The translations under genes were made by a program, and so were the position numbers. DNA of 64,000 bases from a virus (taxonomy: Duplodnaviria; Caudoviricetes): the IMG/VR virus record IMGVR_UViG_3300042483_000388; one strand, given 5' to 3'. The notes below the pieces were generated by a model. That model was not told the DNA's origin. It did not search any database and worked only from the letters and a program-made list of their open reading frames with translations. Of this stretch, positions 1-64,000 are shown one piece after another. The number at the start of each line of letters is the position of its first letter. Position 1 is the stretch's first letter.

Positions 1-360
1 ATGGTTAAAAAATATGGATATACTTACGTAACTTTAGATGTGTTTAATCAAGCTCCGGCCGATAAGAAAACATATAAATGGTGTCCTGCAGGGAAGAGTA
101 ACGTATACTTCACTAAAGGATGGAGTGGTGGTAGTACTGAAACTGCACCTACTGGTACTGAAACTCGTGTTTATAGTGGCGGAGGTGGAGGAGGTGGAAA
201 AACATACACCTTTGATGTTGCAGCAGTAAATAAATTAATAGATGAAAAATGTTCTAAGGATGGAAAACCTGGAGGAACAGGTGTTAATCTTGATGCTACT
301 GGCACACCAACACCAACACCAATACCTAATATGCCAAAAGACGTATTTGACATCACATAA
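1..360 (+). CDS. C-terminal part of a hypothetical protein with Gly-run and Pro-Thr linker (probably 5'-truncated by the window edge)
   Basis: Open from base 1; SGGGGGGGK and TPTPTP low-complexity linkers. Confidence 0.55.
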   Translation: MVKKYGYTYVTLDVFNQAPADKKTYKWCPAGKSNVYFTKGWSGGSTETAPTGTETRVYSGGGGGGGKTYTFDVAAVNKLIDEKCSKDGKPGGTGVNLDATGTPTPTPIPNMPKDVFDIT

Positions 361-379
361 AACTAATAAAAAAATATAT

Positions 380-595
380 ATGAGCAAAATTAAAATAACG
401 CAAAGACAAATGATAAGGATCCAAAAGTTCCTTAATGAAAGTATTATTATGGAACAAACCTCAGATGAGATTACCAATATCCAAAACAGGTTAAATACTT
501 GTTTTAATGCTGGATTAAAAGCTGATGGTAAAATGGGACCAAAAACCGCATCGGCTATTGAAACATATACTGGTTATGATGTTTCTGTTTCATAA
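380..595 (+). CDS. Leader-bearing small protein with peptidoglycan-binding-like motif
   Basis: Start moved to ATG380 (MSKIKITQRQ...FLNES leader); IQNRLN...LKADGKMGPKTASAI resembles PG_binding_1. Confidence 0.6.
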   Translation: MSKIKITQRQMIRIQKFLNESIIMEQTSDEITNIQNRLNTCFNAGLKADGKMGPKTASAIETYTGYDVSVS

Positions 596-611
596 GTTTA
601 AAAAAAATAAT

Positions 612-637
612 AAGGGAGATCAATCTCCCTTTTTTTA
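612..637 (+). terminator. Rho-independent terminator
   Basis: AGGGAGAT-CA-ATCTCCCT hairpin followed by T-run. Confidence 0.85.
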
Positions 638-652
638 TGCGGTTTTTTTTCT

Positions 653-660
653 TATATTTG
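653..660 (+). promoter_or_regulatory. Bacteroidota-type -7 element TAnnTTTG
   Basis: TATATTTG, 4 nt before ATG665; same spacing recurs at 8 other sites. Confidence 0.75.
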
Positions 661-664
661 TGAT

Positions 665-1054
665 ATGGAAAAAATGATATATCTTGTTAGAGGAATACCG
701 GGAAGTGGTAAATCAACATTTGCAAAACAACTAACTTCAAATGTGTTTGAGGCGGACCATTATTTTTATGATAATGATGGAAACTACAATTTTATTGCGT
801 CTGAAATAAAAGAGGCACATAAAGAGTGTCAACAATATGTTGGATACGCAATGGAATCAAACACACCAAAAATTGCGGTGTCAAACACATTCACACAAGA
901 GTGGGAACTCCAACCTTATTATGAATTGGCAATTAAGTATGGTTATTATGTGACCTCTATTATTGTGGAAAATAGACATGGTGGTGTTAACGAGCATGGA
1001 GTTCCTGAAGATAAGATTCAATTAATGAAAAACCGTTTTGAGATAAAAATATAA
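665..1054 (+). CDS. P-loop kinase, AAA_33/N4BP2-like (polynucleotide-kinase-like)
   Basis: Walker A RGIPGSGKS, EADHYF, VSNTFTQEWE..PY, HGVPEDKI. Confidence 0.8.
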   Translation: MEKMIYLVRGIPGSGKSTFAKQLTSNVFEADHYFYDNDGNYNFIASEIKEAHKECQQYVGYAMESNTPKIAVSNTFTQEWELQPYYELAIKYGYYVTSIIVENRHGGVNEHGVPEDKIQLMKNRFEIKI

Positions 1055-1057
1055 GAA

Positions 1058-1711
1058 ATGAAATTTGATAAAATATTAACTAGTGGTAAGGTATGGATTA
1101 CTTCAGATACGCACTATTCGCACAAAAACATTTGTAGAGGAGTTACGGTTTGGAGAACCATAGATGGGGATATTCCAATCGGTGCAACCAGAGATTTTCC
1201 TAATTTGGATGTAATGGATAGTGTTATTGTTGATAACATTAATGAGAAGGTAGGGCCTGATGATACTTTAATTCACTTGGGTGACGTGGCTTTTGGTGGT
1301 GTTGAAAAGATAGGACAATTTTTGGATCGTTTAGTTTGTAAAAACGTTCACCTTGTTTTGGGTAATCACGATCAGAACATAAAAAAAAATAGAGAGAACA
1401 ACAACGATAAATTTTTATCTATTCAAAACTACTTGGAGGTTAATATTGGTGGTGTTGATTTTGTGTTATCACATTATCCTTTATCAAGTTGGAACCAACT
1501 AAATAAAGGTTCAATTCACCTTCATGGACACGTACATCTACCAAGAAGTAAAAGATTTGGTAAAGGTAAAAAATTAGATGTTGGTATGGATGGTAATAAT
1601 CTTTATCCGTATAGTATAAGTGAGATTGTTCATATGATGGATAAACGATGTGTTGCGTCCGAGATGAATGGAGATCACCACTTAGATGTTATTATTGATC
1701 TTGTGGGTTAA
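1058..1711 (+). CDS. Calcineurin-like metallophosphoesterase
   Basis: SDTHYSH, HLGDV, GNHD, HYP, HGHVH motifs. Confidence 0.85.
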   Translation: MKFDKILTSGKVWITSDTHYSHKNICRGVTVWRTIDGDIPIGATRDFPNLDVMDSVIVDNINEKVGPDDTLIHLGDVAFGGVEKIGQFLDRLVCKNVHLVLGNHDQNIKKNRENNNDKFLSIQNYLEVNIGGVDFVLSHYPLSSWNQLNKGSIHLHGHVHLPRSKRFGKGKKLDVGMDGNNLYPYSISEIVHMMDKRCVASEMNGDHHLDVIIDLVG

Positions 1712-1726
1712 ATCGTAATTACAATA

Positions 1727-1733
1727 TATTTAT
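1727..1733 (+). promoter_or_regulatory. TATTTAT motif (candidate phage late promoter)
   Basis: 4 nt before ATG1738; recurs before leader-bearing genes. Confidence 0.6.
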
Positions 1734-1737
1734 TGGT

Positions 1738-2988
1738 ATGAGAAATATTGTTATAACTGAAAATCAATTAAGGATAATTACGGAAGCTTTAGGGGTTCCT
1801 GATAACATTTTGGATGCTGCCGATATGTTATATGACATTGTTGAAAGAGACATCAAATCAATAAGAGACATTCAAGATGTGTATAACTTTGATGGTGAAA
1901 TAGAATTTGAATTAGGTGATAAGAAAAAAATCAAAATTGATTCATATACTCTTACAGTAAAAATTGAGGAGATTGATGATGAAGAAGGGGTCTTAGATAT
2001 TATCTCAATGGGAATGGAAGGTGCTTTTGGATTTAATAGGGATGTTTATATGAAAGAAAACGAACCCTCAACAATTTTGGGATTAACAATAACATTTGCT
2101 GTTGGTGAAAATTGGAAACCTGAAGGACTTATTCAAAAAATGGAAGAAGAAAGAGACGAACATGTCGCATCTTTAGCTCATGAAATAAAACACAAATACG
2201 ATAAACAATCAAAACAATTTGGTTTAATTGGTCAAGACGCCGAATATCAAGCAACACAAAGAAGAGGTAGTTTTGGAATACCGGTAATTGATAGAGTTTT
2301 TTTTAGATACTTATATTATATTTCCGGTATTGAAAATCTTGTAAGACCAACTGAAGTGGCTTACAAGTTAAAAAGAAAAAATATTACAAAGTCACAATTC
2401 AAAGAATTTTTAGAAAATAATGTAGTTTATAAAGAACTCGTTGAAATTAAAAACTTCACATTTGAAGACTTCATCAATCAATTAAAAGAAAGTGAAGATA
2501 GGTTAGACGTTATTATTGACCACATTGGTGAAGACCCATCCAACATGACAATAGATGAAAAAATTAATAGAGTATTAGAAGTTGCTTATATTGATTTAGT
2601 TAATAATAGAATGCAAATGTTTATGACAATGACGGAACATGGAATGGATGATGTTATAAAATTTGGAACTCAACTTGGTATTTTACCTCCAGGGTTAGAA
2701 GGAAATTTGGAGGGAATTCAAAAGACAGATGCGATTAGACAAAAGTTTTTGAAATATGTTATGAAATACGAAAAAAACCCAACCAAATTTTTTGAAGATG
2801 AAATTGAAAACTTTCAATATGTCGCAAATAAAATGATAAAGAAAATATCAAAACTCTATGCTATGGCAAAAGATGATGAACAAGTTAGTGAATCAATTAT
2901 CAATTGGGAACTTCATCAACAAATTATGGAGAAAAAATACGGTAAAAGAAAAATAGAAACAAAATACAAAAATTGGAATCTTAAATAA
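1738..2988 (+). CDS. Leader-bearing protein with HExxH (zincin-like metallopeptidase motif)
   Basis: MRNIVITENQLRIITE leader; ASLAHEIKHKYD. Confidence 0.55.
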   Translation: MRNIVITENQLRIITEALGVPDNILDAADMLYDIVERDIKSIRDIQDVYNFDGEIEFELGDKKKIKIDSYTLTVKIEEIDDEEGVLDIISMGMEGAFGFNRDVYMKENEPSTILGLTITFAVGENWKPEGLIQKMEEERDEHVASLAHEIKHKYDKQSKQFGLIGQDAEYQATQRRGSFGIPVIDRVFFRYLYYISGIENLVRPTEVAYKLKRKNITKSQFKEFLENNVVYKELVEIKNFTFEDFINQLKESEDRLDVIIDHIGEDPSNMTIDEKINRVLEVAYIDLVNNRMQMFMTMTEHGMDDVIKFGTQLGILPPGLEGNLEGIQKTDAIRQKFLKYVMKYEKNPTKFFEDEIENFQYVANKMIKKISKLYAMAKDDEQVSESIINWELHQQIMEKKYGKRKIETKYKNWNLK

Positions 2989-3147
2989 TAATCTAAAGTC
3001 ATAGTTTGCTCAATACATGGATTTATTAACCACTAATCTCAATTGTATTCGTATTTATTAGTGAGCTCAACCTGCCCGTGGAATATGGGGGTTTCCTAAA
3101 AAGATTCTTCAAGAGAGTAAATAATTTTAATTTTATTTATTTTTACT

Positions 3148-5889
3148 ATGAAGAATATATTGCTTGGACTTTTTGTCCTGTTTTCTACTTTCACATTTTC
3201 ACAATCATGTCTCCACACTATTCGACGAACTGATACCTTTGGTGATGGTTGGAATGGAGGAACTGTAGCTGTTTCCGTTAATGGAGTAACTGTTTTATCC
3301 GGATTATCTTGTGTTGGAGCCGGTCCTACTTCTTCAACATTTAGTGCTGCAGTAGGATCAACAATTAGAGTGTACCGAACAGCTGCCGGACTTTACCCTA
3401 CAGAAATGCGTATACAAGTTCTCAGTGGTGCTGGTGCCATTATACTCAATACTGTTCAACCACTTGCTGGATCTGCAATTTCAGGAGGGTGGACAGTATT
3501 AGGAAGTTGTGCGGCAGCAGGACCTTGTACCAATACCTCATCATATGGTTCAGCTACTGCTCCATCTACACCAACAACAGTAGTTATTAGTACATGTCAA
3601 TTTCAGTCAGAGTACAGTACAATTTATTCTTGCATAGCAGGTCGAACATATCAATCGGCTTACAATTTAGGGGGATTCATAACGGTTAGATCGGGAACAT
3701 ACAATGGTGCTGTAGTTGCTAGTGGAAACAGCCCACTAAATTGGGTGTGCCCAACCTCAGGAACATATTTTGTCCATTATAATACAAATAATACTTGTGG
3801 GACAGCATCTTCTTGTGGGACATCTTCTATTTCTTGTTTAACTTGTTTGGCGCCAACTGCCCCACCAAATGATTTAGTGTGTAATTCAACATCTATTACT
3901 TGTGGTCAAACACTATCAGGAACTACTATAGATGCAACCAACACTGGAACGGGTGAAGGTGGATTTTGTTCTGTAAGTCAAACACAACCCGGTGTTTGGT
4001 ATGTTATTCCAGGAAACGGACAAATTATGACGGCAAATCTTTGTGCGACGGCATGGGATAGTAAAATGTCTGTATTTAGTGGCCCTAATTGCTCTACATT
4101 GTCATGTGTTGGAGGAAATGATGATTTTGGGCCCGCTTGTGCTAGTTCGTCCGCCTCATTTTCATGGTCATCGGTAGTTGGAACAAATTACTATATATTA
4201 GTTCATGGGTATAGTGCAAGTAGTACTTTTTCTATTAACCTAACTTGTATGTCTCCCCCACCACCAAATCCTACATCAATATCTGCAACACAAAATACTA
4301 TTTGTAATGGATCATCTACCACCCTAACCGCAAATGGTGCTGTGGGTGTGGTTTATTGGTATGTAGGAGGTTGTGCTTCCACTTTCGTATCAACCGGAAA
4401 TTCCATTTCGGTAAGTCCTGCATCAACCACCACATACTACGCAAGAAATCTAAACGGAGGTCTTTTTAGTGGTGGGTGTGCTTCAACAACAATAACGGTT
4501 AATCCCAATCCCAATGTAACCATAAGTTCGGTAACCAATACAATATGTGATGGATCAAACACCCAATTAATATCTAACATTAGTGGTGTGTCATCCCCAG
4601 GAAATCTTGTTGTGACCATATCCAGTGGTGGATTCTTAGATGAAAGTTCTTGGACTTTAACAAATAGTTTAGGTGCTGTAATTGGTTCAGGTGGACCTTA
4701 TGGTTTAGGGTCAACAAATATAATTCCAATCGGTTCATCGGCAAATGGTCCATACACACTTAATGTGGAAACTCAAGGAATATGGAATGACAACACGGCA
4801 AATTATTTGGTAACTTGTAACGGAACAACGGTCCTAAGTGGAAGTTTAGTTGGTGGGCAGAGCATAACACAATCAATCTCATCTTGTGGGTCTTCTCCTG
4901 GTGTAACATATCTATGGACACCTTCAAACGGACTTACAAATGCAAGTGCCCCAAGTCCATTTGCTTCTCCTACGACTACACAGACCTATCAGTTAACCGT
5001 AACTGCAAATGGGTGTTCAGTATCAACCTCCACAACAATAACCGTAAATCCTTCTGTTGGTTTTGTGTCTACAATATCTGGTAATAATACCATAATTGCC
5101 GGAACACAAGGAAGTTATTCAATAACACCGGTAGCAAACTCAAATTATCAATGGGCATACACCGAGTCCGTAACTGTGCCACTATGGATAAACGTTCCGA
5201 ACTCTAACTCACCATCAATAACATTTACTTGGCCACAGACAACAACTAATGGTTCGGCTAGAGTTATTATCAGTAATGCTTATGGGTGTGGAACTCAAAC
5301 CAGATTTTTTAATATTGTTACTAATGGTGCTCTTCCTGTTGAACTATTAAGTTTTGTTGGGGTTTGTGATAACAATTTAATATCATTAACTTGGAAAACG
5401 GCAAGTGAACATAATTCTGATTATTTTGAAGTTCTTAAATCAAGAGATGGTTTAAATTGGTCAATATTAACCACTTTAAATTCGGCTGGTAATTCAACCC
5501 AAGAATTAACTTATACCACAAAAGATGAAAACGCCATTGACGGGGATAACTATTATAAACTTCTTCAATATGATATTGATGGACAATCAAAAGAGTATGG
5601 GCCAATAAATGTAATGTGTAATGAAAACAAAAAAGGTTACTTTTCAATATTTCCTAATCCAAGTTCAGGATCTTTCCAAGTTGTGTTAAACAATAAAAAT
5701 ATGGTTGGTGATGGAAAATTAATTATTAAAGACACAAAAGGATCTGAAATACTTAATAAAGAAATTAATATTGTTTCAGGGATTAATTTATATAATATTG
5801 GAGATTTAAATATGGTGGATGGAATTTATTATGTTCAGGTAAGTAACGGAAATTTTTCAACACAAGTAATAAAACAAATAATAAAATAA
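3148..5889 (+). CDS. Secreted T9SS type-A sorting domain protein (Cys/Ser/Thr/Gly-rich, Ig-like repeats)
   Basis: Signal peptide MKNILLGLFVLFSTFTFSQ; DTFGDGWNGG; LPVELLSF domain; C-terminal IFPNPSSG...GIYYVQV...KQIIK. Confidence 0.85.
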   Translation: MKNILLGLFVLFSTFTFSQSCLHTIRRTDTFGDGWNGGTVAVSVNGVTVLSGLSCVGAGPTSSTFSAAVGSTIRVYRTAAGLYPTEMRIQVLSGAGAIILNTVQPLAGSAISGGWTVLGSCAAAGPCTNTSSYGSATAPSTPTTVVISTCQFQSEYSTIYSCIAGRTYQSAYNLGGFITVRSGTYNGAVVASGNSPLNWVCPTSGTYFVHYNTNNTCGTASSCGTSSISCLTCLAPTAPPNDLVCNSTSITCGQTLSGTTIDATNTGTGEGGFCSVSQTQPGVWYVIPGNGQIMTANLCATAWDSKMSVFSGPNCSTLSCVGGNDDFGPACASSSASFSWSSVVGTNYYILVHGYSASSTFSINLTCMSPPPPNPTSISATQNTICNGSSTTLTANGAVGVVYWYVGGCASTFVSTGNSISVSPASTTTYYARNLNGGLFSGGCASTTITVNPNPNVTISSVTNTICDGSNTQLISNISGVSSPGNLVVTISSGGFLDESSWTLTNSLGAVIGSGGPYGLGSTNIIPIGSSANGPYTLNVETQGIWNDNTANYLVTCNGTTVLSGSLVGGQSITQSISSCGSSPGVTYLWTPSNGLTNASAPSPFASPTTTQTYQLTVTANGCSVSTSTTITVNPSVGFVSTISGNNTIIAGTQGSYSITPVANSNYQWAYTESVTVPLWINVPNSNSPSITFTWPQTTTNGSARVIISNAYGCGTQTRFFNIVTNGALPVELLSFVGVCDNNLISLTWKTASEHNSDYFEVLKSRDGLNWSILTTLNSAGNSTQELTYTTKDENAIDGDNYYKLLQYDIDGQSKEYGPINVMCNENKKGYFSIFPNPSSGSFQVVLNNKNMVGDGKLIIKDTKGSEILNKEINIVSGINLYNIGDLNMVDGIYYVQVSNGNFSTQVIKQIIK

Positions 5890-5934
5890 GAAAATATCTT
5901 TATAATATTAAATTAAAGTCATAAAAAGAATATA

Positions 5935-5964
5935 AAGCCCCCAAATAAAAAGTGGGGGTTTTTT
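5935..5964 (+). terminator. Rho-independent terminator
   Basis: AAGCCCCCA...TGGGGGTTT hairpin plus T-run. Confidence 0.8.
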
Positions 5965-5986
5965 GTTTTTATTAGAAAAACTTTAT

Positions 5987-5994
5987 TATCTTTG
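5987..5994 (+). promoter_or_regulatory. TAnnTTTG element
   Basis: TATCTTTG, 4 nt before in-frame GTG5999. Confidence 0.7.
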
Positions 5995-5998
5995 TATT

Positions 5999-6187
5999 GT
6001 GAAAAAACCATGCAAAGAATGTCCCCACGTTATTAAGAATCGTCATAATGATATGATTGTTGAATTTGGTCGTAGGACCGGCAAACAACATAATTGTCAT
6101 ATGACAGAGGGTGTAAAAGATTTGTGGAATGTTACAGATAAAAAATTAGAATGTTATGGATCAAAGGAGATATCAAATGGAAAGTAA
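5999..6187 (+). CDS. Small Cys/His protein (CKECP...HNCH), possible metal binding
   Basis: Start moved to GTG5999 on promoter spacing. Confidence 0.6.
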   Translation: MKKPCKECPHVIKNRHNDMIVEFGRRTGKQHNCHMTEGVKDLWNVTDKKLECYGSKEISNGK

Positions 6188-6536
6188 AGAATGTGGTCAC
6201 GAGGATAGGTGTAATTGCGTAACAAAATACCCAATGCCTGAGTATGATCCATACACAGGAGAAAAAAATCCGTTATTGGAAACTACCACAAAACCGGTTA
6301 AAGATAAATCACACCAAATGGTTAGAGAATTTATATACGGAGTGTGTGATAAGACTGGATCTTGTGATTCCTACTTTGGGTTTTTCAAAAATGAAAAAGA
6401 TGCTGAACACGAAGTTGAGGTTCAATCTAATAGACTCAAGGAAGACTTGGGTATGATGGAAATTGAGATAAAAAAAGATAGAGCATTGTTTAACAATAAA
6501 TTAGTAATAGTAATTCATTCATATGTGTTAAGATGA
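6156..6536 (+). CDS. Hypothetical protein, paralog of 10532-10777 (start may be 6177)
   Basis: Shared IYGV.D...CD.YFG.FKN...IH..LR. Confidence 0.65.
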   Translation: MDQRRYQMESKECGHEDRCNCVTKYPMPEYDPYTGEKNPLLETTTKPVKDKSHQMVREFIYGVCDKTGSCDSYFGFFKNEKDAEHEVEVQSNRLKEDLGMMEIEIKKDRALFNNKLVIVIHSYVLR

Positions 6537-7360
6537 TAAACCCAACAGGAAAAAAATTAGAAAAAATTATCTTTAAATTGTTTGACGATGCAAGTCAAGG
6601 TGTTGATAGATATAATCACAATGGCAGTCTATGGGCTATCTTTACCGATGAAATGAGATGGGTTGTTGAATACACTAAAGACCAAACTCTATGGTATAAC
6701 TATAACTTCTTTAAAGATGAGATGGATTTAATTGGTTTGGATTGTGTTGAAAATAAAGACCTTATTCAAAAATGGTTTGAGTCAAGATTCTTAAATATTA
6801 ATTCAGTTGAAGACACCATTCAAAATGGGGTGAAACACACCCATTCAAACCCAATTCCCTTGACTTTCTCTGTTGAAGACACCATTCAAAATGGGGTGAA
6901 ACACACCGAGGAGGGATTGAGGCCTGATGACTCTGACGTTGAAGATACCATTCAAAATGGGGTGAAACACACCCTAGACATCGAACATGGGAATTATCTA
7001 AAGGTTGAAGACACCATTCAAAATGGGGTAAGACACACCCGGACAAGTTTCTTAAATCCATCCCTGCTAGTTGAAGACACCATTCAAAATGGGGTGAAAG
7101 AAACAACACCTAGTGGTTATTTGGGTTCAATAGAGATGAAAGGTAAAATAGTTCATCAAATTGAATCTCCAAAACAAAATAATGAGGTTGAAGACACCAT
7201 TCAAAATGGTGTGAAAGAGACTATTGGCACACTACGGCGTACTGCTAAGTGGGGTGTTGATGACATCATCCAAAATGGTGTAAAAGAAACTCATGACGAT
7301 TGTTCAAATAACATTGCAAGAGTTGAAGGTATAGTTAGAATAGGTGAAAAATTAAATTAA
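6533..7360 (+). CDS. Protein with unique N-terminal domain and 7 VEDTIQNGVK(H/E)T repeats separated by unique inserts
   Basis: ATGA coupling to upstream gene; repeat substitutions mostly synonymous. Confidence 0.7.
   Translation: MINPTGKKLEKIIFKLFDDASQGVDRYNHNGSLWAIFTDEMRWVVEYTKDQTLWYNYNFFKDEMDLIGLDCVENKDLIQKWFESRFLNINSVEDTIQNGVKHTHSNPIPLTFSVEDTIQNGVKHTEEGLRPDDSDVEDTIQNGVKHTLDIEHGNYLKVEDTIQNGVRHTRTSFLNPSLLVEDTIQNGVKETTPSGYLGSIEMKGKIVHQIESPKQNNEVEDTIQNGVKETIGTLRRTAKWGVDDIIQNGVKETHDDCSNNIARVEGIVRIGEKLN
6806..7327. CRISPR. CRISPR-like repeat-spacer array (36-bp repeat, mostly 30-bp spacers), type VI-B-like repeat, in frame within a CDS
   Basis: Repeat GTTGAAGACACCATTCAAAATGGGGTGAAACACACC at 6806, 6872, 6938, 7004, 7070, 7187, 7256 and a vestige at 7322; spacers 30,30,30,30,81,33,30 bp, all unique; no cas gene in window. 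Confidence 0.6.
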
Positions 7361-7396
7361 TAATAGAAGTAGTAAACATTATTAGAAAATAATACG

Positions 7397-7404
7397 TATA
7401 TTTG
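7397..7404 (+). promoter_or_regulatory. TAnnTTTG element
   Basis: TATATTTG, 4 nt before ATG7409. Confidence 0.7.
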
Positions 7405-7408
7405 TGGA

Positions 7409-7585
7409 ATGGAAAAAGAAGATAAAATAGAAATTAATGTAAAAAATGGTGACAATTTTCATATGGATAAAGATGTGTATATTCAATGGTTAAAAGCATT
7501 TATGGTACTAAATCTTGAAAAAGAGAATTATGATGAGTGTGCCAAGTTAAGGGATGAAATAAAATCTTTAGGTGAAGATTTTTAA
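7409..7585 (+). CDS. 58-aa protein with UVR (UvrB/C) motif; absent from ORF track
   Basis: Translated by hand: MEKEDKIE...LEKENYDECAKLRDEIKSLGEDF. Confidence 0.7.
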   Translation: MEKEDKIEINVKNGDNFHMDKDVYIQWLKAFMVLNLEKENYDECAKLRDEIKSLGEDF

Positions 7586-7599
7586 AATAATAAATTGTT

Positions 7600-7914
7600 A
7601 TGAAAACAAGAGAAACAAAATTTGGAACATATATAGAAATGGAAACAGAAACAAGCACAAAATTAACTGGTGATAAGATTACGGTATTTGTGGAAAGATT
7701 GAAAAAAATTGGAATTGAAGTTAAACTATCAGGAAACTTTCCTTGGGTATATATTACTGAAATCTGTGGTAAAAGAGTAACTGAAAAGTTTGAAGGGAAT
7801 CACGGGTTTACATTAATATTTTTACCAGGTAGAAACGATAGCCCACCATCTGATTTTACTGATATTACAGAGATATTTAAACTAATAAGAAAATATACAA
7901 ATGAAACTAATTAA
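7600..7914 (+). CDS. Hypothetical protein
   Basis: ORF track, coding strand. Confidence 0.65.
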   Translation: MKTRETKFGTYIEMETETSTKLTGDKITVFVERLKKIGIEVKLSGNFPWVYITEICGKRVTEKFEGNHGFTLIFLPGRNDSPPSDFTDITEIFKLIRKYTNETN

Positions 7915-8143
7915 ATTAACATCATATAGTGACAACGGTCCCATCTACATTAATATAAATGAAATCGGACATTTCAACGAAGGAGAAGGATACAAAATGA
8001 ATTCTAATGGTGTGGGACATAAAATGGAAAAATATACACAAGTAGGTGTAACAACACATAATGATGGTGGTTTTAAAGTTAAAGAAACACCATCAGAAAT
8101 AATTGATAAAATTTGGAACCTAATTAATAAACGAATAATATGA
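7901..8143 (+). CDS. Hypothetical protein (MIKL...ININEI...VKETP.EI type)
   Basis: ORF track. Confidence 0.6.
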   Translation: MKLIKLTSYSDNGPIYININEIGHFNEGEGYKMNSNGVGHKMEKYTQVGVTTHNDGGFKVKETPSEIIDKIWNLINKRII

Positions 8144-8664
8144 ATTTAGACAAACTAACAATGGACGAACTTATTTCATTAAGAAATGAAATTCAAGGAA
8201 AAATACATTCCTATGAAGATGGGTATTTGTATATCTGTTCTGTTCGTCAGTTTGGTAGTGTGTGGGAAGAAAAACCAAGTAGTTTATATGGTTTAAAAGA
8301 ACTTTGTGATTCATATTACGGTGACAATGGTATTGTTGATGTTTATACTAACAACCCAAATTTAGAATTTCCTGAAATGGAGTTTGAAAACTATGGTGAC
8401 GTTATGTTTATTAAATCAGAAGATGATTACCGTGACTGGGTTAAATACAACAAAGAAAAAAACTTTATTGATGATGTAACACAACGACTTGATGAGTGGG
8501 ATGAAAGTAAAAATTCACCATTTAAATATCGCCCTTCTTTTGCGCCAATTTGGACAAGAGAAGATCTTAATGAATGGGTTACAGAGTTTGAAAGTAAGAC
8601 ATGGGATTTTACCGAACCAAAATCTATGAAGATAAATTATTCCGAAGAAGATGGTGAAGATTAA
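8140..8664 (+). CDS. Hypothetical protein
   Basis: ORF track, ATGA coupling. Confidence 0.65.
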   Translation: MNLDKLTMDELISLRNEIQGKIHSYEDGYLYICSVRQFGSVWEEKPSSLYGLKELCDSYYGDNGIVDVYTNNPNLEFPEMEFENYGDVMFIKSEDDYRDWVKYNKEKNFIDDVTQRLDEWDESKNSPFKYRPSFAPIWTREDLNEWVTEFESKTWDFTEPKSMKINYSEEDGED

Positions 8665-8676
8665 AAAAATAATTAA

Positions 8677-8684
8677 TATATTTG
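8677..8684 (+). promoter_or_regulatory. TAnnTTTG element
   Basis: TATATTTG, 4 nt before ATG8689. Confidence 0.75.
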
Positions 8685-8688
8685 TAAT

Positions 8689-9099
8689 ATGGAAAAAGTT
8701 AAAATTTATTTAGATGATGTTCGTACGCCGGTAGACCCAAGTTGGGTCGTTGTTCGTTCTTACGATGAGTTTGTTGAAAAAATAAATGAGATTGGTTTGG
8801 AGAACATTGAACTAATATCTTTGGATCACGATTTGGGTGATAGTGCAATTGATGAATGGAAAAAAAATGTTTATACAAATTACACAATTGATTACGATAA
8901 CATTACAGAAAAAACAGGTATGGATTGCACTAAATGGTTAGTGAATCAATGGTTAGATGGTAAACCTATCGTTGAGGTTGTGGTTCATTCTGCAAACGCA
9001 GTAGGGTCGGGTAATATGATGGGTTATTTGAATAATTACCGACACTTGAATAGAATGGAACAAAATTGTGTTAGAGTTAAAATTGAACATACAGTATAA
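8689..9099 (+). CDS. Cyclic-phosphate-processing receiver-like domain protein
   Basis: IYLDDVR, ISLDHDLG, TG.DC..WL, VHSAN..G motifs; close to RNA ligase. Confidence 0.7.
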   Translation: MEKVKIYLDDVRTPVDPSWVVVRSYDEFVEKINEIGLENIELISLDHDLGDSAIDEWKKNVYTNYTIDYDNITEKTGMDCTKWLVNQWLDGKPIVEVVVHSANAVGSGNMMGYLNNYRHLNRMEQNCVRVKIEHTV

Positions 9100-9109
9100 A
9101 AATAAAATT

Positions 9110-9370
9110 ATGGAATTAGAAAAATTTGAACAAGCAAAAAAAGTTAAAGAAGATCTTGATAGATTGGAAAGACAGAAGTATAAATTAGAATCTGCTCTTA
9201 AATCTCATGGGTTGGAAGTAACTATTGAGTTTACCCATTCAGGTGGATTCATAAGAAAAGATGAGGTCAGTTTTAGGGATAAAGATATTACCAAAGAAAT
9301 GTTATCAAGGGTACTTGAAAAGTTGAATGAAGAAATAAAGTTAGTTAAAGAAGAATTTGAAAAAGTATAA
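9110..9370 (+). CDS. Hypothetical coiled-coil protein
   Basis: Start moved to ATG9110. Confidence 0.6.
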   Translation: MELEKFEQAKKVKEDLDRLERQKYKLESALKSHGLEVTIEFTHSGGFIRKDEVSFRDKDITKEMLSRVLEKLNEEIKLVKEEFEKV

Positions 9371-9373
9371 GAA

Positions 9374-10492
9374 ATGGAAAATTTAAATAGTGTATGTTAT
9401 GTTGGTGCAATCGGAGAGGTTAGGCCAATAGAAGGGGCAGATAACATAGAACTTGTAATGGTTGGTGGTTGGAACGCTATAACTAAAAAAGGTGAATATA
9501 CAGAAGGTGATTTGGTTGTTGTTGCAACCACCGATGCGGTAATACCACAAAAACTTTCTGATGGGTTAGGTGTTACAAGTTATCTTCGTAAAGGTCAGAG
9601 AGTAAGAACTATAAAACTTCGTAAGGTTTACTCTGAATGTTTAATAATACCAATAGAGTTTGTTCCGGAAAAATATAGGTACGATGGTTCTGACTGCATG
9701 GAGTTACTTGAAGTTTTCAAATACGAACCACCTGTTAAGATGGTTCAGTTAAGTGGGGGTAGGAAATTTAAATACCACCAAAACCCTAACTTCCATATCT
9801 ATTACAAATTTCCTAACTTGAAGAACGCCCCCGAAATGTTTAATGAAGAAGACATAGTTACTGTTACTCGTAAACTTCACGGAACAAATGCTCGTTATGG
9901 TATTGTTAAAAAGAAAAGATTATCCTTGTGGGACTATGTTAGAAAGTTCTTTGGAAACAAATGGGTTGGGTATGAATATGTTTTTGGGTCTCATAATGTA
10001 GAGAAAGGTTCTGACTCTCAAGGTTTTTATGAAACTAATGTATGGAGAACAATCGCAGATAATTACAAAATAAAAGATAAACTATGGGATTATGTTAAGA
10101 CATATGGTAGTCCTGACTATTTGGGTGATGGGTTAATCATCTATGGTGAGATATATGGTCATGGTATACAAAAAAATTATGATTATGGTTTAACTGATGT
10201 TAAATTTGCTGGTTTTGATGTTGAGTTAAATGGTAATTATCGACCTTATTACGATGAAAAGAACGTTTTCAAATCTTTGGGTTTACCAAGAGTTGAGGTT
10301 CTTTATATGGGTCCTTGGTCCAAAGAAGAACAAGATAAACACGTATTCAATAACAACATAATGGGAACCAAAGTTCCTCACGAAGGTGTTGTTGTTAAAT
10401 CCGTAACCGGTGATAGACACAAAGTAGGTAAAGTGATCAACCCTGATTATTTGATAGCAAGTGAAAAACATAATTTTGGTGACTCCCATTGA
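9374..10492 (+). CDS. RNA ligase, DRB0094/Rnl2-like family
   Basis: N-terminal IEGADNIE OB-like region; motif I RKLHGTN; YGEIYG, FAGFDV, HEGVV, KVINPDY. Confidence 0.85.
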   Translation: MENLNSVCYVGAIGEVRPIEGADNIELVMVGGWNAITKKGEYTEGDLVVVATTDAVIPQKLSDGLGVTSYLRKGQRVRTIKLRKVYSECLIIPIEFVPEKYRYDGSDCMELLEVFKYEPPVKMVQLSGGRKFKYHQNPNFHIYYKFPNLKNAPEMFNEEDIVTVTRKLHGTNARYGIVKKKRLSLWDYVRKFFGNKWVGYEYVFGSHNVEKGSDSQGFYETNVWRTIADNYKIKDKLWDYVKTYGSPDYLGDGLIIYGEIYGHGIQKNYDYGLTDVKFAGFDVELNGNYRPYYDEKNVFKSLGLPRVEVLYMGPWSKEEQDKHVFNNNIMGTKVPHEGVVVKSVTGDRHKVGKVINPDYLIASEKHNFGDSH

Positions 10493-10508
10493 TGGAGTCA
10501 CTTTTTTT
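10479..10508 (+). terminator. Rho-independent terminator
   Basis: GTGACTCC-CATTGAT-GGAGTCAC plus T-run. Confidence 0.8.
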
Positions 10509-10531
10509 GATTAATATTAATTAAAATTATA

Positions 10532-10777
10532 ATGAGTAGAGATAAAGATATGATTTATGGTGTCTATGACATGACAAGAGGATCTGGTGGTTGTGATGAT
10601 TATTTTGGATATTTTAAAAATAAATCAGGAGCTAAAAAAGAATTGGACATCCAATATGAATATATTAAACGTAAAAGACCTGAAGATGCAATAACATTAA
10701 CAAATGATAGAGTTATAATTACTAAAGGTGAAAAGGAAGACATATTAATTATCATCCACCCAATTTTATTAAGATGA
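10532..10777 (+). CDS. Hypothetical protein, paralog of 6156-6536
   Basis: IYGVYD...CDDYFGYFKN. Confidence 0.65.
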   Translation: MSRDKDMIYGVYDMTRGSGGCDDYFGYFKNKSGAKKELDIQYEYIKRKRPEDAITLTNDRVIITKGEKEDILIIIHPILLR

Positions 10778-10971
10778 CAAAACAGGAAGTTTATGTAAGA
10801 ATGGCAAATGAGAGTGTTTATTATAGTAGAATAAAGGTAAACCCTGAAAAATTTGAGAATCCACACTTTATTGGTGAAGAAGTATTTTGCACGATAGATG
10901 GTTTAAGGGTGGCAATTAAAAAGGTTGATTGGAACCAAATGGTGGAAAACACAAAACAAGAACAATTTTAA
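10774..10971 (+). CDS. Hypothetical protein
   Basis: ORF track, ATGA coupling. Confidence 0.6.
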   Translation: MTKQEVYVRMANESVYYSRIKVNPEKFENPHFIGEEVFCTIDGLRVAIKKVDWNQMVENTKQEQF

Positions 10972-10982
10972 AAAAAATAAAA

Positions 10983-11978
10983 ATGACAAAGGAAGATTTA
11001 TTAATAGAAAAAATTAAACAAATAAGAATGGCACATGAGGGATTTACCGAAAATGAAATATCCGCAGATGATGTAACATTTTTACATAAAGATGATGAAC
11101 CTGTAATTTCGGCATCACCAACATGTTGGGGAACATTACCTGATGAAGAGTTCATACCGGCATTTGAATCAGTACCACAGGTACCAGCAGGTATCTATGA
11201 GATTAAATGGAACCGAGACGCTCAAAAACATTCATTAAAAAGACAACCATTCAAGACTGATGAGTTGTATCAATTACCATCATACGAGATTATGGATATT
11301 CTAAAAGACATTAAAAACTTTTGGGATCGTAAGGACAAATACAAAGAGTATAATTTTATTCATAAACGAGGGATACTTATGTATGGAGAACCAGGTTGTG
11401 GTAAATCGGGGATAATCCAACTAATTGCAAAAGATTTGATCGAACAAAATGGTATTATATTAAATATTAAAGATGCTGATGATGTTGAATTTTTTATTGA
11501 ATTTATTACCACATTTAGAAAGATTGAAAAAAATAGACCGTTGATTGTTTTGTTGGAGGATATTGATTCAATTGCTGGCGAGAATAACCATTCAACAAGT
11601 AAGTTATTAAACATTTTGGATGGTGTTAAACAGATTGAAGGTGTTGTATATATTGCAACTACTAACTATCCTGAGAAACTACAGGATCGTATTACAAACC
11701 GACCATCTCGTTTCGATAGACGATATAAAGTAGAATTACCTAATGAAGAAATTAGAAGAGCATATATTCATCATAAATTAAACGATGAAGACCTTAAAGG
11801 TGTTGATATTGAAATGTGGATAAAGAGAACTGAAGGAATGTCTCTTTCACACTTGAAAGAAGTTGTTATTTCAACGATAGTTATGGGTAGAGATTTTGAA
11901 GATGTTATGGATAATTTAGAAGGACTTAAAAGAGCTCCAACAATTAAAGGATCTGGAGTTATGGGATTTGGAAGATAA
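10983..11978 (+). CDS. AAA+ ATPase
   Basis: RGILMYGEPGCGKS, LLEDID, ATTNYPEKL, RPSRFDR; start moved to ATG10983. Confidence 0.9.
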   Translation: MTKEDLLIEKIKQIRMAHEGFTENEISADDVTFLHKDDEPVISASPTCWGTLPDEEFIPAFESVPQVPAGIYEIKWNRDAQKHSLKRQPFKTDELYQLPSYEIMDILKDIKNFWDRKDKYKEYNFIHKRGILMYGEPGCGKSGIIQLIAKDLIEQNGIILNIKDADDVEFFIEFITTFRKIEKNRPLIVLLEDIDSIAGENNHSTSKLLNILDGVKQIEGVVYIATTNYPEKLQDRITNRPSRFDRRYKVELPNEEIRRAYIHHKLNDEDLKGVDIEMWIKRTEGMSLSHLKEVVISTIVMGRDFEDVMDNLEGLKRAPTIKGSGVMGFGR

Positions 11979-11996
11979 ACAAATAAAAATATAAAA

Positions 11997-12173
11997 ATGA
12001 AAAGAACGGATAAATTATATGTAATGTTATTTGGATTAACATTAATAACAACGATGACATTTTTAAGTGGGTGTGGATCAAAAAAAAATGCTGGATGTGA
12101 TGCTTATAGTTCATGTGAGATCAAAAGTGATTCAACGATGAGTAAAGTTGATAATTATTCTAATATTAAATAA
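11997..12173 (+). CDS. 58-aa putative lipoprotein; absent from ORF track
   Basis: MKRTDKLYVMLFGLTLITTMTFLSGC lipobox. Confidence 0.6.
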   Translation: MKRTDKLYVMLFGLTLITTMTFLSGCGSKKNAGCDAYSSCEIKSDSTMSKVDNYSNIK

Positions 12174-12178
12174 GAGAC

Positions 12179-12260
12179 CCCATCTTAATTGATGGGCTTT
12201 AGGGCCGTTATCCGTTAGGGTAACGATTTAAAGGGGGGAATTCGCTACTCCCCCTTTTTT
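12179..12260 (+). ncRNA. Candidate structured RNA: two hairpins plus terminator
   Basis: CCCATC-TTAATT-GATGGG; CGTTATCC-GTTA-GGGTAACG inside CTTTAG/TTAAAG; AGGGGG...CCCCCT plus T-run. Confidence 0.35.
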
Positions 12261-12272
12261 TATTTAATGAAG

Positions 12273-12279
12273 TATTTAT
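12273..12279 (+). promoter_or_regulatory. TATTTAT motif
   Basis: Upstream of leader-bearing gene 12297; repeated at 12667-12673 before 12689. Confidence 0.55.
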
Positions 12280-12296
12280 AATAAACAAATAATATT

Positions 12297-12638
12297 ATGG
12301 CAAGAATTAAAAGATTAACAGAATCAGATTTAACAAGAATTGTTAAACGTGTGATTAAAGAAGAAGATGAAATGGAAGATATGGGTATGTCCATTACAAT
12401 TAGAGGTATATTTGATGAAGTTGTGGAATCTATTAACGAATATGACAAATTTGGTCGTTACAATCCTACAGTTGGGGGTGGTTATGATGAATCTATGAAA
12501 GAAAAGGCAATGGATTTGGCTTTTATTATTATGAGTGACTTACAAGAACTGTCGTTAAGTTCTTCTCATTACGTGGATTACATTCGGGATATTGTTGGTG
12601 AAGAAGAAGATTACGACGACGAAGATGGAGATTATTAA
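12297..12638 (+). CDS. Leader-bearing acidic protein
   Basis: MARIKRLTESDLTRIVKRVIKEE; paralog of 12689. Confidence 0.7.
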   Translation: MARIKRLTESDLTRIVKRVIKEEDEMEDMGMSITIRGIFDEVVESINEYDKFGRYNPTVGGGYDESMKEKAMDLAFIIMSDLQELSLSSSHYVDYIRDIVGEEEDYDDEDGDY

Positions 12639-12688
12639 TAAAACTTGACACTTTACGAAAGAGTGGTATTTATAATTAAAATAATATT

Positions 12689-12985
12689 ATGAGAAAAACT
12701 ATAAAATTAACCGAAGGTGATTTATCACGTATTGTTAGACGAGTTATTAAAGAAGATAACGAAGAAGATAAAATGGGAGGTATGCGTATGTCCATCACAG
12801 TAAAAGATATATTTGAGGCGGTTATAGACGCTCTTGACCAGATGGGAGGGTATCAAGATTCAATGAAAACAGAAGCAATGCAATTGGCAAGAAATATTAT
12901 GTCTAGCATGCAAGACAACTTGGATTACATTACCGATAATTATGAGGAACAACTTTATGATATTCTTGGTGAAGAAGATTTTTAA
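12689..12985 (+). CDS. Leader-bearing acidic protein
   Basis: MRKTIKLTEGDLSRIVRRVIKED; MSIT.K.IF shared with 12297. Confidence 0.7.
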   Translation: MRKTIKLTEGDLSRIVRRVIKEDNEEDKMGGMRMSITVKDIFEAVIDALDQMGGYQDSMKTEAMQLARNIMSSMQDNLDYITDNYEEQLYDILGEEDF

Positions 12986-12995
12986 TTAAAGTGAT

Positions 12996-13460
12996 ATGAA
13001 AATCATAAGACTTACCGAATCTGATCTAACTAATATTGTTAAAACAGTTATTAAGGAAAACTCATTGCGAGATGATTTAATCCAACAGATTAAAGAATAC
13101 GGTTGGAAAGAAACCTCCCAATTTGTTGGGGGATCTGAAAATTTAAAAAAACTTACTGGAATTGAATCACCAATAGATTTTCTTAATTTATTTAATGATT
13201 TGGATGTTATTGATAGTGAAGAAAACCCTAATTTGACTTTATTTAGATATAAAATAGGAAATAATCTAATGGTTCACAATGATGAATTTGATTTTGTTTA
13301 CATCAATTATGGTAAAATTTGGTCATTTTTAGAAAAAGTTTTTGGACTTAACTACGCTGAAATTCAGGAACTAACACAGGAGTGGTTGGGTGAGGTCTAC
13401 GATTTAAAGGGGGTTTATACAGATGAGCAAGATGAGGAGGATGATGAGTTGGTTGGATAA
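12996..13460 (+). CDS. Leader-bearing protein
   Basis: MKIIRLTESDLTNIVKTVIKEN; LIQQIKEYG...VGG.ENLKK module also at start of 46637 ORF. Confidence 0.7.
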   Translation: MKIIRLTESDLTNIVKTVIKENSLRDDLIQQIKEYGWKETSQFVGGSENLKKLTGIESPIDFLNLFNDLDVIDSEENPNLTLFRYKIGNNLMVHNDEFDFVYINYGKIWSFLEKVFGLNYAEIQELTQEWLGEVYDLKGVYTDEQDEEDDELVG

Positions 13461-13472
13461 GGTCTACAATTT

Positions 13473-13500
13473 AAGGGGAATTATATGATTCCCTTTTTTT
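13473..13500 (+). terminator. Rho-independent terminator
   Basis: GGGAAT-TATATG-ATTCCC plus T-run. Confidence 0.75.
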
Positions 13501-13516
13501 ATTTAATTCTTTTACT

Positions 13517-13524
13517 TATCTTTG
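13517..13524 (+). promoter_or_regulatory. TAnnTTTG element
   Basis: TATCTTTG, 4 nt before ATG13529. Confidence 0.7.
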
Positions 13525-13528
13525 TGTT

Positions 13529-13609
13529 ATGATAATTGGAACCATATTGTTTATTGTTTTAATCCTATGTATTGGGGTGTGGGGTAAACACGGAAAACAC
13601 TTTAAATAA
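13529..13609 (+). CDS. 26-aa single-pass membrane peptide; absent from ORF track
   Basis: MIIGTILFIVLILCIGVWGKHGKHFK; TAATG coupling to 13609. Confidence 0.55.
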   Translation: MIIGTILFIVLILCIGVWGKHGKHFK

Positions 13610-14208
13610 TGAAAGTAATATTTTTAGATAATGATGGAGTAATTTGTCTATCCAATAATTGGGGTGGACGAGCAAAGAAATGGGCAAAATATCGAAGCGC
13701 AAATCCTGATGTTGATTTTACAAATCGTCCTATTGATTGTAGATTTGATGCCTTTGATGAGAAGGCAATTAAGGTCCTTAATGAAATACTTGAAGAAACC
13801 GGCGCTGAAATAGTTGTAAGTTCAGATTGGAGACTACACGCGAACTTGGAGGAACTTGGTGATTACTACATGAGTCAGGGAATAATCAAACGACCAATCG
13901 CGGTAACAGATATGTTCAAAGATATATTTCCAAGAGAATGGAATGCGTTTAGATTTCGTGCTGATTTAGAAATAGAAAGAAGTATGGAGATCGGACACTG
14001 GTTAAAAAACCATCCCGAAGTTACTCATTGGGTTGCAATTGATGACCTCAACATGAGTGTTGAGTTTTTATCTAAAAACTTTTCACATAGTAAAGATGAT
14101 GATAAAAACCCCGGTCTATCTAATTTTGTTCTAACACCAAAAGCAAGTCAGGGAATCAAACAAAGTGGTATTAAAGAAAAAATACTAAAGTTTTTGAAGG
14201 ATGAGTAG
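13609..14208 (+). CDS. HAD phosphatase, Swiss-Army-Knife RNA-repair-like (HAD_SAK_2)
   Basis: IFLDNDGV, VVSSDWR, WVAIDDL. Confidence 0.8.
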   Translation: MKVIFLDNDGVICLSNNWGGRAKKWAKYRSANPDVDFTNRPIDCRFDAFDEKAIKVLNEILEETGAEIVVSSDWRLHANLEELGDYYMSQGIIKRPIAVTDMFKDIFPREWNAFRFRADLEIERSMEIGHWLKNHPEVTHWVAIDDLNMSVEFLSKNFSHSKDDDKNPGLSNFVLTPKASQGIKQSGIKEKILKFLKDE

Positions 14209-14291
14209 AATGATTAAAAAGATTACGTTATGGTTATCACTCAAGTTCCCAAAGAAAAGTAAAAAAAGTATTTGGGATTTATAAAATTAAT

Positions 14292-14603
14292 ATGAAGAAC
14301 ATAAATCAATTATTCAAAAATAATAAACATTTAATCGAACATCCTGAGGTGCAAGAATTAATAGATTATTGTAGAGAATTGGAGGGAAAATTTATGGAAG
14401 TAGAGATTAATAAACAATACGATAAAGAGGACATCTTAATTAATGTGATTAGAGACATTAAAGAAAGTTGTGAACAGACAATTAATGATAATGAGGAATC
14501 TATTAGGTTTAATGAGATACCAAGAGTTGATTTTGAAAAATGTGTAGTTAACCTTAAAAAGTATATTGAAAGTATAAATACCTTATATAAAATTGGACTA
14601 TGA
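14292..14603 (+). CDS. Hypothetical protein
   Basis: ORF track. Confidence 0.6.
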   Translation: MKNINQLFKNNKHLIEHPEVQELIDYCRELEGKFMEVEINKQYDKEDILINVIRDIKESCEQTINDNEESIRFNEIPRVDFEKCVVNLKKYIESINTLYKIGL

Positions 14604-14920
14604 AAAAAATAGAAATTAGTGAGGCATGTTTAGGTCATGATGTTTTAGTGGATGATGAATCATTATTTACTCATGAATATGATAATAGGAGTCCTGAGTA
14701 TGTTAACAATCTTAAATCGTCATTTATTTTAAAATTAGACGAAATAAAAGATAAATTGGATATAATGGATTGGGTTGCTATTGCCGAAATAATTACTAGC
14801 CGATCTGACGAATTTGAAATGAATGATGACGAATCAAAAGATTATGACAAATGTGATGAGTGTGGTAATTACGGATATAAATTAGTGTATAACAAAAAAG
14901 AAAATGACACAGAAAGTTAA
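14600..14920 (+). CDS. Hypothetical protein with C-terminal CDECG
   Basis: ORF track. Confidence 0.6.
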   Translation: MKKIEISEACLGHDVLVDDESLFTHEYDNRSPEYVNNLKSSFILKLDEIKDKLDIMDWVAIAEIITSRSDEFEMNDDESKDYDKCDECGNYGYKLVYNKKENDTES

Positions 14921-15209
14921 ATTGATTATGGTTGATGAAAGACCATATGTAGTATCTTTAGAAAAAGTAGAGATTGGGGATAAAGTAATTGTAACGGTGG
15001 GGGGTAACTATCCGTCAATTGTTAATTGCGAGAATGAAACGGTATTAAATTTGTTAACTCAATCCAAATTATCTTTGACTCAATCGTTTAAGATTTTTAT
15101 GGAACCTGAGTATGTTAAGTTTAGTGGTGAACAGATTGAAAAAATTCTTGAAAATGATGGGTTAATGGATGTTATACTTGAAGATGGTATTTACAAGTAT
15201 AACTTATAA
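14904..15209 (+). CDS. Hypothetical protein
   Basis: ORF track. Confidence 0.6.
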   Translation: MTQKVKLIMVDERPYVVSLEKVEIGDKVIVTVGGNYPSIVNCENETVLNLLTQSKLSLTQSFKIFMEPEYVKFSGEQIEKILENDGLMDVILEDGIYKYNL

Positions 15210-15220
15210 AAAATAATAAA

Positions 15221-15490
15221 ATGAAAGAGTTTCCCAAAAAAGACTATGATAAAACAATTATTGAATTACTTAACAAGGTCTTAGACTTACATACACAATG
15301 TGTGATCTTTGGTTGTTTCATTTTAATTCAAAGCTTGTTATTATTTTTTGGGTATATTCGGTTTGATTACATATATATTATATCTATTATATTATCAATC
15401 GTGAAACACACATATAATACGGTATATATCAAACAAATTGAGACCGCAATTGAACACATAGAGAATATTAGAGATAATAACAATACGTGA
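15221..15490 (+). CDS. Hypothetical two-TM membrane protein
   Basis: Two hydrophobic segments. Confidence 0.6.
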   Translation: MKEFPKKDYDKTIIELLNKVLDLHTQCVIFGCFILIQSLLLFFGYIRFDYIYIISIILSIVKHTYNTVYIKQIETAIEHIENIRDNNNT

Positions 15491-15494
15491 ACAT

Positions 15495-15719
15495 ATGAAA
15501 GGAACACTTGATCTACACGGAATTAAACATAAGGATGTCCAAAAAATGGTTGACGAATTTATGTGGGATCAAATACAAAAAAAGTCATCATCTGTTGAAA
15601 TAATAACAGGAAATAGTGATCAAATGAAACGAGTTGTAAAAGAATCGTTAATAGATTACAATCTTAATCCATATGAGGAGATATTCAATCAAGGCAAGAT
15701 AATTGTAAAATTAAATTAA
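15495..15719 (+). CDS. Stand-alone Smr-domain protein
   Basis: LDLHG...VEIITG...N.G. Confidence 0.75.
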   Translation: MKGTLDLHGIKHKDVQKMVDEFMWDQIQKKSSSVEIITGNSDQMKRVVKESLIDYNLNPYEEIFNQGKIIVKLN

Positions 15720-15760
15720 ATAAAAGTTCCAAATAATTTGTTATTGTTTGGGTAATTTTA

Positions 15761-15768
15761 TATTTTTG
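15761..15768 (+). promoter_or_regulatory. TAnnTTTG element
   Basis: TATTTTTG, 4 nt before ATG15773. Confidence 0.7.
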
Positions 15769-15772
15769 TGGT

Positions 15773-17509
15773 ATGGAAATAAAACCAAACATTACAATTT
15801 TAGCTAGACACGATAAAGCAACTCACCAGACCATAGTTTATAAGGATCATTGTAATATTAGTCAAAAACCAACCCCAATAAATACTAATTATTTTAACCT
15901 TTTTGGTGATGACATAATAGAAAATACTGAAATATATTCAACTATAAAGAATGGAGGTAGATTTTACGAAGATAAAATATATCCTGATGAAGAAACCTAT
16001 GTGAAAAATTATGGTAATACTATGGCTTCAGTTTATATGAGCAGGAGGACTTTTGTTATTGAGGAAACCGAAAATAAAATTAGTATTAAAATGTTTCAAT
16101 ATTCTTCAGTTAGGGGTGTGAGCAAAAAATTCTTTAGGGTTAGACGAACATTGGATTACCTGACATTCAATTACAAAACAAAATTATTTTATACGGGTTG
16201 TATAGTATCCAAGAAGAAGAATGTTATAAATAAAAATTTATATGTTAATCCGAATGTTGGTAGACTTTCCTCATTCTTTGAAAATTATACAATAATAAAC
16301 GAAGAACTTACTAAAGATGGTAATTTTAATTTATTCTTTAATAAGATATGGGATAAAATAGGCCTTAAATCTAAATATAGTTTGGATCACAAACCAACGA
16401 CCATTAAAGAAATCTATGCCTTAACCAAATATTTGATTTATGATATTAAATTGCCAAATCAATGGTCTAAATTGTCGGATCTGTATTTTACAAAGGTTGA
16501 TTATAAAAAGGGTTCATTCAATTTAGTTGAAACGATTATGAAAAAGTATGAACTTAAGGGAACCTTAATTAGAAAATTATTAAACGAATATCAGACATTG
16601 AACTTGGTGGATACGATATTATTATACCAAATACTTGGTGTTGATAAATTCTCAAAATTAAAAGAAGATTTTTTTAAAACCGATAAATTTTTATCTAAAT
16701 GTGAATATATTGATACCACCAGTTGTAAAGAACTTCCAAAAATAACTAACAAAGAAAAAGATTGTTTGTTAAGTTATTTTAGAGATATTAAAAAACTAGA
16801 GGAATCTAATGTTAGAACAGTAATGGATCATATTGGATATAGAAAAACTCTAAACGATTTAGGTGAGATGGTTAGAATTAAGGCCAAGACAGTTGACGAA
16901 TTTAATTTAGAACACCAAGAGTGGTCATCACTCATATCTTCTTATCGAAATGGTGATGTTATTAGATATTACGGAGAGATCAGTGATTTAGAACAAGAAA
17001 TTAAACACGAAGATGAAATTTACTATCCGGTTCTTTTATTAAATAATTCGGATTTTGATAAGGAATCACAACACCAATCAAATTGTGTTAGAACATATAT
17101 TGAGAGTGCTCATTGTGTTATATTCTCAATTAGAAAAGGAAGTGTGTTAGGGGATGAAAGGGCAACAGTGGAGTATCAATACAGAAAAAATGAAATTGTC
17201 TGTGTCCAATCACTTGGGAGGTTTAATAACCCATTACCTGAAGATTTTATGGAAGTAGTTAGAAAACACCAAGTAATGGTTAGTCTATATTACAAAATAA
17301 AAATTTTAAAACTACCTAAAATGGTTAAAACATATAGGAATGGAAATGTTGTTGAAAACCAATCAATTTTTAATATGGTCAATAACGGAGACATTAATAT
17401 ATTTCACATGACACCAAAATGGGAAAAAGATTTACCAACAAACCCATCATTTTGGGACCAACCAATACAACGACTTGTAGATGACTTTTTTATTGACGAA
17501 TTACTTTAA
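15773..17509 (+). CDS. PcfJ-domain protein
   Basis: C-terminal ESQHQSNCVRTY...IFSIR...RATVEY...QSLGRFN. Confidence 0.75.
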   Translation: MEIKPNITILARHDKATHQTIVYKDHCNISQKPTPINTNYFNLFGDDIIENTEIYSTIKNGGRFYEDKIYPDEETYVKNYGNTMASVYMSRRTFVIEETENKISIKMFQYSSVRGVSKKFFRVRRTLDYLTFNYKTKLFYTGCIVSKKKNVINKNLYVNPNVGRLSSFFENYTIINEELTKDGNFNLFFNKIWDKIGLKSKYSLDHKPTTIKEIYALTKYLIYDIKLPNQWSKLSDLYFTKVDYKKGSFNLVETIMKKYELKGTLIRKLLNEYQTLNLVDTILLYQILGVDKFSKLKEDFFKTDKFLSKCEYIDTTSCKELPKITNKEKDCLLSYFRDIKKLEESNVRTVMDHIGYRKTLNDLGEMVRIKAKTVDEFNLEHQEWSSLISSYRNGDVIRYYGEISDLEQEIKHEDEIYYPVLLLNNSDFDKESQHQSNCVRTYIESAHCVIFSIRKGSVLGDERATVEYQYRKNEIVCVQSLGRFNNPLPEDFMEVVRKHQVMVSLYYKIKILKLPKMVKTYRNGNVVENQSIFNMVNNGDINIFHMTPKWEKDLPTNPSFWDQPIQRLVDDFFIDELL

Positions 17510-17515
17510 TTTATA

Positions 17516-17523
17516 TATATTTG
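17516..17523 (+). promoter_or_regulatory. TAnnTTTG element
   Basis: TATATTTG, 4 nt before ATG17528. Confidence 0.7.
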
Positions 17524-17527
17524 TATT

Positions 17528-17710
17528 ATGAAAAAACCAACAATACTAACAACAAAGGGAATGGGTGAAGTTAATGATATTTATATTTCAGGGTTAGGAT
17601 ATTTAATGGTAAGAGTGTCTTTTGAAAATGGGACATATGTTACATATAATTTAGGAATGCACGACATAGAAGATAATATATTAACAAATGAGATATTAAA
17701 AACTAAATGA
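17528..17710 (+). CDS. Hypothetical protein
   Basis: ORF track. Confidence 0.65.
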   Translation: MKKPTILTTKGMGEVNDIYISGLGYLMVRVSFENGTYVTYNLGMHDIEDNILTNEILKTK

Positions 17711-17711
17711 T

Positions 17712-17963
17712 ATGACAGAGAACGAAGTAAAATTATTGGGACTTATAAAGGAGTATGGTTTTGAGGATGACAATCCAGAATTTTATTATTACGCTTATGA
17801 TGTTGTAGATGGGATAACATTTATATCTTCAGCGAGTGATGTGGTTGAAGACGATAATTGGTATGTTGATATATTTAATACGGATCCAATAATAAGATTC
17901 TATGAGTTTGGTCAAGTTCAGGGATTATTAAATACTCTTGAAAAAAATATACTAAAAAAATAA
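17712..17963 (+). CDS. Hypothetical protein
   Basis: ORF track. Confidence 0.65.
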   Translation: MTENEVKLLGLIKEYGFEDDNPEFYYYAYDVVDGITFISSASDVVEDDNWYVDIFNTDPIIRFYEFGQVQGLLNTLEKNILKK

Positions 17964-17967
17964 ACAT

Positions 17968-18462
17968 ATGTTTAAAAGAATTAAATGGTGGATAGAGGAT
18001 GTGTATTACAATACCATCAATGGTGTCAGGTCGATCATAAAATATACACCAACGGTTTTTAGAATGAGAGATTATGATAGAGACTTTACCGTTTTAATAT
18101 TCAAAAAGAGTTTAGAACAACTTTGCGATAGGATTGAATTCAAAGGGAGTGAGGTTGAGGATGAAAGAATGAAAAAGGTTAAAGACATGAGACGAGTGAT
18201 TGAATTGATGGATAATTTTCTTGCTGATAATTATCTTGAAAGATCTGGGTATGATGATAATTTTAAAATTACATTTGAAAAATATTCTGATTCGGATAAA
18301 CTTTACCAATTAAAGGATACCTGCACTAAAGAACAAAAAAAACGTAACGATAACTCAATTAAATTGGCTCATAAGTTAGAAAACAATGAGTGGAACGAGA
18401 TTTGGGACACAATTAAAAAGGGAAAAGAATCAAACATTGGCCTTCAGGGTTGGTGGGACTAA
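17968..18462 (+). CDS. Hypothetical phage protein (ends GWWD)
   Basis: ORF track. Confidence 0.65.
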   Translation: MFKRIKWWIEDVYYNTINGVRSIIKYTPTVFRMRDYDRDFTVLIFKKSLEQLCDRIEFKGSEVEDERMKKVKDMRRVIELMDNFLADNYLERSGYDDNFKITFEKYSDSDKLYQLKDTCTKEQKKRNDNSIKLAHKLENNEWNEIWDTIKKGKESNIGLQGWWD

Positions 18463-18472
18463 AATTAAAAAA

Positions 18473-18694
18473 ATGGAAAATAGAAGTAAACATTACGGAG
18501 ACGTGGTAAAATGGGTTGAAAAAGTAATTGATTCTTGTGAAACGTATCAACAAATATTAAGCGCTAAAATGTTAATACATAATTTTGATGAACAAATGTA
18601 TCGTAACAAATTAAATATAAGTTTGATTTGGAGTATAAGAGCCTCATTGGATTTGTCGTTGTCTTTTAAGCGAAATGAAATAATGGGAAAATAA
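18473..18694 (+). CDS. Hypothetical protein
   Basis: Start moved to ATG18473. Confidence 0.6.
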   Translation: MENRSKHYGDVVKWVEKVIDSCETYQQILSAKMLIHNFDEQMYRNKLNISLIWSIRASLDLSLSFKRNEIMGK

Positions 18695-18703
18695 TTTAAG
18701 AAT

Positions 18704-18958
18704 ATGGAAGGTAAATTAGATAAATTAGAAAATGAATGGCTTATTCGTTATGTTAAAAATAATGACATTGTTTATTATGATTTATGTGATGAAAGTAAAA
18801 AATGGACCAATAAAGATAATATTGCAAAAATTTTAAAAAAAGATGACGAAATTGTCTTTGATTTGGTTACTAGTGGAAGATTTAGTAAATCTCAGGATAT
18901 GATTGTAAAAGAATTTTGTGGAAAAATAAGGTATTTTGATCCTAAAAATATAAAATAA
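18704..18958 (+). CDS. Hypothetical protein
   Basis: ORF track. Confidence 0.55.
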   Translation: MEGKLDKLENEWLIRYVKNNDIVYYDLCDESKKWTNKDNIAKILKKDDEIVFDLVTSGRFSKSQDMIVKEFCGKIRYFDPKNIK

Positions 18959-18973
18959 TTAATTACCTAAAAT

Positions 18974-19402
18974 ATGGTAGATATAGATAATTATAAAATT
19001 ATTAAATATTCATACAAATTAAGTAATGAAGAATTAATAATGGAGTTATGGGAAAAGATGACTTTCGAAGACACCCAATGGTCGGTTAAATTAACTCTGG
19101 AAGGAATTTGTGATACGTCAGAAGAAGGAACACCACAGTCGTGGGATATTATATTGGTAGAACCAAAACTTGAGGAAAAAGTTGAAAAGATTCTATACAA
19201 ATACGATATTGAATATCTTAAAGAAGACATAACAGATTTATTAATAACGAATACGAGTAGTTTTACTGCAAATTTTTTGGGTAAACTTTATGATTATTTA
19301 GATGACAACTTAACGGTAAATGGTATTTTAGATAATATAAATGAAATCGGTATTGACAACATAAGTGTTTTTGAAAGACATTACCTAAACCAAATAAAAT
19401 AA
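18974..19402 (+). CDS. Hypothetical protein
   Basis: ORF track. Confidence 0.65.
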   Translation: MVDIDNYKIIKYSYKLSNEELIMELWEKMTFEDTQWSVKLTLEGICDTSEEGTPQSWDIILVEPKLEEKVEKILYKYDIEYLKEDITDLLITNTSSFTANFLGKLYDYLDDNLTVNGILDNINEIGIDNISVFERHYLNQIK

Positions 19403-19414
19403 CATTAAGTTTTA

Positions 19415-19624
19415 ATGGAAGAACGATTTTTAGAAAAATCAACATTTTTTTTCATGATGGCATCACCATTATTTGGGTTTATAACCGTTATCTTATGGTT
19501 GGTATGTAAAATATTAAACATACCGGATGAATCAATATTTGTTGATTTAATTTATGTTTGTTTATTTGCATGGATTGGACTATCAATTATATTTTTATTA
19601 TTATTCATCATATCTTATTTTTAA
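19415..19624 (+). CDS. Two-TM membrane protein
   Basis: Two hydrophobic helices. Confidence 0.55.
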   Translation: MEERFLEKSTFFFMMASPLFGFITVILWLVCKILNIPDESIFVDLIYVCLFAWIGLSIIFLLLFIISYF

Positions 19625-19627
19625 ATT

Positions 19628-19876
19628 ATGTTAGAAGGAATTGTTGAATATTTCCAAGATGAGGAGATTCTTAAAGCCGATGGGTTTGATGATGCGGTAA
19701 TTGGTATTGATACCGGAACGATGAGGTTAATCTATTCTGTAACCCGTTGTGTTGAAATATTAATAGTGGATGGTATGGATATGAATGAAGCAATTGAATA
19801 TTTTGATTTTAACGTTAGAGGTAGTTATGTTGGTGAAAAGACACCAATATGGTGTGATGATATGTATATACTTTAA
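19628..19876 (+). CDS. Hypothetical phage protein (ADGFDDAVIG...EYFDFNVRGSYVGEKTP)
   Basis: Motif pattern I associate with a conserved phage family. Confidence 0.7.
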   Translation: MLEGIVEYFQDEEILKADGFDDAVIGIDTGTMRLIYSVTRCVEILIVDGMDMNEAIEYFDFNVRGSYVGEKTPIWCDDMYIL

Positions 19877-19924
19877 AAAATAAAAAATCCAACAGGAAAA
19901 AAATAGGTGAAAAAATAAGTTAAG

Positions 19925-20230
19925 ATGGGATTTGATGATAAAATAATGAATTTAAGTAGGACGATATATCAAACGTCGGTGATGGATCACGTATCAAAAA
20001 AAAATCCAACAGGTCAAATTGATAAAATAAAAAATATGATCCGAGAGTTTATTAGAATGGAAGTGGTTCCATATGAATTAACAAACCAAGAAAAACTATC
20101 ATTCATTCTTGATAATGAGTATAAAATTACTTTTGCGGTTTTGAACGGACATCGGGCTAACAATGGTGATGAGTTCCAAAAAACAAGAGTTAAAATTGAA
20201 AAATACAGAAAAGAATTAAAAATATTATGA
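19925..20230 (+). CDS. Hypothetical protein
   Basis: ORF track. Confidence 0.6.
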   Translation: MGFDDKIMNLSRTIYQTSVMDHVSKKNPTGQIDKIKNMIREFIRMEVVPYELTNQEKLSFILDNEYKITFAVLNGHRANNGDEFQKTRVKIEKYRKELKIL

Positions 20231-20457
20231 GTGAAAAAATAACACCTTACATAGGGTCGGATGGGGATTTTTATATGGACGACGACGAAATAAAATTATG
20301 GGACAACACATTAATGGATGGACTTAAAGAAATTAAAGTTGAGGAAGTAATTGACAAAATCAGAAATTATTACAATACCTGTTGTGATATTGATGGAAGA
20401 CCACCATCTAAAATAGAATTCAACGAGTTTCTTGATTCATTAGAAAAAAAATTGTAG
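20227..20457 (+). CDS. Hypothetical protein
   Basis: ORF track. Confidence 0.6.
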   Translation: MSEKITPYIGSDGDFYMDDDEIKLWDNTLMDGLKEIKVEEVIDKIRNYYNTCCDIDGRPPSKIEFNEFLDSLEKKL

Positions 20458-20466
20458 ATTTGTCCT

Positions 20467-20712
20467 ATGGGAAAAATAACAATAGAATTTGATTCGGTAG
20501 AAGAATCACAAGATGCAAGAGTGGCACTTGATGGTTATAAATGGAAATTAGCAATGTGGGATCTTGATCAAAAGTTAAGAGCGACAACCAAACACGGAAT
20601 CAAGTTTTATTCCAATGAAGAAGCGTCAAGTGAGGAAATGGAAATCTGTGAAAAAATAAGAGATGAAATCAGAGAGACTCTTGATGGTTATGGTTTAAAT
20701 TTAAACGATTAA
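20467..20712 (+). CDS. Hypothetical phage protein
   Basis: ORF track. Confidence 0.65.
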   Translation: MGKITIEFDSVEESQDARVALDGYKWKLAMWDLDQKLRATTKHGIKFYSNEEASSEEMEICEKIRDEIRETLDGYGLNLND

Positions 20713-20718
20713 AAAGAT

Positions 20719-20919
20719 ATGAAACAAACAGCAGTAGAATGGTTATTTAATGAATTAAAAGTAGGTGACAAAGTTAAGACTAATCTTTCAGGAATGGCTA
20801 TTGTAATAGAAGTAGGATGCTATGGAGGTAAAATGATAAAACTTAAATGTGATAAACCAAAATGGTCTTGTCCTTACTTTTATGAACGTGAATTAGATTT
20901 AACCTTTAAATCAGAATAA
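20719..20919 (+). CDS. MKQTAVEWL-family small protein with KOW/SH3-like core
   Basis: Starts MKQTAVEWL, ends LTFKSE. Confidence 0.65.
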   Translation: MKQTAVEWLFNELKVGDKVKTNLSGMAIVIEVGCYGGKMIKLKCDKPKWSCPYFYERELDLTFKSE

Positions 20920-20923
20920 GATG
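20898..20923 (+). repeat. Cassette junction repeat TTTAACCTTTAAATCAGAATAAGATG
   Basis: Identical 26-nt copy at 21723-21748; partial copies at 21123, 21514, 22641. Confidence 0.8.
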
Positions 20924-21139
20924 AAAGCAAGAATCATAAAAAGAACAAATGTAGATGGCAGAGTTGAATTTGTAATACAGCAAAGACACTTCTTATTTCG
21001 ATGGTGGTGGGTAGATGCTTGGTTGAATAATGATGCATGGACAATAGATAGTTTTCCTACATTAGAACAAGCACAAAACCACTTATGCTACTTTAACGGA
21101 AGCAAAGGCAAAGAAGAAGTAATTAACCTTTCAAAATAA
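20921..21139 (+). CDS. Hypothetical small protein
   Basis: Starts at junction ATG. Confidence 0.65.
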   Translation: MKARIIKRTNVDGRVEFVIQQRHFLFRWWWVDAWLNNDAWTIDSFPTLEQAQNHLCYFNGSKGKEEVINLSK

Positions 21140-21140
21140 G

Positions 21141-21527
21141 ATGAATACAATAGAGTTCAAACAGAAACTAAAAGAACATATTGATTTACAATATGAAAGA
21201 TTGAAGGAAACAAGAAACTTAGAAAAAAGTTTTGAAGGTCTTAATATATGGGAAAAAAAGTTCCAAAAAATTGAAATTGCAGAAAGTATTTTATTAGAAT
21301 ACATTGAAACACTAAAATACACCAAAAAAAGATGGTTTGGAAAATCTGAAGTCCTTTACAGGGATGTTAAAGATTGGGAGTTTTATAATTTCTATTTAGA
21401 AAAAGGTGCAAGATATTGTGGACATGGGACTTTATCAGATGAACAAAATAGACAAGGATATAGGGATTTTATGGACCCACTAAGAGAAGCACAAAGTATA
21501 CTTAACCAAATAATTAAATCAGAATAG
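21141..21527 (+). CDS. Hypothetical protein (ends IKSE)
   Basis: Starts at junction ATG. Confidence 0.65.
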   Translation: MNTIEFKQKLKEHIDLQYERLKETRNLEKSFEGLNIWEKKFQKIEIAESILLEYIETLKYTKKRWFGKSEVLYRDVKDWEFYNFYLEKGARYCGHGTLSDEQNRQGYRDFMDPLREAQSILNQIIKSE

Positions 21528-21528
21528 T

Positions 21529-21744
21529 ATGAAACAGACAGCAGTAGAGTGGTTAGTTGAAGAGTTACCACACCTTGAAGCAAAACTTCTTAGAAAGATA
21601 ATTGAACAAGCCAAAGAAATGGAGAAAGAGCAGATAATAGATTTTGGGTATGATATAGCAGAAGATTTAGCTTGTGGTAAGTATAGAGATAAAAAAGCTA
21701 TGGAAGAAAGATATAATGAATATTTAACCTTTAAATCAGAATAA
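21529..21744 (+). CDS. MKQTAVEWL-family small protein
   Basis: IIEQAKEMEKEQI; ends LTFKSE. Confidence 0.7.
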   Translation: MKQTAVEWLVEELPHLEAKLLRKIIEQAKEMEKEQIIDFGYDIAEDLACGKYRDKKAMEERYNEYLTFKSE

Positions 21745-21748
21745 GATG
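21723..21748 (+). repeat. Cassette junction repeat, second full copy
   Basis: Identical to 20898-20923. Confidence 0.8.
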
Positions 21749-21835
21749 TGGGTAAGAAATGTAAGCGGATGGGTTTTCTTTGAGGTAACATACACAATTC
21801 AAGGAATACCAATGATTATACCAAAGAAAAAATAA
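21746..21835 (+). CDS. 29-aa peptide starting at junction ATG; absent from ORF track
   Basis: MWVRNVSGWVFFEVTYTIQGIPMIIPKKK. Confidence 0.35.
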   Translation: MWVRNVSGWVFFEVTYTIQGIPMIIPKKK

Positions 21836-21892
21836 ATGCAATGGTATATTGCCAACAAGGATTTTAAAAATAAAACAAAATAAATAAAAAAT

Positions 21893-22342
21893 ATGAAAAA
21901 ATTAATGATTAGTATCGCGTTAATGTTAAACTTAAATGTTAATGCACAATGGATGAACAAAAATATTAATAATGGGTTTGATGATCCTTATCGGATATGT
22001 TATACCGCAGAAAATAATGGATCAGTTTTAAAGTTAGAAAATGTGGACGGATCAATATTTTTTTATCTTCAGGGTGGGTATACTTGTGATGAATACCCAA
22101 CGGTAGACTTATCTTTTTTAGTTAATGGTTCTTATGTGAAATACTCTGAACCTATGGAAGTTTCTGAAGATAGAACAATTATATGGATAGTCGATAACTT
22201 AATGGAAAGCACTATACTTAACGACTTTAAACTATGTAGTTTATTAAAAATTAGGGTAAATGATATAACTTGCTCATCTGAAGTTTTTACCTTTAACATG
22301 GGAGGAAGCACATCGGCACTTAAGTTTATTGGTGAGAAATAA
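21893..22342 (+). CDS. Secreted hypothetical protein
   Basis: Signal peptide MKKLMISIALMLNLNVNAQ. Confidence 0.7.
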   Translation: MKKLMISIALMLNLNVNAQWMNKNINNGFDDPYRICYTAENNGSVLKLENVDGSIFFYLQGGYTCDEYPTVDLSFLVNGSYVKYSEPMEVSEDRTIIWIVDNLMESTILNDFKLCSLLKIRVNDITCSSEVFTFNMGGSTSALKFIGEK

Positions 22343-22650
22343 TGAATAACCTAGATAAACAGTTAAATAAAATAACATCAAGAATAGATGTAGAAGAGTT
22401 TAACCGTAACGCAAAAGAAGTCTTTGAAAATGAGGTTGTCCCACAAATAAAGAGAGCTAAAGAAGATAATATGACAGCAGTAGAATGGTTGGGTAAAGAA
22501 TTAGAATCATATGGCGATCCGGGATATTGTAAAATAGAATGGGAAACATTAGATTTACTAATACAACAAGCCAAAGAAATGGATAAGGAAAATTTAGAAT
22601 CCCTCAAGGATTTTGAGACTTGGAAAGAATGGAAAAACAAAACAGAATAA
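22342..22650 (+). CDS. Fusion protein with internal MTAVEWL module
   Basis: MTAVEWL...IQQAKEMDKE. Confidence 0.65.
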   Translation: MNNLDKQLNKITSRIDVEEFNRNAKEVFENEVVPQIKRAKEDNMTAVEWLGKELESYGDPGYCKIEWETLDLLIQQAKEMDKENLESLKDFETWKEWKNKTE

Positions 22651-22651
22651 G

Positions 22652-22897
22652 ATGAGTTACTACAGAATACAAATTGAAGAACTCCAAAACGGAGAAAAAA
22701 GGTATATACCACAAAAAGGTGAATTACATATCTCACGTAGTTGGATACAACGACAAGAAATTAGATGGAGAAGTATTGGTGATGCTAGATATATCAGTGA
22801 AACTGAAGCTATGATTATTATTGATCAACATAAAAAGTCAGAGGAAATTCAAAGACAGACACAGGTCGTATCTTCAACATATAAAATGATTGACTAA
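22652..22897 (+). CDS. Hypothetical protein
   Basis: Start moved to junction ATG22652. Confidence 0.6.
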   Translation: MSYYRIQIEELQNGEKRYIPQKGELHISRSWIQRQEIRWRSIGDARYISETEAMIIIDQHKKSEEIQRQTQVVSSTYKMID

Positions 22898-23730
22898 TGA
22901 ATAAGGCCGATAACTATTACATTCAAAACATTCAAAAAATTATGTCAGAAGGTTCTTGGGATGAAAATCCAAGACCAAAATATCCTGATGGAACACCAGC
23001 AAACTCAAGATTTATCACGCAGGTGTTTGAGGAATACGATATTTCAAAAGGAGAATACCCAATTCCGACATTACGAAATACCGCAATCAAAACAGGTATT
23101 AAAGAGATACTATGGATTTATCAAAAACAAAGTTCATCATTGGAGGTTGCTCGTGAAATGGGTGTTAATTGGTGGGACGAATGGAATATTGGTGATGATA
23201 CAATCGGACAAAGATATGGTGCGACAATCAAAAGATATGATTTGATGAATAAACTGTTGGGTGATTTGGTTAGTGATCCATTTGGTAGAAGACACATTAT
23301 GAATATGTATCAGGAACAAGATTTATGGGAAACTAATGGATTATTCCCTTGTGCTTATGAAACAATATGGTCAGTTAGAAAAGTGGATGATGAGTTAGTT
23401 CTTGATATGACTTTAATCCAAAGATCCTCAGATTTTTTAATTGCTGGATTCATAAACAAAATACAATATCTAGCATTACAAATGATGGTTGCCGGACATT
23501 GTGGATATAAGGTTGGAAAGTTTTGTCATTTGACTCAGAATCTTCATATCTATGATCGTCATTTTGATGCTGTCACAGAAATAATTCACAGAATACCCTT
23601 TGAAGAAAATTACCCATATATTGTCTTGGGTGGGAATAAGGATTTCTATAATTACACAATCGATGATTTCAAAATTTACAACACAAATGACATAAAAAAA
23701 ATTGATAACCACTTAGAGTTAGCAATATAA
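22897..23730 (+). CDS. thyA: Thymidylate synthase
   Basis: EILWI, GRRHI, catalytic PCAY, QRSSDF...N, HIYDRH. Confidence 0.92.
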   Translation: MNKADNYYIQNIQKIMSEGSWDENPRPKYPDGTPANSRFITQVFEEYDISKGEYPIPTLRNTAIKTGIKEILWIYQKQSSSLEVAREMGVNWWDEWNIGDDTIGQRYGATIKRYDLMNKLLGDLVSDPFGRRHIMNMYQEQDLWETNGLFPCAYETIWSVRKVDDELVLDMTLIQRSSDFLIAGFINKIQYLALQMMVAGHCGYKVGKFCHLTQNLHIYDRHFDAVTEIIHRIPFEENYPYIVLGGNKDFYNYTIDDFKIYNTNDIKKIDNHLELAI

Positions 23731-23746
23731 CTTAATAATAAAAAAA

Positions 23747-24067
23747 ATGAAAGAACAAGAAATTAAGAAAGAAACAACACCAAAGAAAAAATATTATAAA
23801 CCAAAAATGAAAAGAGAAATTTTAGAAATTGACGTTCCTAAAATTGGAGATAAAATCCATGTCGTAGTTGCAAATTCAGAAAAACCATATTTTGAATACA
23901 AAAAACTAATAACAAATAAAAATGTTGGTAGTTATTTTATGGGTAATGGAAAAGGATTCCATATCTATTTGGAGAAAAAACCAAATTGGTTACATAGAAA
24001 ATGTATGGAACTATTTTTAGGTTGGAAATGGATAGAAAATAATGAGGTAAAATCACATAAATTTTAA
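23747..24067 (+). CDS. Hypothetical protein
   Basis: ORF track. Confidence 0.55.
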   Translation: MKEQEIKKETTPKKKYYKPKMKREILEIDVPKIGDKIHVVVANSEKPYFEYKKLITNKNVGSYFMGNGKGFHIYLEKKPNWLHRKCMELFLGWKWIENNEVKSHKF

Positions 24068-24076
24068 AATAAATCA

Positions 24077-24083
24077 TATTTAT
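24077..24083 (+). promoter_or_regulatory. TATTTAT motif
   Basis: Upstream of endolysin-like gene. Confidence 0.55.
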
Positions 24084-24098
24084 CATTAAAAGATAATT

Positions 24099-24980
24099 AT
24101 GAAAGTATTAAAGTTAGGATCAAAAGGTAAAGAAGTGGAGGATCTACAAAGATACCTAAAAATAAAGGTTGACGGAGATTTTGGTGTTAAAACGGAAGAA
24201 TCTGTTAAAAAATTCCAAAAGGAAAACAAATTAACCCCAGATGGTATTGTAGGTCAAAAAACTTGGAATGCTATGGGATTTGTATCAACAGATCTATCTG
24301 AAACAATAATTACAACAGAAAAGTTAATTATAGATCAAAAATATATGGATAGCGATGAATATCTTCTTGGGCCAACCAAAAAAGAATATTTGTTTTTACA
24401 CCACACCGCAGGAGGACATGACCCATATGCTGTTGGTAAAATGTGGAATAATGATACAAGAGGTAGAATAGGAACTGAATTTATTTTAGGTGGACAATCA
24501 GTGTTCAACGGGAACGACATTTATGATGGAACAATTGTTCAATGTTTTCCTGAAGGATCTTACGCTTGGCACTTAGGTGATAATGGATCTGATTATATGC
24601 ATTCACACTCAGTTGGAATTGAAACTTGTAATTTTGGACCAATCAAAAATGGTTTAACATATACAGGTCAAAAGGCTAACCAAGATCAAATTGTTACTTT
24701 ATCTAAAGAATTTAGAGGACATAAAACTTGGCATAGATATTCTGACCGGCAGATTCTTAAACTAAAAGAATTAATTTTATTTATTGGTAACAGAGATAAT
24801 ATAGACATTCACACAGGGTTAATTCAAGGGATCAAAAAAAATGGGGCTGGTGGATTTGATTTTAATTCGGACGCTTATTATGGTAAGGTTAAAGGTATGT
24901 GGACGCACACCAATACCAGAAAAGACAAAACAGATATGTTTCCACAACAGGAATTAATGGATATGTTGTTGAGTATCTAA
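24099..24980 (+). CDS. Endolysin-like N-acetylmuramoyl-L-alanine amidase with N-terminal PG-binding domain
   Basis: LKLGSKGKEVEDLQ...DGDFG...FQ...DGIVG; LHHTAG, AWHLG, GIETC, WTH...KTD. Confidence 0.85.
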   Translation: MKVLKLGSKGKEVEDLQRYLKIKVDGDFGVKTEESVKKFQKENKLTPDGIVGQKTWNAMGFVSTDLSETIITTEKLIIDQKYMDSDEYLLGPTKKEYLFLHHTAGGHDPYAVGKMWNNDTRGRIGTEFILGGQSVFNGNDIYDGTIVQCFPEGSYAWHLGDNGSDYMHSHSVGIETCNFGPIKNGLTYTGQKANQDQIVTLSKEFRGHKTWHRYSDRQILKLKELILFIGNRDNIDIHTGLIQGIKKNGAGGFDFNSDAYYGKVKGMWTHTNTRKDKTDMFPQQELMDMLLSI

Positions 24981-24990
24981 TTTATTTTTG

Positions 24991-24998
24991 TATATTTG
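24991..24998 (+). promoter_or_regulatory. TAnnTTTG element
   Basis: TATATTTG, 4 nt before ATG25003. Confidence 0.75.
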
Positions 24999-25002
24999 TA
25001 TT

Positions 25003-25695
25003 ATGAAACTCTCCATAATATCTGATACTCACAACAAACACAAACACGTTACAGGTGATTTACCTGGTGGCGATTTGTTAATTCACTCGGGAGACATTTC
25101 TTCTATGGGTTACGAACACGAGATTACTCAGTTTGCTGATTGGTATGACAAAATTGCAACTTACGATCATAAAGTATTCATTGCTGGTAATCACGATTGG
25201 GGTTTCCAAAACAATGTTGAAAAAGTAAAAGGATTGTTAACGGGATATAAAACTATTGATTATATCCAAGACGAGTTAATAACCATACAAGATGGTAATG
25301 GACCTGAAGTTAAAATTTGGGGTAGTCCTTGGCAACCTGAGTTCTATAATTGGGCGTTTAACCTTCCTCGCAATGGGGAAGAGTTGAAAGCGGTATGGGA
25401 TATGATTCCTGAAGGAATCGATATCTTGATTACTCACGGACCAGCTTGGGGAATGTTAGATGATGTTGAAGGTAACCGAAATGTTCACTTGGGTTGTGAA
25501 TTACTTGCTGAACGAATCAAACAGATCAAACCTAAGATCCACATCTGTGGGCACATCCATAGTGGACACGGACACTACTACGATGGTCATACACACTACT
25601 TCAATGCTGCGGTGTTGAATGAGCGATACCTTTATTCTCACAAGCCTTGGATTATTGATTGGAATCCAACAACTAACGAAATTGATTTTTTATAA
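25003..25695 (+). CDS. Metallophosphoesterase (MPPED2/239FB-like)
   Basis: ISDTH, HSGD, IAGNHD, ITHGP, GHIH; start moved to 25003. Confidence 0.88.
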   Translation: MKLSIISDTHNKHKHVTGDLPGGDLLIHSGDISSMGYEHEITQFADWYDKIATYDHKVFIAGNHDWGFQNNVEKVKGLLTGYKTIDYIQDELITIQDGNGPEVKIWGSPWQPEFYNWAFNLPRNGEELKAVWDMIPEGIDILITHGPAWGMLDDVEGNRNVHLGCELLAERIKQIKPKIHICGHIHSGHGHYYDGHTHYFNAAVLNERYLYSHKPWIIDWNPTTNEIDFL

Positions 25696-25701
25696 ATAAA
25701 T

Positions 25702-25729
25702 AAAGTAGGACCAAAAAGCCTACTTTTTT
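25702..25729 (+). terminator. Rho-independent terminator
   Basis: AAAGTAGG...CCTACTTT plus T-run. Confidence 0.75.
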
Positions 25730-25740
25730 GTTTTACCTTA

Positions 25741-25747
25741 TATTTAT
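25741..25747 (+). promoter_or_regulatory. TATTTAT motif
   Basis: Upstream of ferritin-like gene. Confidence 0.55.
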
Positions 25748-25761
25748 AATAAAATTGAATT

Positions 25762-26382
25762 ATGAAAAAAGGTGATTTAACGTCAAAATTATATGATGAA
25801 TTAAAGAAAAGAAACTTGTTTGAAGAAGATAACGAAGAAGACGATAACGAATATTCGGATAATGATGATGAAGATAATGATGATTCGGAAAGTAATGGTC
25901 TTTATAAATTAAGTAGTAAAGCTATTAAAATTTTAACTGATAGAATTAAAGACGAATACACCGCTCATTATTATTATAGAGCTGCCGCTAACTGGTGTCA
26001 GGATATGAACTATAAGAAAGCTGCTGAGTTCTTTAAGAATGAGGCTAAAGATGAATTAAAACACTCACAGAAACTTCAAGAGTATATGACGGATTTTAAT
26101 ATCATCCCTGAAATACCACAAGCCCCAACTAAACACTCATTTAATAATTTAATTGGTATTATTACTGGAGCGTATAAAATGGAGTTAGGTTTGATGAAAG
26201 CATATAATAAAGACTCACTTAGCCTATTCAAAGAAGACATCACTACTTTTGATTTTTTAACCGAATTTAGGGAGATTCAAAAAGGTGCCGTTGTGGAATA
26301 TAACGATTTAATTAATGCTAGTGAATTGATAGATAAGACAGATAAGTTCCAAGTATTGTATTTCGAACAAACTTATTTCTAA
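25762..26382 (+). CDS. Ferritin-like protein with N-terminal leader and acidic tract
   Basis: EYTAHYYY...FFKNEAKDELKHSQKL...E...FL...Q..E ferroxidase-type pattern. Confidence 0.8.
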   Translation: MKKGDLTSKLYDELKKRNLFEEDNEEDDNEYSDNDDEDNDDSESNGLYKLSSKAIKILTDRIKDEYTAHYYYRAAANWCQDMNYKKAAEFFKNEAKDELKHSQKLQEYMTDFNIIPEIPQAPTKHSFNNLIGIITGAYKMELGLMKAYNKDSLSLFKEDITTFDFLTEFREIQKGAVVEYNDLINASELIDKTDKFQVLYFEQTYF

Positions 26383-27227
26383 AGTTTTACAGGAGCCGAA
26401 GTCATAACATAAATATCGTCCTCACTAGTGCCTGTAAAATCTCCGGAATATTTGTGTAAAATATAATGATAGTCTACCATATCTTCCCACCTTTCCGAAT
26501 CATTAGATCGAACAAACAATACATCTTTCGACATTAATTCATCAATCTCTTCATCGGTTAAAATTTTATCCTCTTCAATACCTAAGGAATATGTATTAAA
26601 TGTAATACAGGTTATCTCGTCAATATTGTAATATTCTGTATCAGATTCCATCTCTCCAGCACCCCCACAATAATCACATTCAATATATCCGTTACCATCA
26701 CAACCACTACACGTTTGATAGCCGTCACCATTACATTCAGAACAATCGTTACTTCCATCACCATCACAACTATAGCAAGCATTGCCTTCCTCATCTTCAC
26801 CTGAACCACTACAATCACTACAAATTTCATTACCACTTCCATCACAACTATAACAATCCACCGTTCCATTACGATTACAATTATCGCAGTCTTCCCTCCC
26901 ATAACCATCACACTCGTCACAAGTTTCTGTTACGGTATCGGGTTCATCATAATTTATTAACTCATATGTTAATAAATTATTTGCGATCATAGACTCAATT
27001 TTTGAAATATCTACGTTTTTATATAGTAAAGTAGTAATAAACACAACTTTATATGTATCCGATTCGGATAATCGTGAAGTTAAGAGAGTTAATAATTCGT
27101 CCGATTTAATTAAATTAAATATCTTGGTTGGATTTGTTAAGATTACATTATTATCCCCAATCTCATCTTTTAGATGGTTTAATATTTGTTTTCCAAAAAC
27201 TCTAAGTTTATTAAATGGTAGTGACAT
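26379..27227 (-). CDS. Protein with tandem DnaJ-type CxxCxGxG zinc-finger repeats
   Basis: About seven CxxCxGxG-like units; TATTTAT on - strand at 27239-27233. Confidence 0.75.
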   Translation of the reverse strand: MSLPFNKLRVFGKQILNHLKDEIGDNNVILTNPTKIFNLIKSDELLTLLTSRLSESDTYKVVFITTLLYKNVDISKIESMIANNLLTYELINYDEPDTVTETCDECDGYGREDCDNCNRNGTVDCYSCDGSGNEICSDCSGSGEDEEGNACYSCDGDGSNDCSECNGDGYQTCSGCDGNGYIECDYCGGAGEMESDTEYYNIDEITCITFNTYSLGIEEDKILTDEEIDELMSKDVLFVRSNDSERWEDMVDYHYILHKYSGDFTGTSEDDIYVMTSAPVKL

Positions 27228-27255
27228 TACATATAAATATATTATATTTTTAAAT

Positions 27256-27549
27256 ATGTCAACAATAATATATGAAGGTAAGGTAGATCAACAAATATTT
27301 AATTATTTGGTCAGACATTATAAAGTGGTATTTATACCAAATGATAACCATATTGATTTACCAAGTTTAATTATAGAAGACGATAGGAACTTTCAAATTG
27401 AGGGCAATCGAAAATACTTGAAACAAAAGATATTCAATTTAATTGAAGAAAGAAAACCTGAGTTAGTTGTGGGGAAAGAAAACATTGCAACAACATATAA
27501 AACAATAAAACACTTTTTAGAAAGTGCTTCAAAAATTAAAAAAACTTAA
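27256..27549 (+). CDS. Hypothetical protein
   Basis: Start moved to ATG27256. Confidence 0.6.
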   Translation: MSTIIYEGKVDQQIFNYLVRHYKVVFIPNDNHIDLPSLIIEDDRNFQIEGNRKYLKQKIFNLIEERKPELVVGKENIATTYKTIKHFLESASKIKKT

Positions 27550-27553
27550 AACT

Positions 27554-27907
27554 ATGTCACATCCAATATTACACGCAAAAAGTTCGGCAAAGAAGTTCGG
27601 AGGAAAATGGGAAGATTATATTCATCTCCATAATTATCTTGATGAAACAAAAGCTTGGTATGGTCATTCATTTCATAGAATGTTTCGTCATCATTCGGAG
27701 GGTATATTTGAGATGCAAGAACGTTTTGGTGAGACCTTCGTAAATAGTGATGGTAAAACCGTTTACACTCGTTACGTCGGAGAACAACACGTCAAAGAGG
27801 ATTGTGATGGATACATTCCAACTGCAAGAGAATGGATAATGGTTTTAGAAACAAAACAAAGACCTACGTGGGTTACAAAAACTCAGAAATTAGAGTTTGA
27901 AGATTGA
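27554..27907 (+). CDS. DUF6915-like His-rich protein
   Basis: MSHPILHAKSSAKKFGG...HRMFRHHSEGIF...EQHVKED. Confidence 0.7.
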   Translation: MSHPILHAKSSAKKFGGKWEDYIHLHNYLDETKAWYGHSFHRMFRHHSEGIFEMQERFGETFVNSDGKTVYTRYVGEQHVKEDCDGYIPTAREWIMVLETKQRPTWVTKTQKLEFED

Positions 27908-27909
27908 AG

Positions 27910-27916
27910 TATTTAT
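27910..27916 (+). promoter_or_regulatory. TATTTAT motif
   Basis: 4 nt before ATG27921. Confidence 0.6.
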
Positions 27917-27920
27917 TAAT

Positions 27921-28625
27921 ATGGAATTAACCGATAAAGAAAAACAAGAATTTAGAAAATTTAAAATGCTTCTTTTGGCTTACGATGATCCTGGTGAGTG
28001 GTATGCGAGTATACCGTATGATTATTATTATGATAGTGAAAACCCAATAGAATGGGATAATGCGGATACTTATTTTTACCATAAAAAAGAAAAAATTGAG
28101 ATACCCCCATTTGTAGAATCTTATTTTTATAGGAACGTTAAGGGTATAGAATCTGAGAACGTAATATCTAATACTGTACCTGAGAATTCTAAAGAGAGAG
28201 GTGAAATAATTTTTACTATTGACACACAAACCAATGAGTTAAAGTTTGATATAAATCATTTTACCCTTAAAGAAGATATGAATGTTTACGAAACAACAAT
28301 TCAGAATATATTGGAAAATTATGTTTACAAACCAGAAGAATACCGTAGTGAAATAATGGGTTTATCTAACAAAAACAACATTGATGAGGTTAATTTTGAT
28401 GGGGCACAAGGGTACGGAGATTATAGTCAACTTTACTATGATTCAAGATTAGTCAATAATTTAGTTGATGGTGTTCTTGACAAGTTTGATGTTAAAGATT
28501 GGGACGAAGAATATGGTGGAAATGGAAGTGTAAAAATTGATTATGGTAAAGATAAAATAACATTAAATATTACTGAATATCTTGAGGATGAGGTTATAGT
28601 AAATTATAAAAAATATAAAATTTAA
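27921..28625 (+). CDS. Hypothetical protein, distant paralog of 28631
   Basis: MELT..(E/Q) start; FDGAQGYGD...EEYGGNGSVKID. Confidence 0.65.
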   Translation: MELTDKEKQEFRKFKMLLLAYDDPGEWYASIPYDYYYDSENPIEWDNADTYFYHKKEKIEIPPFVESYFYRNVKGIESENVISNTVPENSKERGEIIFTIDTQTNELKFDINHFTLKEDMNVYETTIQNILENYVYKPEEYRSEIMGLSNKNNIDEVNFDGAQGYGDYSQLYYDSRLVNNLVDGVLDKFDVKDWDEEYGGNGSVKIDYGKDKITLNITEYLEDEVIVNYKKYKI

Positions 28626-28630
28626 TTAGA

Positions 28631-29374
28631 ATGGAATTAACACCACAACAAATAAAAGACTTAAAAAGATATTCATTACTTCTACAAGCAAATAATTTGG
28701 AAGACGGATTAACATGGACCATACAATATTGGGAGGGAGACGGATTCCAAGGACTTGAAGGTCCTTACTATAATGGTAGGTCTTCAGACCATATAGGGTT
28801 CACACCAAAATCAATTGAAGATTTATTTGAAGATTATTCAAATCAATTTAACACAGATGAATTTTATAATGAAGATTTTGGATATGAAGATGGTTCACTA
28901 TCATTCACAATTTATGCTGATAGACAAGAAATTGTAATCGATAGAAACTACAGAACAAGAGAAAGTGAAAATACCGAAAATAGGGTTAGTTTTGAACAGA
29001 TAAATTCAGCCGAACAACATTGGTGGGGACGAAATGATCGTGAACGTGAAATAAAAAAATTAACAAATGACAATTATGTTAATAAGTTAATTGAGGAGTA
29101 TGGTAATACAATTACCATATCTTATGAAGGTGGCGGTGATGATGGTTGGTTAAATGATAATATGGATACCGAAAAACAAGGTTCTGTGACCGTTCCACCA
29201 CTACTTGAATCTATGATATATGAGATTATTAGTATTTATCATAGTGGTTATGAAAACAATGAAGGTGGTTATGGTGCGATAACTTTGGATTTAGTTAACA
29301 AGTATGCTAATATTGATCACACATCATATTATGATGGTGATGATAATGAAACGGTTGAGACAATAAAGTTTTAA
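28631..29374 (+). CDS. DUF6878-like protein
   Basis: ITISYEGGGDDG...GYENNEGGYGAITLD. Confidence 0.65.
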   Translation: MELTPQQIKDLKRYSLLLQANNLEDGLTWTIQYWEGDGFQGLEGPYYNGRSSDHIGFTPKSIEDLFEDYSNQFNTDEFYNEDFGYEDGSLSFTIYADRQEIVIDRNYRTRESENTENRVSFEQINSAEQHWWGRNDREREIKKLTNDNYVNKLIEEYGNTITISYEGGGDDGWLNDNMDTEKQGSVTVPPLLESMIYEIISIYHSGYENNEGGYGAITLDLVNKYANIDHTSYYDGDDNETVETIKF

Positions 29375-29379
29375 CTTGA

Positions 29380-29386
29380 TATTTAT
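29380..29386 (+). promoter_or_regulatory. TATTTAT motif
   Basis: 5 nt before ATG29392. Confidence 0.6.
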
Positions 29387-29391
29387 TTAAG

Positions 29392-30255
29392 ATGGAAAAT
29401 CTAATAAAAGAAGACGTATCAAGAATGTTATCAATAATGGGGGTTCAAACTCTAAATGAGGCATACTACCAAGAGTGTTCAAGATTCTTTGGTGATAATG
29501 AAAAACTACAAGTTTGTAAAAGAATTGCTAGTCTTAAAAGTTGGTTACATAAAGATGATGGACTTGGAATGAAGGCCATTATAAATGACAAACTTACCGA
29601 ACTTAAAACAGATGTTCCTGAAAATTTAAAAGAAAAGTTTATTAATGCGGCTTACCTGTTACAAAACTTAGGTAAGATAACTAAAAGACAAACACAGAGT
29701 TTTATTATAAATAGAGTTGAGGGGGCTAAACTTATTTATGTTAATGGTGAATGGCAACCAGTAAACAAATTAAATACAAATTATTCTGATTTGGCAGAAC
29801 TTATAACTGATCTACTTTATAGAGGTGGAGACAACGCTAAACCATCCATTGATAGTATAATAGCTGATCCAAAATCAGGATTGTTAGGGATTAAAAAATA
29901 CCTCCCAAGATTAGTTGGTAAATATTTTGAGGACTCAAAAGAGTTGTTGGGATATACAAAAAACATTCAAAGATCAAGTGATATAGGTGAGGTTGCTGAA
30001 AACGAAGTTAAATCTAAATTGGAAGATATTAGATTTGTTAGTGAATACACTGGTGGTAATGGTGATTTAATTGATATGGTATTTGGTACTGACCTTATTA
30101 TGTCAAGAGACGATGTCGGAACTAAGACTATCCAAGTTAAAAATTCAGAATGGGCATGGGATAGAAGTGATAGTTATAGTTACGTTGATTGGGTAATTAT
30201 TGCAAATCCATTTACAATATACGACAATAAAACAAAACAAAAAGTTGAGTTGTGA
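29392..30255 (+). CDS. Leader-bearing protein with C-terminal PD-(D/E)xK-like motif
   Basis: MENLIKEDVSRMLSIMGVQTLNE; EVKSKL...GTDLIM...TIQVKN. Confidence 0.55.
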   Translation: MENLIKEDVSRMLSIMGVQTLNEAYYQECSRFFGDNEKLQVCKRIASLKSWLHKDDGLGMKAIINDKLTELKTDVPENLKEKFINAAYLLQNLGKITKRQTQSFIINRVEGAKLIYVNGEWQPVNKLNTNYSDLAELITDLLYRGGDNAKPSIDSIIADPKSGLLGIKKYLPRLVGKYFEDSKELLGYTKNIQRSSDIGEVAENEVKSKLEDIRFVSEYTGGNGDLIDMVFGTDLIMSRDDVGTKTIQVKNSEWAWDRSDSYSYVDWVIIANPFTIYDNKTKQKVEL

Positions 30256-31286
30256 TATTAGATAAAACAAAAAAATTACTTGAAAAACTTTACATTAAAG
30301 GTGAAATGACAATTAGAGAAATCCAAGAATTAACTGGATTATCAATTGAAGAAATAATTTTTACAATTAAAGATGTGGAAACGGTAATTGATTGTGAAAT
30401 GGCATCCGATTTAATTTGGTATCTTTCACATTATACAGACATGTTAAAAGAAGATTTTTCAACCAACGAATATAAACTTGAGATTCTACTTAACAATGAG
30501 GGTTCCTCCGACTTTGTTTTCATTCAAGGTGAATATGAATTAACAGGTTACGCAACGCCATATTATGATGGTGAGTGTGAACTACCTATTGATGGTAATG
30601 GTATTTACGATAAAATACTTAATATGAGTTATGATGAATATCTTGATGAAACAATAGTCATAAGTAATATACCAAAAAGTTTTAATACGATAAGTGAGTT
30701 AGTTAATTGGTATAATAAAAAATACCCAAAATTAGTTATGTCAAAAATACCTACTTTACTTTATTGGTATACTGAACGTTTACAAGAAAAAATGAACGAT
30801 CAAAATGAAGAAAACTATGACGATAGTTTGAATGAAAACTTTGACCAAATATTAGATTTTTACAAAAAAGTAAAAGAAGGTGGGAAGTTAAGGTCATCAG
30901 AGGAAGCGATGATGAGATCCTTTAAGAAACATGTCGATAAAGGTGGTAATGCGGAAGACTTTGTATATGACCTTGATAAAGAGATGGAACCTGACCAAAG
31001 AGAAGGACAGGTGTTTGATTACAATATAGGAGGATCTAATTTAAAATATACTTTCTCTGAAGAATACGAAGAAGATGGTGATGACCACTATTTTGGTGAA
31101 ATTAAATATAGAGGACAAGAATATCTCGGTATAATCTATACGGATAAAAAAGGTTATGTTTTAGGGTATGATTTCTATAACACCGGAGACCAAGACAACA
31201 GATTACAGGATATGATGGAAGAAGAAGATTTAAGTGACGAATTAACCTTCTTTTTTCAAGGGGAAGTTATTGATAATTTAAGATAA
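30252..31286 (+). CDS. Two-module hypothetical protein (GTG start)
   Basis: GYATPYYDGECELP module shared with 33646; internal LNE boundary. Confidence 0.65.
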   Translation: MILDKTKKLLEKLYIKGEMTIREIQELTGLSIEEIIFTIKDVETVIDCEMASDLIWYLSHYTDMLKEDFSTNEYKLEILLNNEGSSDFVFIQGEYELTGYATPYYDGECELPIDGNGIYDKILNMSYDEYLDETIVISNIPKSFNTISELVNWYNKKYPKLVMSKIPTLLYWYTERLQEKMNDQNEENYDDSLNENFDQILDFYKKVKEGGKLRSSEEAMMRSFKKHVDKGGNAEDFVYDLDKEMEPDQREGQVFDYNIGGSNLKYTFSEEYEEDGDDHYFGEIKYRGQEYLGIIYTDKKGYVLGYDFYNTGDQDNRLQDMMEEEDLSDELTFFFQGEVIDNLR

Positions 31287-32398
31287 TGAAATATGTAATT
31301 ACAGAAAATCAACATAAAATAATGTCCGAAGAAAATATTCGTAAGTTATGTTATGCCATTTGGGATAAACAAAAAAAGAAGGGAGAAGAACCCAATCTTG
31401 ATGATGTGATTTATGATATTACCGGCATCAAAAAAAACACTCGTGAAGATTATGATACGATTAGACCTTTATGGTATGAATATAACGGAGGTTATGATGT
31501 GTTGTTTGAAAAACTTAAAGATGAAATTGATACCAAGGAATATAAGTTAGTTGAGGGTGAATTTGATTTGGAAACAACAATTAAAGTTGTTCATCTTGAT
31601 GTTAGTGGAACTCATTGGGTTGAAATTATGGTTGATGTTGATCCTCGTGGAACTATAGAATTTCATGGTTGGAACGAAGAAACCGAGGAAGAATATGTGG
31701 TGAACGACACAATAGATGCTGCTTACCATGAGGCGTTACTTAATTATGAAGGTGCCGATTTCCAAGGAATGATTAGAAGTTCAGTATATGATTTCTTTTA
31801 TGACTTATTAGAAAAATACGGAATTCCAATTGATGTGGATATTGACTTACAAGAAATACATGGAGCACCTTATGGGATAAATGAAAACCAACAAAAACCT
31901 AACAGAAAATCTGACATAATTAAAAATATATGGGATAAAGAAGAAGAGGAAAAAGGTTATGCCACATTTGATGAAGACATTCTTCAATATTTTAATATAA
32001 CTGATGCCCAAGATAAATATAATTATGCAACTTTGTTTACCGATTATATTGGAGGATTTGATAAAGCCTTTAAAATTATTGACAAAATAACGATGAATGA
32101 TTTTAACACAAAAGATTTTCCTAAGAAAATTGTTGGTGGATATAATTTTGAATGGATAATTAGTAATTTAGGTGTAAAAGATGGTGAAGTTTTAATGGAG
32201 AGTGAAATTGCCAATGGGGGAACGGTAACCCTTATTGGTGATGGTAGAACGGTTACTTTATATGATGCTATACGTAATAACGACTATGGTTGGGAAATTG
32301 AAAGTGAAGTCAGGGAAGTGGTAGAAAACTGTATGAATTTTTTAATAAGACCTAAAACAGGAATAAAAATAGGTGTCCAATATGTTTCTATCAAATGA
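31286..32398 (+). CDS. Leader-bearing two-module protein
   Basis: MKYVITENQ; internal GINE; C-terminal module paralogous to 32799. Confidence 0.7.
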   Translation: MKYVITENQHKIMSEENIRKLCYAIWDKQKKKGEEPNLDDVIYDITGIKKNTREDYDTIRPLWYEYNGGYDVLFEKLKDEIDTKEYKLVEGEFDLETTIKVVHLDVSGTHWVEIMVDVDPRGTIEFHGWNEETEEEYVVNDTIDAAYHEALLNYEGADFQGMIRSSVYDFFYDLLEKYGIPIDVDIDLQEIHGAPYGINENQQKPNRKSDIIKNIWDKEEEEKGYATFDEDILQYFNITDAQDKYNYATLFTDYIGGFDKAFKIIDKITMNDFNTKDFPKKIVGGYNFEWIISNLGVKDGEVLMESEIANGGTVTLIGDGRTVTLYDAIRNNDYGWEIESEVREVVENCMNFLIRPKTGIKIGVQYVSIK

Positions 32399-32799
32399 AA
32401 ATAATACTATCTGAACAACAATATGTAATGTTATCTGAGTCAAAATTAAACCCAATGCAAAATCTTATTGACATGGCTTTTGATGAGGTAAAAGAAAAAT
32501 GTGAGGGAGGTTCTTATATAAGGTCACACCACAATTACATATGTGACCCAATAGAAATGATTGAAGAAATAAAGGTGGTAGATGTTTCAAAAACGACCTC
32601 TATAGGTTACCTTGAAAAAAAAGAATTATCGTCCATACATATAACCGTTGATATTAATCTTGATTCTATACATGAATATAATAATTTAGACAATTTTATT
32701 TATGAATTACAAGAAGAATCAAGAAATATTATAGGAGGAAAATTAGTATCCATATCAATAGGGGAAGTAACCAATAAACGGAAAGAATTTAATTGGTGA
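32395..32799 (+). CDS. Leader-bearing hypothetical protein
   Basis: MKIILSEQQYVMLSES. Confidence 0.7.
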   Translation: MKIILSEQQYVMLSESKLNPMQNLIDMAFDEVKEKCEGGSYIRSHHNYICDPIEMIEEIKVVDVSKTTSIGYLEKKELSSIHITVDINLDSIHEYNNLDNFIYELQEESRNIIGGKLVSISIGEVTNKRKEFNW

Positions 32800-33356
32800 T
32801 GAAAATAATAATATCTGATAACCAATATAGTCTTTTAAAAGAATCAGTTGCTATTAAAAATATTGAGGCAATTAAAAAGTATTGGAAAAACAAACTAAAA
32901 AAAGGTGAGCAAATTAGATTTGAAAAAGAAGATTTAGTTTTTTGGGGTATTACTACCAGACAAGAAAAATTTTATGCTCAAACGGCTTTTCAGGAATTAG
33001 TCGGAGATGAGGTGTTTACTGAAAAATTCATTAAAAACTTATTAAATAAAACATTTTCAACAAAAGATTTTAACGATATAATTAATATTGGTGGTTATGA
33101 TTTTGAGTGGATAATAACTGAAATGGAATATCGTGATTTTGATTTCTATTTATATGGAAAAACATTACCGGGAGGAACTGTTACTCTTATGGATGGTAGA
33201 CACTTATCTTTAGATGAAGCAACAAATGACGAAGATCTATATTGGGAAATACAAGAAGAAGTTAATGGTGTTGTTCAAGACTGTATGAACGAAATAATTT
33301 TACATGCAACAGGGTATGAGGTAGAAGTATCATCAATAGTAATATCGGAAGAATGA
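32799..33356 (+). CDS. Leader-bearing hypothetical protein
   Basis: MKIIISDNQYSLLKES; TKDF...GGYDFEWII...GGTVTL. Confidence 0.7.
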   Translation: MKIIISDNQYSLLKESVAIKNIEAIKKYWKNKLKKGEQIRFEKEDLVFWGITTRQEKFYAQTAFQELVGDEVFTEKFIKNLLNKTFSTKDFNDIINIGGYDFEWIITEMEYRDFDFYLYGKTLPGGTVTLMDGRHLSLDEATNDEDLYWEIQEEVNGVVQDCMNEIILHATGYEVEVSSIVISEE

Positions 33357-33649
33357 AAATAATAATAACGGAATCTCAAGCGGCATTAATAAGAAGGTTA
33401 AGTGAGTTAGAACAAATTCTTGATACTAATATTAAAGAATTAAACGATGATATAAAAGGTGGTGGACCAGGTAATAAACCTGATAATTTTGGTGTTTATG
33501 AAAATTGGTTGATAAATAGAATTAAAGGTGATTTTGAAGATAATAACCCAAAGATTGAATTTACAAGTCACGATTTTAAGATGTTAGTATCAGGGCAATT
33601 TAACGATAAAATTAGGAAAGGTTTTAATAAAGTTAAAAAGAAAAGATGA
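33353..33649 (+). CDS. Leader-bearing hypothetical protein
   Basis: MKIIITESQ. Confidence 0.65.
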   Translation: MKIIITESQAALIRRLSELEQILDTNIKELNDDIKGGGPGNKPDNFGVYENWLINRIKGDFEDNNPKIEFTSHDFKMLVSGQFNDKIRKGFNKVKKKR

Positions 33650-34221
33650 AAATAATATTATCAGAATCTCAATATAAGAATCTTTTTGAATCCAAAGAAG
33701 AAAAGAAGTCAGACCTTTTATATAGTATGTGGGTGGAGGGAATGTCAATGGATGATATTAAAGATTATACGGGAATGAATATACAACAAATAATTTATTA
33801 TCTTAAAAATAAAGAAATGGACATAGATTGTAAATTTGCTGAGGATTTAGTTATAACTCTTATGTTTAACACTGACTTTATTAATAAAAATTATAATTTT
33901 AACGATGGTCAAATGTTTCTAAACTTAAATTGGGGAGGTTCTGGTGGGTCTGTAGCATTTGAGTTTAATGATAAGGAATATAAGTTAACAGGATGGGCAA
34001 CACCTTATTGGGGTGGTGATTGTGATACTCCTGTTGAAAGTAATTATTTTGAAAATAAAAAAACAGATGAATATGCTGATGAATACGGAAGTACAGGTAA
34101 CCGAATAGAAAACACACCATCAAGTTTTAACTCAATACAGGAACTTATTGATTTTTTAAATAACGATTACCCTAAACAATTAATCAAACCAATAAAAGAA
34201 TTGATTGAAGATTATCTTTAA
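33646..34221 (+). CDS. Leader-bearing hypothetical protein
   Basis: MKIILSESQYKNLFES; GWATPYWGGDCDTP. Confidence 0.7.
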   Translation: MKIILSESQYKNLFESKEEKKSDLLYSMWVEGMSMDDIKDYTGMNIQQIIYYLKNKEMDIDCKFAEDLVITLMFNTDFINKNYNFNDGQMFLNLNWGGSGGSVAFEFNDKEYKLTGWATPYWGGDCDTPVESNYFENKKTDEYADEYGSTGNRIENTPSSFNSIQELIDFLNNDYPKQLIKPIKELIEDYL

Positions 34222-34281
34222 AAGACACGATTTTTTAATGTTAATGTCCAAACAATTTAACAATAAAGTTAAAAAGAAAAG

Positions 34282-34590
34282 ATGAAAATAATATTATCAG
34301 AAAAACAGGCGGAAAGAATCTTTAAGGATAAGGTTACTTGTGATAAGTGCGAAAATTCTTGGGATGTTGAAAATAATAGCAAACATCCTTATTTATGTCA
34401 CGATTGTGGGTGGGACAGCAAGAAGAAAAACTATAACCAAAAAGAACTATTCAACTTTTGGAAGAAGGAACTCACCAAAAAAGAAATTGATGAAAAGTGG
34501 TCGGAAAAATATAAAAAATCAATAAATTGTAATAACCCAAAAGGATTTAGCCAAAAGGCTCATTGTCAGGGTAAGAAAAAGAAAGATTAA
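34282..34590 (+). CDS. Leader-bearing zinc-ribbon protein with basic C-terminal module
   Basis: MKIILSEKQ; CDKC...CHDCGW; IDEKWSEKYKKSINCNNPKGFSQKAHCQG. Confidence 0.7.
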   Translation: MKIILSEKQAERIFKDKVTCDKCENSWDVENNSKHPYLCHDCGWDSKKKNYNQKELFNFWKKELTKKEIDEKWSEKYKKSINCNNPKGFSQKAHCQGKKKKD

Positions 34591-35168
34591 TTATGAACAA
34601 ATAAAACTTTATTTATTTTTAAAATAGATGGTTTTGTTTTTAAGATATCCTCAAAATAATGCCAATCAGCTTCAAAAGAAATTGAATTAAACCCAACTTT
34701 TTTTGCTAATTCTGATTTTACAATAACACACCCCATATCTATTTTACCACTAATTAAGTGTGTGTTCATAAACCCATAAGTTGATTTATTGTGATTACTT
34801 TTATTACTATGTGAATGAACAACATCAAAGTATATAAAATCTTCGTTAAATTTTAAAACTTCATCAACCAAATTTGGTGTGTAATAATTATCGGCATTTG
34901 TTAATAAAACACGTTCAGATAAATTAAGATTTTCTAAAGACCATTTACGTAATATATGACCATAATTTTGAGTCCTAATAGGGTGTTCTATAAAATTTAT
35001 TTTATCATTTAAATAGTTTTCATTTATTATAGATTCTTTTAGGGATGGGTTTGGACCGTCGTGAACAATAAACAGATTCCAATTATCATTAGTTTGACTT
35101 TTTATTGAATTAATAAAACACTTCAAAGATTCTATATGACCATAAGTTACCGCAATTATAGTTATCAT
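34587..35168 (-). CDS. Glycosyltransferase family 2-like
   Basis: IIAVTY, IVHDG, TNADNYY, DMGC, EADW. Confidence 0.75.
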   Translation of the reverse strand: MITIIAVTYGHIESLKCFINSIKSQTNDNWNLFIVHDGPNPSLKESIINENYLNDKINFIEHPIRTQNYGHILRKWSLENLNLSERVLLTNADNYYTPNLVDEVLKFNEDFIYFDVVHSHSNKSNHNKSTYGFMNTHLISGKIDMGCVIVKSELAKKVGFNSISFEADWHYFEDILKTKPSILKINKVLFVHN

Positions 35169-35254
35169 AATTGAATTTTAGTTTAATTTAAATAAATGTA
35201 AAATGGTCATAGTTTATAAAAAATTTTATTACCTTATAATTATTAAAAAAAGTT

Positions 35255-36001
35255 ATGGTTAAACCAATTATAGAACAAAACTCTGGTTATGCTTTAGGTA
35301 ATTTTATAATGTTAACACCAGGAATAAAAAGGTTATCAGAAAAGGTAGGACATAAAATTGATGTTTATTTTACAATACCTTATGTAAAAGAATGCTTTAT
35401 TGATTGTGATTTTATGAATCACGTAGGTAAATTACGAAGAAAACCAACATTCTCCTCAAAAATGATTAATCTAAATGTGCCAGATTATGAATATACGTTT
35501 GAATTAATGGTTAATGAAAAATGGTCTGAAAAATATCACACATATGTTGATACAGCGATGGAGATACCAAAGAATAGTGAGGATTATTTATTATTATTAA
35601 ATGGTTTAGGTGGGTTATCACTTAACGATAATGACCCCAAACCAAAATGGTATGGTAAGAAAGAAATTCCCGAAGAAATATTCAATACCATAAAAGAGAA
35701 TAGTGGTTTACCAATTTATTTTACGGGATCGGAATCAGATATGAAACAAAACCCATGGATGGAAAAAATATGTGATAAGATAGAAATAGGTAATATTAGA
35801 AAATCTTTATCATTGGTAAGAGACGCAAAAAAGATTATCTCAAACGATACTGGATTGGCCCATTGCGCAGGTGCAATGAATAAAGATATATTAATACTTT
35901 GGAAGGATACACCATTTATTAAAAATCAAAATCCAAGTAAAAATACAAAATACTCACAAAAAAATAATTGGTTAGAAGAAATAAAAAAATATTTAAAATA
36001 G
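35255..36001 (+). CDS. Glycosyltransferase family 9-like (heptosyltransferase fold)
   Basis: LGNFIMLTP; IISNDTGLAHCAGAMNK. Confidence 0.75.
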   Translation: MVKPIIEQNSGYALGNFIMLTPGIKRLSEKVGHKIDVYFTIPYVKECFIDCDFMNHVGKLRRKPTFSSKMINLNVPDYEYTFELMVNEKWSEKYHTYVDTAMEIPKNSEDYLLLLNGLGGLSLNDNDPKPKWYGKKEIPEEIFNTIKENSGLPIYFTGSESDMKQNPWMEKICDKIEIGNIRKSLSLVRDAKKIISNDTGLAHCAGAMNKDILILWKDTPFIKNQNPSKNTKYSQKNNWLEEIKKYLK

Positions 36002-36622
36002 ATGGAAATTATAACATTTTACGATAAAAAAATAAAACCATTAGTTGTTGATTTACAAAGAAGAGTTTTTGAAAGATATGGTTTTACAATAAATCAAATA
36101 ATGGTCGATAACTGGACAACACATGGAGACGCTGTTGACAATTATTTGAAAAATTTAAATGATCCTGACGAAATAATTGTTTTATTTGATATTGATGCAA
36201 TTCCATTAAATAAAAAAATAATACCATTTGCTGTTGATTGGGCTAAAAATAACATTGGGTTATTTGGAAATGCTCAGGTTGCTCCCAAATTAAAATCGCC
36301 ACATAATAAGTTTATTTATGCGGCACCATCGTTTTTAGTTTTTAGTGTTAAAACCTATAATATTTTAGGTAGACCATCATTTAATACAACCCAAAGATCT
36401 GATTGTGGTGGAGAACTTTCACACATTGCAAAAGAAAAAGGGTTACCTGTTAATTTATTATTACCAAATCACGCTGAGATAGCTAATTTTGATCTTGATG
36501 GGGTACATAGTTTTGGGTATGGAACTACTTACAGTAATAACACATATCATGCTTTTGAATCAAGATTCGGTAAAAAAGACGTGTTCTTCATTAATAAATG
36601 TAATTCAATATTAGGGATATGA
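36002..36622 (+). CDS. Putative GT-A fold glycosyltransferase
   Basis: VLFDIDAIPL DxD motif; inside GT cluster. Confidence 0.6.
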   Translation: MEIITFYDKKIKPLVVDLQRRVFERYGFTINQIMVDNWTTHGDAVDNYLKNLNDPDEIIVLFDIDAIPLNKKIIPFAVDWAKNNIGLFGNAQVAPKLKSPHNKFIYAAPSFLVFSVKTYNILGRPSFNTTQRSDCGGELSHIAKEKGLPVNLLLPNHAEIANFDLDGVHSFGYGTTYSNNTYHAFESRFGKKDVFFINKCNSILGI

Positions 36623-37317
36623 TTATGGAATATGATTTTTGCGTTTTAATTACAACATATAACAGACCTGAAAAGTTATATAATTTATTAGATGATATTG
36701 AATTTAATAAAAAAAATTATAAAATTCTTGTTGTTGTTTTTGATGATGGAAGCACCGAAAAATTAGACTTAACTAATAGGAATTTGGTCAAAATAGGGAT
36801 GTTCCCAAATATGGGAAAAAGAAAATATTATGTTACTTTTAATGCGACATTTAGTTTTGTTAAAAATGTAAACTCAAAGTATTTTATTTATCTTCCTGAT
36901 GACGTTTCTTTGGTTAATGGTTTTTTCGAGGAATCTAAACGTATTTACGATTCAATAACGTCAACAAAAAAAATATGTTTAAGTATACTCACAGATGATA
37001 GGATTAATAAATCACATTGGGGGTATAGTAACCCTAAAGATTTTGGTGAGTTTTTACAAACACAATGGAATGATTTATGTTTTATTTGTGAAAAAAAATT
37101 CTTTGAATCTCTTAATTACAGACTTGATAAAATTAGTGAAAGTAGATGGATAAATAATCCGAATATAAGTTCTGGTGTAGGACATCAAATAACACAAAGA
37201 TTGAATAGTGGTGGTAAATTTTTATATCACGTCAAAAACTCTTTAGTTAATCACGGAAATCACGAATCTAAAATGAATAAAACTGAAAGAGAAAAAAATA
37301 AACTTATTACTTTATGA
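36619..37317 (+). CDS. Glycosyltransferase family 2
   Basis: LITTYNRP, VFDDGS, YLPDD. Confidence 0.8.
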   Translation: MIMEYDFCVLITTYNRPEKLYNLLDDIEFNKKNYKILVVVFDDGSTEKLDLTNRNLVKIGMFPNMGKRKYYVTFNATFSFVKNVNSKYFIYLPDDVSLVNGFFEESKRIYDSITSTKKICLSILTDDRINKSHWGYSNPKDFGEFLQTQWNDLCFICEKKFFESLNYRLDKISESRWINNPNISSGVGHQITQRLNSGGKFLYHVKNSLVNHGNHESKMNKTEREKNKLITL

Positions 37318-38237
37318 GTGAAAAAACTATAATTAATGTTGCGTCATATAATAGAATTGAAAGTTTAATAAATACAATAAATTCAATATATGATCAATGC
37401 GATGTGATTAACATTTTTTTAAATGATCATACAGGTGAAATACCTGAAAAATTATTAGATAGTAAAATAAATTTATTTTTTTCTGATAATAGTTATGGAG
37501 ACGCATTAAAATTTGCCAAATTAATGGAATCTGACGGTTATTATCTTACAATTGATGATGATTTAATATATCCCCCTAATTATGTAAATTATATGGTGAG
37601 TAGATGTAAAGAATACTCAAATAAAAGAGTTGTAACTTTACATGGAAGAAACTTCCCATCATTTCCAATAAACTCTTATTATAATTCTTATAGAGAATTA
37701 TATCATTGTCTTAAACCACAAAGAAAAAATGTATTAGTTCAATTTGGTGGTACTGGGGTTATGTGTTTTCATACCGACTTAATGAAAATACCAATAGAAT
37801 TTTTTTTATATCCAAACATGGCCGACATATGGGTTGGAAAATATTGTATTGAAAATAATATTGAGATGATTTGTATTACACATCCTGGTGATTTTTTAAA
37901 ATATCAACCTCAAAAATCAACAATTTACGATATAGAATCAAAATCCGATAGTTACCAAACAAATATTGTTAACCAAATTTTTGATCCAAAAATAGAAAAC
38001 AATATTGATAATATTTTGATACCAGTGCAAAGTGAACCAACAGAAAGGCCAATACCTATTATTAGTAAATTAGAAAAGACACCATCAAAAATAAATTATG
38101 ATAAGGTTAATAGTATTTTTAATAAACAAAATCACGTTGGTAAGGTCGTTAGTAAACCAAGTAATGTCATTATTCAAAACCCATCAACTAACACACAAAT
38201 GATACAAAAATTAATGGGTAAACAGAAGCGCAAGTGA
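37314..38237 (+). CDS. Glycosyltransferase family 2-like
   Basis: VASYNR, TIDDDLIYP, GGTG, NMADIW. Confidence 0.75.
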   Translation: MSEKTIINVASYNRIESLINTINSIYDQCDVINIFLNDHTGEIPEKLLDSKINLFFSDNSYGDALKFAKLMESDGYYLTIDDDLIYPPNYVNYMVSRCKEYSNKRVVTLHGRNFPSFPINSYYNSYRELYHCLKPQRKNVLVQFGGTGVMCFHTDLMKIPIEFFLYPNMADIWVGKYCIENNIEMICITHPGDFLKYQPQKSTIYDIESKSDSYQTNIVNQIFDPKIENNIDNILIPVQSEPTERPIPIISKLEKTPSKINYDKVNSIFNKQNHVGKVVSKPSNVIIQNPSTNTQMIQKLMGKQKRK

Positions 38238-39211
38238 GTTTAAGTATAATAATACCAACATACAATAATGTTAATTATTTGGATGAATTATTGGAGTCAA
38301 TATTGAATAATGAATCATTATATGATTACGAAGTATTGATTGGTATTGACAATTGTGAAGAAACACTAAACTATATCAAAGATAGAAATTACCCAAATAA
38401 TTTCTTTTTTTATTACTTTGTAGAAAACTACGGACCATACATAATAAAGAATACTTTAACGGAGTTATCAAATTATGAAAACATATTTTTTTTTGATTCT
38501 GATGACGTAATGTTAAAGGGATTAATAAATATTGTTTGTGAAAAATTAAATGGGTATGAATGTGTGAAACCAAAGTTTGCAAATTTTGTTGATAAAGATG
38601 GTGAGAGAGTTTTTACTGAAGGAAATAATTTATATGGTGAAGGTGTGTTTGGGATAAGAAAAACAATATTCTTGGGTATGAATGGATTTGAAGGTTGGAA
38701 ATGTGCTGCTGATTCTGATTTTATGGGAAGAATATACAAACATAAAAGAAAAATACATTTAACTCAGAATATACTTTTCTACAGAAGGATTCACGACAAT
38801 AGTTTAACTATGAGACATGATACTGGTTATAAGTCTGCGTTAAGAGGAAAGTATTTTGGTATGAGTAAACATAAAACAGATTTTGGGCCATTACCATTTT
38901 TATCTAAGGGTGATTACCAAGTAATGGATAATGAAACAAAAAATCTATCTGATTCAATTTTAACTCAGGAGAAGAATAGGATTGATACAGAACAAGAGAT
39001 TAAACAAAAGAAACATTCGTTACTTCAAAGTATCTTTGATAAGTCACCTAAGAATTTGGATGAGTTAATACAAAAGAAAAAAGAGAGGGTTATTAATTAT
39101 GAAGAAGTTAATAGATCAACAATTGTTAACTCACCAAAACCTAAAATAGTTGAGACCGCATTAAAGAAAGCAAAATTAGAAAATATTAAAAAAAATTATG
39201 GCAGAAGGTAA
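38234..39211 (+). CDS. Glycosyltransferase family 2
   Basis: IIIPTYN, FFDSDD, AADSDF; GTG start. Confidence 0.8.
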   Translation: MSLSIIIPTYNNVNYLDELLESILNNESLYDYEVLIGIDNCEETLNYIKDRNYPNNFFFYYFVENYGPYIIKNTLTELSNYENIFFFDSDDVMLKGLINIVCEKLNGYECVKPKFANFVDKDGERVFTEGNNLYGEGVFGIRKTIFLGMNGFEGWKCAADSDFMGRIYKHKRKIHLTQNILFYRRIHDNSLTMRHDTGYKSALRGKYFGMSKHKTDFGPLPFLSKGDYQVMDNETKNLSDSILTQEKNRIDTEQEIKQKKHSLLQSIFDKSPKNLDELIQKKKERVINYEEVNRSTIVNSPKPKIVETALKKAKLENIKKNYGRR

Positions 39212-39219
39212 TATTTTAT

Positions 39220-39227
39220 TATCTTTG
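39220..39227 (+). promoter_or_regulatory. TAnnTTTG element
   Basis: TATCTTTG, 4 nt before ATG39232. Confidence 0.75.
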
Positions 39228-39231
39228 TTAT

Positions 39232-39597
39232 ATGAAACACGGAAATAGAACTGGTAGATGTATTTTAGATAAAGACATGAAGTTTATCAAAAAACTTTTG
39301 AAGAAAAATCCAATTTCATTTAGTGGTAGATATCATAGAGATAATGATTGTGTTATGGAAGTTGTTGGTGTAAGAAAATACGTTGCATCGCCTTGGAGAA
39401 CAACGGATAAAACACGATTCTGTTATGAGGTGGACATTTTTGTTAAATTAAGTAATAAAAATATTCTTAATTACTCAGGTACTAAACATAAAAACAGTAG
39501 AGTTCGTAGATACATGAATGAAGAGAAATTGTTACAAGAATTAGTGTATTTTAATATAAGTGATGTCCAAATAAGTAAAATTACTTTTGAAAAATAA
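39232..39597 (+). CDS. Hypothetical basic protein
   Basis: ORF track. Confidence 0.65.
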   Translation: MKHGNRTGRCILDKDMKFIKKLLKKNPISFSGRYHRDNDCVMEVVGVRKYVASPWRTTDKTRFCYEVDIFVKLSNKNILNYSGTKHKNSRVRRYMNEEKLLQELVYFNISDVQISKITFEK

Positions 39598-39604
39598 TTC
39601 CATA

Positions 39605-39611
39605 TATTTAT
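39605..39611 (+). promoter_or_regulatory. TATTTAT motif
   Basis: 4 nt before ATG39616. Confidence 0.6.
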
Positions 39612-39615
39612 TTAT

Positions 39616-40542
39616 ATGAAATTATCTATAACAGAACACCAATATAGTATTATACGATCTCATTTAAATTACAAAAATGTAATTGAAGAGATGGTTTTTA
39701 AGGTTTCAATCTTAACTGAGAATGAAGAAAGAGAACCAGATATGGAATGGGATTTTACTGAAGTTAAAAATGATTTGGATACGTCAAAACTTTGGGTTAA
39801 AACAAAAGAAGATGTTAAAGAATATCTCCAAACCCTAAAAAATAAAATCAAAAACCTACCATCTAACACTAAAAAAAGAATAATAAAATATGTTTTATAT
39901 TCTTTTCTTGGTATTCTTACAATAAATCAAATAAACGATTTAGTTGAACCACAAGTACATAACATTGAGAATGTTGGTAAAATTATTAAGAGTGTTGGTA
40001 ATAATGAAGTGGAGGAATTAAGAGTTAGAAAATCAAGTCCGGAACTATATGAACACATGAGATATGAAGAAGGTTCCATAAGAAAAAAGGGGGAACCTGT
40101 TTTGGTGGCTTATAATCTTGGTGATGGGGCATACACTATCGGTTATGGTCACGCAATATTTAGAGGTGAAAATGAAGGGTATGAATTCCTACCTAATTAT
40201 AATAAAATAATACCAGGTAGAACTAAAATCACTAAGGATCAGGCGGAGACACTACTTAAAGACGATGTTAGTAATTCCGAAGCAATTATAAATAAAATTC
40301 TTGATAAATGGGAAACAGAAGGTATTAAAATTAAGGTTAATCAAGGAATGTATAACGCTATGGTGTCAATGGCATATAATATGGGACCTGGTATTGGAAA
40401 AAGTGATTTTATTAAAACTTTAAAGTCGGGTAACACACATTTAGCGGGAGAAGAAATATTAAAAACAAGTTCAAATATGTTTAAAAAATTCCCTGGTCTT
40501 GAACCAAGAAGAATGAGAGAATATAAAATGTTTACATCATGA
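39616..40542 (+). CDS. Leader-bearing phage lysozyme (GH24-like)
   Basis: EEG...AYNLGDGAYTIGYGH; YNAMVSMAYNMG; RRMRE. Confidence 0.8.
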   Translation: MKLSITEHQYSIIRSHLNYKNVIEEMVFKVSILTENEEREPDMEWDFTEVKNDLDTSKLWVKTKEDVKEYLQTLKNKIKNLPSNTKKRIIKYVLYSFLGILTINQINDLVEPQVHNIENVGKIIKSVGNNEVEELRVRKSSPELYEHMRYEEGSIRKKGEPVLVAYNLGDGAYTIGYGHAIFRGENEGYEFLPNYNKIIPGRTKITKDQAETLLKDDVSNSEAIINKILDKWETEGIKIKVNQGMYNAMVSMAYNMGPGIGKSDFIKTLKSGNTHLAGEEILKTSSNMFKKFPGLEPRRMREYKMFTS

Positions 40543-41219
40543 ATATAGAAAAAATATTTAAATTATTTAAGCACTTTATTGGTGGAGATACTATTGATAT
40601 TGAAGGTCTAAAACTCACACCAACAACTATTGAAAAAGGAGAAATAGGTCGTCAACAAAATGGTTATTTGGTTAATTTTGAGTTATCAAATCCAAAAGAC
40701 ATCTCTTATTTTACGCCAATAGTTAAAGATGAACTATCTATAATTACCGACGAGTTTAGAGAATATACCAATCAGAAGTTATATATTGGACTTTATAATA
40801 ACGTTAAAAGAGGTTTATATTTAAATGAGGAATTAAAAAGTAAAATCCAAAAAGTATTTGATGACCTACCTTATATATCTTTTATGATGTCTATGCATGT
40901 TGCTACCTCAAGATACGTTGTACCGGTTGAATATAAGATATATGGTGTTTCTGAGGGAATTACTTATAATTGGGAAGAAGATAATTATTGGATTAGAAAT
41001 AATTTTAAACCATTAAAGGCTACTCGTGATGGTGAGTTTGTTGATATTGGGGAAGTTATTAATTCATATATGGATTTTTTAGAAAACAAAGAAATATATT
41101 GGGAAACTGATAACCTATATTCTAAAATTGATTCTATCATAGTTACAGAAAAATATCCACTTCTTAGTCAAGATTATGTTGCAACTTATTATGATACCAA
41201 GTTTCTTTATAAATTTTAA
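40539..41219 (+). CDS. Hypothetical protein
   Basis: ORF track. Confidence 0.65.
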   Translation: MNIEKIFKLFKHFIGGDTIDIEGLKLTPTTIEKGEIGRQQNGYLVNFELSNPKDISYFTPIVKDELSIITDEFREYTNQKLYIGLYNNVKRGLYLNEELKSKIQKVFDDLPYISFMMSMHVATSRYVVPVEYKIYGVSEGITYNWEEDNYWIRNNFKPLKATRDGEFVDIGEVINSYMDFLENKEIYWETDNLYSKIDSIIVTEKYPLLSQDYVATYYDTKFLYKF

Positions 41220-41246
41220 ATCTACCCAAAAGGTAGATTTTTTTTT
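41218..41246 (+). terminator. Rho-independent terminator
   Basis: AAATCTACC-CAAAA-GGTAGATTT plus T-run. Confidence 0.8.
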
Positions 41247-41252
41247 AGGTAG

Positions 41253-41259
41253 TATTTAT
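41253..41259 (+). promoter_or_regulatory. TATTTAT motif
   Basis: 5 nt before ATG41265. Confidence 0.6.
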
Positions 41260-41264
41260 ATGTT

Positions 41265-42854
41265 ATGAGGAGTTTAATTAAGAGTATATTAAGAGAAGAA
41301 AGAAGAAGAATTATTTCTGAGTCAGGAATTAGAAATATAAAATCTTTATCAAAAAGATACCCAATGGCAAAAATTTATTTCCATCAAGATTTGGATGGGG
41401 TTACAACTGCACTGGCAATGAAAAGTTATTTGGAACAAAATAACATTAAAGTTGTTGACGCTGAAATAATCCAATATGGGGATAAAGAATTTTCAATTAA
41501 GAAAACAGATGCCGAGGGAGACATAATGCCTGTCCTTGTTGATTTTGCTCATGGTAAGCCAATGTTTGTTATTCATACAGATCACCACGACACTCAAGCT
41601 GGTGTGGAACAAGGGACATCCACAAGTTTTAAACCCTCAAGATCAAATGTTGAAACAATATCACAAACAATATCAACTAAAGACATTTTTCCCAAAGAAG
41701 ATATTGATTTAATCTCAATGGTGGATTCAGCTGATTATGCAAGTAATGATATTACACCTGAAGAAGTTATGAATTATCTATTCAAGTTTGATAGGGATAG
41801 GTCAGTTGATAAAAACAAAAAAATCTTAGGTTTGATTACAAACAAACTTCTTTTGGCGTTTAAAAACAAACCAAATTTTTTAAGGGATATTGTTATGAAT
41901 GCACAACCATCGTTAATGAGTATTTTGTTGAATATTAAGGATCAAATGAAATCAAAGGGATATGCATCTATTGAAGATTTGGATAAAAACAAAGAGGATT
42001 ATGTAACAACAATGAAAACCAATCCCAATGTTGATGTTCAGGATAAAGTTATTGTTCAATATGGTGGTGGTAGCATGTTTAAACCTGGATCTTATGATAG
42101 GTATACACCATTTAGGAACAATCCAGATGCTGACTTTATTGTTCTTGCTTGGCCGATGGGAATGGTTCAGGCATCTTGTAATCCATTTAAGAAAGAAAGG
42201 GCTCTTAAAGGTATAAACTTAGGTGAAATAAAAGATGAGGTTTTAAGTAAGTGGGAAAGTCAATTAAAAGGGAAGACAATTTCTTTATCAACAATTAAAT
42301 GGGTATCTGAGTCAGGGAAAGATTTTGGTGGTGAGTCAGTTGGATTTACGTTCAAGGATTTTATGGCATTATATGGTAATAAATTTGATAAATCAAAATC
42401 AAGTGATAAAACGTTGTCATTTATTGGGGCGGCAATGGAGAAACCATTTAAAGACTTATCCAACGAAGAGATGGATATTTTGGATTCAATACAGGTTAGT
42501 ACTTGGGATTTAATTAAAGCAAATAGTGGTGGACACAAATGTATAACCAACATTTCAGGATTAAATTACTTGGGTCGAAGTAATAGACCACCACAAGGAA
42601 AATACAAATATGACCAAAATGGTGAAGATCCGGCATATCTTAAGTTTACAAAAATGGTCCAAAAAGAATTTGCTAGACTTCTTAAAGAAAAAATTGCTCA
42701 ATCTGGTAATGACAGATATGAACCTGATTTCGAAGTAGAAATGAACGAATATGGTAGGTCTTTAAAAAATGCGAGAAGACAGGGACAAGGACTAAGATTC
42801 CCAAAGTCAGCGATAAGGTCAAACCCAATGAGATTCAGACCGAGTAATAGATAA
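41265..42854 (+). CDS. Leader-bearing DHH-family phosphoesterase
   Basis: MRSLIKSILREE; HQDLDG, VDF, TDHH, VDSAD, GGH. Confidence 0.7.
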   Translation: MRSLIKSILREERRRIISESGIRNIKSLSKRYPMAKIYFHQDLDGVTTALAMKSYLEQNNIKVVDAEIIQYGDKEFSIKKTDAEGDIMPVLVDFAHGKPMFVIHTDHHDTQAGVEQGTSTSFKPSRSNVETISQTISTKDIFPKEDIDLISMVDSADYASNDITPEEVMNYLFKFDRDRSVDKNKKILGLITNKLLLAFKNKPNFLRDIVMNAQPSLMSILLNIKDQMKSKGYASIEDLDKNKEDYVTTMKTNPNVDVQDKVIVQYGGGSMFKPGSYDRYTPFRNNPDADFIVLAWPMGMVQASCNPFKKERALKGINLGEIKDEVLSKWESQLKGKTISLSTIKWVSESGKDFGGESVGFTFKDFMALYGNKFDKSKSSDKTLSFIGAAMEKPFKDLSNEEMDILDSIQVSTWDLIKANSGGHKCITNISGLNYLGRSNRPPQGKYKYDQNGEDPAYLKFTKMVQKEFARLLKEKIAQSGNDRYEPDFEVEMNEYGRSLKNARRQGQGLRFPKSAIRSNPMRFRPSNR

Positions 42855-42917
42855 CATATTATTATAGTGGAAATGAAAGATTTAACTATTCTATTTAAAA
42901 AACATCAAACATACATA

Positions 42918-42924
42918 TATTTAT
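42918..42924 (+). promoter_or_regulatory. TATTTAT motif
   Basis: 7 nt before ATG42932. Confidence 0.55.
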
Positions 42925-42931
42925 TTGTAAC

Positions 42932-44443
42932 ATGAATCAACTACTAGAAGAAATATCAAGAATTAAATCAATGATGGGACTAATTAAGGAACAAAAAATT
43001 AGTTTACCTATTAAAATTGGCACGACTTGGAGTGCAGGGAAAAAAGATGCGGATCTCCTTCATTCATTTGAGAGAAGAAGATCTGACAAAAAAGGAGCCC
43101 TCATTGGAAGTCAAATTGAGGAAAAACTAAAAGAGGTATATGATGCCGGTATAAATCCTGATGTTGTTGAAATCACAATTAAAGTTGACTCTAAGGCTTA
43201 TACTGTTACATGGACAGCAACCATTGATGAGAGTACAGATGGTAAAGCCTACATGGGTGTGTCAACTAGAGGATCCGCTGGTGGTGGATCGGATGAAAGA
43301 GCATTAGCTCAAGTAGGACCTTTAAAACGACAATTAACTTCAAAAGGTGCTGAAGACATAACACAAATTTTAGACTTTGATAACCCAACAGGTGTTCCAA
43401 TAAGACAATATTTCTTTAAATATACAATGCCTCGTAAATACCCACCACATCCATCAGGGTCGTCAAATTACACTAGAACAGAAAAACCAAAAGAAATTGG
43501 GAGCACATATAATCCTACCCCAACGGTAGATGCGGGATCTTCCGATTCTACTATTCCATCGACAATTGGGAAATATTCGGAGTGTTCTAAAGGTAATTTT
43601 AATAAATGGTGTAAAGATCCTGGAACATCCGTAGGAAGTCCAAACACTGAAGGCAATATATATAAGGTTCAAGGGTGTGTTGGAGCTAAACAAGATGGTT
43701 ATTTTGGGAATAAAACGGAAGCTGCATTAGAAGAAAAAACAGGTAAAAAAGATTTTAAAGATAGTGACATATCGACAATATGTAAAGATGTTAAAGTTAA
43801 AGATGGTGATGTTAAAGTGGTTAGTACTAACAATACGGCTGGAGGGACTTCTAATTTTGACTCAATCACAAAAACCGTTATTGATAAATTAGAGGGTGGG
43901 TATTGGAACGGATCTACAACAAAAAATGAAAGTACGACTAAAATGGGAATTTGTAAAAATCACCCAAAAGGAAGTATGGGAGCATCAACAGAAACCATGT
44001 TTGGTTTGGATAGGTATAATGGTAATATTGAATCAACCCCTGAAGGTAAGGAATTTTTTAGGATTATTGACGAAGAAAAACAAAAATTAGGAATGGATGG
44101 TTTTTGTCAAAAATGGAAGTGGTTATACAAGGGTGGAGATAAAGAGGAGATATTAAAAGATTTGGTTGTTAAAAACAGGAAAGCATCTTTTGATAGAAAT
44201 ATGTCTAAATATGTGAATGCGGAAACAAAACAAAAAGTAGAGTCAATACCGGGGTTAACACTTCATATGTCATACGCTACTTGGAATGGACCAGGATTCT
44301 TTAAAAAGTTTGCTAAAAGTTTAGAGTCTAAAATTAAAACTGGTGCGTCGGACAAAGAACTAATTGATCTTGCAATTAACGATAGATCCAAAACTGGTTT
44401 AGCAAATAAAGATAAGACTGAAGCCGCAATTAGAGCAGCATAA
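42932..44443 (+). CDS. Leader-bearing multidomain protein with PG-binding-like and GH108-like lysozyme regions
   Basis: MNQLLEEISRIKSMMGLIKE; VQGCVGAKQDGYFGNKT; IDKLEGGY...ETMFGLD. Confidence 0.6.
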   Translation: MNQLLEEISRIKSMMGLIKEQKISLPIKIGTTWSAGKKDADLLHSFERRRSDKKGALIGSQIEEKLKEVYDAGINPDVVEITIKVDSKAYTVTWTATIDESTDGKAYMGVSTRGSAGGGSDERALAQVGPLKRQLTSKGAEDITQILDFDNPTGVPIRQYFFKYTMPRKYPPHPSGSSNYTRTEKPKEIGSTYNPTPTVDAGSSDSTIPSTIGKYSECSKGNFNKWCKDPGTSVGSPNTEGNIYKVQGCVGAKQDGYFGNKTEAALEEKTGKKDFKDSDISTICKDVKVKDGDVKVVSTNNTAGGTSNFDSITKTVIDKLEGGYWNGSTTKNESTTKMGICKNHPKGSMGASTETMFGLDRYNGNIESTPEGKEFFRIIDEEKQKLGMDGFCQKWKWLYKGGDKEEILKDLVVKNRKASFDRNMSKYVNAETKQKVESIPGLTLHMSYATWNGPGFFKKFAKSLESKIKTGASDKELIDLAINDRSKTGLANKDKTEAAIRAA

Positions 44444-44446
44444 TTA

Positions 44447-44740
44447 CTACATATTCTTTAATACCATCTCCAAACTATAGATTGATTCTTTATCTTGCTT
44501 TGTCTTAATTGTCTTATTTTTAAGATAAGTTAATGAGTTAATGATTTCTTGTTTTTTATTGGGAACCCTTGGAGTTTCAACCACGGAAGGATTTGCATAT
44601 TCAAATTTTTGGTTTATAGGTGAGAAATCAAACATATTTGTTGTTTTTTCTGGGTGATATATCATTTGATATATTTTAGCTGCGGTTGTAGCATCCTTAG
44701 TGGTTTGATATATAAAGTAATATGCTAATAATTTTTTCAT
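44447..44740 (-). CDS. Hypothetical protein
   Basis: Start moved to ATG44740; TATCTTTA variant 4 nt upstream. Confidence 0.55.
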   Translation of the reverse strand: MKKLLAYYFIYQTTKDATTAAKIYQMIYHPEKTTNMFDFSPINQKFEYANPSVVETPRVPNKKQEIINSLTYLKNKTIKTKQDKESIYSLEMVLKNM

Positions 44741-44784
44741 AACATAAAGATACAAATTATATCACACATAACTATCTTTAAGGA

Positions 44785-44791
44785 TATTTAT
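44785..44791 (+). promoter_or_regulatory. TATTTAT motif
   Basis: 5 nt before ATG44797. Confidence 0.6.
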
Positions 44792-44796
44792 TTATA

Positions 44797-45444
44797 ATGA
44801 AACACCTAATTAGAAAAATATTGAAAGAGGAGGTAAATAAGAAATACCCAAAACCAACACCAAATGTTGAAAAACTAATATATAATTGGTTAAATAACTA
44901 TTTTTCAGGATCTAAAATGTATCAAATGAAGGACTATGCGTTTAGCTATACTTTTGAATGGTGTAATAATGGTATGGAAATAGCTCAAGCTGTTATAGAT
45001 TTTAACCACGATCACGATGCTTGGAATGACAACAGAAAAACAAGTGAACGAAATTTTGAATCAGGAGAATTTTCAATACCTGAAGATATTATAGATGATT
45101 TGCAAAGTGATATACCGGTAAGAAGAAACTATTTAAGATATATTGTAGAAGAATGGTTTGAAGATACATTGTTAGAAAAAATCAAAAGTGGATTGGGAAG
45201 AAATGACATATCAATTGATAGTTTTTCTGAACACCCTAAAAAGTCTCAAGTTTGTGTTCCTCCTGTTTCAAAACCTGAAGGGGTTACAGATGATGAAATG
45301 ATTGATTTTATTGTCAAAAATACTTTATTTAGAAGAGATGAGTTAGAAAAAAGAATTGTAGATGAACGTGAATGGTTGGAAAAATTATATACAGATAAAC
45401 TGCGTAGCTCAGAAGTGGATAGAGTAAGAGGAAGTAGATGGTAA
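44797..45444 (+). CDS. Leader-bearing hypothetical protein
   Basis: MKHLIRKILKEE. Confidence 0.7.
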   Translation: MKHLIRKILKEEVNKKYPKPTPNVEKLIYNWLNNYFSGSKMYQMKDYAFSYTFEWCNNGMEIAQAVIDFNHDHDAWNDNRKTSERNFESGEFSIPEDIIDDLQSDIPVRRNYLRYIVEEWFEDTLLEKIKSGLGRNDISIDSFSEHPKKSQVCVPPVSKPEGVTDDEMIDFIVKNTLFRRDELEKRIVDEREWLEKLYTDKLRSSEVDRVRGSRW

Positions 45445-45890
45445 TGAGAAAACTTATTAAACACATATTAAAAGAAGAAGTATCTAAACAACAAATAGAT
45501 AAGGGTATTGATATTGTTATTAACGGATTAAAAAAAGAATTTCCATTTGTTGTTGGTTGGAAATTACATGACAATTATGATGAATATATGACAAGTATTT
45601 ATATTGATTTAGTTGTTGAATATGAAAAGGTAAAAGAATTCTATGGTTTGGAAAAAAAACGGATTTATAACATTGAACGTATTAAAAACAAACAAGTGGC
45701 ATTTGTTCTTACCCCATTTGAATATGAAGGTGAATATGATGCGTATATAGAATCGCAGAAATTAGGTGAATATGTGTTTGAGATGTATGATCATATACCT
45801 GACCAATTAAAATTAAAAGAGAGTCGCAGATATGGTTCTGTAAAAGATTACTATAAAGGATTAAAAGTTGATGATTTTATTTTTGTTTAA
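45444..45890 (+). CDS. Leader-bearing hypothetical protein
   Basis: MRKLIKHILKEE; TAATG coupling. Confidence 0.7.
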   Translation: MRKLIKHILKEEVSKQQIDKGIDIVINGLKKEFPFVVGWKLHDNYDEYMTSIYIDLVVEYEKVKEFYGLEKKRIYNIERIKNKQVAFVLTPFEYEGEYDAYIESQKLGEYVFEMYDHIPDQLKLKESRRYGSVKDYYKGLKVDDFIFV

Positions 45891-46213
45891 TGAGAAAACT
45901 AATTAGATACATATTGAAAGAAGAAACAGAAGAAATTGACCAAAAGGTTATGAATTTTCTTGTGCGAAGATATAAAGTTGAAGAAATAAATATTGATGAC
46001 AATATTAGACTTAAAAGGATTCATTTCAAAGTAGATGATGATTATTATAATATTGGAACTTTTGATAATAAAAAAAGACAAGTAAGATTGATTTTGAATA
46101 TGTTAGAAGATAATAATGTTACAGAACCAATTGATAATTTTTCAAATGAAAACAACCCATATAGACAAAAAGTTATTAGAACAATTAAAAAGTTTTTATC
46201 CCAAGTAATGTAA
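45890..46213 (+). CDS. Leader-bearing hypothetical protein
   Basis: MRKLIRYILKEE. Confidence 0.7.
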   Translation: MRKLIRYILKEETEEIDQKVMNFLVRRYKVEEINIDDNIRLKRIHFKVDDDYYNIGTFDNKKRQVRLILNMLEDNNVTEPIDNFSNENNPYRQKVIRTIKKFLSQVM

Positions 46214-46647
46214 TGAAAGAGTTAATTAGACACATATTAAAAGAAGAAGAAAATGAAAACCTAAAAGAAAGGTTTGTTAGATCCGCCCAATCCATTCCTT
46301 ATATTATTGAAAGTAATGTGGACTCAAATCTTTTTACAAATGTAGAAATTGAGAATGTTTATTATAGTGACATAAGTAACGAAATTAGTGGTATGTTATT
46401 AATTACATCTTGGTGTGAAGATCCTGACCTTCTTTCGTTTACAAACCAACTGAAATTAGTTGATAAAGAATTGGGAGCAGTTTTACTTAATTATTCATTT
46501 ACAAGTAACGGTTCTTTTGGGAAAAAGAAAGGTAAATATAATAACTTGATGTGGTGGTTTATTGGTTGTGAATGGAGTGCGGGAGGTGATGATACAATGA
46601 AAATGAAATACGAATTTACACAAGAAGAATTTGACGATGGTGAATAA
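46213..46647 (+). CDS. Leader-bearing hypothetical protein
   Basis: MKELIRHILKEE. Confidence 0.7.
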   Translation: MKELIRHILKEEENENLKERFVRSAQSIPYIIESNVDSNLFTNVEIENVYYSDISNEISGMLLITSWCEDPDLLSFTNQLKLVDKELGAVLLNYSFTSNGSFGKKKGKYNNLMWWFIGCEWSAGGDDTMKMKYEFTQEEFDDGE

Positions 46648-48529
46648 AGATTTAATTAGACATATCTTAAAAGAGGAAACTCGTGACACCAAATCAGAAT
46701 TAATTAGACAAATTAAAGATGAGGGGTTGTATTCTGTTGCCGAATTAGTTGGGGGATTAGACAACCTAAAGAAGATACTAAAAGATAACCCATCAATGGT
46801 TGAAAGAATTGAAAACCAAAAAGGGTTAGTTAAAGTGTCTTGGACAACGGATGGGGACGATCCATCAATTGTTTTACCATTTAAAATTATTGGTGCAGGG
46901 TGGAATATATGGATGACTAATAGTTGGCCAATAGTTAATATTATTTATAATGAAAATAAATTAACTAAAGATGAGAATTATAAATTTAAAGATTTTTTAT
47001 ATGATTCTTTTAATGATGAAAGTTCAGTAAGAGTTATTAAACTTAATAGTGATGAACCTAGAATGCATAAAACCTATGTTCAGTTGGGGGAAATAAATGG
47101 TAAAACTGCACAAAAAAATACAACCGATTTAAGTCGTAGTTATGATCTGTCTGATATTCGGGAAATAGTAGAAACGTTAGGTGATGATAATATGCTAAAA
47201 GAGGGGGTAGATAACACTAAAGAAAATCAAAAAAATTTAAGAACAATTGACAAATCTGAAAACAAAAAACTTAAGTTGGTTAAGAATATTATATATGACA
47301 TGTTTGATACTGTTATTGATTTAGAATACGACTCTAAAATAAATGAGATTATGGTTTACCATAATAAAAAAGAAAAGTTAGAGATTTCAGAAATATGTGA
47401 TACTATAAATAATTTTACCAATTTAAATGTTGTTCCCTGGTTTGAGTATGATAAAAATAGAATTGGAAAGGAACCTGATTTTTATTTAGATGTTGATGAC
47501 TATGATGAAGCAATAAATGAAAATTATAGTCCTGCCGGCAAAGAAATAACTCCAAACAAAATTGTTATACATAAATCCAATCCAAAGTTTAGAGATAGAA
47601 TATCAAATGAAGGGTTAAAAGCAAGTGCTGGTGAATGTTATAAAATATACGCAGGGTATGGTGAAAAATGTATTCCAGCAATATTTGCCACTAACTCAAC
47701 AAATAAAAGGGCTTGGTTTGACTCAACATACGACGATGATGTATGGGAAATCAATACTGAAATGATACCTAATGTTAAGTGGTATAAAGATAGACATTTT
47801 GAATCAACTAAGAAACATATAGTTACGTTTGATAACATACCATCAGAAGCAATAGAATTAATGAGTGAAGGTACTGGAAGAGATATAGTAAGAGAATCAA
47901 GTGAAAACAAAGACATGGACAATGACATAGAAAAAAACTTAAAGGTGATTAGAATGTTATTAAAACAGGTTAATTGGGAAGGACTTTGTAATATATGGGT
48001 AGAATATAATCCTGTTGATAAGGATTATGAAATCAGGTCTAAGTCAATGCGAAGAGATTATTATCTTCCACAAAATGTGGTTGACGAAATTTTTAAAGAA
48101 TTAAATTTTATAGAAGAATCAATAAAAGCTATGGGTCTCAGACCTTATATATTTTCAGCATCGTATGTTGAAAATTGTGAAGATGAGGTTGAGTTTATGA
48201 ATGAAAGTATAAATAAAAGTGATGAGAAAAGAAACAAGATAATAGAAAAAATTATGGACAACATTATTTTTCCTGAATATAATCATATAATTTGTGGTTA
48301 TGATGTAAAAAATGATGAGGTTTTTAATGAACCTGTGGTTAATGTTACTTTTATTGGTGGGTATGGAACAAAACTTTGGCCTACCACACAAGGAATTCAA
48401 AAAATGTATAGTGATGTTTTAGATGAAATTTGGAATGTTATTTACGATTACATTAATATTCCAGTTGGGGTTACTATGAAAACAACACCCAAATGTGATG
48501 AACAAGAAAATATTTATCTTAGAAAATAA
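46637..48529 (+). CDS. Leader-bearing polyprotein-like ORF of about five modules
   Basis: DLIRHILKEE leader; internal MLKEG, AINEN, IVRES, FMNES boundaries. Confidence 0.7.
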   Translation: MVNKDLIRHILKEETRDTKSELIRQIKDEGLYSVAELVGGLDNLKKILKDNPSMVERIENQKGLVKVSWTTDGDDPSIVLPFKIIGAGWNIWMTNSWPIVNIIYNENKLTKDENYKFKDFLYDSFNDESSVRVIKLNSDEPRMHKTYVQLGEINGKTAQKNTTDLSRSYDLSDIREIVETLGDDNMLKEGVDNTKENQKNLRTIDKSENKKLKLVKNIIYDMFDTVIDLEYDSKINEIMVYHNKKEKLEISEICDTINNFTNLNVVPWFEYDKNRIGKEPDFYLDVDDYDEAINENYSPAGKEITPNKIVIHKSNPKFRDRISNEGLKASAGECYKIYAGYGEKCIPAIFATNSTNKRAWFDSTYDDDVWEINTEMIPNVKWYKDRHFESTKKHIVTFDNIPSEAIELMSEGTGRDIVRESSENKDMDNDIEKNLKVIRMLLKQVNWEGLCNIWVEYNPVDKDYEIRSKSMRRDYYLPQNVVDEIFKELNFIEESIKAMGLRPYIFSASYVENCEDEVEFMNESINKSDEKRNKIIEKIMDNIIFPEYNHIICGYDVKNDEVFNEPVVNVTFIGGYGTKLWPTTQGIQKMYSDVLDEIWNVIYDYINIPVGVTMKTTPKCDEQENIYLRK

Positions 48530-48555
48530 ATTGACAAATCTGAAAACAAATTATT

Positions 48556-49275
48556 ATGAAAGAAACTAAATTGTGGTCAAAGGGAACATTCAAAAATGGT
48601 GACGGAGTTAAAACTCCTAAGATTACGGTAAACAAATCAAATGATTTTATTGAGGTTATTTATCAAGGTCCTGAAACAGGATTTAGTGTTGAAAGTGCAG
48701 TTTATAACCCTGGTGATTCTATCCACCAAATGTCAAATGTATTCACCTATGAGTCCAATAAACATCTGTTGGAATTATATAATCAAGGAATATATTTAAA
48801 ACCCAATATGGATAAAATTGAGTTTGAAAAAAAATCAAAATACTTTAGAATCAAAATTAATTTTTCAATAACAGATGAACCAAATGCGATATTAAGAATA
48901 AATCGTAGAGGTGGAATGGGACATCCGGCAACAAGTGGAAAAAAAGAAATGAATACTAAATGTAAAGAATATTTTGGCTGTGACAATATTCATACCTATA
49001 AGTCAGGTAGTATAACGGAACATTTTATTTGTTACAGAAATTCTGAGGTTAAAAAAGTTATTAATGAGATTACTACCCAACAAATTTATAAAGTTGGATC
49101 AGAAGGTGAAATGGTAAAAAAAATACAACAAAAACTTGGATTCACAGATAAAGAGTGTGATGGTAAGTTCGGAAATAAAACCAAAGATATGGTTATCAAC
49201 TTTCAAAAAAACAATGGGTTAAATAGTGACGGAGTTGTTGGAAAAGTTACTTTACAAAAATTGGGGATCATATAA
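48556..49275 (+). CDS. Protein with C-terminal peptidoglycan-binding domain
   Basis: INE then YKVGSEGEMVKKIQ...DGKFG...FQ...DGVVG; TATTTAT at 48511. Confidence 0.7.
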   Translation: MKETKLWSKGTFKNGDGVKTPKITVNKSNDFIEVIYQGPETGFSVESAVYNPGDSIHQMSNVFTYESNKHLLELYNQGIYLKPNMDKIEFEKKSKYFRIKINFSITDEPNAILRINRRGGMGHPATSGKKEMNTKCKEYFGCDNIHTYKSGSITEHFICYRNSEVKKVINEITTQQIYKVGSEGEMVKKIQQKLGFTDKECDGKFGNKTKDMVINFQKNNGLNSDGVVGKVTLQKLGII

Positions 49276-49348
49276 CTAAAAACTATTCAGTTGATTATTA
49301 AATTGTTAATTACTATTGTTGGTATGATGATAACTATATTTAATATAT

Positions 49349-50071
49349 ATGGATTTAAGTAAATTAGTGACGATTGTAATACCTTGTAAGAACGAGAAGG
49401 ATATTATATTAAAAACATTGGATCTGTTAAACTATCAGGTTGATATACACAACGTGAAAGTTGTTGTATGTGACGCATCAAATGATGGTATAACAAACCC
49501 CAACCTATTAGGTAGATTAGAATATGAACATAATTCAGATATGTTTGATTTACATTTAATGGAGGGTGGACTACCAGCAATAGCAAGAAACAACGGATTC
49601 AAACTTGTTACAACACCATATGTGTTGTTCATGGATGCTGATGTGTTCCTATTGGATCCAAAGGTATTAAAAAGATCGATAGTAAGAATACATAGATACC
49701 AATTAGATTTGGTAACAACAAAGTTCCGTTCAGACAATGGGAGATATAATTACGTGTATAAGGCGTTTGACTTAATACAGGCACTTTCTAAGTGGTCAAC
49801 ACCATTCTGTCTCGGTGGATATATGTTAGTTCGTTCAGAGACGTTTAAATCAATTGGAGGTTTTGATGAAGAGATTAAAGTTGCGGAAGATTATATGTTC
49901 TCAAAACAAATCAAACCAAAGAAGTTCGGGAGAATAAACAATATAGTATTTACACCACCAAGAAGATTTGAAAACAAAGGGGTAATGTATATGTTAAGAC
50001 TTATGTTGTCATCATTCTTCAATAATAACAATAAAGAATATTTTACAAATGATAAGGATTATTGGGGTTAA
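49349..50071 (+). CDS. Glycosyltransferase family 2
   Basis: IVIPCKNE, ARNNG, FMDADV, GGFDE, AEDY. Confidence 0.88.
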   Translation: MDLSKLVTIVIPCKNEKDIILKTLDLLNYQVDIHNVKVVVCDASNDGITNPNLLGRLEYEHNSDMFDLHLMEGGLPAIARNNGFKLVTTPYVLFMDADVFLLDPKVLKRSIVRIHRYQLDLVTTKFRSDNGRYNYVYKAFDLIQALSKWSTPFCLGGYMLVRSETFKSIGGFDEEIKVAEDYMFSKQIKPKKFGRINNIVFTPPRRFENKGVMYMLRLMLSSFFNNNNKEYFTNDKDYWG

Positions 50072-50080
50072 ACTTAAATT

Positions 50081-50428
50081 ATGAAAATATTATTATTATC
50101 AATTCTAATACCTTTTATTTCGTTATCACAAATAACTAATAAATTTAAAACTTATGATTTAGATTCTATTGTAAGATCTAACTTTTCAAAAATTGTTTAT
50201 GAAACAAAAAAAAATAAAAAATTTAAAATAACAAACAATTTTCGATTAAACCGAGAATTTTTTTCAAATGATTTAAAAAACTTAGATTTTAAAGATTATT
50301 TAAACATTGGAACATACGATTATAGAATACAATATTTTATTACCCCTAATTTTGAATTATCCCAACAAATATTTATATTCAGAGGAAATACAATTTATAC
50401 CTCAGGAATAATATTAAAACTAAATTAA
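50081..50428 (+). CDS. Secreted hypothetical protein
   Basis: MKILLLSILIPFISLSQ signal peptide. Confidence 0.55.
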   Translation: MKILLLSILIPFISLSQITNKFKTYDLDSIVRSNFSKIVYETKKNKKFKITNNFRLNREFFSNDLKNLDFKDYLNIGTYDYRIQYFITPNFELSQQIFIFRGNTIYTSGIILKLN

Positions 50429-50432
50429 AAAT

Positions 50433-51173
50433 ATGAAAAAAAATATTAATTGGTCAGGATATGAGTGGATAACACAGGAAAGATGGGGTAATATTCACCC
50501 AGATAAAACTTATAACTGGTATGATTCAAGCGCTATTGAAATTAGAGAAGGTGATTTAATTTTAAAATCACACTACAATCCTAAGAAATTTACTGTAAAT
50601 AATAAAAAAATCACAAGTAATTATGGGGTTGGATTAGTGTCTAATACAACTGAATTTGGGTATGGTTATTTTGAAATAGAAGCAAAACTACCTACAGGTA
50701 AAAATTTATGGCCAGCTTTTTGGATGTGGTCATTTGATTCATGGCCACCTGAAATAGATATTTTAGAAGGGTATAGTTCTATAAAAAAACCATCATATTT
50801 TAAACTATATTTAAATTCTTTATTAGGATTTTGGAATGTTCAAACTAATTTTCATTATACAGAATCAATAAATTCAAAAGAAAAAGAAAATAAATCAATA
50901 GGAGGAAAAACACATTGGTTTGGATTTAAAAATCCACAAAAACATTTTATCAAATATGGTTGTTTGTGGGAAGAAAATCAAATTGTTTTTTATTACAATG
51001 GTAGAAGAGTTAGAACTATAAAAGATAAAAATATGTTAGATAGTTTAAAGGGTACCAAAATGAATATTATCTTAAACAACCATATTAGAGAGGATATTGG
51101 AGATTTTGGAACATCTGAATTTATTATAAAAAGTTTTAAGTATACAGAATTAAATAAAAAAATTAAATTATGA
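50433..51173 (+). CDS. Glycoside hydrolase family 16
   Basis: YGYFEIEAKLP...WPAFWMW...EIDILEG catalytic motif. Confidence 0.88.
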   Translation: MKKNINWSGYEWITQERWGNIHPDKTYNWYDSSAIEIREGDLILKSHYNPKKFTVNNKKITSNYGVGLVSNTTEFGYGYFEIEAKLPTGKNLWPAFWMWSFDSWPPEIDILEGYSSIKKPSYFKLYLNSLLGFWNVQTNFHYTESINSKEKENKSIGGKTHWFGFKNPQKHFIKYGCLWEENQIVFYYNGRRVRTIKDKNMLDSLKGTKMNIILNNHIREDIGDFGTSEFIIKSFKYTELNKKIKL

Positions 51174-51343
51174 AAAAATAAGATTTACGATGTGAATATA
51201 TTGGGATACCATCCCCTATATCATATATTAAAAAAACAAACTAAAAGTGAAAAGATTAATACAAAAAATACCCCTATTGTGGAGTTACAAAAAACCAAAA
51301 AAAAAATAAATAAGTCTATATGGAATCTTTAAAAAAAAAGGGT

Positions 51344-51649
51344 AAAAACCCAATGAGCAAGCAAATTAATATATTTGGGGCCATTACAACACCATTTGAG
51401 TTAATACGAGAAACCATTATAAATTTTATGTGGGGACTTATCGGTAATTCAATTGTTGTTTTTATGTCAAAGGAACTTGATTTTATGGTATTTATGAATT
51501 TTATATTATATTATTTATTAATATCATACATTGTAAATCGTGATAAGTATAAAACAAAATTAGGTAAATTTATTATCCTTCCTGGATCTGCGGCCATTGG
51601 GGCATTTACAGGTTATAAATTGGCACAATACATATCTTTATTTGTATGA
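51344..51649 (+). CDS. Small membrane protein (start uncertain, 51320 or later ATG)
   Basis: Three hydrophobic segments. Confidence 0.55.
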   Translation, partial: KNPMSKQINIFGAITTPFELIRETIINFMWGLIGNSIVVFMSKELDFMVFMNFILYYLLISYIVNRDKYKTKLGKFIILPGSAAIGAFTGYKLAQYISLFV

Positions 51650-52359
51650 AAAGGTGGAGAACAATTATAATGAGTGATTTACACTTAGGTGCCAGACAAT
51701 CACAAACAGATAAGATAATTAAGTTCTTGGAAGATAACGAATCTGAAACATTAATATTAAATGGTGATATAATTGATGGATGGGCATTAAAGGGTGGAGG
51801 TAAATGGAAAAAAGATTGTTCAAAGATATTCAGACGTTTTATGAAACGATCAGAAGAGGGAACAAAGGTAGTTTATATCAGAGGAAACCACGATGACTTT
51901 TTAAAACCATTTGTTCCGTTCCTATTAAACAACATAGAGATTGTTAGAAAATACACACACATCGGAGCGGACGGAAGAAGTTACTATTGTTTTCATGGTG
52001 ACGTATTAGACTTTGTTATTATGAAAGTAAGATGGTTAGCCGTTCTTGGTGGGTGGTCATATGATTTGGTAATCAGATTAAACACATTTTATAACTATAT
52101 AAGAAGAAAATTTAACTTACCATACCATTCTTTGGCAAATGATATAAAACAATCTGTGAAGGGGGCAATCAACTTTGTATCTGATTTTGAGGAGAACGCA
52201 AAAGGCTTATCAAAACAAAAAGGATGTGATGTTGCGGTATGCGGACATATTCACCAACCTAAGTTAGATGTGGACTATATGAACAGTGGGGACTTCTGTG
52301 AGAACTCCACATGTCTTGTGGAGGATTTTAAAGGTAATTGGAAAATTATTTATCTGTAG
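51646..52359 (+). CDS. UDP-2,3-diacylglucosamine hydrolase (LpxH)-like metallophosphoesterase
   Basis: SDLHLG, NGDIID, GNHD, HGD, GHIH, NSGD. Confidence 0.8.
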   Translation: MKRWRTIIMSDLHLGARQSQTDKIIKFLEDNESETLILNGDIIDGWALKGGGKWKKDCSKIFRRFMKRSEEGTKVVYIRGNHDDFLKPFVPFLLNNIEIVRKYTHIGADGRSYYCFHGDVLDFVIMKVRWLAVLGGWSYDLVIRLNTFYNYIRRKFNLPYHSLANDIKQSVKGAINFVSDFEENAKGLSKQKGCDVAVCGHIHQPKLDVDYMNSGDFCENSTCLVEDFKGNWKIIYL

Positions 52360-52363
52360 TTAG

Positions 52364-52370
52364 TATTTAT
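52364..52370 (+). promoter_or_regulatory. TATTTAT motif
   Basis: 4 nt before ATG52375. Confidence 0.6.
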
Positions 52371-52374
52371 TACT

Positions 52375-52782
52375 ATGAACTTACAAGAACATATAATAAA
52401 GGTTTTAAGGGAAATGGTCATTGAATCCAAAGGTTGGGGAGATTCAAATCAAAAATTAGAAAGAACTTTTAAATTTAAAGATTTTAATGGTGCAATTAAT
52501 TTTGTTAATAAAGTTGCAAAAATTGCTGAAACACAAAATCACCATCCCGATATTGAAATAAAATATAACAAAGTAAAAGTATCGATAACCGATCACGAAA
52601 AGGGTAGGGTATCTGAAAAATGTCATAGATTAGTAAAATCTATTGATAAACTTAAAGAACCACATAAAGAAGAACAAAACGAATCTGAACTAACTGAAAA
52701 ATGTTGGACTGGATATACTCAAAAAGGTATGAAAACTATGTTTGGTAAGAGATACCCTAATTGTGTAAAGAAAACAAAATAA
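52375..52782 (+). CDS. Leader-bearing pterin-4-alpha-carbinolamine dehydratase-like protein with basic C-terminal module
   Basis: LERTFKFKDF...A..FVNKVA..AE..NHHPDI...ITDH; tail LTEKCWTGYTQKGMK. Confidence 0.78.
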   Translation: MNLQEHIIKVLREMVIESKGWGDSNQKLERTFKFKDFNGAINFVNKVAKIAETQNHHPDIEIKYNKVKVSITDHEKGRVSEKCHRLVKSIDKLKEPHKEEQNESELTEKCWTGYTQKGMKTMFGKRYPNCVKKTK

Positions 52783-52783
52783 T

Positions 52784-53560
52784 ATGAACCTACAAGAACA
52801 AATATCAAAAATAAGGTCAATGATGATCTCCGAGGAGATGGTTCAATCAGATGCTTGGAAATCAATTAAACAAACTTTAGATATCCTTAAAGATAAGAAA
52901 AAAGTATTACTATTGAGTTGTTCTAACAGGTATAATTTTGATGAAAAGAATATAGACATACCAAAGTCCAAAATGATTGCAATGTACTTGAACGATGAGT
53001 TGGGGGATAAGTCAGTTTTAATTGATGTTCCTGAACTTAAAATACTTCCTTGCGAGGGTAATGTATCAAGAAAGGATGGTAACTCTTGCGGGTTATTAAA
53101 ATCCGCTCTTAAAGATAAGAAAAAGAACCCATCAGGAGATCACAGATGTTGGGTTAATATTAATGAACCTTCAGATGAATTATGGAAGATATCAAGAGAG
53201 TTATTTGAGTCAGATGCCGTTATATTCTTTAGTTCTGTAAGATGGGGTCAGGCAAATATGTATTACCAAAACTTAATAGAGAGATTAAATTGGTTGGAGA
53301 ATAGACACACAACATTGGGAGAATCTAACATTATCAAAGATATTGAAACAGGATTTATTTGTGTGGGTCAGAATTGGAATGGGGAAGTCGTAACCAAAAC
53401 ACAAAAAGAAGTACATGAATTCTACGGATTCAAACCAAACGATAGTTTATATTGGAATTGGCAATATACAAAAGATGAGAATGATGAGACACAAAAATCA
53501 TATAAAGCGTCACATAATAAATTTATAAAGGATACAAAATTACCTGAACAAAAAAAGTAA
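52784..53560 (+). CDS. Leader-bearing flavodoxin-fold protein (NAD(P)H-dependent FMN reductase-like)
   Basis: LSCSNR, PCEGNVS, SDAVIFFSSVRWG, VGQNW. Confidence 0.7.
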   Translation: MNLQEQISKIRSMMISEEMVQSDAWKSIKQTLDILKDKKKVLLLSCSNRYNFDEKNIDIPKSKMIAMYLNDELGDKSVLIDVPELKILPCEGNVSRKDGNSCGLLKSALKDKKKNPSGDHRCWVNINEPSDELWKISRELFESDAVIFFSSVRWGQANMYYQNLIERLNWLENRHTTLGESNIIKDIETGFICVGQNWNGEVVTKTQKEVHEFYGFKPNDSLYWNWQYTKDENDETQKSYKASHNKFIKDTKLPEQKK

Positions 53561-53561
53561 T

Positions 53562-53897
53562 ATGAATTTACAAGAGAACATACAAAGAATTAGAGAAATG
53601 ATGGGGGTTGACGAATCTTTTTTAGATTGGTTCAAATCACCCAATAGTAATGATGATAGTGATCTTAAAAAATCTGATGAAGAAAGATTTACTTGTACCG
53701 ATTGTGGTGAAAAAGATTACAATATGTATATGGTTAATAATGATATATGGGAAAAACATGGTAATGATAAATTAACTTTATGTAAGAGTTGTTTAGAAAA
53801 AAGAATGGGTAGGAAATTAACCAAAAAAGATATTTCACAACATAAAGATGCGTTAGTTAATATACATAATCCTGAAATGAAAGATTTAGAATATTAA
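53562..53897 (+). CDS. Leader-bearing Cys-motif protein
   Basis: MNLQENIQRIREMMGVDE; CTDC...LCKSCLEKRMGRKL. Confidence 0.7.
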   Translation: MNLQENIQRIREMMGVDESFLDWFKSPNSNDDSDLKKSDEERFTCTDCGEKDYNMYMVNNDIWEKHGNDKLTLCKSCLEKRMGRKLTKKDISQHKDALVNIHNPEMKDLEY

Positions 53898-53898
53898 T

Positions 53899-54468
53899 AT
53901 GAACCTACAAGAAAACATATCAAGAATTAAATCAATGATGGGAGTTATAAATGAAAACATAAATTTAGACGACATAACTTTTTTTAAAACATCACAGGGC
54001 AGCAAATATATAAGAATGTCAGATGGTAGATTAAGACGATGGAAATCCCACCATTCAAACACAGGAGGTGAAGATAAAGGACTACATGGGTGGAGTGATA
54101 TGTCAATATTTGTAGATCCAATATACGATAAAGAAGCCAATTCACCACAATTTTTAATAGGTAAAGGTTTTAAAATTGGGTTATCAAAAACACAAAATGG
54201 TAAAATGGTTGTTGTTGTTTTTGATAATGGTAATTGGAGACCAGCAACTTGGAAAGATGCATATCCGGGATTTATTAAAATAAACCCTGAGAATGAAAAT
54301 AAACCATTGGCTTGGGAATATATTAAAGAACCTAAAGTGGGTTATAATGTTGTTGATTTTAATGTTAAAAATAATCAATTAAAAAGTTATCATTTTGGTA
54401 GTGAAGTTTCAGAAGTAAGTGAATTTACTGATGAAGATAAAAAATTATTCTTTCCTTCTTTTTTTTAA
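53899..54468 (+). CDS. Leader-bearing hypothetical protein
   Basis: MNLQENISRIKSMMGVINE. Confidence 0.7.
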   Translation: MNLQENISRIKSMMGVINENINLDDITFFKTSQGSKYIRMSDGRLRRWKSHHSNTGGEDKGLHGWSDMSIFVDPIYDKEANSPQFLIGKGFKIGLSKTQNGKMVVVVFDNGNWRPATWKDAYPGFIKINPENENKPLAWEYIKEPKVGYNVVDFNVKNNQLKSYHFGSEVSEVSEFTDEDKKLFFPSFF

Positions 54469-54469
54469 T

Positions 54470-55804
54470 ATGGAAATCAAATCAATCAATGTTATCGATG
54501 GAAAAAACAAATGGAGTGAGTCCAAAGATAAGCTTATTCATATGGTTTTAGATTTGGGTGAATTTGAAGAAAAACCATCAGATAAAATAGAAGGATTTTA
54601 TGAAAGAATAAAAGAATATTTACCATCATTAAAAAGTCACAGATGTTCCGAAGGAAAACCAGGAGGGTTTTTTAAAAGAATTAAAGATGGAACATGGATG
54701 GGACACATTATAGAACATGTGGCATTAGAATTACAAACACTTGCCGGCATGAATACAGGATGGGGAAGAACAAGAGGAGTTAAAGGACAAAAAGGTGTGT
54801 ATAATGTTGTGTTTAATTATGAAAACAAAGACAGTGGAAAATTGGCGGCAAGAGAGGCTTTTAATGTTGTAAATGATATTATAAATGATATAGATCCAAA
54901 AATAGATAGAATAGTTAAAAAACTAAAACCAAAAAACTTAAAAGAATCCATAAGAAGAATATTAAGGGAAGAAACAAATCCATTTAAAGTTTCTGATCCA
55001 TCAACAAGAATTGAAGAAGATAGAGTTCAAATTCGTTTAGGTAGAAATATGTATAATCATTTTGGTAAAATTCAAAATATTATTATTATGGTTGATGACC
55101 AAGATATTACCAGTGAAAACAATGTTCCTGATCTTGGACAAATGAATATTGTAATAAATGATGGTGAAATATATGTGGGAGATATTGTTATTCCTGAAAA
55201 ATATAGAGGACAAGGAATTGCAACAATAGTATATCAAAAAATATCAGACTACTTTGGTCTTCCAATTGTTAATTCAAAAACAAAAGGACGAAACCAATTA
55301 GATCAAGGTGGACAGATTTGGAAAAATAGAGAAAAATTTGAACCAAAAAGAAACCTACAAGAATCCATAAAAAGAATATTAAGGGAAGAAACCAATATGA
55401 AACCCGTTCTAAACAATCTACTTAATATTTTGTTTGATGGTTTTGATGATATCTATTATAATTGGGCTCATTATAATTGTGGAATGGGTATTTGTTGTGA
55501 CCCTTATGCTGTTGGTTTTGTTCTTCCAACAAATAATCACGATGATTATTTATTTAAATTGGTCGATGGTAATAAATATGATGATGATGGTGATTACCCT
55601 AAAGACCTTAGTGGTGATTTACCTGAAGTATGTTATGAAATGCCTGATATTAAAAACCCAAACTTTAATTTCATAATATTTTATGAAGTCTTTGCTGAAG
55701 AAATTGGTAACTACTTGGGGCGCAAAGGTAATTGGAAAATTGAGTTATTAGAGTTAATAAATGAAAAGTTTGGTTGTAAAGCCACTAATATAATTTTTAT
55801 ATGA
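54470..55804 (+). CDS. Polyprotein-like ORF: cyanophycin synthetase N-domain, GNAT-like module, Cys-containing module
   Basis: HRCSEGKPGGFFKRIKDGTWMGHIIEHVALELQ; IPEKYRGQGIA; internal leaders NLKESIRRILREE and NLQESIKRILREE. Confidence 0.75.
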   Translation: MEIKSINVIDGKNKWSESKDKLIHMVLDLGEFEEKPSDKIEGFYERIKEYLPSLKSHRCSEGKPGGFFKRIKDGTWMGHIIEHVALELQTLAGMNTGWGRTRGVKGQKGVYNVVFNYENKDSGKLAAREAFNVVNDIINDIDPKIDRIVKKLKPKNLKESIRRILREETNPFKVSDPSTRIEEDRVQIRLGRNMYNHFGKIQNIIIMVDDQDITSENNVPDLGQMNIVINDGEIYVGDIVIPEKYRGQGIATIVYQKISDYFGLPIVNSKTKGRNQLDQGGQIWKNREKFEPKRNLQESIKRILREETNMKPVLNNLLNILFDGFDDIYYNWAHYNCGMGICCDPYAVGFVLPTNNHDDYLFKLVDGNKYDDDGDYPKDLSGDLPEVCYEMPDIKNPNFNFIIFYEVFAEEIGNYLGRKGNWKIELLELINEKFGCKATNIIFI

Positions 55805-57147
55805 AAGAACACATAAGAAAAATATTAAGGGAATCAATTGACAAATCAGAAAACAAAAAACTTGAGTTGGTAACAAAAATGATTCATCAATTTTTTGATG
55901 GGGTTAGTTTTATTGAAATTAAAAAATATGAAAATAAACCATTGATAAGAGTTTATTTTGATAACGATGAAAAAGCGGCTAATGAAGAGATTTATTTCGC
56001 GGAACAAATACAAGATAAAATCTATGAATATACGGGTATTAAACTTATTCCGTATTGGCACAATGTTCAGTATAACACTGATGTAGATTTTCGTTTGGAC
56101 GCCATCAAACTAAAATACGATAATGAAGGAAATGTTATAAATGAATCTGAAGAAAAACAACCAAAGTATCTTAATATAATTAAAAATCTTATAGAACCAT
56201 TCAAAGAAGAAGAAGATTGTGTTTGCGAAATTAGAGTAACATCCGAAGACGATTTTTATGCTATTTATTTGGTATTTGGAACGGAAGAACTAAATGATAA
56301 ATTTTCTAGTTTTCTTCAAAGAGCTGAATATACAAGAAATTTAAGAAATAATGTTAAAAACACAATTAAAGATTATTTGCCAATAGATAATTTATATGTT
56401 GGATCCATATCAAAACCAAATTGCGAATGGAAACCCATGAATGAATCTACATTCTTTATTAGAAGGGTTGATACGAGTTTAATGGATAAAAAATTCTTTG
56501 AAAATTTAAATTATATTACCAGTATATTTTTAAAAAGATATAATGAGGGAAAAAGATTTGATATGTTTCAATTTGAAACTAAGATGCTAAATTATCTTAT
56601 TGATGGTTATCGTAATGAGTTAACTGATGGTGGGTTAAATGATTTTCCATATGATGAGGTTTATGAATTCCTTTCAAACCATTTTCACAATAAGATTAAA
56701 GATAGATATGACACTTTTTTTGGTCGTAATATAAATGAATCAGAAAATAAAAAACAATCCTTATTAAAGACCATAGAAAAGGAAGGGTTATATAATTTTA
56801 TCGAAATGTCTGGATTATCACCTGAAGACATTAAACCAATTTTAGTTAAATCACCAATTATTAGAGAAATATTAAAACAATATATTAGAGATTTTGTTTT
56901 AAATCGTGGTAATAAATGGGGTGATAATAGTGGAATACTTAGTGGATATGAAATCCAATTAAGTAAAAACAAATATGTTGATAATATAGAAATTATTGAT
57001 GTTGATAGTATAGCGGTTACAATATGGGTGTATGATGCATATGGACATAAAGAAAAAAAAACATCAATTAACGCCCTTACTAATGATGAGTTATTAACAA
57101 TTATAGATTGGATGACGGAAACAATTGAAAATGGTGATTGGGATTGA
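55801..57147 (+). CDS. Leader-bearing polyprotein-like ORF of four modules
   Basis: MKEHIRKILRES; internal INES, MNES, INES boundaries. Confidence 0.7.
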   Translation: MKEHIRKILRESIDKSENKKLELVTKMIHQFFDGVSFIEIKKYENKPLIRVYFDNDEKAANEEIYFAEQIQDKIYEYTGIKLIPYWHNVQYNTDVDFRLDAIKLKYDNEGNVINESEEKQPKYLNIIKNLIEPFKEEEDCVCEIRVTSEDDFYAIYLVFGTEELNDKFSSFLQRAEYTRNLRNNVKNTIKDYLPIDNLYVGSISKPNCEWKPMNESTFFIRRVDTSLMDKKFFENLNYITSIFLKRYNEGKRFDMFQFETKMLNYLIDGYRNELTDGGLNDFPYDEVYEFLSNHFHNKIKDRYDTFFGRNINESENKKQSLLKTIEKEGLYNFIEMSGLSPEDIKPILVKSPIIREILKQYIRDFVLNRGNKWGDNSGILSGYEIQLSKNKYVDNIEIIDVDSIAVTIWVYDAYGHKEKKTSINALTNDELLTIIDWMTETIENGDWD

Positions 57148-57160
57148 TAATATAATTCCT

Positions 57161-57168
57161 TATATTTG
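57161..57168 (+). promoter_or_regulatory. TAnnTTTG element
   Basis: TATATTTG, 6 nt before ATG57175. Confidence 0.6.
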
Positions 57169-57174
57169 CCATTA

Positions 57175-57432
57175 ATGGTAAAAGACATTTCAAAAGTAAT
57201 AGAACAATATGTATATAATCATCTACAACATAGAGATGATATAGAAGTCCAAGTTACAAACACTCCAAAAAGATATAATGTTCATATAATAGTTAAATTA
57301 AAACCTGAAGATGGTATAAATGATACGATCAGAAAAGGTATTGATAGACAGGATATGATGTGTGGGTTAAGAAACTACCTGAACTTAGATTGGTACAATT
57401 GTATGATTAGTTATGAGTGTAAACAATATTAG
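57175..57432 (+). CDS. Hypothetical protein
   Basis: Start moved to ATG57175. Confidence 0.6.
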   Translation: MVKDISKVIEQYVYNHLQHRDDIEVQVTNTPKRYNVHIIVKLKPEDGINDTIRKGIDRQDMMCGLRNYLNLDWYNCMISYECKQY

Positions 57433-57532
57433 GTAACTTTATAAGTCTATAAGAAAACGTGCGGAGAATACTAAAGTTTGTCAATTTTATTTGACATATA
57501 TTTTAATTTCATTTATTATTAAAATAAAAAAT

Positions 57533-57757
57533 ATGAAAAAATTAATTTTATTGGGTGTTATGGTAATATTGTCATCCTGCACTTCAAAATACAAATACTT
57601 AATTAAAGATCGTAGGGGCCAATATTACTTGTGCGATTTTTATAATAAAACAGATGATGGTTGTATCTTATTTAACGATAAACCAGGTTATAATAATAAA
57701 CCAATGGGGTTTCCAACAAGACTTTGTAGTCCATACAGTATAAAAAAACTTAAGTGA
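57533..57757 (+). CDS. Putative lipoprotein
   Basis: MKKLILLGVMVILSSC lipobox. Confidence 0.7.
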   Translation: MKKLILLGVMVILSSCTSKYKYLIKDRRGQYYLCDFYNKTDDGCILFNDKPGYNNKPMGFPTRLCSPYSIKKLK

Positions 57758-57758
57758 T

Positions 57759-58082
57759 ATGACAGATAAAGATATTAGAAATTACGGGGAAATACAATAC
57801 CTGAAAGGTAGAATAGACGAGTTAAATAAAGCATTACCAACAATCTCCAACATAGATAGAAAAAGAAAGTTGGATCAAAGAATTGAAAAGTATCATCAAA
57901 AATTAAAAAATGTTGATGAGGTTGCTTATCACTTATATCAAGTAGAATTATTAAACAGATTTAAATCTAAAGAAAAATCAAAAAAAGAAATTAAAGATTT
58001 ATTAGAGCAAATTTTAATTAATGAAACAATACTTAATGATGATATACTTGATAGGATAAAAAAACAGATTGATAGTTATTAA
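57759..58082 (+). CDS. Hypothetical coiled-coil protein
   Basis: ORF track. Confidence 0.65.
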   Translation: MTDKDIRNYGEIQYLKGRIDELNKALPTISNIDRKRKLDQRIEKYHQKLKNVDEVAYHLYQVELLNRFKSKEKSKKEIKDLLEQILINETILNDDILDRIKKQIDSY

Positions 58083-58114
58083 GTTGGTTATCAACCGTAT
58101 TCATAAACAGACAC

Positions 58115-58204
58115 ATGGCATTAGCGTGTCTAATAATTGCCATGGTATCGTTTATATTTTTGCCACATCAAATGATTGTGACACTTGGAGAATTAATAAC
58201 TTAA
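58115..58204 (+). CDS. Possible 29-aa hydrophobic peptide; absent from ORF track
   Basis: MALACLIIAMVSFIFLPHQMIVTLGELIT. Confidence 0.3.
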   Translation: MALACLIIAMVSFIFLPHQMIVTLGELIT

Positions 58205-58220
58205 ATTAAATTAAATAAAA

Positions 58221-58613
58221 ATGAAAATGAAAACACTTAAAACAACGATGTTATTCATAGGGATATCGGTAACATCATTTGCACAAAACTTTAAAGGACT
58301 AGACTCTGTTAGTTATGTAAAAGGTGAAGACCTATTCATAACCAAGGTCGATAATCTAGATGAGGCGTTGCGTATATCAATGCGTGTAATTGACAATAAT
58401 GACGTAGACACAAACTCTGTAGATGTTGAACGGGATTCTGAGGTACCAATATATATATTTTGGGAGGACAGAAAAAACAAAGAAAGGGTCTACCTATTCT
58501 TTTGTCATAAGAACAAAGAGGGTGGATACAACGTAGCTGTTCTTCACAAAGACAATGTTTATTCAGAATTCACGGGCTTCGGCACTTATATATACAGATA
58601 TGACCCAAAATAA
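58221..58613 (+). CDS. Secreted hypothetical protein
   Basis: Signal peptide ending SFAQ. Confidence 0.65.
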   Translation: MKMKTLKTTMLFIGISVTSFAQNFKGLDSVSYVKGEDLFITKVDNLDEALRISMRVIDNNDVDTNSVDVERDSEVPIYIFWEDRKNKERVYLFFCHKNKEGGYNVAVLHKDNVYSEFTGFGTYIYRYDPK

Positions 58614-58744
58614 ATCATGGAACGACCTGACAACGGAAGATAAGATCTACCGAACGGGATGTGCAGTCAGAGTCGTGCGACATATATAACCGTATCTTCT
58701 TTACGAGACTTGATAGAATAAAAAAAACAAATTGAGAGTTATTG

Positions 58745-58978
58745 ATGAAAACCAAAATCCATGTGAACCAACATCACATCAGATCCAACAAAACAAAAGA
58801 CACCGATCTTCCGGTTATTACAATTAAACAAGGTAGAAAGAACACATATTGTAATGAGGTTGAAATACTAGGGCCAAGTAGAATAAAGTATTGTGGAAGT
58901 GGGGATAAAAAACCATTAATTAGTTGTGGGGCAAGAGTTGTAATAGAAACAGAAAGTGAAATAAAAATAATAAGTTAA
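58745..58978 (+). CDS. Hypothetical phage protein (IHVNQH.IR.N...L.CGARV.IET)
   Basis: Motif pattern I associate with a conserved phage family. Confidence 0.7.
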   Translation: MKTKIHVNQHHIRSNKTKDTDLPVITIKQGRKNTYCNEVEILGPSRIKYCGSGDKKPLISCGARVVIETESEIKIIS

Positions 58979-59141
58979 TGAAAACAAATATGGATAAAGA
59001 CATAAATATGAGATTATTAGAGAAAGAAAATAACATCAGTAAAGTTGTTGACAGATATTTAAGGATGAAACTAAAAAGAGGGGTCAAAAAAATAACGGGA
59101 ATAAGAATAAAGTAATCTGAAAATAAAAATAGTTAATTAAG

Positions 59142-59174
59142 ATCCTCCACTTGTAAAGATGGGGGATTTTTTTT
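59142..59174 (+). terminator. Rho-independent terminator
   Basis: ATCCTCCA...TGGGGGAT plus T-run. Confidence 0.75.
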
Positions 59175-59180
59175 ATATTA

Positions 59181-59459
59181 GTGGTAATGAAAGACCTAAC
59201 TGGATATATAGAATCATTGCTCGAAAGCGTTAACAACACCTGTGAGGTAAATTATGTAAACAATATCTACGAGGTTAATGTTATAAGAGACTATCGTAAT
59301 TGTGAGGAGAGATATAAAATTATGGTTTACCTTAATCATAATATAGTAATGGGCATAATGAAAAATTTAAAAGTATATCTTCCAAAATCATTATATGTTA
59401 TTAGAGTTAAAGAAATTAATATCCCAATATCATTTATACCACTACATTATGCAAAGTAA
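59181..59459 (+). CDS. Hypothetical protein
   Basis: ORF track. Confidence 0.55.
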   Translation: MVMKDLTGYIESLLESVNNTCEVNYVNNIYEVNVIRDYRNCEERYKIMVYLNHNIVMGIMKNLKVYLPKSLYVIRVKEINIPISFIPLHYAK

Positions 59460-59727
59460 ATTAGAACATAAGGTGGAAAAATACTTCAAGATGGTAAATC
59501 CATTACCCTATGGTGATATTAAGGTAATTATAAAAGACCCAATGGGGATTTGTCTGATCACAATATATGTTAGCAGACATGAGATGTCATGGAAATATTA
59601 CGGAAGAAAAGGAAAAGATTATACGATGTTAGAACAGATAAGGCAGGATATGGAATATATGTTTCCTTATTGTTTTAAAATATCGTGCGAAGTAATTGAA
59701 TATAAGATTAACCCATATATAAAGTAA
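59395..59727 (+). CDS. Hypothetical protein (true start probably the downstream MQSK)
   Basis: ORF track. Confidence 0.5.
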   Translation: MLLELKKLISQYHLYHYIMQSKLEHKVEKYFKMVNPLPYGDIKVIIKDPMGICLITIYVSRHEMSWKYYGRKGKDYTMLEQIRQDMEYMFPYCFKISCEVIEYKINPYIK

Positions 59728-59753
59728 TAGTGGGGATTTTTTATACATAAGGA

Positions 59754-59760
59754 TATTTAT
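59754..59760 (+). promoter_or_regulatory. TATTTAT motif
   Basis: 5 nt before ATG59766. Confidence 0.6.
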
Positions 59761-59765
59761 CATAT

Positions 59766-60389
59766 ATGAACCTACAAGAAGACATACAAAGAATTAAATC
59801 AATGATGGGATTATTGATTGAATCTACAGATAAATTATCATCTATGAGTGATGATACGGTTTTAGTCAGTGACTATGTGAAAAATCACATCAAAGACCAT
59901 AACAAATTTGGAACAGGATCTACTTTTAGAGAGGGTATTTCTGATGAAGAAATTATGAATTTTGTCAATCAAGTAATTAGTAATCAAGAACTTGGTGATG
60001 GTGGAGCTTTTGAAATTGAGGTTCCTGATATAGGATTTGATCTTGTCTTACCATATGAAGACGCTAAAAAATTAGAGAACGCCGAAGAATCATCAACGAT
60101 CAAAAAAGAAGGGCCAAATGAAATTGAAGTTCCATTGATAATAACTTCTCAATCGGCTGATGACTTCAAGACAAATAAATTAACTTTGGTTATTAGAAAA
60201 TCTAATCCTCAGTTTCTTCCTGATGATGTTAAAGAAGATGAAGAATTATTAAATAAAATAAATGATGGTAAAGTCTATTCGTTATTAACGGCATTCCCTG
60301 GTAACCCAAATATACCAAGAGCGTCTGAATGGAACGGACAATACGCGGTTGTTGAACCTAAAAAAGAAGAAAGACTAGATATTCAATAA
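59766..60389 (+). CDS. Leader-bearing hypothetical protein
   Basis: MNLQEDIQRIKSMMGLLIES. Confidence 0.7.
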   Translation: MNLQEDIQRIKSMMGLLIESTDKLSSMSDDTVLVSDYVKNHIKDHNKFGTGSTFREGISDEEIMNFVNQVISNQELGDGGAFEIEVPDIGFDLVLPYEDAKKLENAEESSTIKKEGPNEIEVPLIITSQSADDFKTNKLTLVIRKSNPQFLPDDVKEDEELLNKINDGKVYSLLTAFPGNPNIPRASEWNGQYAVVEPKKEERLDIQ

Positions 60390-61117
60390 TGAACCTACAA
60401 GAGAACATATCAAGGATTAAATCAATGATGGGATTAAATGAGGTATCAAATCCATATTCTATTACTTGGTTAGAACCAACAAGAGAATATTTTAACCAAG
60501 AGTTAGAGGAGTTACTTGGAAATGAGATGAGGTTTAGTAAAAATGAGTTCTTCCACCCACAAAATTACGATTTAATGTATTCCATATTTCCACATACATT
60601 TAAAATGATTGCGGAACACTCAAAAGGATCTGACGTAGAAAACGAAGAAGAGATTAAAGACATTCTATTAGATAAGGAAATATCTGATTTAATGGATGAT
60701 TGGAAGGATTTTAGACAAGTTCTATTAAAAGATAATCAATCACAAATGGAAGGGGTTAATTTGTTTAATAAAGGTATAATGGAAGAATGGGATGATGACA
60801 AAATAAATAACACATTTTATATGGGCAGATTCTCAAAAGAGTTTCCAGGAATGTTTAAAGATACCACATCATCAGGCTTAATTAAACAAATGACAGGTGA
60901 TGATGGGGAAGTTAAACAACACCACAAAGGTTATGTCGATAACATAGAAAAGTTAAGAAACGAAAAACATAGAGAACTCCCAGCACCATTTGTAATGAAA
61001 TTACCAACAGGTGGAAGAGAAGGAAATGAATATACATTAATTGGTGGTCACAAACGATCAACAATTGCCGACCAACTAAACGTGCCAATATCAGTTTGGT
61101 TTATAGATCTATCGTAA
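60389..61117 (+). CDS. Leader-bearing protein with C-terminal ParB/Srx-like motif
   Basis: MNLQENISRIKSMMGLNE; PAPFV...YTLIGGHKR. Confidence 0.6.
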   Translation: MNLQENISRIKSMMGLNEVSNPYSITWLEPTREYFNQELEELLGNEMRFSKNEFFHPQNYDLMYSIFPHTFKMIAEHSKGSDVENEEEIKDILLDKEISDLMDDWKDFRQVLLKDNQSQMEGVNLFNKGIMEEWDDDKINNTFYMGRFSKEFPGMFKDTTSSGLIKQMTGDDGEVKQHHKGYVDNIEKLRNEKHRELPAPFVMKLPTGGREGNEYTLIGGHKRSTIADQLNVPISVWFIDLS

Positions 61118-61446
61118 TGAACCTACAAGAGAACATAAGAAGAATAATAAGAGAAGAGTCGGGACTTAGTCCAAGGTTACTTAGAAGAGTTCCTATGGAT
61201 AAGTTAGAGAAGTCTTTTGGACACGCATTAAAACAAGCAACAATAAAGTATTATAGATATCGACCCATATTAAATGATGATTACAAATTACATTTTTTTA
61301 CAAAGGAAGTTGTAGAATTATTATTAGATTCAATATCGCATTTAATGTATCCAACAATAAAAGGGTCGTGGTATGATGAAGAGTTTTCAAATGTAAAAAA
61401 ACACTTCAAAGATAGAATAACAGAATGGTTGGAAACCTTAGATTAA
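61117..61446 (+). CDS. Leader-bearing hypothetical protein
   Basis: MNLQENIRRIIREES; start moved to 61117. Confidence 0.65.
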   Translation: MNLQENIRRIIREESGLSPRLLRRVPMDKLEKSFGHALKQATIKYYRYRPILNDDYKLHFFTKEVVELLLDSISHLMYPTIKGSWYDEEFSNVKKHFKDRITEWLETLD

Positions 61447-61464
61447 TTAAGAGTATATAATTGT

Positions 61465-61494
61465 GATCCTCCATTGTAGAATGGAGAATTTTTT
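61465..61494 (+). terminator. Probable terminator
   Basis: CTCCATT-GTAG-AATGGAG plus T-run; resembles 59142 terminator. Confidence 0.6.
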
Positions 61495-61495
61495 G

Positions 61496-61503
61496 TATAT
61501 TTG
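61496..61503 (+). promoter_or_regulatory. TAnnTTTG element
   Basis: TATATTTG, 39 nt before ATG61543. Confidence 0.55.
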
Positions 61504-61542
61504 TAAGGTAGTCAGTTATTAATCTCTAAAAAAAAATATACC

Positions 61543-62148
61543 ATGAAAACAACACTCGCACAACTTGTTACGGAATTCTCAATGGGAAACACAACACTTG
61601 AAGGTTTTGATGTCCCAAAAGAAATATTTCTTGAGTTAATGATAAAATACTTTAATGATAAGAACTCTTCAACATTACGAGAAGAAGTAATGTGTTATAT
61701 TAGTGGACAAGAACCAAACCCAAACAAACTTGGTTATGACGGAAAAGGAACAGTTGCTGAGAAAAAACCAAAAAACTATGACACAACAAACCCTAAAGCA
61801 AAGAAGTTGAGTGGTGCTGGTAATTACTCTGACATGACATTAAAAAGAAATGATAACTTTATTAATGATAATGCTATAATTCATATTGGTGGTTTTGTGG
61901 ATGGTAAGTTAGCGTACCAATTCAAAGTTCCTTACGTTGGTCTTAGTGATCACTTTAAAAAACAATTAGACAAACGTTTACCTGATGGTGACAAACCAAA
62001 TCATTACTTAAGAAGTATGAATTTTTCATTACCCGCATTAAAATTATGTGAAAATGTTGAGTTGGAGTTTTTAACACCAAATATTGATCGGTACAGTGGA
62101 TTTATGACAAAAACTCTCTATACTTATCTTAAGAAACTTAAAGGATGA
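61543..62148 (+). CDS. Candidate type II restriction endonuclease
   Basis: LGYDG...AEKK resembles PD-(D/E)xK; overlaps the methyltransferase start. Confidence 0.45.
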   Translation: MKTTLAQLVTEFSMGNTTLEGFDVPKEIFLELMIKYFNDKNSSTLREEVMCYISGQEPNPNKLGYDGKGTVAEKKPKNYDTTNPKAKKLSGAGNYSDMTLKRNDNFINDNAIIHIGGFVDGKLAYQFKVPYVGLSDHFKKQLDKRLPDGDKPNHYLRSMNFSLPALKLCENVELEFLTPNIDRYSGFMTKTLYTYLKKLKG

Positions 62149-62960
62149 TGAATGAGATAAAGTTAGGTGATGTATTAGAAGTATTAAGAGCTTTAGAGGA
62201 CAACAGTGTAGACATGGGAGTGACTTCACCACCGTACAACAAGAAGAAAAATAAAAAAGGTGGATTGGTAAAAGATATTAAGTACACAGACATTGAGGAC
62301 CATTTACCTGAGGACCAATACCAAGAAGAACAGATTGAGATTTTAAATGAACTATACAGGATTATGAAACCTGGTGGGTCATTTTTCTATAACCATAAGA
62401 TTAGATGGGAAGAAGGAAAAATGATTCACCCGATGGAGTGGGTAATAAAATCTGATTGGACATTAAAACAAGAAATTGTTTGGGATAGATCACTGGCAGC
62501 AAACATTAGAGGGTGGAGATTTTGGCAGGTAGAAGAAAGAATCTATTGGTTATACAAACCAAGGAATAATAAAGATAATGGAGACGAGTTACTATCCAAA
62601 CATGCATTACTAACATCGGTGTGGAGATTACGCCCTGAGATGAGGAAAGGGACTGTCTCCAATCATCCGGCACCATTCCCAATAGAAATCCCTACACGAT
62701 GTATATATTCAATCTTAGATAATAAAAAGGACTGCGTCATTATAGATCCGTATATGGGTAGTGGGACAACAGGTGTAGTATCAAAACTATTGGGACATAA
62801 GTATATTGGTATAGATATCTCCAAGACTTATATAGAACAAGCAAACAATAGGATAGAGAACATAACAGAGAAAGAGATTAATGATTTTAATAATGAGATA
62901 TCTCTACACTTTGTAACTAAAACCTATAAGGACAGAAAGAAAGAGAAAGGTATAGAGTAA
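62145..62960 (+). CDS. Site-specific DNA amino-methyltransferase, beta class (N4-C or N6-A)
   Basis: VTSPPY (motif IV), HPAPFP, IDPYMGSGTTG (motif I), GIDIS. Confidence 0.92.
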   Translation: MMNEIKLGDVLEVLRALEDNSVDMGVTSPPYNKKKNKKGGLVKDIKYTDIEDHLPEDQYQEEQIEILNELYRIMKPGGSFFYNHKIRWEEGKMIHPMEWVIKSDWTLKQEIVWDRSLAANIRGWRFWQVEERIYWLYKPRNNKDNGDELLSKHALLTSVWRLRPEMRKGTVSNHPAPFPIEIPTRCIYSILDNKKDCVIIDPYMGSGTTGVVSKLLGHKYIGIDISKTYIEQANNRIENITEKEINDFNNEISLHFVTKTYKDRKKEKGIE

Positions 62961-63145
62961 GAGTGTAATAATTACCTTCATATTAATAACGAGAGTAATC
63001 TTTACCTTTGTATAATACTTTTACAGATCTATAAAGTATATGTGGTAATTATTGGGACATATCTTAAACAGTAATGTATAAATCGTTTACATGATAAGGT
63101 TCTCATGTATAGAAAGTTTACATTAAACAGTTTAATCCTATAACT

Positions 63146-63715
63146 TTATAATTGATTGTAATAACTAATTGTTTGATTCCAAATACCACATTTATTTCCG
63201 TAGAATTCGAATACCGAATTCCAAAACAAAAAATCTTTTTGATTAACTCCGTCTATGTGTTTGCTTGGCCATTTACATTCAGTTAAACAAGAATGGTGAG
63301 ATATAACATTACCTGTATCAATTCTACCATAGACAGGTTTACTAGCAATAAGTCTTAACTTACCATCTTTATTGATCTGTTCACCAATTAACATACCTCT
63401 AAAATTATGTTCAACACACTCCAAATATTTCATATACATATTTTCGTGAAAAATAGTATCATCATCTAAAAAACAAAAGTAACCATCATTTATAGTTTCA
63501 AGGGCTACATTTCGTTTAGATGTTGTATCAGTATCTTCACAATCAACATTATATAATCTAATTCTTTTATCTTTATTTAAAAAATCATAATTTAAATCTT
63601 CTCGTTTATTTGATTTTGAAATGTGCCAAGTTATATCTTCACCCATTAAAATAGAATTATATACTTTCTCAACTAAATTAAAACGATAAAGTGGAGTTAT
63701 AATGTGTAATGTCAT
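63146..63715 (-). CDS. Glycosyltransferase family 2-like, similar to 34587-35168
   Basis: IITPLYR, FLDDD, IDTG, KDF. Confidence 0.7.
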   Translation of the reverse strand: MTLHIITPLYRFNLVEKVYNSILMGEDITWHISKSNKREDLNYDFLNKDKRIRLYNVDCEDTDTTSKRNVALETINDGYFCFLDDDTIFHENMYMKYLECVEHNFRGMLIGEQINKDGKLRLIASKPVYGRIDTGNVISHHSCLTECKWPSKHIDGVNQKDFLFWNSVFEFYGNKCGIWNQTISYYNQL

Positions 63716-63999
63716 TGGGTATATATTTTAAATTTGGACAAATCAGGATATGGTAATTCAATATCCTCATTTATTACTTTATTACCTTTATAATCATAAA
63801 ATTGATTCATCATTAACAAACCTCTTACCGATATTTCAGGCATCATATAAAAATTCCAACCTAACATATCAAGTTCATCGTCGTGATAAGAACATTCATT
63901 ACGACCACTAAATCTTGCACGTTTAAACCATTCATAAGCTTTAACATCATCAGTCAGTATTGCACCACCTTTTGATAATTTTAAATGCTTATATGCACC
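63712..63999 (-). CDS. C-terminal part of a DegT/DnrJ/EryC1/StrS sugar aminotransferase (truncated by window edge; absent from ORF track)
   Basis: Translated by hand: AYKHLKLSKGGAILTDD...FKRARFSGR...GWNFYMMPE. Confidence 0.7.
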   Translation of the reverse strand, partial: GAYKHLKLSKGGAILTDDVKAYEWFKRARFSGRNECSYHDDELDMLGWNFYMMPEISVRGLLMMNQFYDYKGNKVINEDIELPYPDLSKFKIYTQ

Positions 64000-64000
64000 T

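What the first reader, a model, noticed from the sequence alone, without database searches (positions are those of the whole stretch)
380..61446. About 30 unrelated proteins share three families of N-terminal leaders ending in [I/L/M]-x-E: candidate capsid-targeting signals
Seen: family A MNLQE.I.RIKSMMG..[I/L]xE (42932, 52375, 52784, 53562, 53899, 59766, 60389, 61117, variant 29392), conserved even as DNA (ATGAACCTACAAGA). Family B MKI[I/V][I/L][S/T]E.Q (380, 1738, 31286, 32395, 32799, 33353, 33646, 34282, 39616) and the related LTESDL.RIV..VIKE (12297, 12689, 12996). Family C M..LI[R/K].IL[K/R]EE (41265, 44797, 45444, 45890, 46213, 46637, 55801). The domains downstream are unrelated: lysozymes, DHH, PCD, flavodoxin, peptidase, ORFans. 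Knowledge: T4 internal proteins carry a short capsid-targeting sequence removed by prohead protease gp21 after [I/L]-x-E, and phiKZ-like phages also process head proteins after Glu. Inference: these are modular packaging tags that load a large cargo set into the head for delivery at infection.
Basis: partly seen in the sequence, partly recalled or inferred. Interest (0 to 1): 0.82.

Follow-up and report, generated by a model that had tools for sequence, protein, structure and literature searches.

The report
Shared head-loading leaders on phage proteins
About a quarter of the genes in this stretch of an uncultured giant T4-like phage start with the same few short peptide tags, each ending in the cutting site of the phage's head protease, so they are most likely an enlarged version of T4's "load into the capsid, then cut off" signal; packaging itself is untested.

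Summary
In the window, 26 ORFs begin, exactly at their first Met, with one of four leader types (A, B, B2, C). One more is a divergent variant (29392) and one is doubtful (380). Two further copies lie inside ORF 54431-55804. The types grade into each other.

The conservation acts on the peptide, since synonymous codons vary freely. Family A heads 49 unrelated protein bodies in IMG/VR and family B2 heads 69. Conservation stops at a [L/I]-x-E: 91% of family A leaders have one there, against 16% of background windows.

The window's own genome is not held. A 292-kb relative (G005) has 51 of 342 genes with such leaders, and 50 of these lie in units driven by TATTTAT. That motif also precedes the scaffold, protease and candidate tail genes, so it is probably the late promoter. 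None lies in an early-type unit. All 9 large leader-bearing contigs tested encode a T4 gp21-type protease.

Orthologues swap leader types. In one fusion only the L-x-E site survives. All 108 usable DHH-protein homologues keep [LIV]-x-E directly before the conserved body.

Best reading: a greatly expanded T4-type capsid-targeting propeptide system. Cleavage and packaging are inferred, not shown. This scan has reported similar tags in other T4-like phages.

The parts
1738..2988 (+). Leader B gene (MRNIVITENQ...), 416 aa, own TATTTAT
   Evidence: no Pfam or PHROG hit
12297..13460 (+). Three tandem leader B2 genes (12297-12638, 12689-12985, 12996-13460): ..RLTESDLxRIVxRVIKE
   Evidence: (47-51 bits)
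29392..30255 (+). Divergent A-like leader (MENLIKEDVSRMLSIMGVQTLNE), 287 aa
   Evidence: not detected by the HMM; TATTTAT upstream
31286..34590 (+). Run of six leader B genes (31286, 32395, 32799, 33353, 33646, 34282): MKII[IL][ST]ExQ
   Evidence: (25-28 bits)
39616..40542 (+). Leader B gene with a C-terminal phage lysozyme domain
   Evidence: PF00959, E=1.3e-17
41265..42854 (+). Leader C gene, DHH-like body. Predicted cut after ISE-19, before SGIR
   Evidence: The G005 orthologue carries a B leader
42932..44443 (+). Leader A gene, 503 aa. Predicted cut after IKE-20, before QKISLP
   Evidence: The L002 fusion keeps only LKE|QKISLP
44797..48529 (+). Run of five leader C genes (44797, 45444, 45890, 46213, 46637): M+xLI+xILKEE
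52375..54468 (+). Four leader A genes (52375 PCD enzyme, 52784, 53562, 53899): MNLQExIxRI+xMMG.hxE
54431..55804 (+). Multi-module ORF (CphA_N-like, GNAT-like and Cys-rich modules) joined by two internal leaders, at nt 54935 (NLKESIRRILREET) and nt 55352 (NLQESIKRILREET)
   Evidence: The last module is a separate leader-bearing gene in G005 (244257-244712)
55801..57147 (+). Leader C gene, 448 aa. The G005 orthologue has an A/C hybrid leader
59766..61446 (+). Three leader A genes (59766, 60389, 61117)
   Evidence: (35-38 bits)
380..595 (+). Doubtful member (MSKIKITQRQ...), inside the longer ORF 242-595
   Evidence: no HMM hit

Best explanation
The leaders are T4-type capsid-targeting propeptides, greatly expanded in number.

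Proposed mechanism: each tagged protein is made late. Its N-terminal amphipathic helix docks it into the scaffold core of the assembling prohead. The gp21-type (S77) prohead protease then cuts after the [L/I]-x-E that ends the leader, and probably also after the first L-x-E near residues 5-9. This leaves the mature protein inside the head, to leave with the DNA at infection. Internal leaders mark cut points of polyproteins.

Shown: the leaders exist, they are N-terminal, they are selected as peptides, they are modular and interchangeable, they end in [L/I]-x-E, and they share a promoter motif with head and tail genes. Close relatives have the protease and an MCP propeptide with the same motif.

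Inferred: TATTTAT is the late promoter; cleavage; docking; packaging; delivery.
For: 1. Specificity. HMM hits fall only at the first Met of + strand ORFs. In G005 there are 51 N-terminal hits against 7 hits anywhere in reversed sequences.

2. Peptide-level selection. Synonymous codons are mixed at invariant residues: Asn AAC/AAT 77/31, Leu TTA/CTA 56/47, Gly GGG/GGA/GGT 28/28/23.

3. Modularity. Family A has 147 proteins in 49 unrelated body clusters, and information content falls to background after residue 20. Family B2 has 110 proteins in 69 clusters.

4. Cleavage motif.
- Family A: 91 of 100 have [LIVM]xE ending at residues 16-23, against 16% of background windows; P3 is Ile 49, Leu 35.
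- Family B2: 98 of 110 have it, 95 of them with the Glu at the same offset.
- DHH-protein homologues: 108 of 108 have [LIV]xE directly before the conserved body start, while the extension varies from 5 to 25 aa.

5. Protease. Peptidase_S77 is present in 9 of 9 large leader-bearing contigs.

6. G005 head module. It runs portal, core-like protein, protease, scaffold, MCP. The MCP aligns to T4 gp23 such that the mature end extrapolates to IKE-44|N, with INE-60|A nearby. A core-like protein has 4.1% [LI]xE against 1.3% genome-wide.

7. Timing. TATTTAT precedes the scaffold and protease genes and candidate sheath, tube and fibre genes. Leader genes: 50 of 51 in TATTTAT units and 0 in TAnnTTTG units in G005, p=1e-4. 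In the window, 22 against 3, compared with 24 against 35 for other genes, p=8e-5.

8. Split of the two functions. In L002 the 42932 body is fused behind the DHH protein. The helix is lost but LKE|QKISLP is kept.

9. A basic (pI 9.8) protein with a C-like leader (5 bits or more in the HMM scan) lies next to the MCP in G005.

10. Precedent. T4 internal proteins share only a CTS (PMC3012670). Alt is cut at ITE-6 and LTE-619, and multiple cuts within propeptides are usual (PMC5694885).
Against: - No virion proteome or N-terminal data exist for any member, so cleavage and packaging are unobserved.
- The window's own head genes could not be read because the genome is not held. The protease and MCP evidence comes from relatives that are 75-95% identical in patches.
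- The bodies are acidic on average (median pI 5.5, against 5.7 for other genes), unlike T4's basic internal proteins.
- Some bodies are metabolic-looking enzymes (PCD, a cyanophycin-synthetase N-domain), for which a role inside a capsid is not obvious.
- About 15% of all genes is an order of magnitude more cargo types than in any studied phage.
- The 20-residue conservation far exceeds what a cleavage site needs, and its receptor is unknown.
- [L/I]-x-E is a short motif, common in K/E/I-rich proteins.
- The complex prediction of protease with leader gave no answer.
Confidence: 0.58

Rival explanations
1. The leader is an address for something other than the capsid. As an amphipathic docking helix it would bring many late proteins to a common hub, for example a chaperone, a membrane assembly site or another phage-made compartment. 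The terminal h-x-E would be either incidental or cut by another protease.
For: Conservation runs to 20 residues, far beyond a cleavage site. The bodies are not basic and include enzymes. Several leader types coexist in one genome, which could mean several destinations.
Against: The link to S77 protease genomes is 9 of 9. The same motif occurs at the inferred MCP maturation site. The L002 fusion keeps exactly the h-x-E junction and loses the helix. No candidate hub gene was identified.
Confidence: 0.15
2. The leaders are propeptides without a cargo role. The prohead protease or another late protease cuts them to activate or time late enzymes, or the tagged proteins are transient core or scaffold accessories that are degraded and expelled rather than delivered to the host.
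For: T4 gp22, gp67 and gp68 are cut into fragments that leave the head (PMC5694885). The [LI]xE-rich core-like protein of G005 fits this pattern. Many tagged proteins are small ORFans.
Against: Folded enzyme bodies (PCD, lysozyme, DHH-like) are kept under selection behind the leader. The DHH family has more than 3,700 homologues, the 120 best at 65-98% identity, which does not look like disposable scaffold.
Confidence: 0.12
3. The shared gene start is mainly a recombination joint. The conserved DNA at the 5' ends, together with the TATTTAT box, would let cassettes be exchanged between phages. The peptide itself would have little function.
For: The genes sit in tandem cassette arrays. The window and G005 are mosaic. 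Leaders are swapped between orthologues, and fusions and fissions occur at leaders.
Against: Amino acids are invariant while synonymous codons vary freely, so selection acts on the peptide. Internal copies are kept in frame. The h-x-E position is conserved. Recombination at leaders is probably a consequence, as proposed for T-even internal-protein loci (my own knowledge: Repoila et al. 1994).
Confidence: 0.05
4. The leader is a recognition sequence for a modifying enzyme, in the manner of a RiPP leader or the radical-SAM/SPASM-linked tag that this scan reported in RB43-like phages. Alternatively it is a translation-initiation enhancer.
For: An earlier finding of this scan (e1-127136) linked a different shared N-terminal tag to a radical-SAM enzyme. 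Many of these genes have very short 5' leaders after TATTTAT.
Against: Radical_SAM is absent from G005 (99% complete) and G001 (98% complete), both rich in leaders. Many leader genes lie inside operons without a promoter of their own. The candidate sheath and tube genes, the portal and the MCP lack the tag. Codon data argue against an RNA-level role.
Confidence: 0.04

Closest known systems
Phage T4 capsid targeting sequence (CTS) of internal proteins IPI/IPII/IPIII and the Alt propeptide, removed by prohead protease gp21 (Mullaney & Black 1996; PMC3012670; PMC5694885)
   Same: A short N-terminal tag on otherwise unrelated proteins. It ends in [L/I]-x-E. Relatives encode a gp21-family protease. 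The tagged genes share the promoter motif of the head genes. Alt's ITE-6 site closely resembles family B (MKIIITE) and the short form on DHH homologues (MKKLI.E).
   Different: - Scale: 27 genes in 64 kb and about 15% of genes in a relative, against about 5 in T4.
- The leaders are longer (up to 22 aa), with strongly conserved helices in four intergrading types.
- Internal copies occur in polyproteins.
- The bodies include enzymes and are not basic.
- No experimental proof exists, and sequence homology to MKTYQEFIAE cannot be established at this length.
Proteolytic maturation of head, inner-body and ejection proteins in phiKZ, 201phi2-1 and SPN3US (S80 proteases; PMC5694885, PMC7411985, PMC10052503)
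   Same: Giant phages that pack many different proteins (about 50 head proteins in SPN3US). Processing occurs after Glu in a three-residue motif, often at several sites within a propeptide. Paralogues share identical N-termini.
   Different: P3 there is Ala, Ser or Gly, whereas here it is Ile or Leu. The protease here scores as S77 (T4 type). Only 8 SPN3US head proteins are processed, and no family-wide conserved leader is described.
Hypervariable internal-protein loci of T-even phages, in which diverse ORFs keep only the CTS (PMC3012670; Repoila et al. 1994, from my own knowledge)
   Same: A conserved leader with exchangeable bodies, arranged in arrays. This suggests arms-race cargo.
   Different: Here there are dozens of loci spread over about 70 kb, several leader types, and leader swapping on the same body.
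Polyvalent proteins injected with phage or plasmid DNA (cited in PMC7824862)
   Same: Multi-module proteins made of unrelated enzymatic domains and delivered with the DNA. ORF 54431-55804 and the L002 DHH fusion follow this logic.
   Different: Here the modules are joined by leader or cleavage motifs and also occur as separate genes. No homology was tested.

Membership tests
T4-type CTS/propeptide system | The genome encodes a gp21-family (Peptidase_S77) prohead protease | tested here: met
   9 of 9 large contigs with family A leaders score above the Pfam cut-off. PHROG head maturation protease in G005. Caveat: the window's own genome is not held, so this is shown for relatives only.
T4-type CTS/propeptide system | A short N-terminal leader ending in [L/I]-x-E | tested here: met
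   27 of 27 window leaders. Family A 91 of 100 against 16% background. Family B2 98 of 110. DHH homologues 108 of 108.
T4-type CTS/propeptide system | The same leader on otherwise unrelated proteins | tested here: met
   49 (family A) and 69 (family B2) unrelated body clusters. Leader types are swapped on homologous bodies.
T4-type CTS/propeptide system | Expressed late, together with head genes | tested here: inconclusive
   The TATTTAT motif is shared with scaffold and protease genes and candidate sheath, tube and fibre genes. Leader genes lie 50 against 0 and 22 against 3 in such units. That the motif is a late promoter is inferred; there are no expression data.
T4-type CTS/propeptide system | The leader is removed in the virion (new N-terminus after the Glu) | not testable with these tools
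   No proteome of any member. The complex prediction gave no answer.
T4-type CTS/propeptide system | The leader is sufficient to load a foreign protein into the prohead | not testable with these tools
   Needs an experiment.
phiKZ/SPN3US S80 processing system | Cleavage motif with a small P3 residue (A/S/G-x-E) and an S80 protease | tested here: not met
   P3 is Ile or Leu in 84 of 91 (family A), 92 of 98 (family B2) and 107 of 108 (DHH). The protease matches S77.
Radical-SAM/RiPP-like recognition leader | Co-occurrence with a radical-SAM maturase | tested here: not met
   No Radical_SAM match in G005 or G001, which are 99% and 98% complete.
Sec/Tat or T9SS secretion signal | A hydrophobic core or a C-terminal sorting domain | tested here: not met
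   The leaders are charged amphipathic helices. True Sec signals and a T9SS tail occur on other genes, such as 3148-5889.

The most novel reading that the evidence does not exclude
A lineage of 230-335 kb T4-like phages, probably of Bacteroidota, devotes about 15% of its genes to capsid-loaded cargo: enzymes, ORFans and polyproteins that are cut into modules inside the head. Several intergrading leader classes address the cargo and may set the loading site or copy number. If so, the leader would be a sequence key that lists an unusually large virion-delivered effector set directly from metagenomes.
Probability: 0.35. Interest if true: 0.8.

Novelty: new variant of a known kind. Interest (0 to 1): 0.6.

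Why it matters
If the tags work as in T4, a simple sequence rule would identify the proteins that a whole clade of abundant, uncultured giant phages carries into its hosts. The rule is a leader followed by [L/I]-x-E at the start of a gene that follows the TATTTAT (probable late) promoter motif. There are dozens of such proteins per genome and well over a hundred body families, nearly all of unknown function. These are prime candidates for anti-defence and host-takeover factors.

The finding also gives testable material for an old open question, namely what a CTS binds to. The leaders here are long, strongly conserved and of several types. Natural fusions separate the docking helix from the cut site.

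Practically, such leaders could serve as packaging tags for protein delivery in phages of Bacteroidota.

Tried and rejected
- No whole genome is held for the window, so its own head genes were not read.
- The GenBank phage collection has no close relative at DNA level or for two leader-bearing proteins. tblastn with the leaders alone found nothing, but the queries were too short to be meaningful.
- An 80-nt match to Prochlorococcus phage P-TIM68 lies inside a large hypothetical gene and led nowhere.
- PHROGs gave no hit for 10 leader-bearing bodies. Pfam gave nothing for most and nothing for the G005 scaffold and core-like proteins.
- Complex prediction of the G005 protease with the first 50 residues of the 42932 protein gave no answer (score 0.00). 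This is not evidence either way.
- The leader HMMs do not hit the scaffold, MCP, portal or protease of G005 at 5 bits or more. I therefore dropped the idea that the leader copies a scaffold helix.
- A test for basic bodies, as in T4 internal proteins, was negative.
- The radical-SAM partner idea was rejected.
- The RNA-level or translation-enhancer idea was rejected on codon data.
- The cultured Flavobacterium phage immuto lacks these four leader types and the DHH protein.
- Searching papers for the motif strings found nothing. Searches on capsid targeting with jumbo phages, and on T4-like Flavobacterium phages and virion proteomes, surfaced no paper on these leaders among those listed; one jumbo-phage review was checked by term search.


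Full report
**What the window is.** The window is 30% GC and almost entirely + strand coding. No whole genome is held and no close relative exists in the GenBank phage set.

Three lines point to a large T4-like myophage, probably of Bacteroidota:
- TAnnTTTG boxes lie in front of runs of small genes. I read these as Bacteroidota-type -7 promoter boxes from my own knowledge.
- The protein at 3148-5889 has a T9SS C-terminal sorting domain (weak, below the Pfam cut-off) and a Sec-like N-terminus.
- A 292-kb IMG/VR contig, IMGVR_UViG_3300034117_001582 (here G005, fetched whole as L134-L148), matches the window in mosaic patches at 68-96% nucleotide identity. It carries a T4-order head module: portal, core-like genes, S77 protease, scaffold and a gp23-like MCP.

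The nearest cultured MCPs are about 40% identical: Flavobacterium phage immuto and Microcystis phage Mel-JY01. Other first-stage notes on this genome mention sheath, tube, scaffold and MCP genes 90-130 kb upstream. I could not read those stretches and treat the notes as unverified.

**The observation.** All listed starts translate as described. HMMs of the four leader types were scanned over the six-frame translation. They hit 26 ORFs, all on the + strand and all at the first Met, with nothing elsewhere except two in-frame internal copies at nt 54935 and 55352. 29392 is a loose variant and 380 is doubtful.

The types are not separate families. The internal copies (NLKESIRRILREET, NLQESIKRILREET) and 61117 (MNLQENIRRIIREE) join A to C. 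G005's orthologue of the C-type gene 55801 starts MTLQESIKKILRES. B2 (RLTESDLxRIV) parallels A (NLQENIxRIK).

**Beyond the window.** Many lie on 200-335 kb contigs, often in tandem arrays, and both types occur on the same contigs. G005 has 51 of 342 called genes with an N-terminal hit of 5 bits or more, against 7 hits anywhere in reversed sequences.

**Peptide, not nucleic acid.** At invariant residues of family A the synonymous codons are mixed: Asn 77/31, Leu TTA/CTA 56/47, Arg AGA/AGG/CGN 68/34/6, and Gly split three ways. This argues against an RNA or DNA-level signal as the main constraint.

**Modular.** The 147 family A proteins fall into 49 body clusters with no detectable similarity at E<1e-5. 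Information content is high to residue 19 and at background from residue 21. The 110 dereplicated B2 proteins fall into 69 clusters.

The same body takes different leaders:
- The DHH-like protein has a C leader in the window (41265) and a B leader in G005.
- Homologues of the 42932 C-terminal domain carry A-variant, B2-like or a further leader type.
- An AlphaFold model of the PCD enzyme (52375) puts a helix at residues 3-13 and a disordered linker before the fold, which starts at residue 26. Confidence in the leader part is low.

**The end of the leader is a protease-type site.**
- 91 of 100 dereplicated family A leaders have [LIVM]-x-E ending at residues 16-23 (81 at residues 18-19), against 16% of equal-sized windows in the bodies. 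P3 is Ile 49, Leu 35.
- The spacing varies (GLNE, GVINE, GLLTE) while h-x-E is kept.
- B2 has the motif in 98 of 110, and in 95 of them the Glu sits at the same offset.
- The DHH-like protein has more than 3,700 homologues. Among the best 120, all 108 with a recognisable body start have [LIV]-x-E immediately before the conserved [SG]G[IL]R. P3 is Ile 87, Leu 20. P2 varies freely. The extension ranges from 5 to 25 residues. The short form (MKKLI.E) resembles T4 Alt, which gp21 cuts at ITE-6 (PMC5694885).

**Protease and head genes.** Peptidase_S77 scores above the Pfam cut-off in all 9 large leader-bearing contigs tested. G005's MCP aligns to T4 gp23 such that the mature gp23 N-terminus extrapolates to IKE-44|N. 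INE-60|A and three more h-x-E sites lie in the first 60 residues. The protein between portal and protease has 10 [LI]xE in 242 residues, which is 4.1% against 1.3% genome-wide. The gene next to the MCP starts MIERTIKNILKE, scores 5 bits or more against the leader HMMs, and encodes a pI 9.8 protein, like an internal protein.

**Timing.** TATTTAT lies within 45 nt upstream of the ATG of 99 G005 genes, most often starting 11-13 or 18-26 nt from it. These include the scaffold, protease and core-like genes, and genes I take to be sheath, tube and fibre genes from their N-termini and sizes. By analogy with T4's TATAAATA I read it as the late promoter; this is an inference.

In G005, 50 of 51 leader genes lie in TATTTAT units and none in TAnnTTTG units (Fisher p=1e-4). 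In the window the counts are 22 against 3, compared with 24 against 35 for other genes (p=8e-5). The two long early-type operons of the window (7409-12173 and 15773-21527) contain no leader.

**Fusions separate two functions.** ORF 54431-55804 strings three modules joined by internal leaders without a Met. The last module is a free-standing leader gene in G005. G005's 531-aa gene 244713-246308 also has an internal copy.

In contig L002 the 42932 body is fused behind the DHH protein. At the junction the helix is gone, but FLLKE|QKISLP matches the window's GLIKE|QKISLP. This is what one expects if the helix is an address needed once per polypeptide and h-x-E is a cut site needed at each module.

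**Against, or neutral.**
- Nothing shows cleavage or packaging.
- The bodies are not basic.
- Some bodies are metabolic-type enzymes.
- About 50 cargo types per genome is unprecedented.
- The receptor of the helix is unknown.
- The protease-leader complex prediction gave no answer.
- A radical-SAM partner, as found by this scan for another tag, is absent from two near-complete genomes.

**Known and new.** The CTS idea, and diverse T-even internal proteins sharing only a CTS, are established (PMC3012670, PMC5694885). phiKZ-like phages process many head proteins after Glu, but with a small P3 residue and an S80 protease (PMC5694885). I found no paper describing these leaders.

This scan has reported comparable tags in several other uncultured T4-like phages and in other windows of this same genome. 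The cultured Flavobacterium phage immuto lacks these four types. It has its own shared N-termini, one of them on a gene between portal and protease, which offers an experimental system.

**Verdict.** The capsid-targeting propeptide reading is the best supported (about 0.6) but rests on comparative inference. It is a much enlarged and elaborated variant of a known kind.

Noticed in passing
window, e.g. 1720-1737, 41247-41264, 42912-42931 (TATTTAT); 650-664, 7395-7408, 8675-8688, 15758-15772 (TAnnTTTG): Two upstream motifs partition the genes. TATTTAT, 11-26 nt before the ATG, marks the leader, lysis-like and (in G005) virion genes. TA..TTTG marks runs of small ORFan genes. They are probably the late and early promoters. 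Many TATTTAT genes would have almost no 5' UTR.
   Followed up: partly
window 3148-5889 (+): A 913-aa protein with a Sec-type signal, an Ig_7 domain and a T9SS C-terminal sorting domain (weak), behind a TATTTAT box. A phage protein apparently built for export by the host's type IX secretion system. It has an orthologue in G005 (276036-277904).
   Followed up: no
window 54431-55804 (+): A cyanophycin-synthetase N-terminal-like domain (E=1.6e-44) fused to a GNAT-like module and a Cys-rich module. An unusual domain for a phage.
   Followed up: partly
G005 (L134-L148): genes at 14316, 169964, 218828, 228294, 232694; also L007 from nt 9764: A further shared N-terminal type, roughly [LF]..S.EEK..I..[LM]H, also behind TATTTAT. 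My four HMMs do not cover it. A first-stage note on another window mentions it too.
   Followed up: no
Flavobacterium phage immuto MW353175.1 (L270-L277): 1803, 103806, 117631, 118632; 102294, 102880, 113188, 123355; 25061, 111675: This cultured T4-like Flavobacterium phage has its own sets of shared N-termini: MENFDLKKFLVENKLT (4 genes), MKKSQLRQIIKE-like (4 genes, one between portal and protease) and MKKQILSEQF (2 genes).
   Followed up: partly
L002 (IMGVR_UViG_3300010354_000147) ORF from nt 8519; L006 ORF from nt 3678: The DHH-like protein occurs fused to different C-terminal modules (955 and 781 aa). Its >3,700 homologues, the best 120 at 65-98% identity, suggest a core and perhaps virion protein of a very large aquatic phage group.
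   Followed up: partly
window 52695-52774: 80 nt at 84% identity to Prochlorococcus phage P-TIM68, inside a 1006-aa hypothetical gene there. Unexplained, possibly a small shared domain.
   Followed up: partly
window 6806-7357: Another first-stage note flags a CRISPR-like array of 36-nt repeats read in frame within ORF 6533-7360. I did not examine it. This stretch matches G005 near 580-1190 at 68-78% identity.
   Followed up: no
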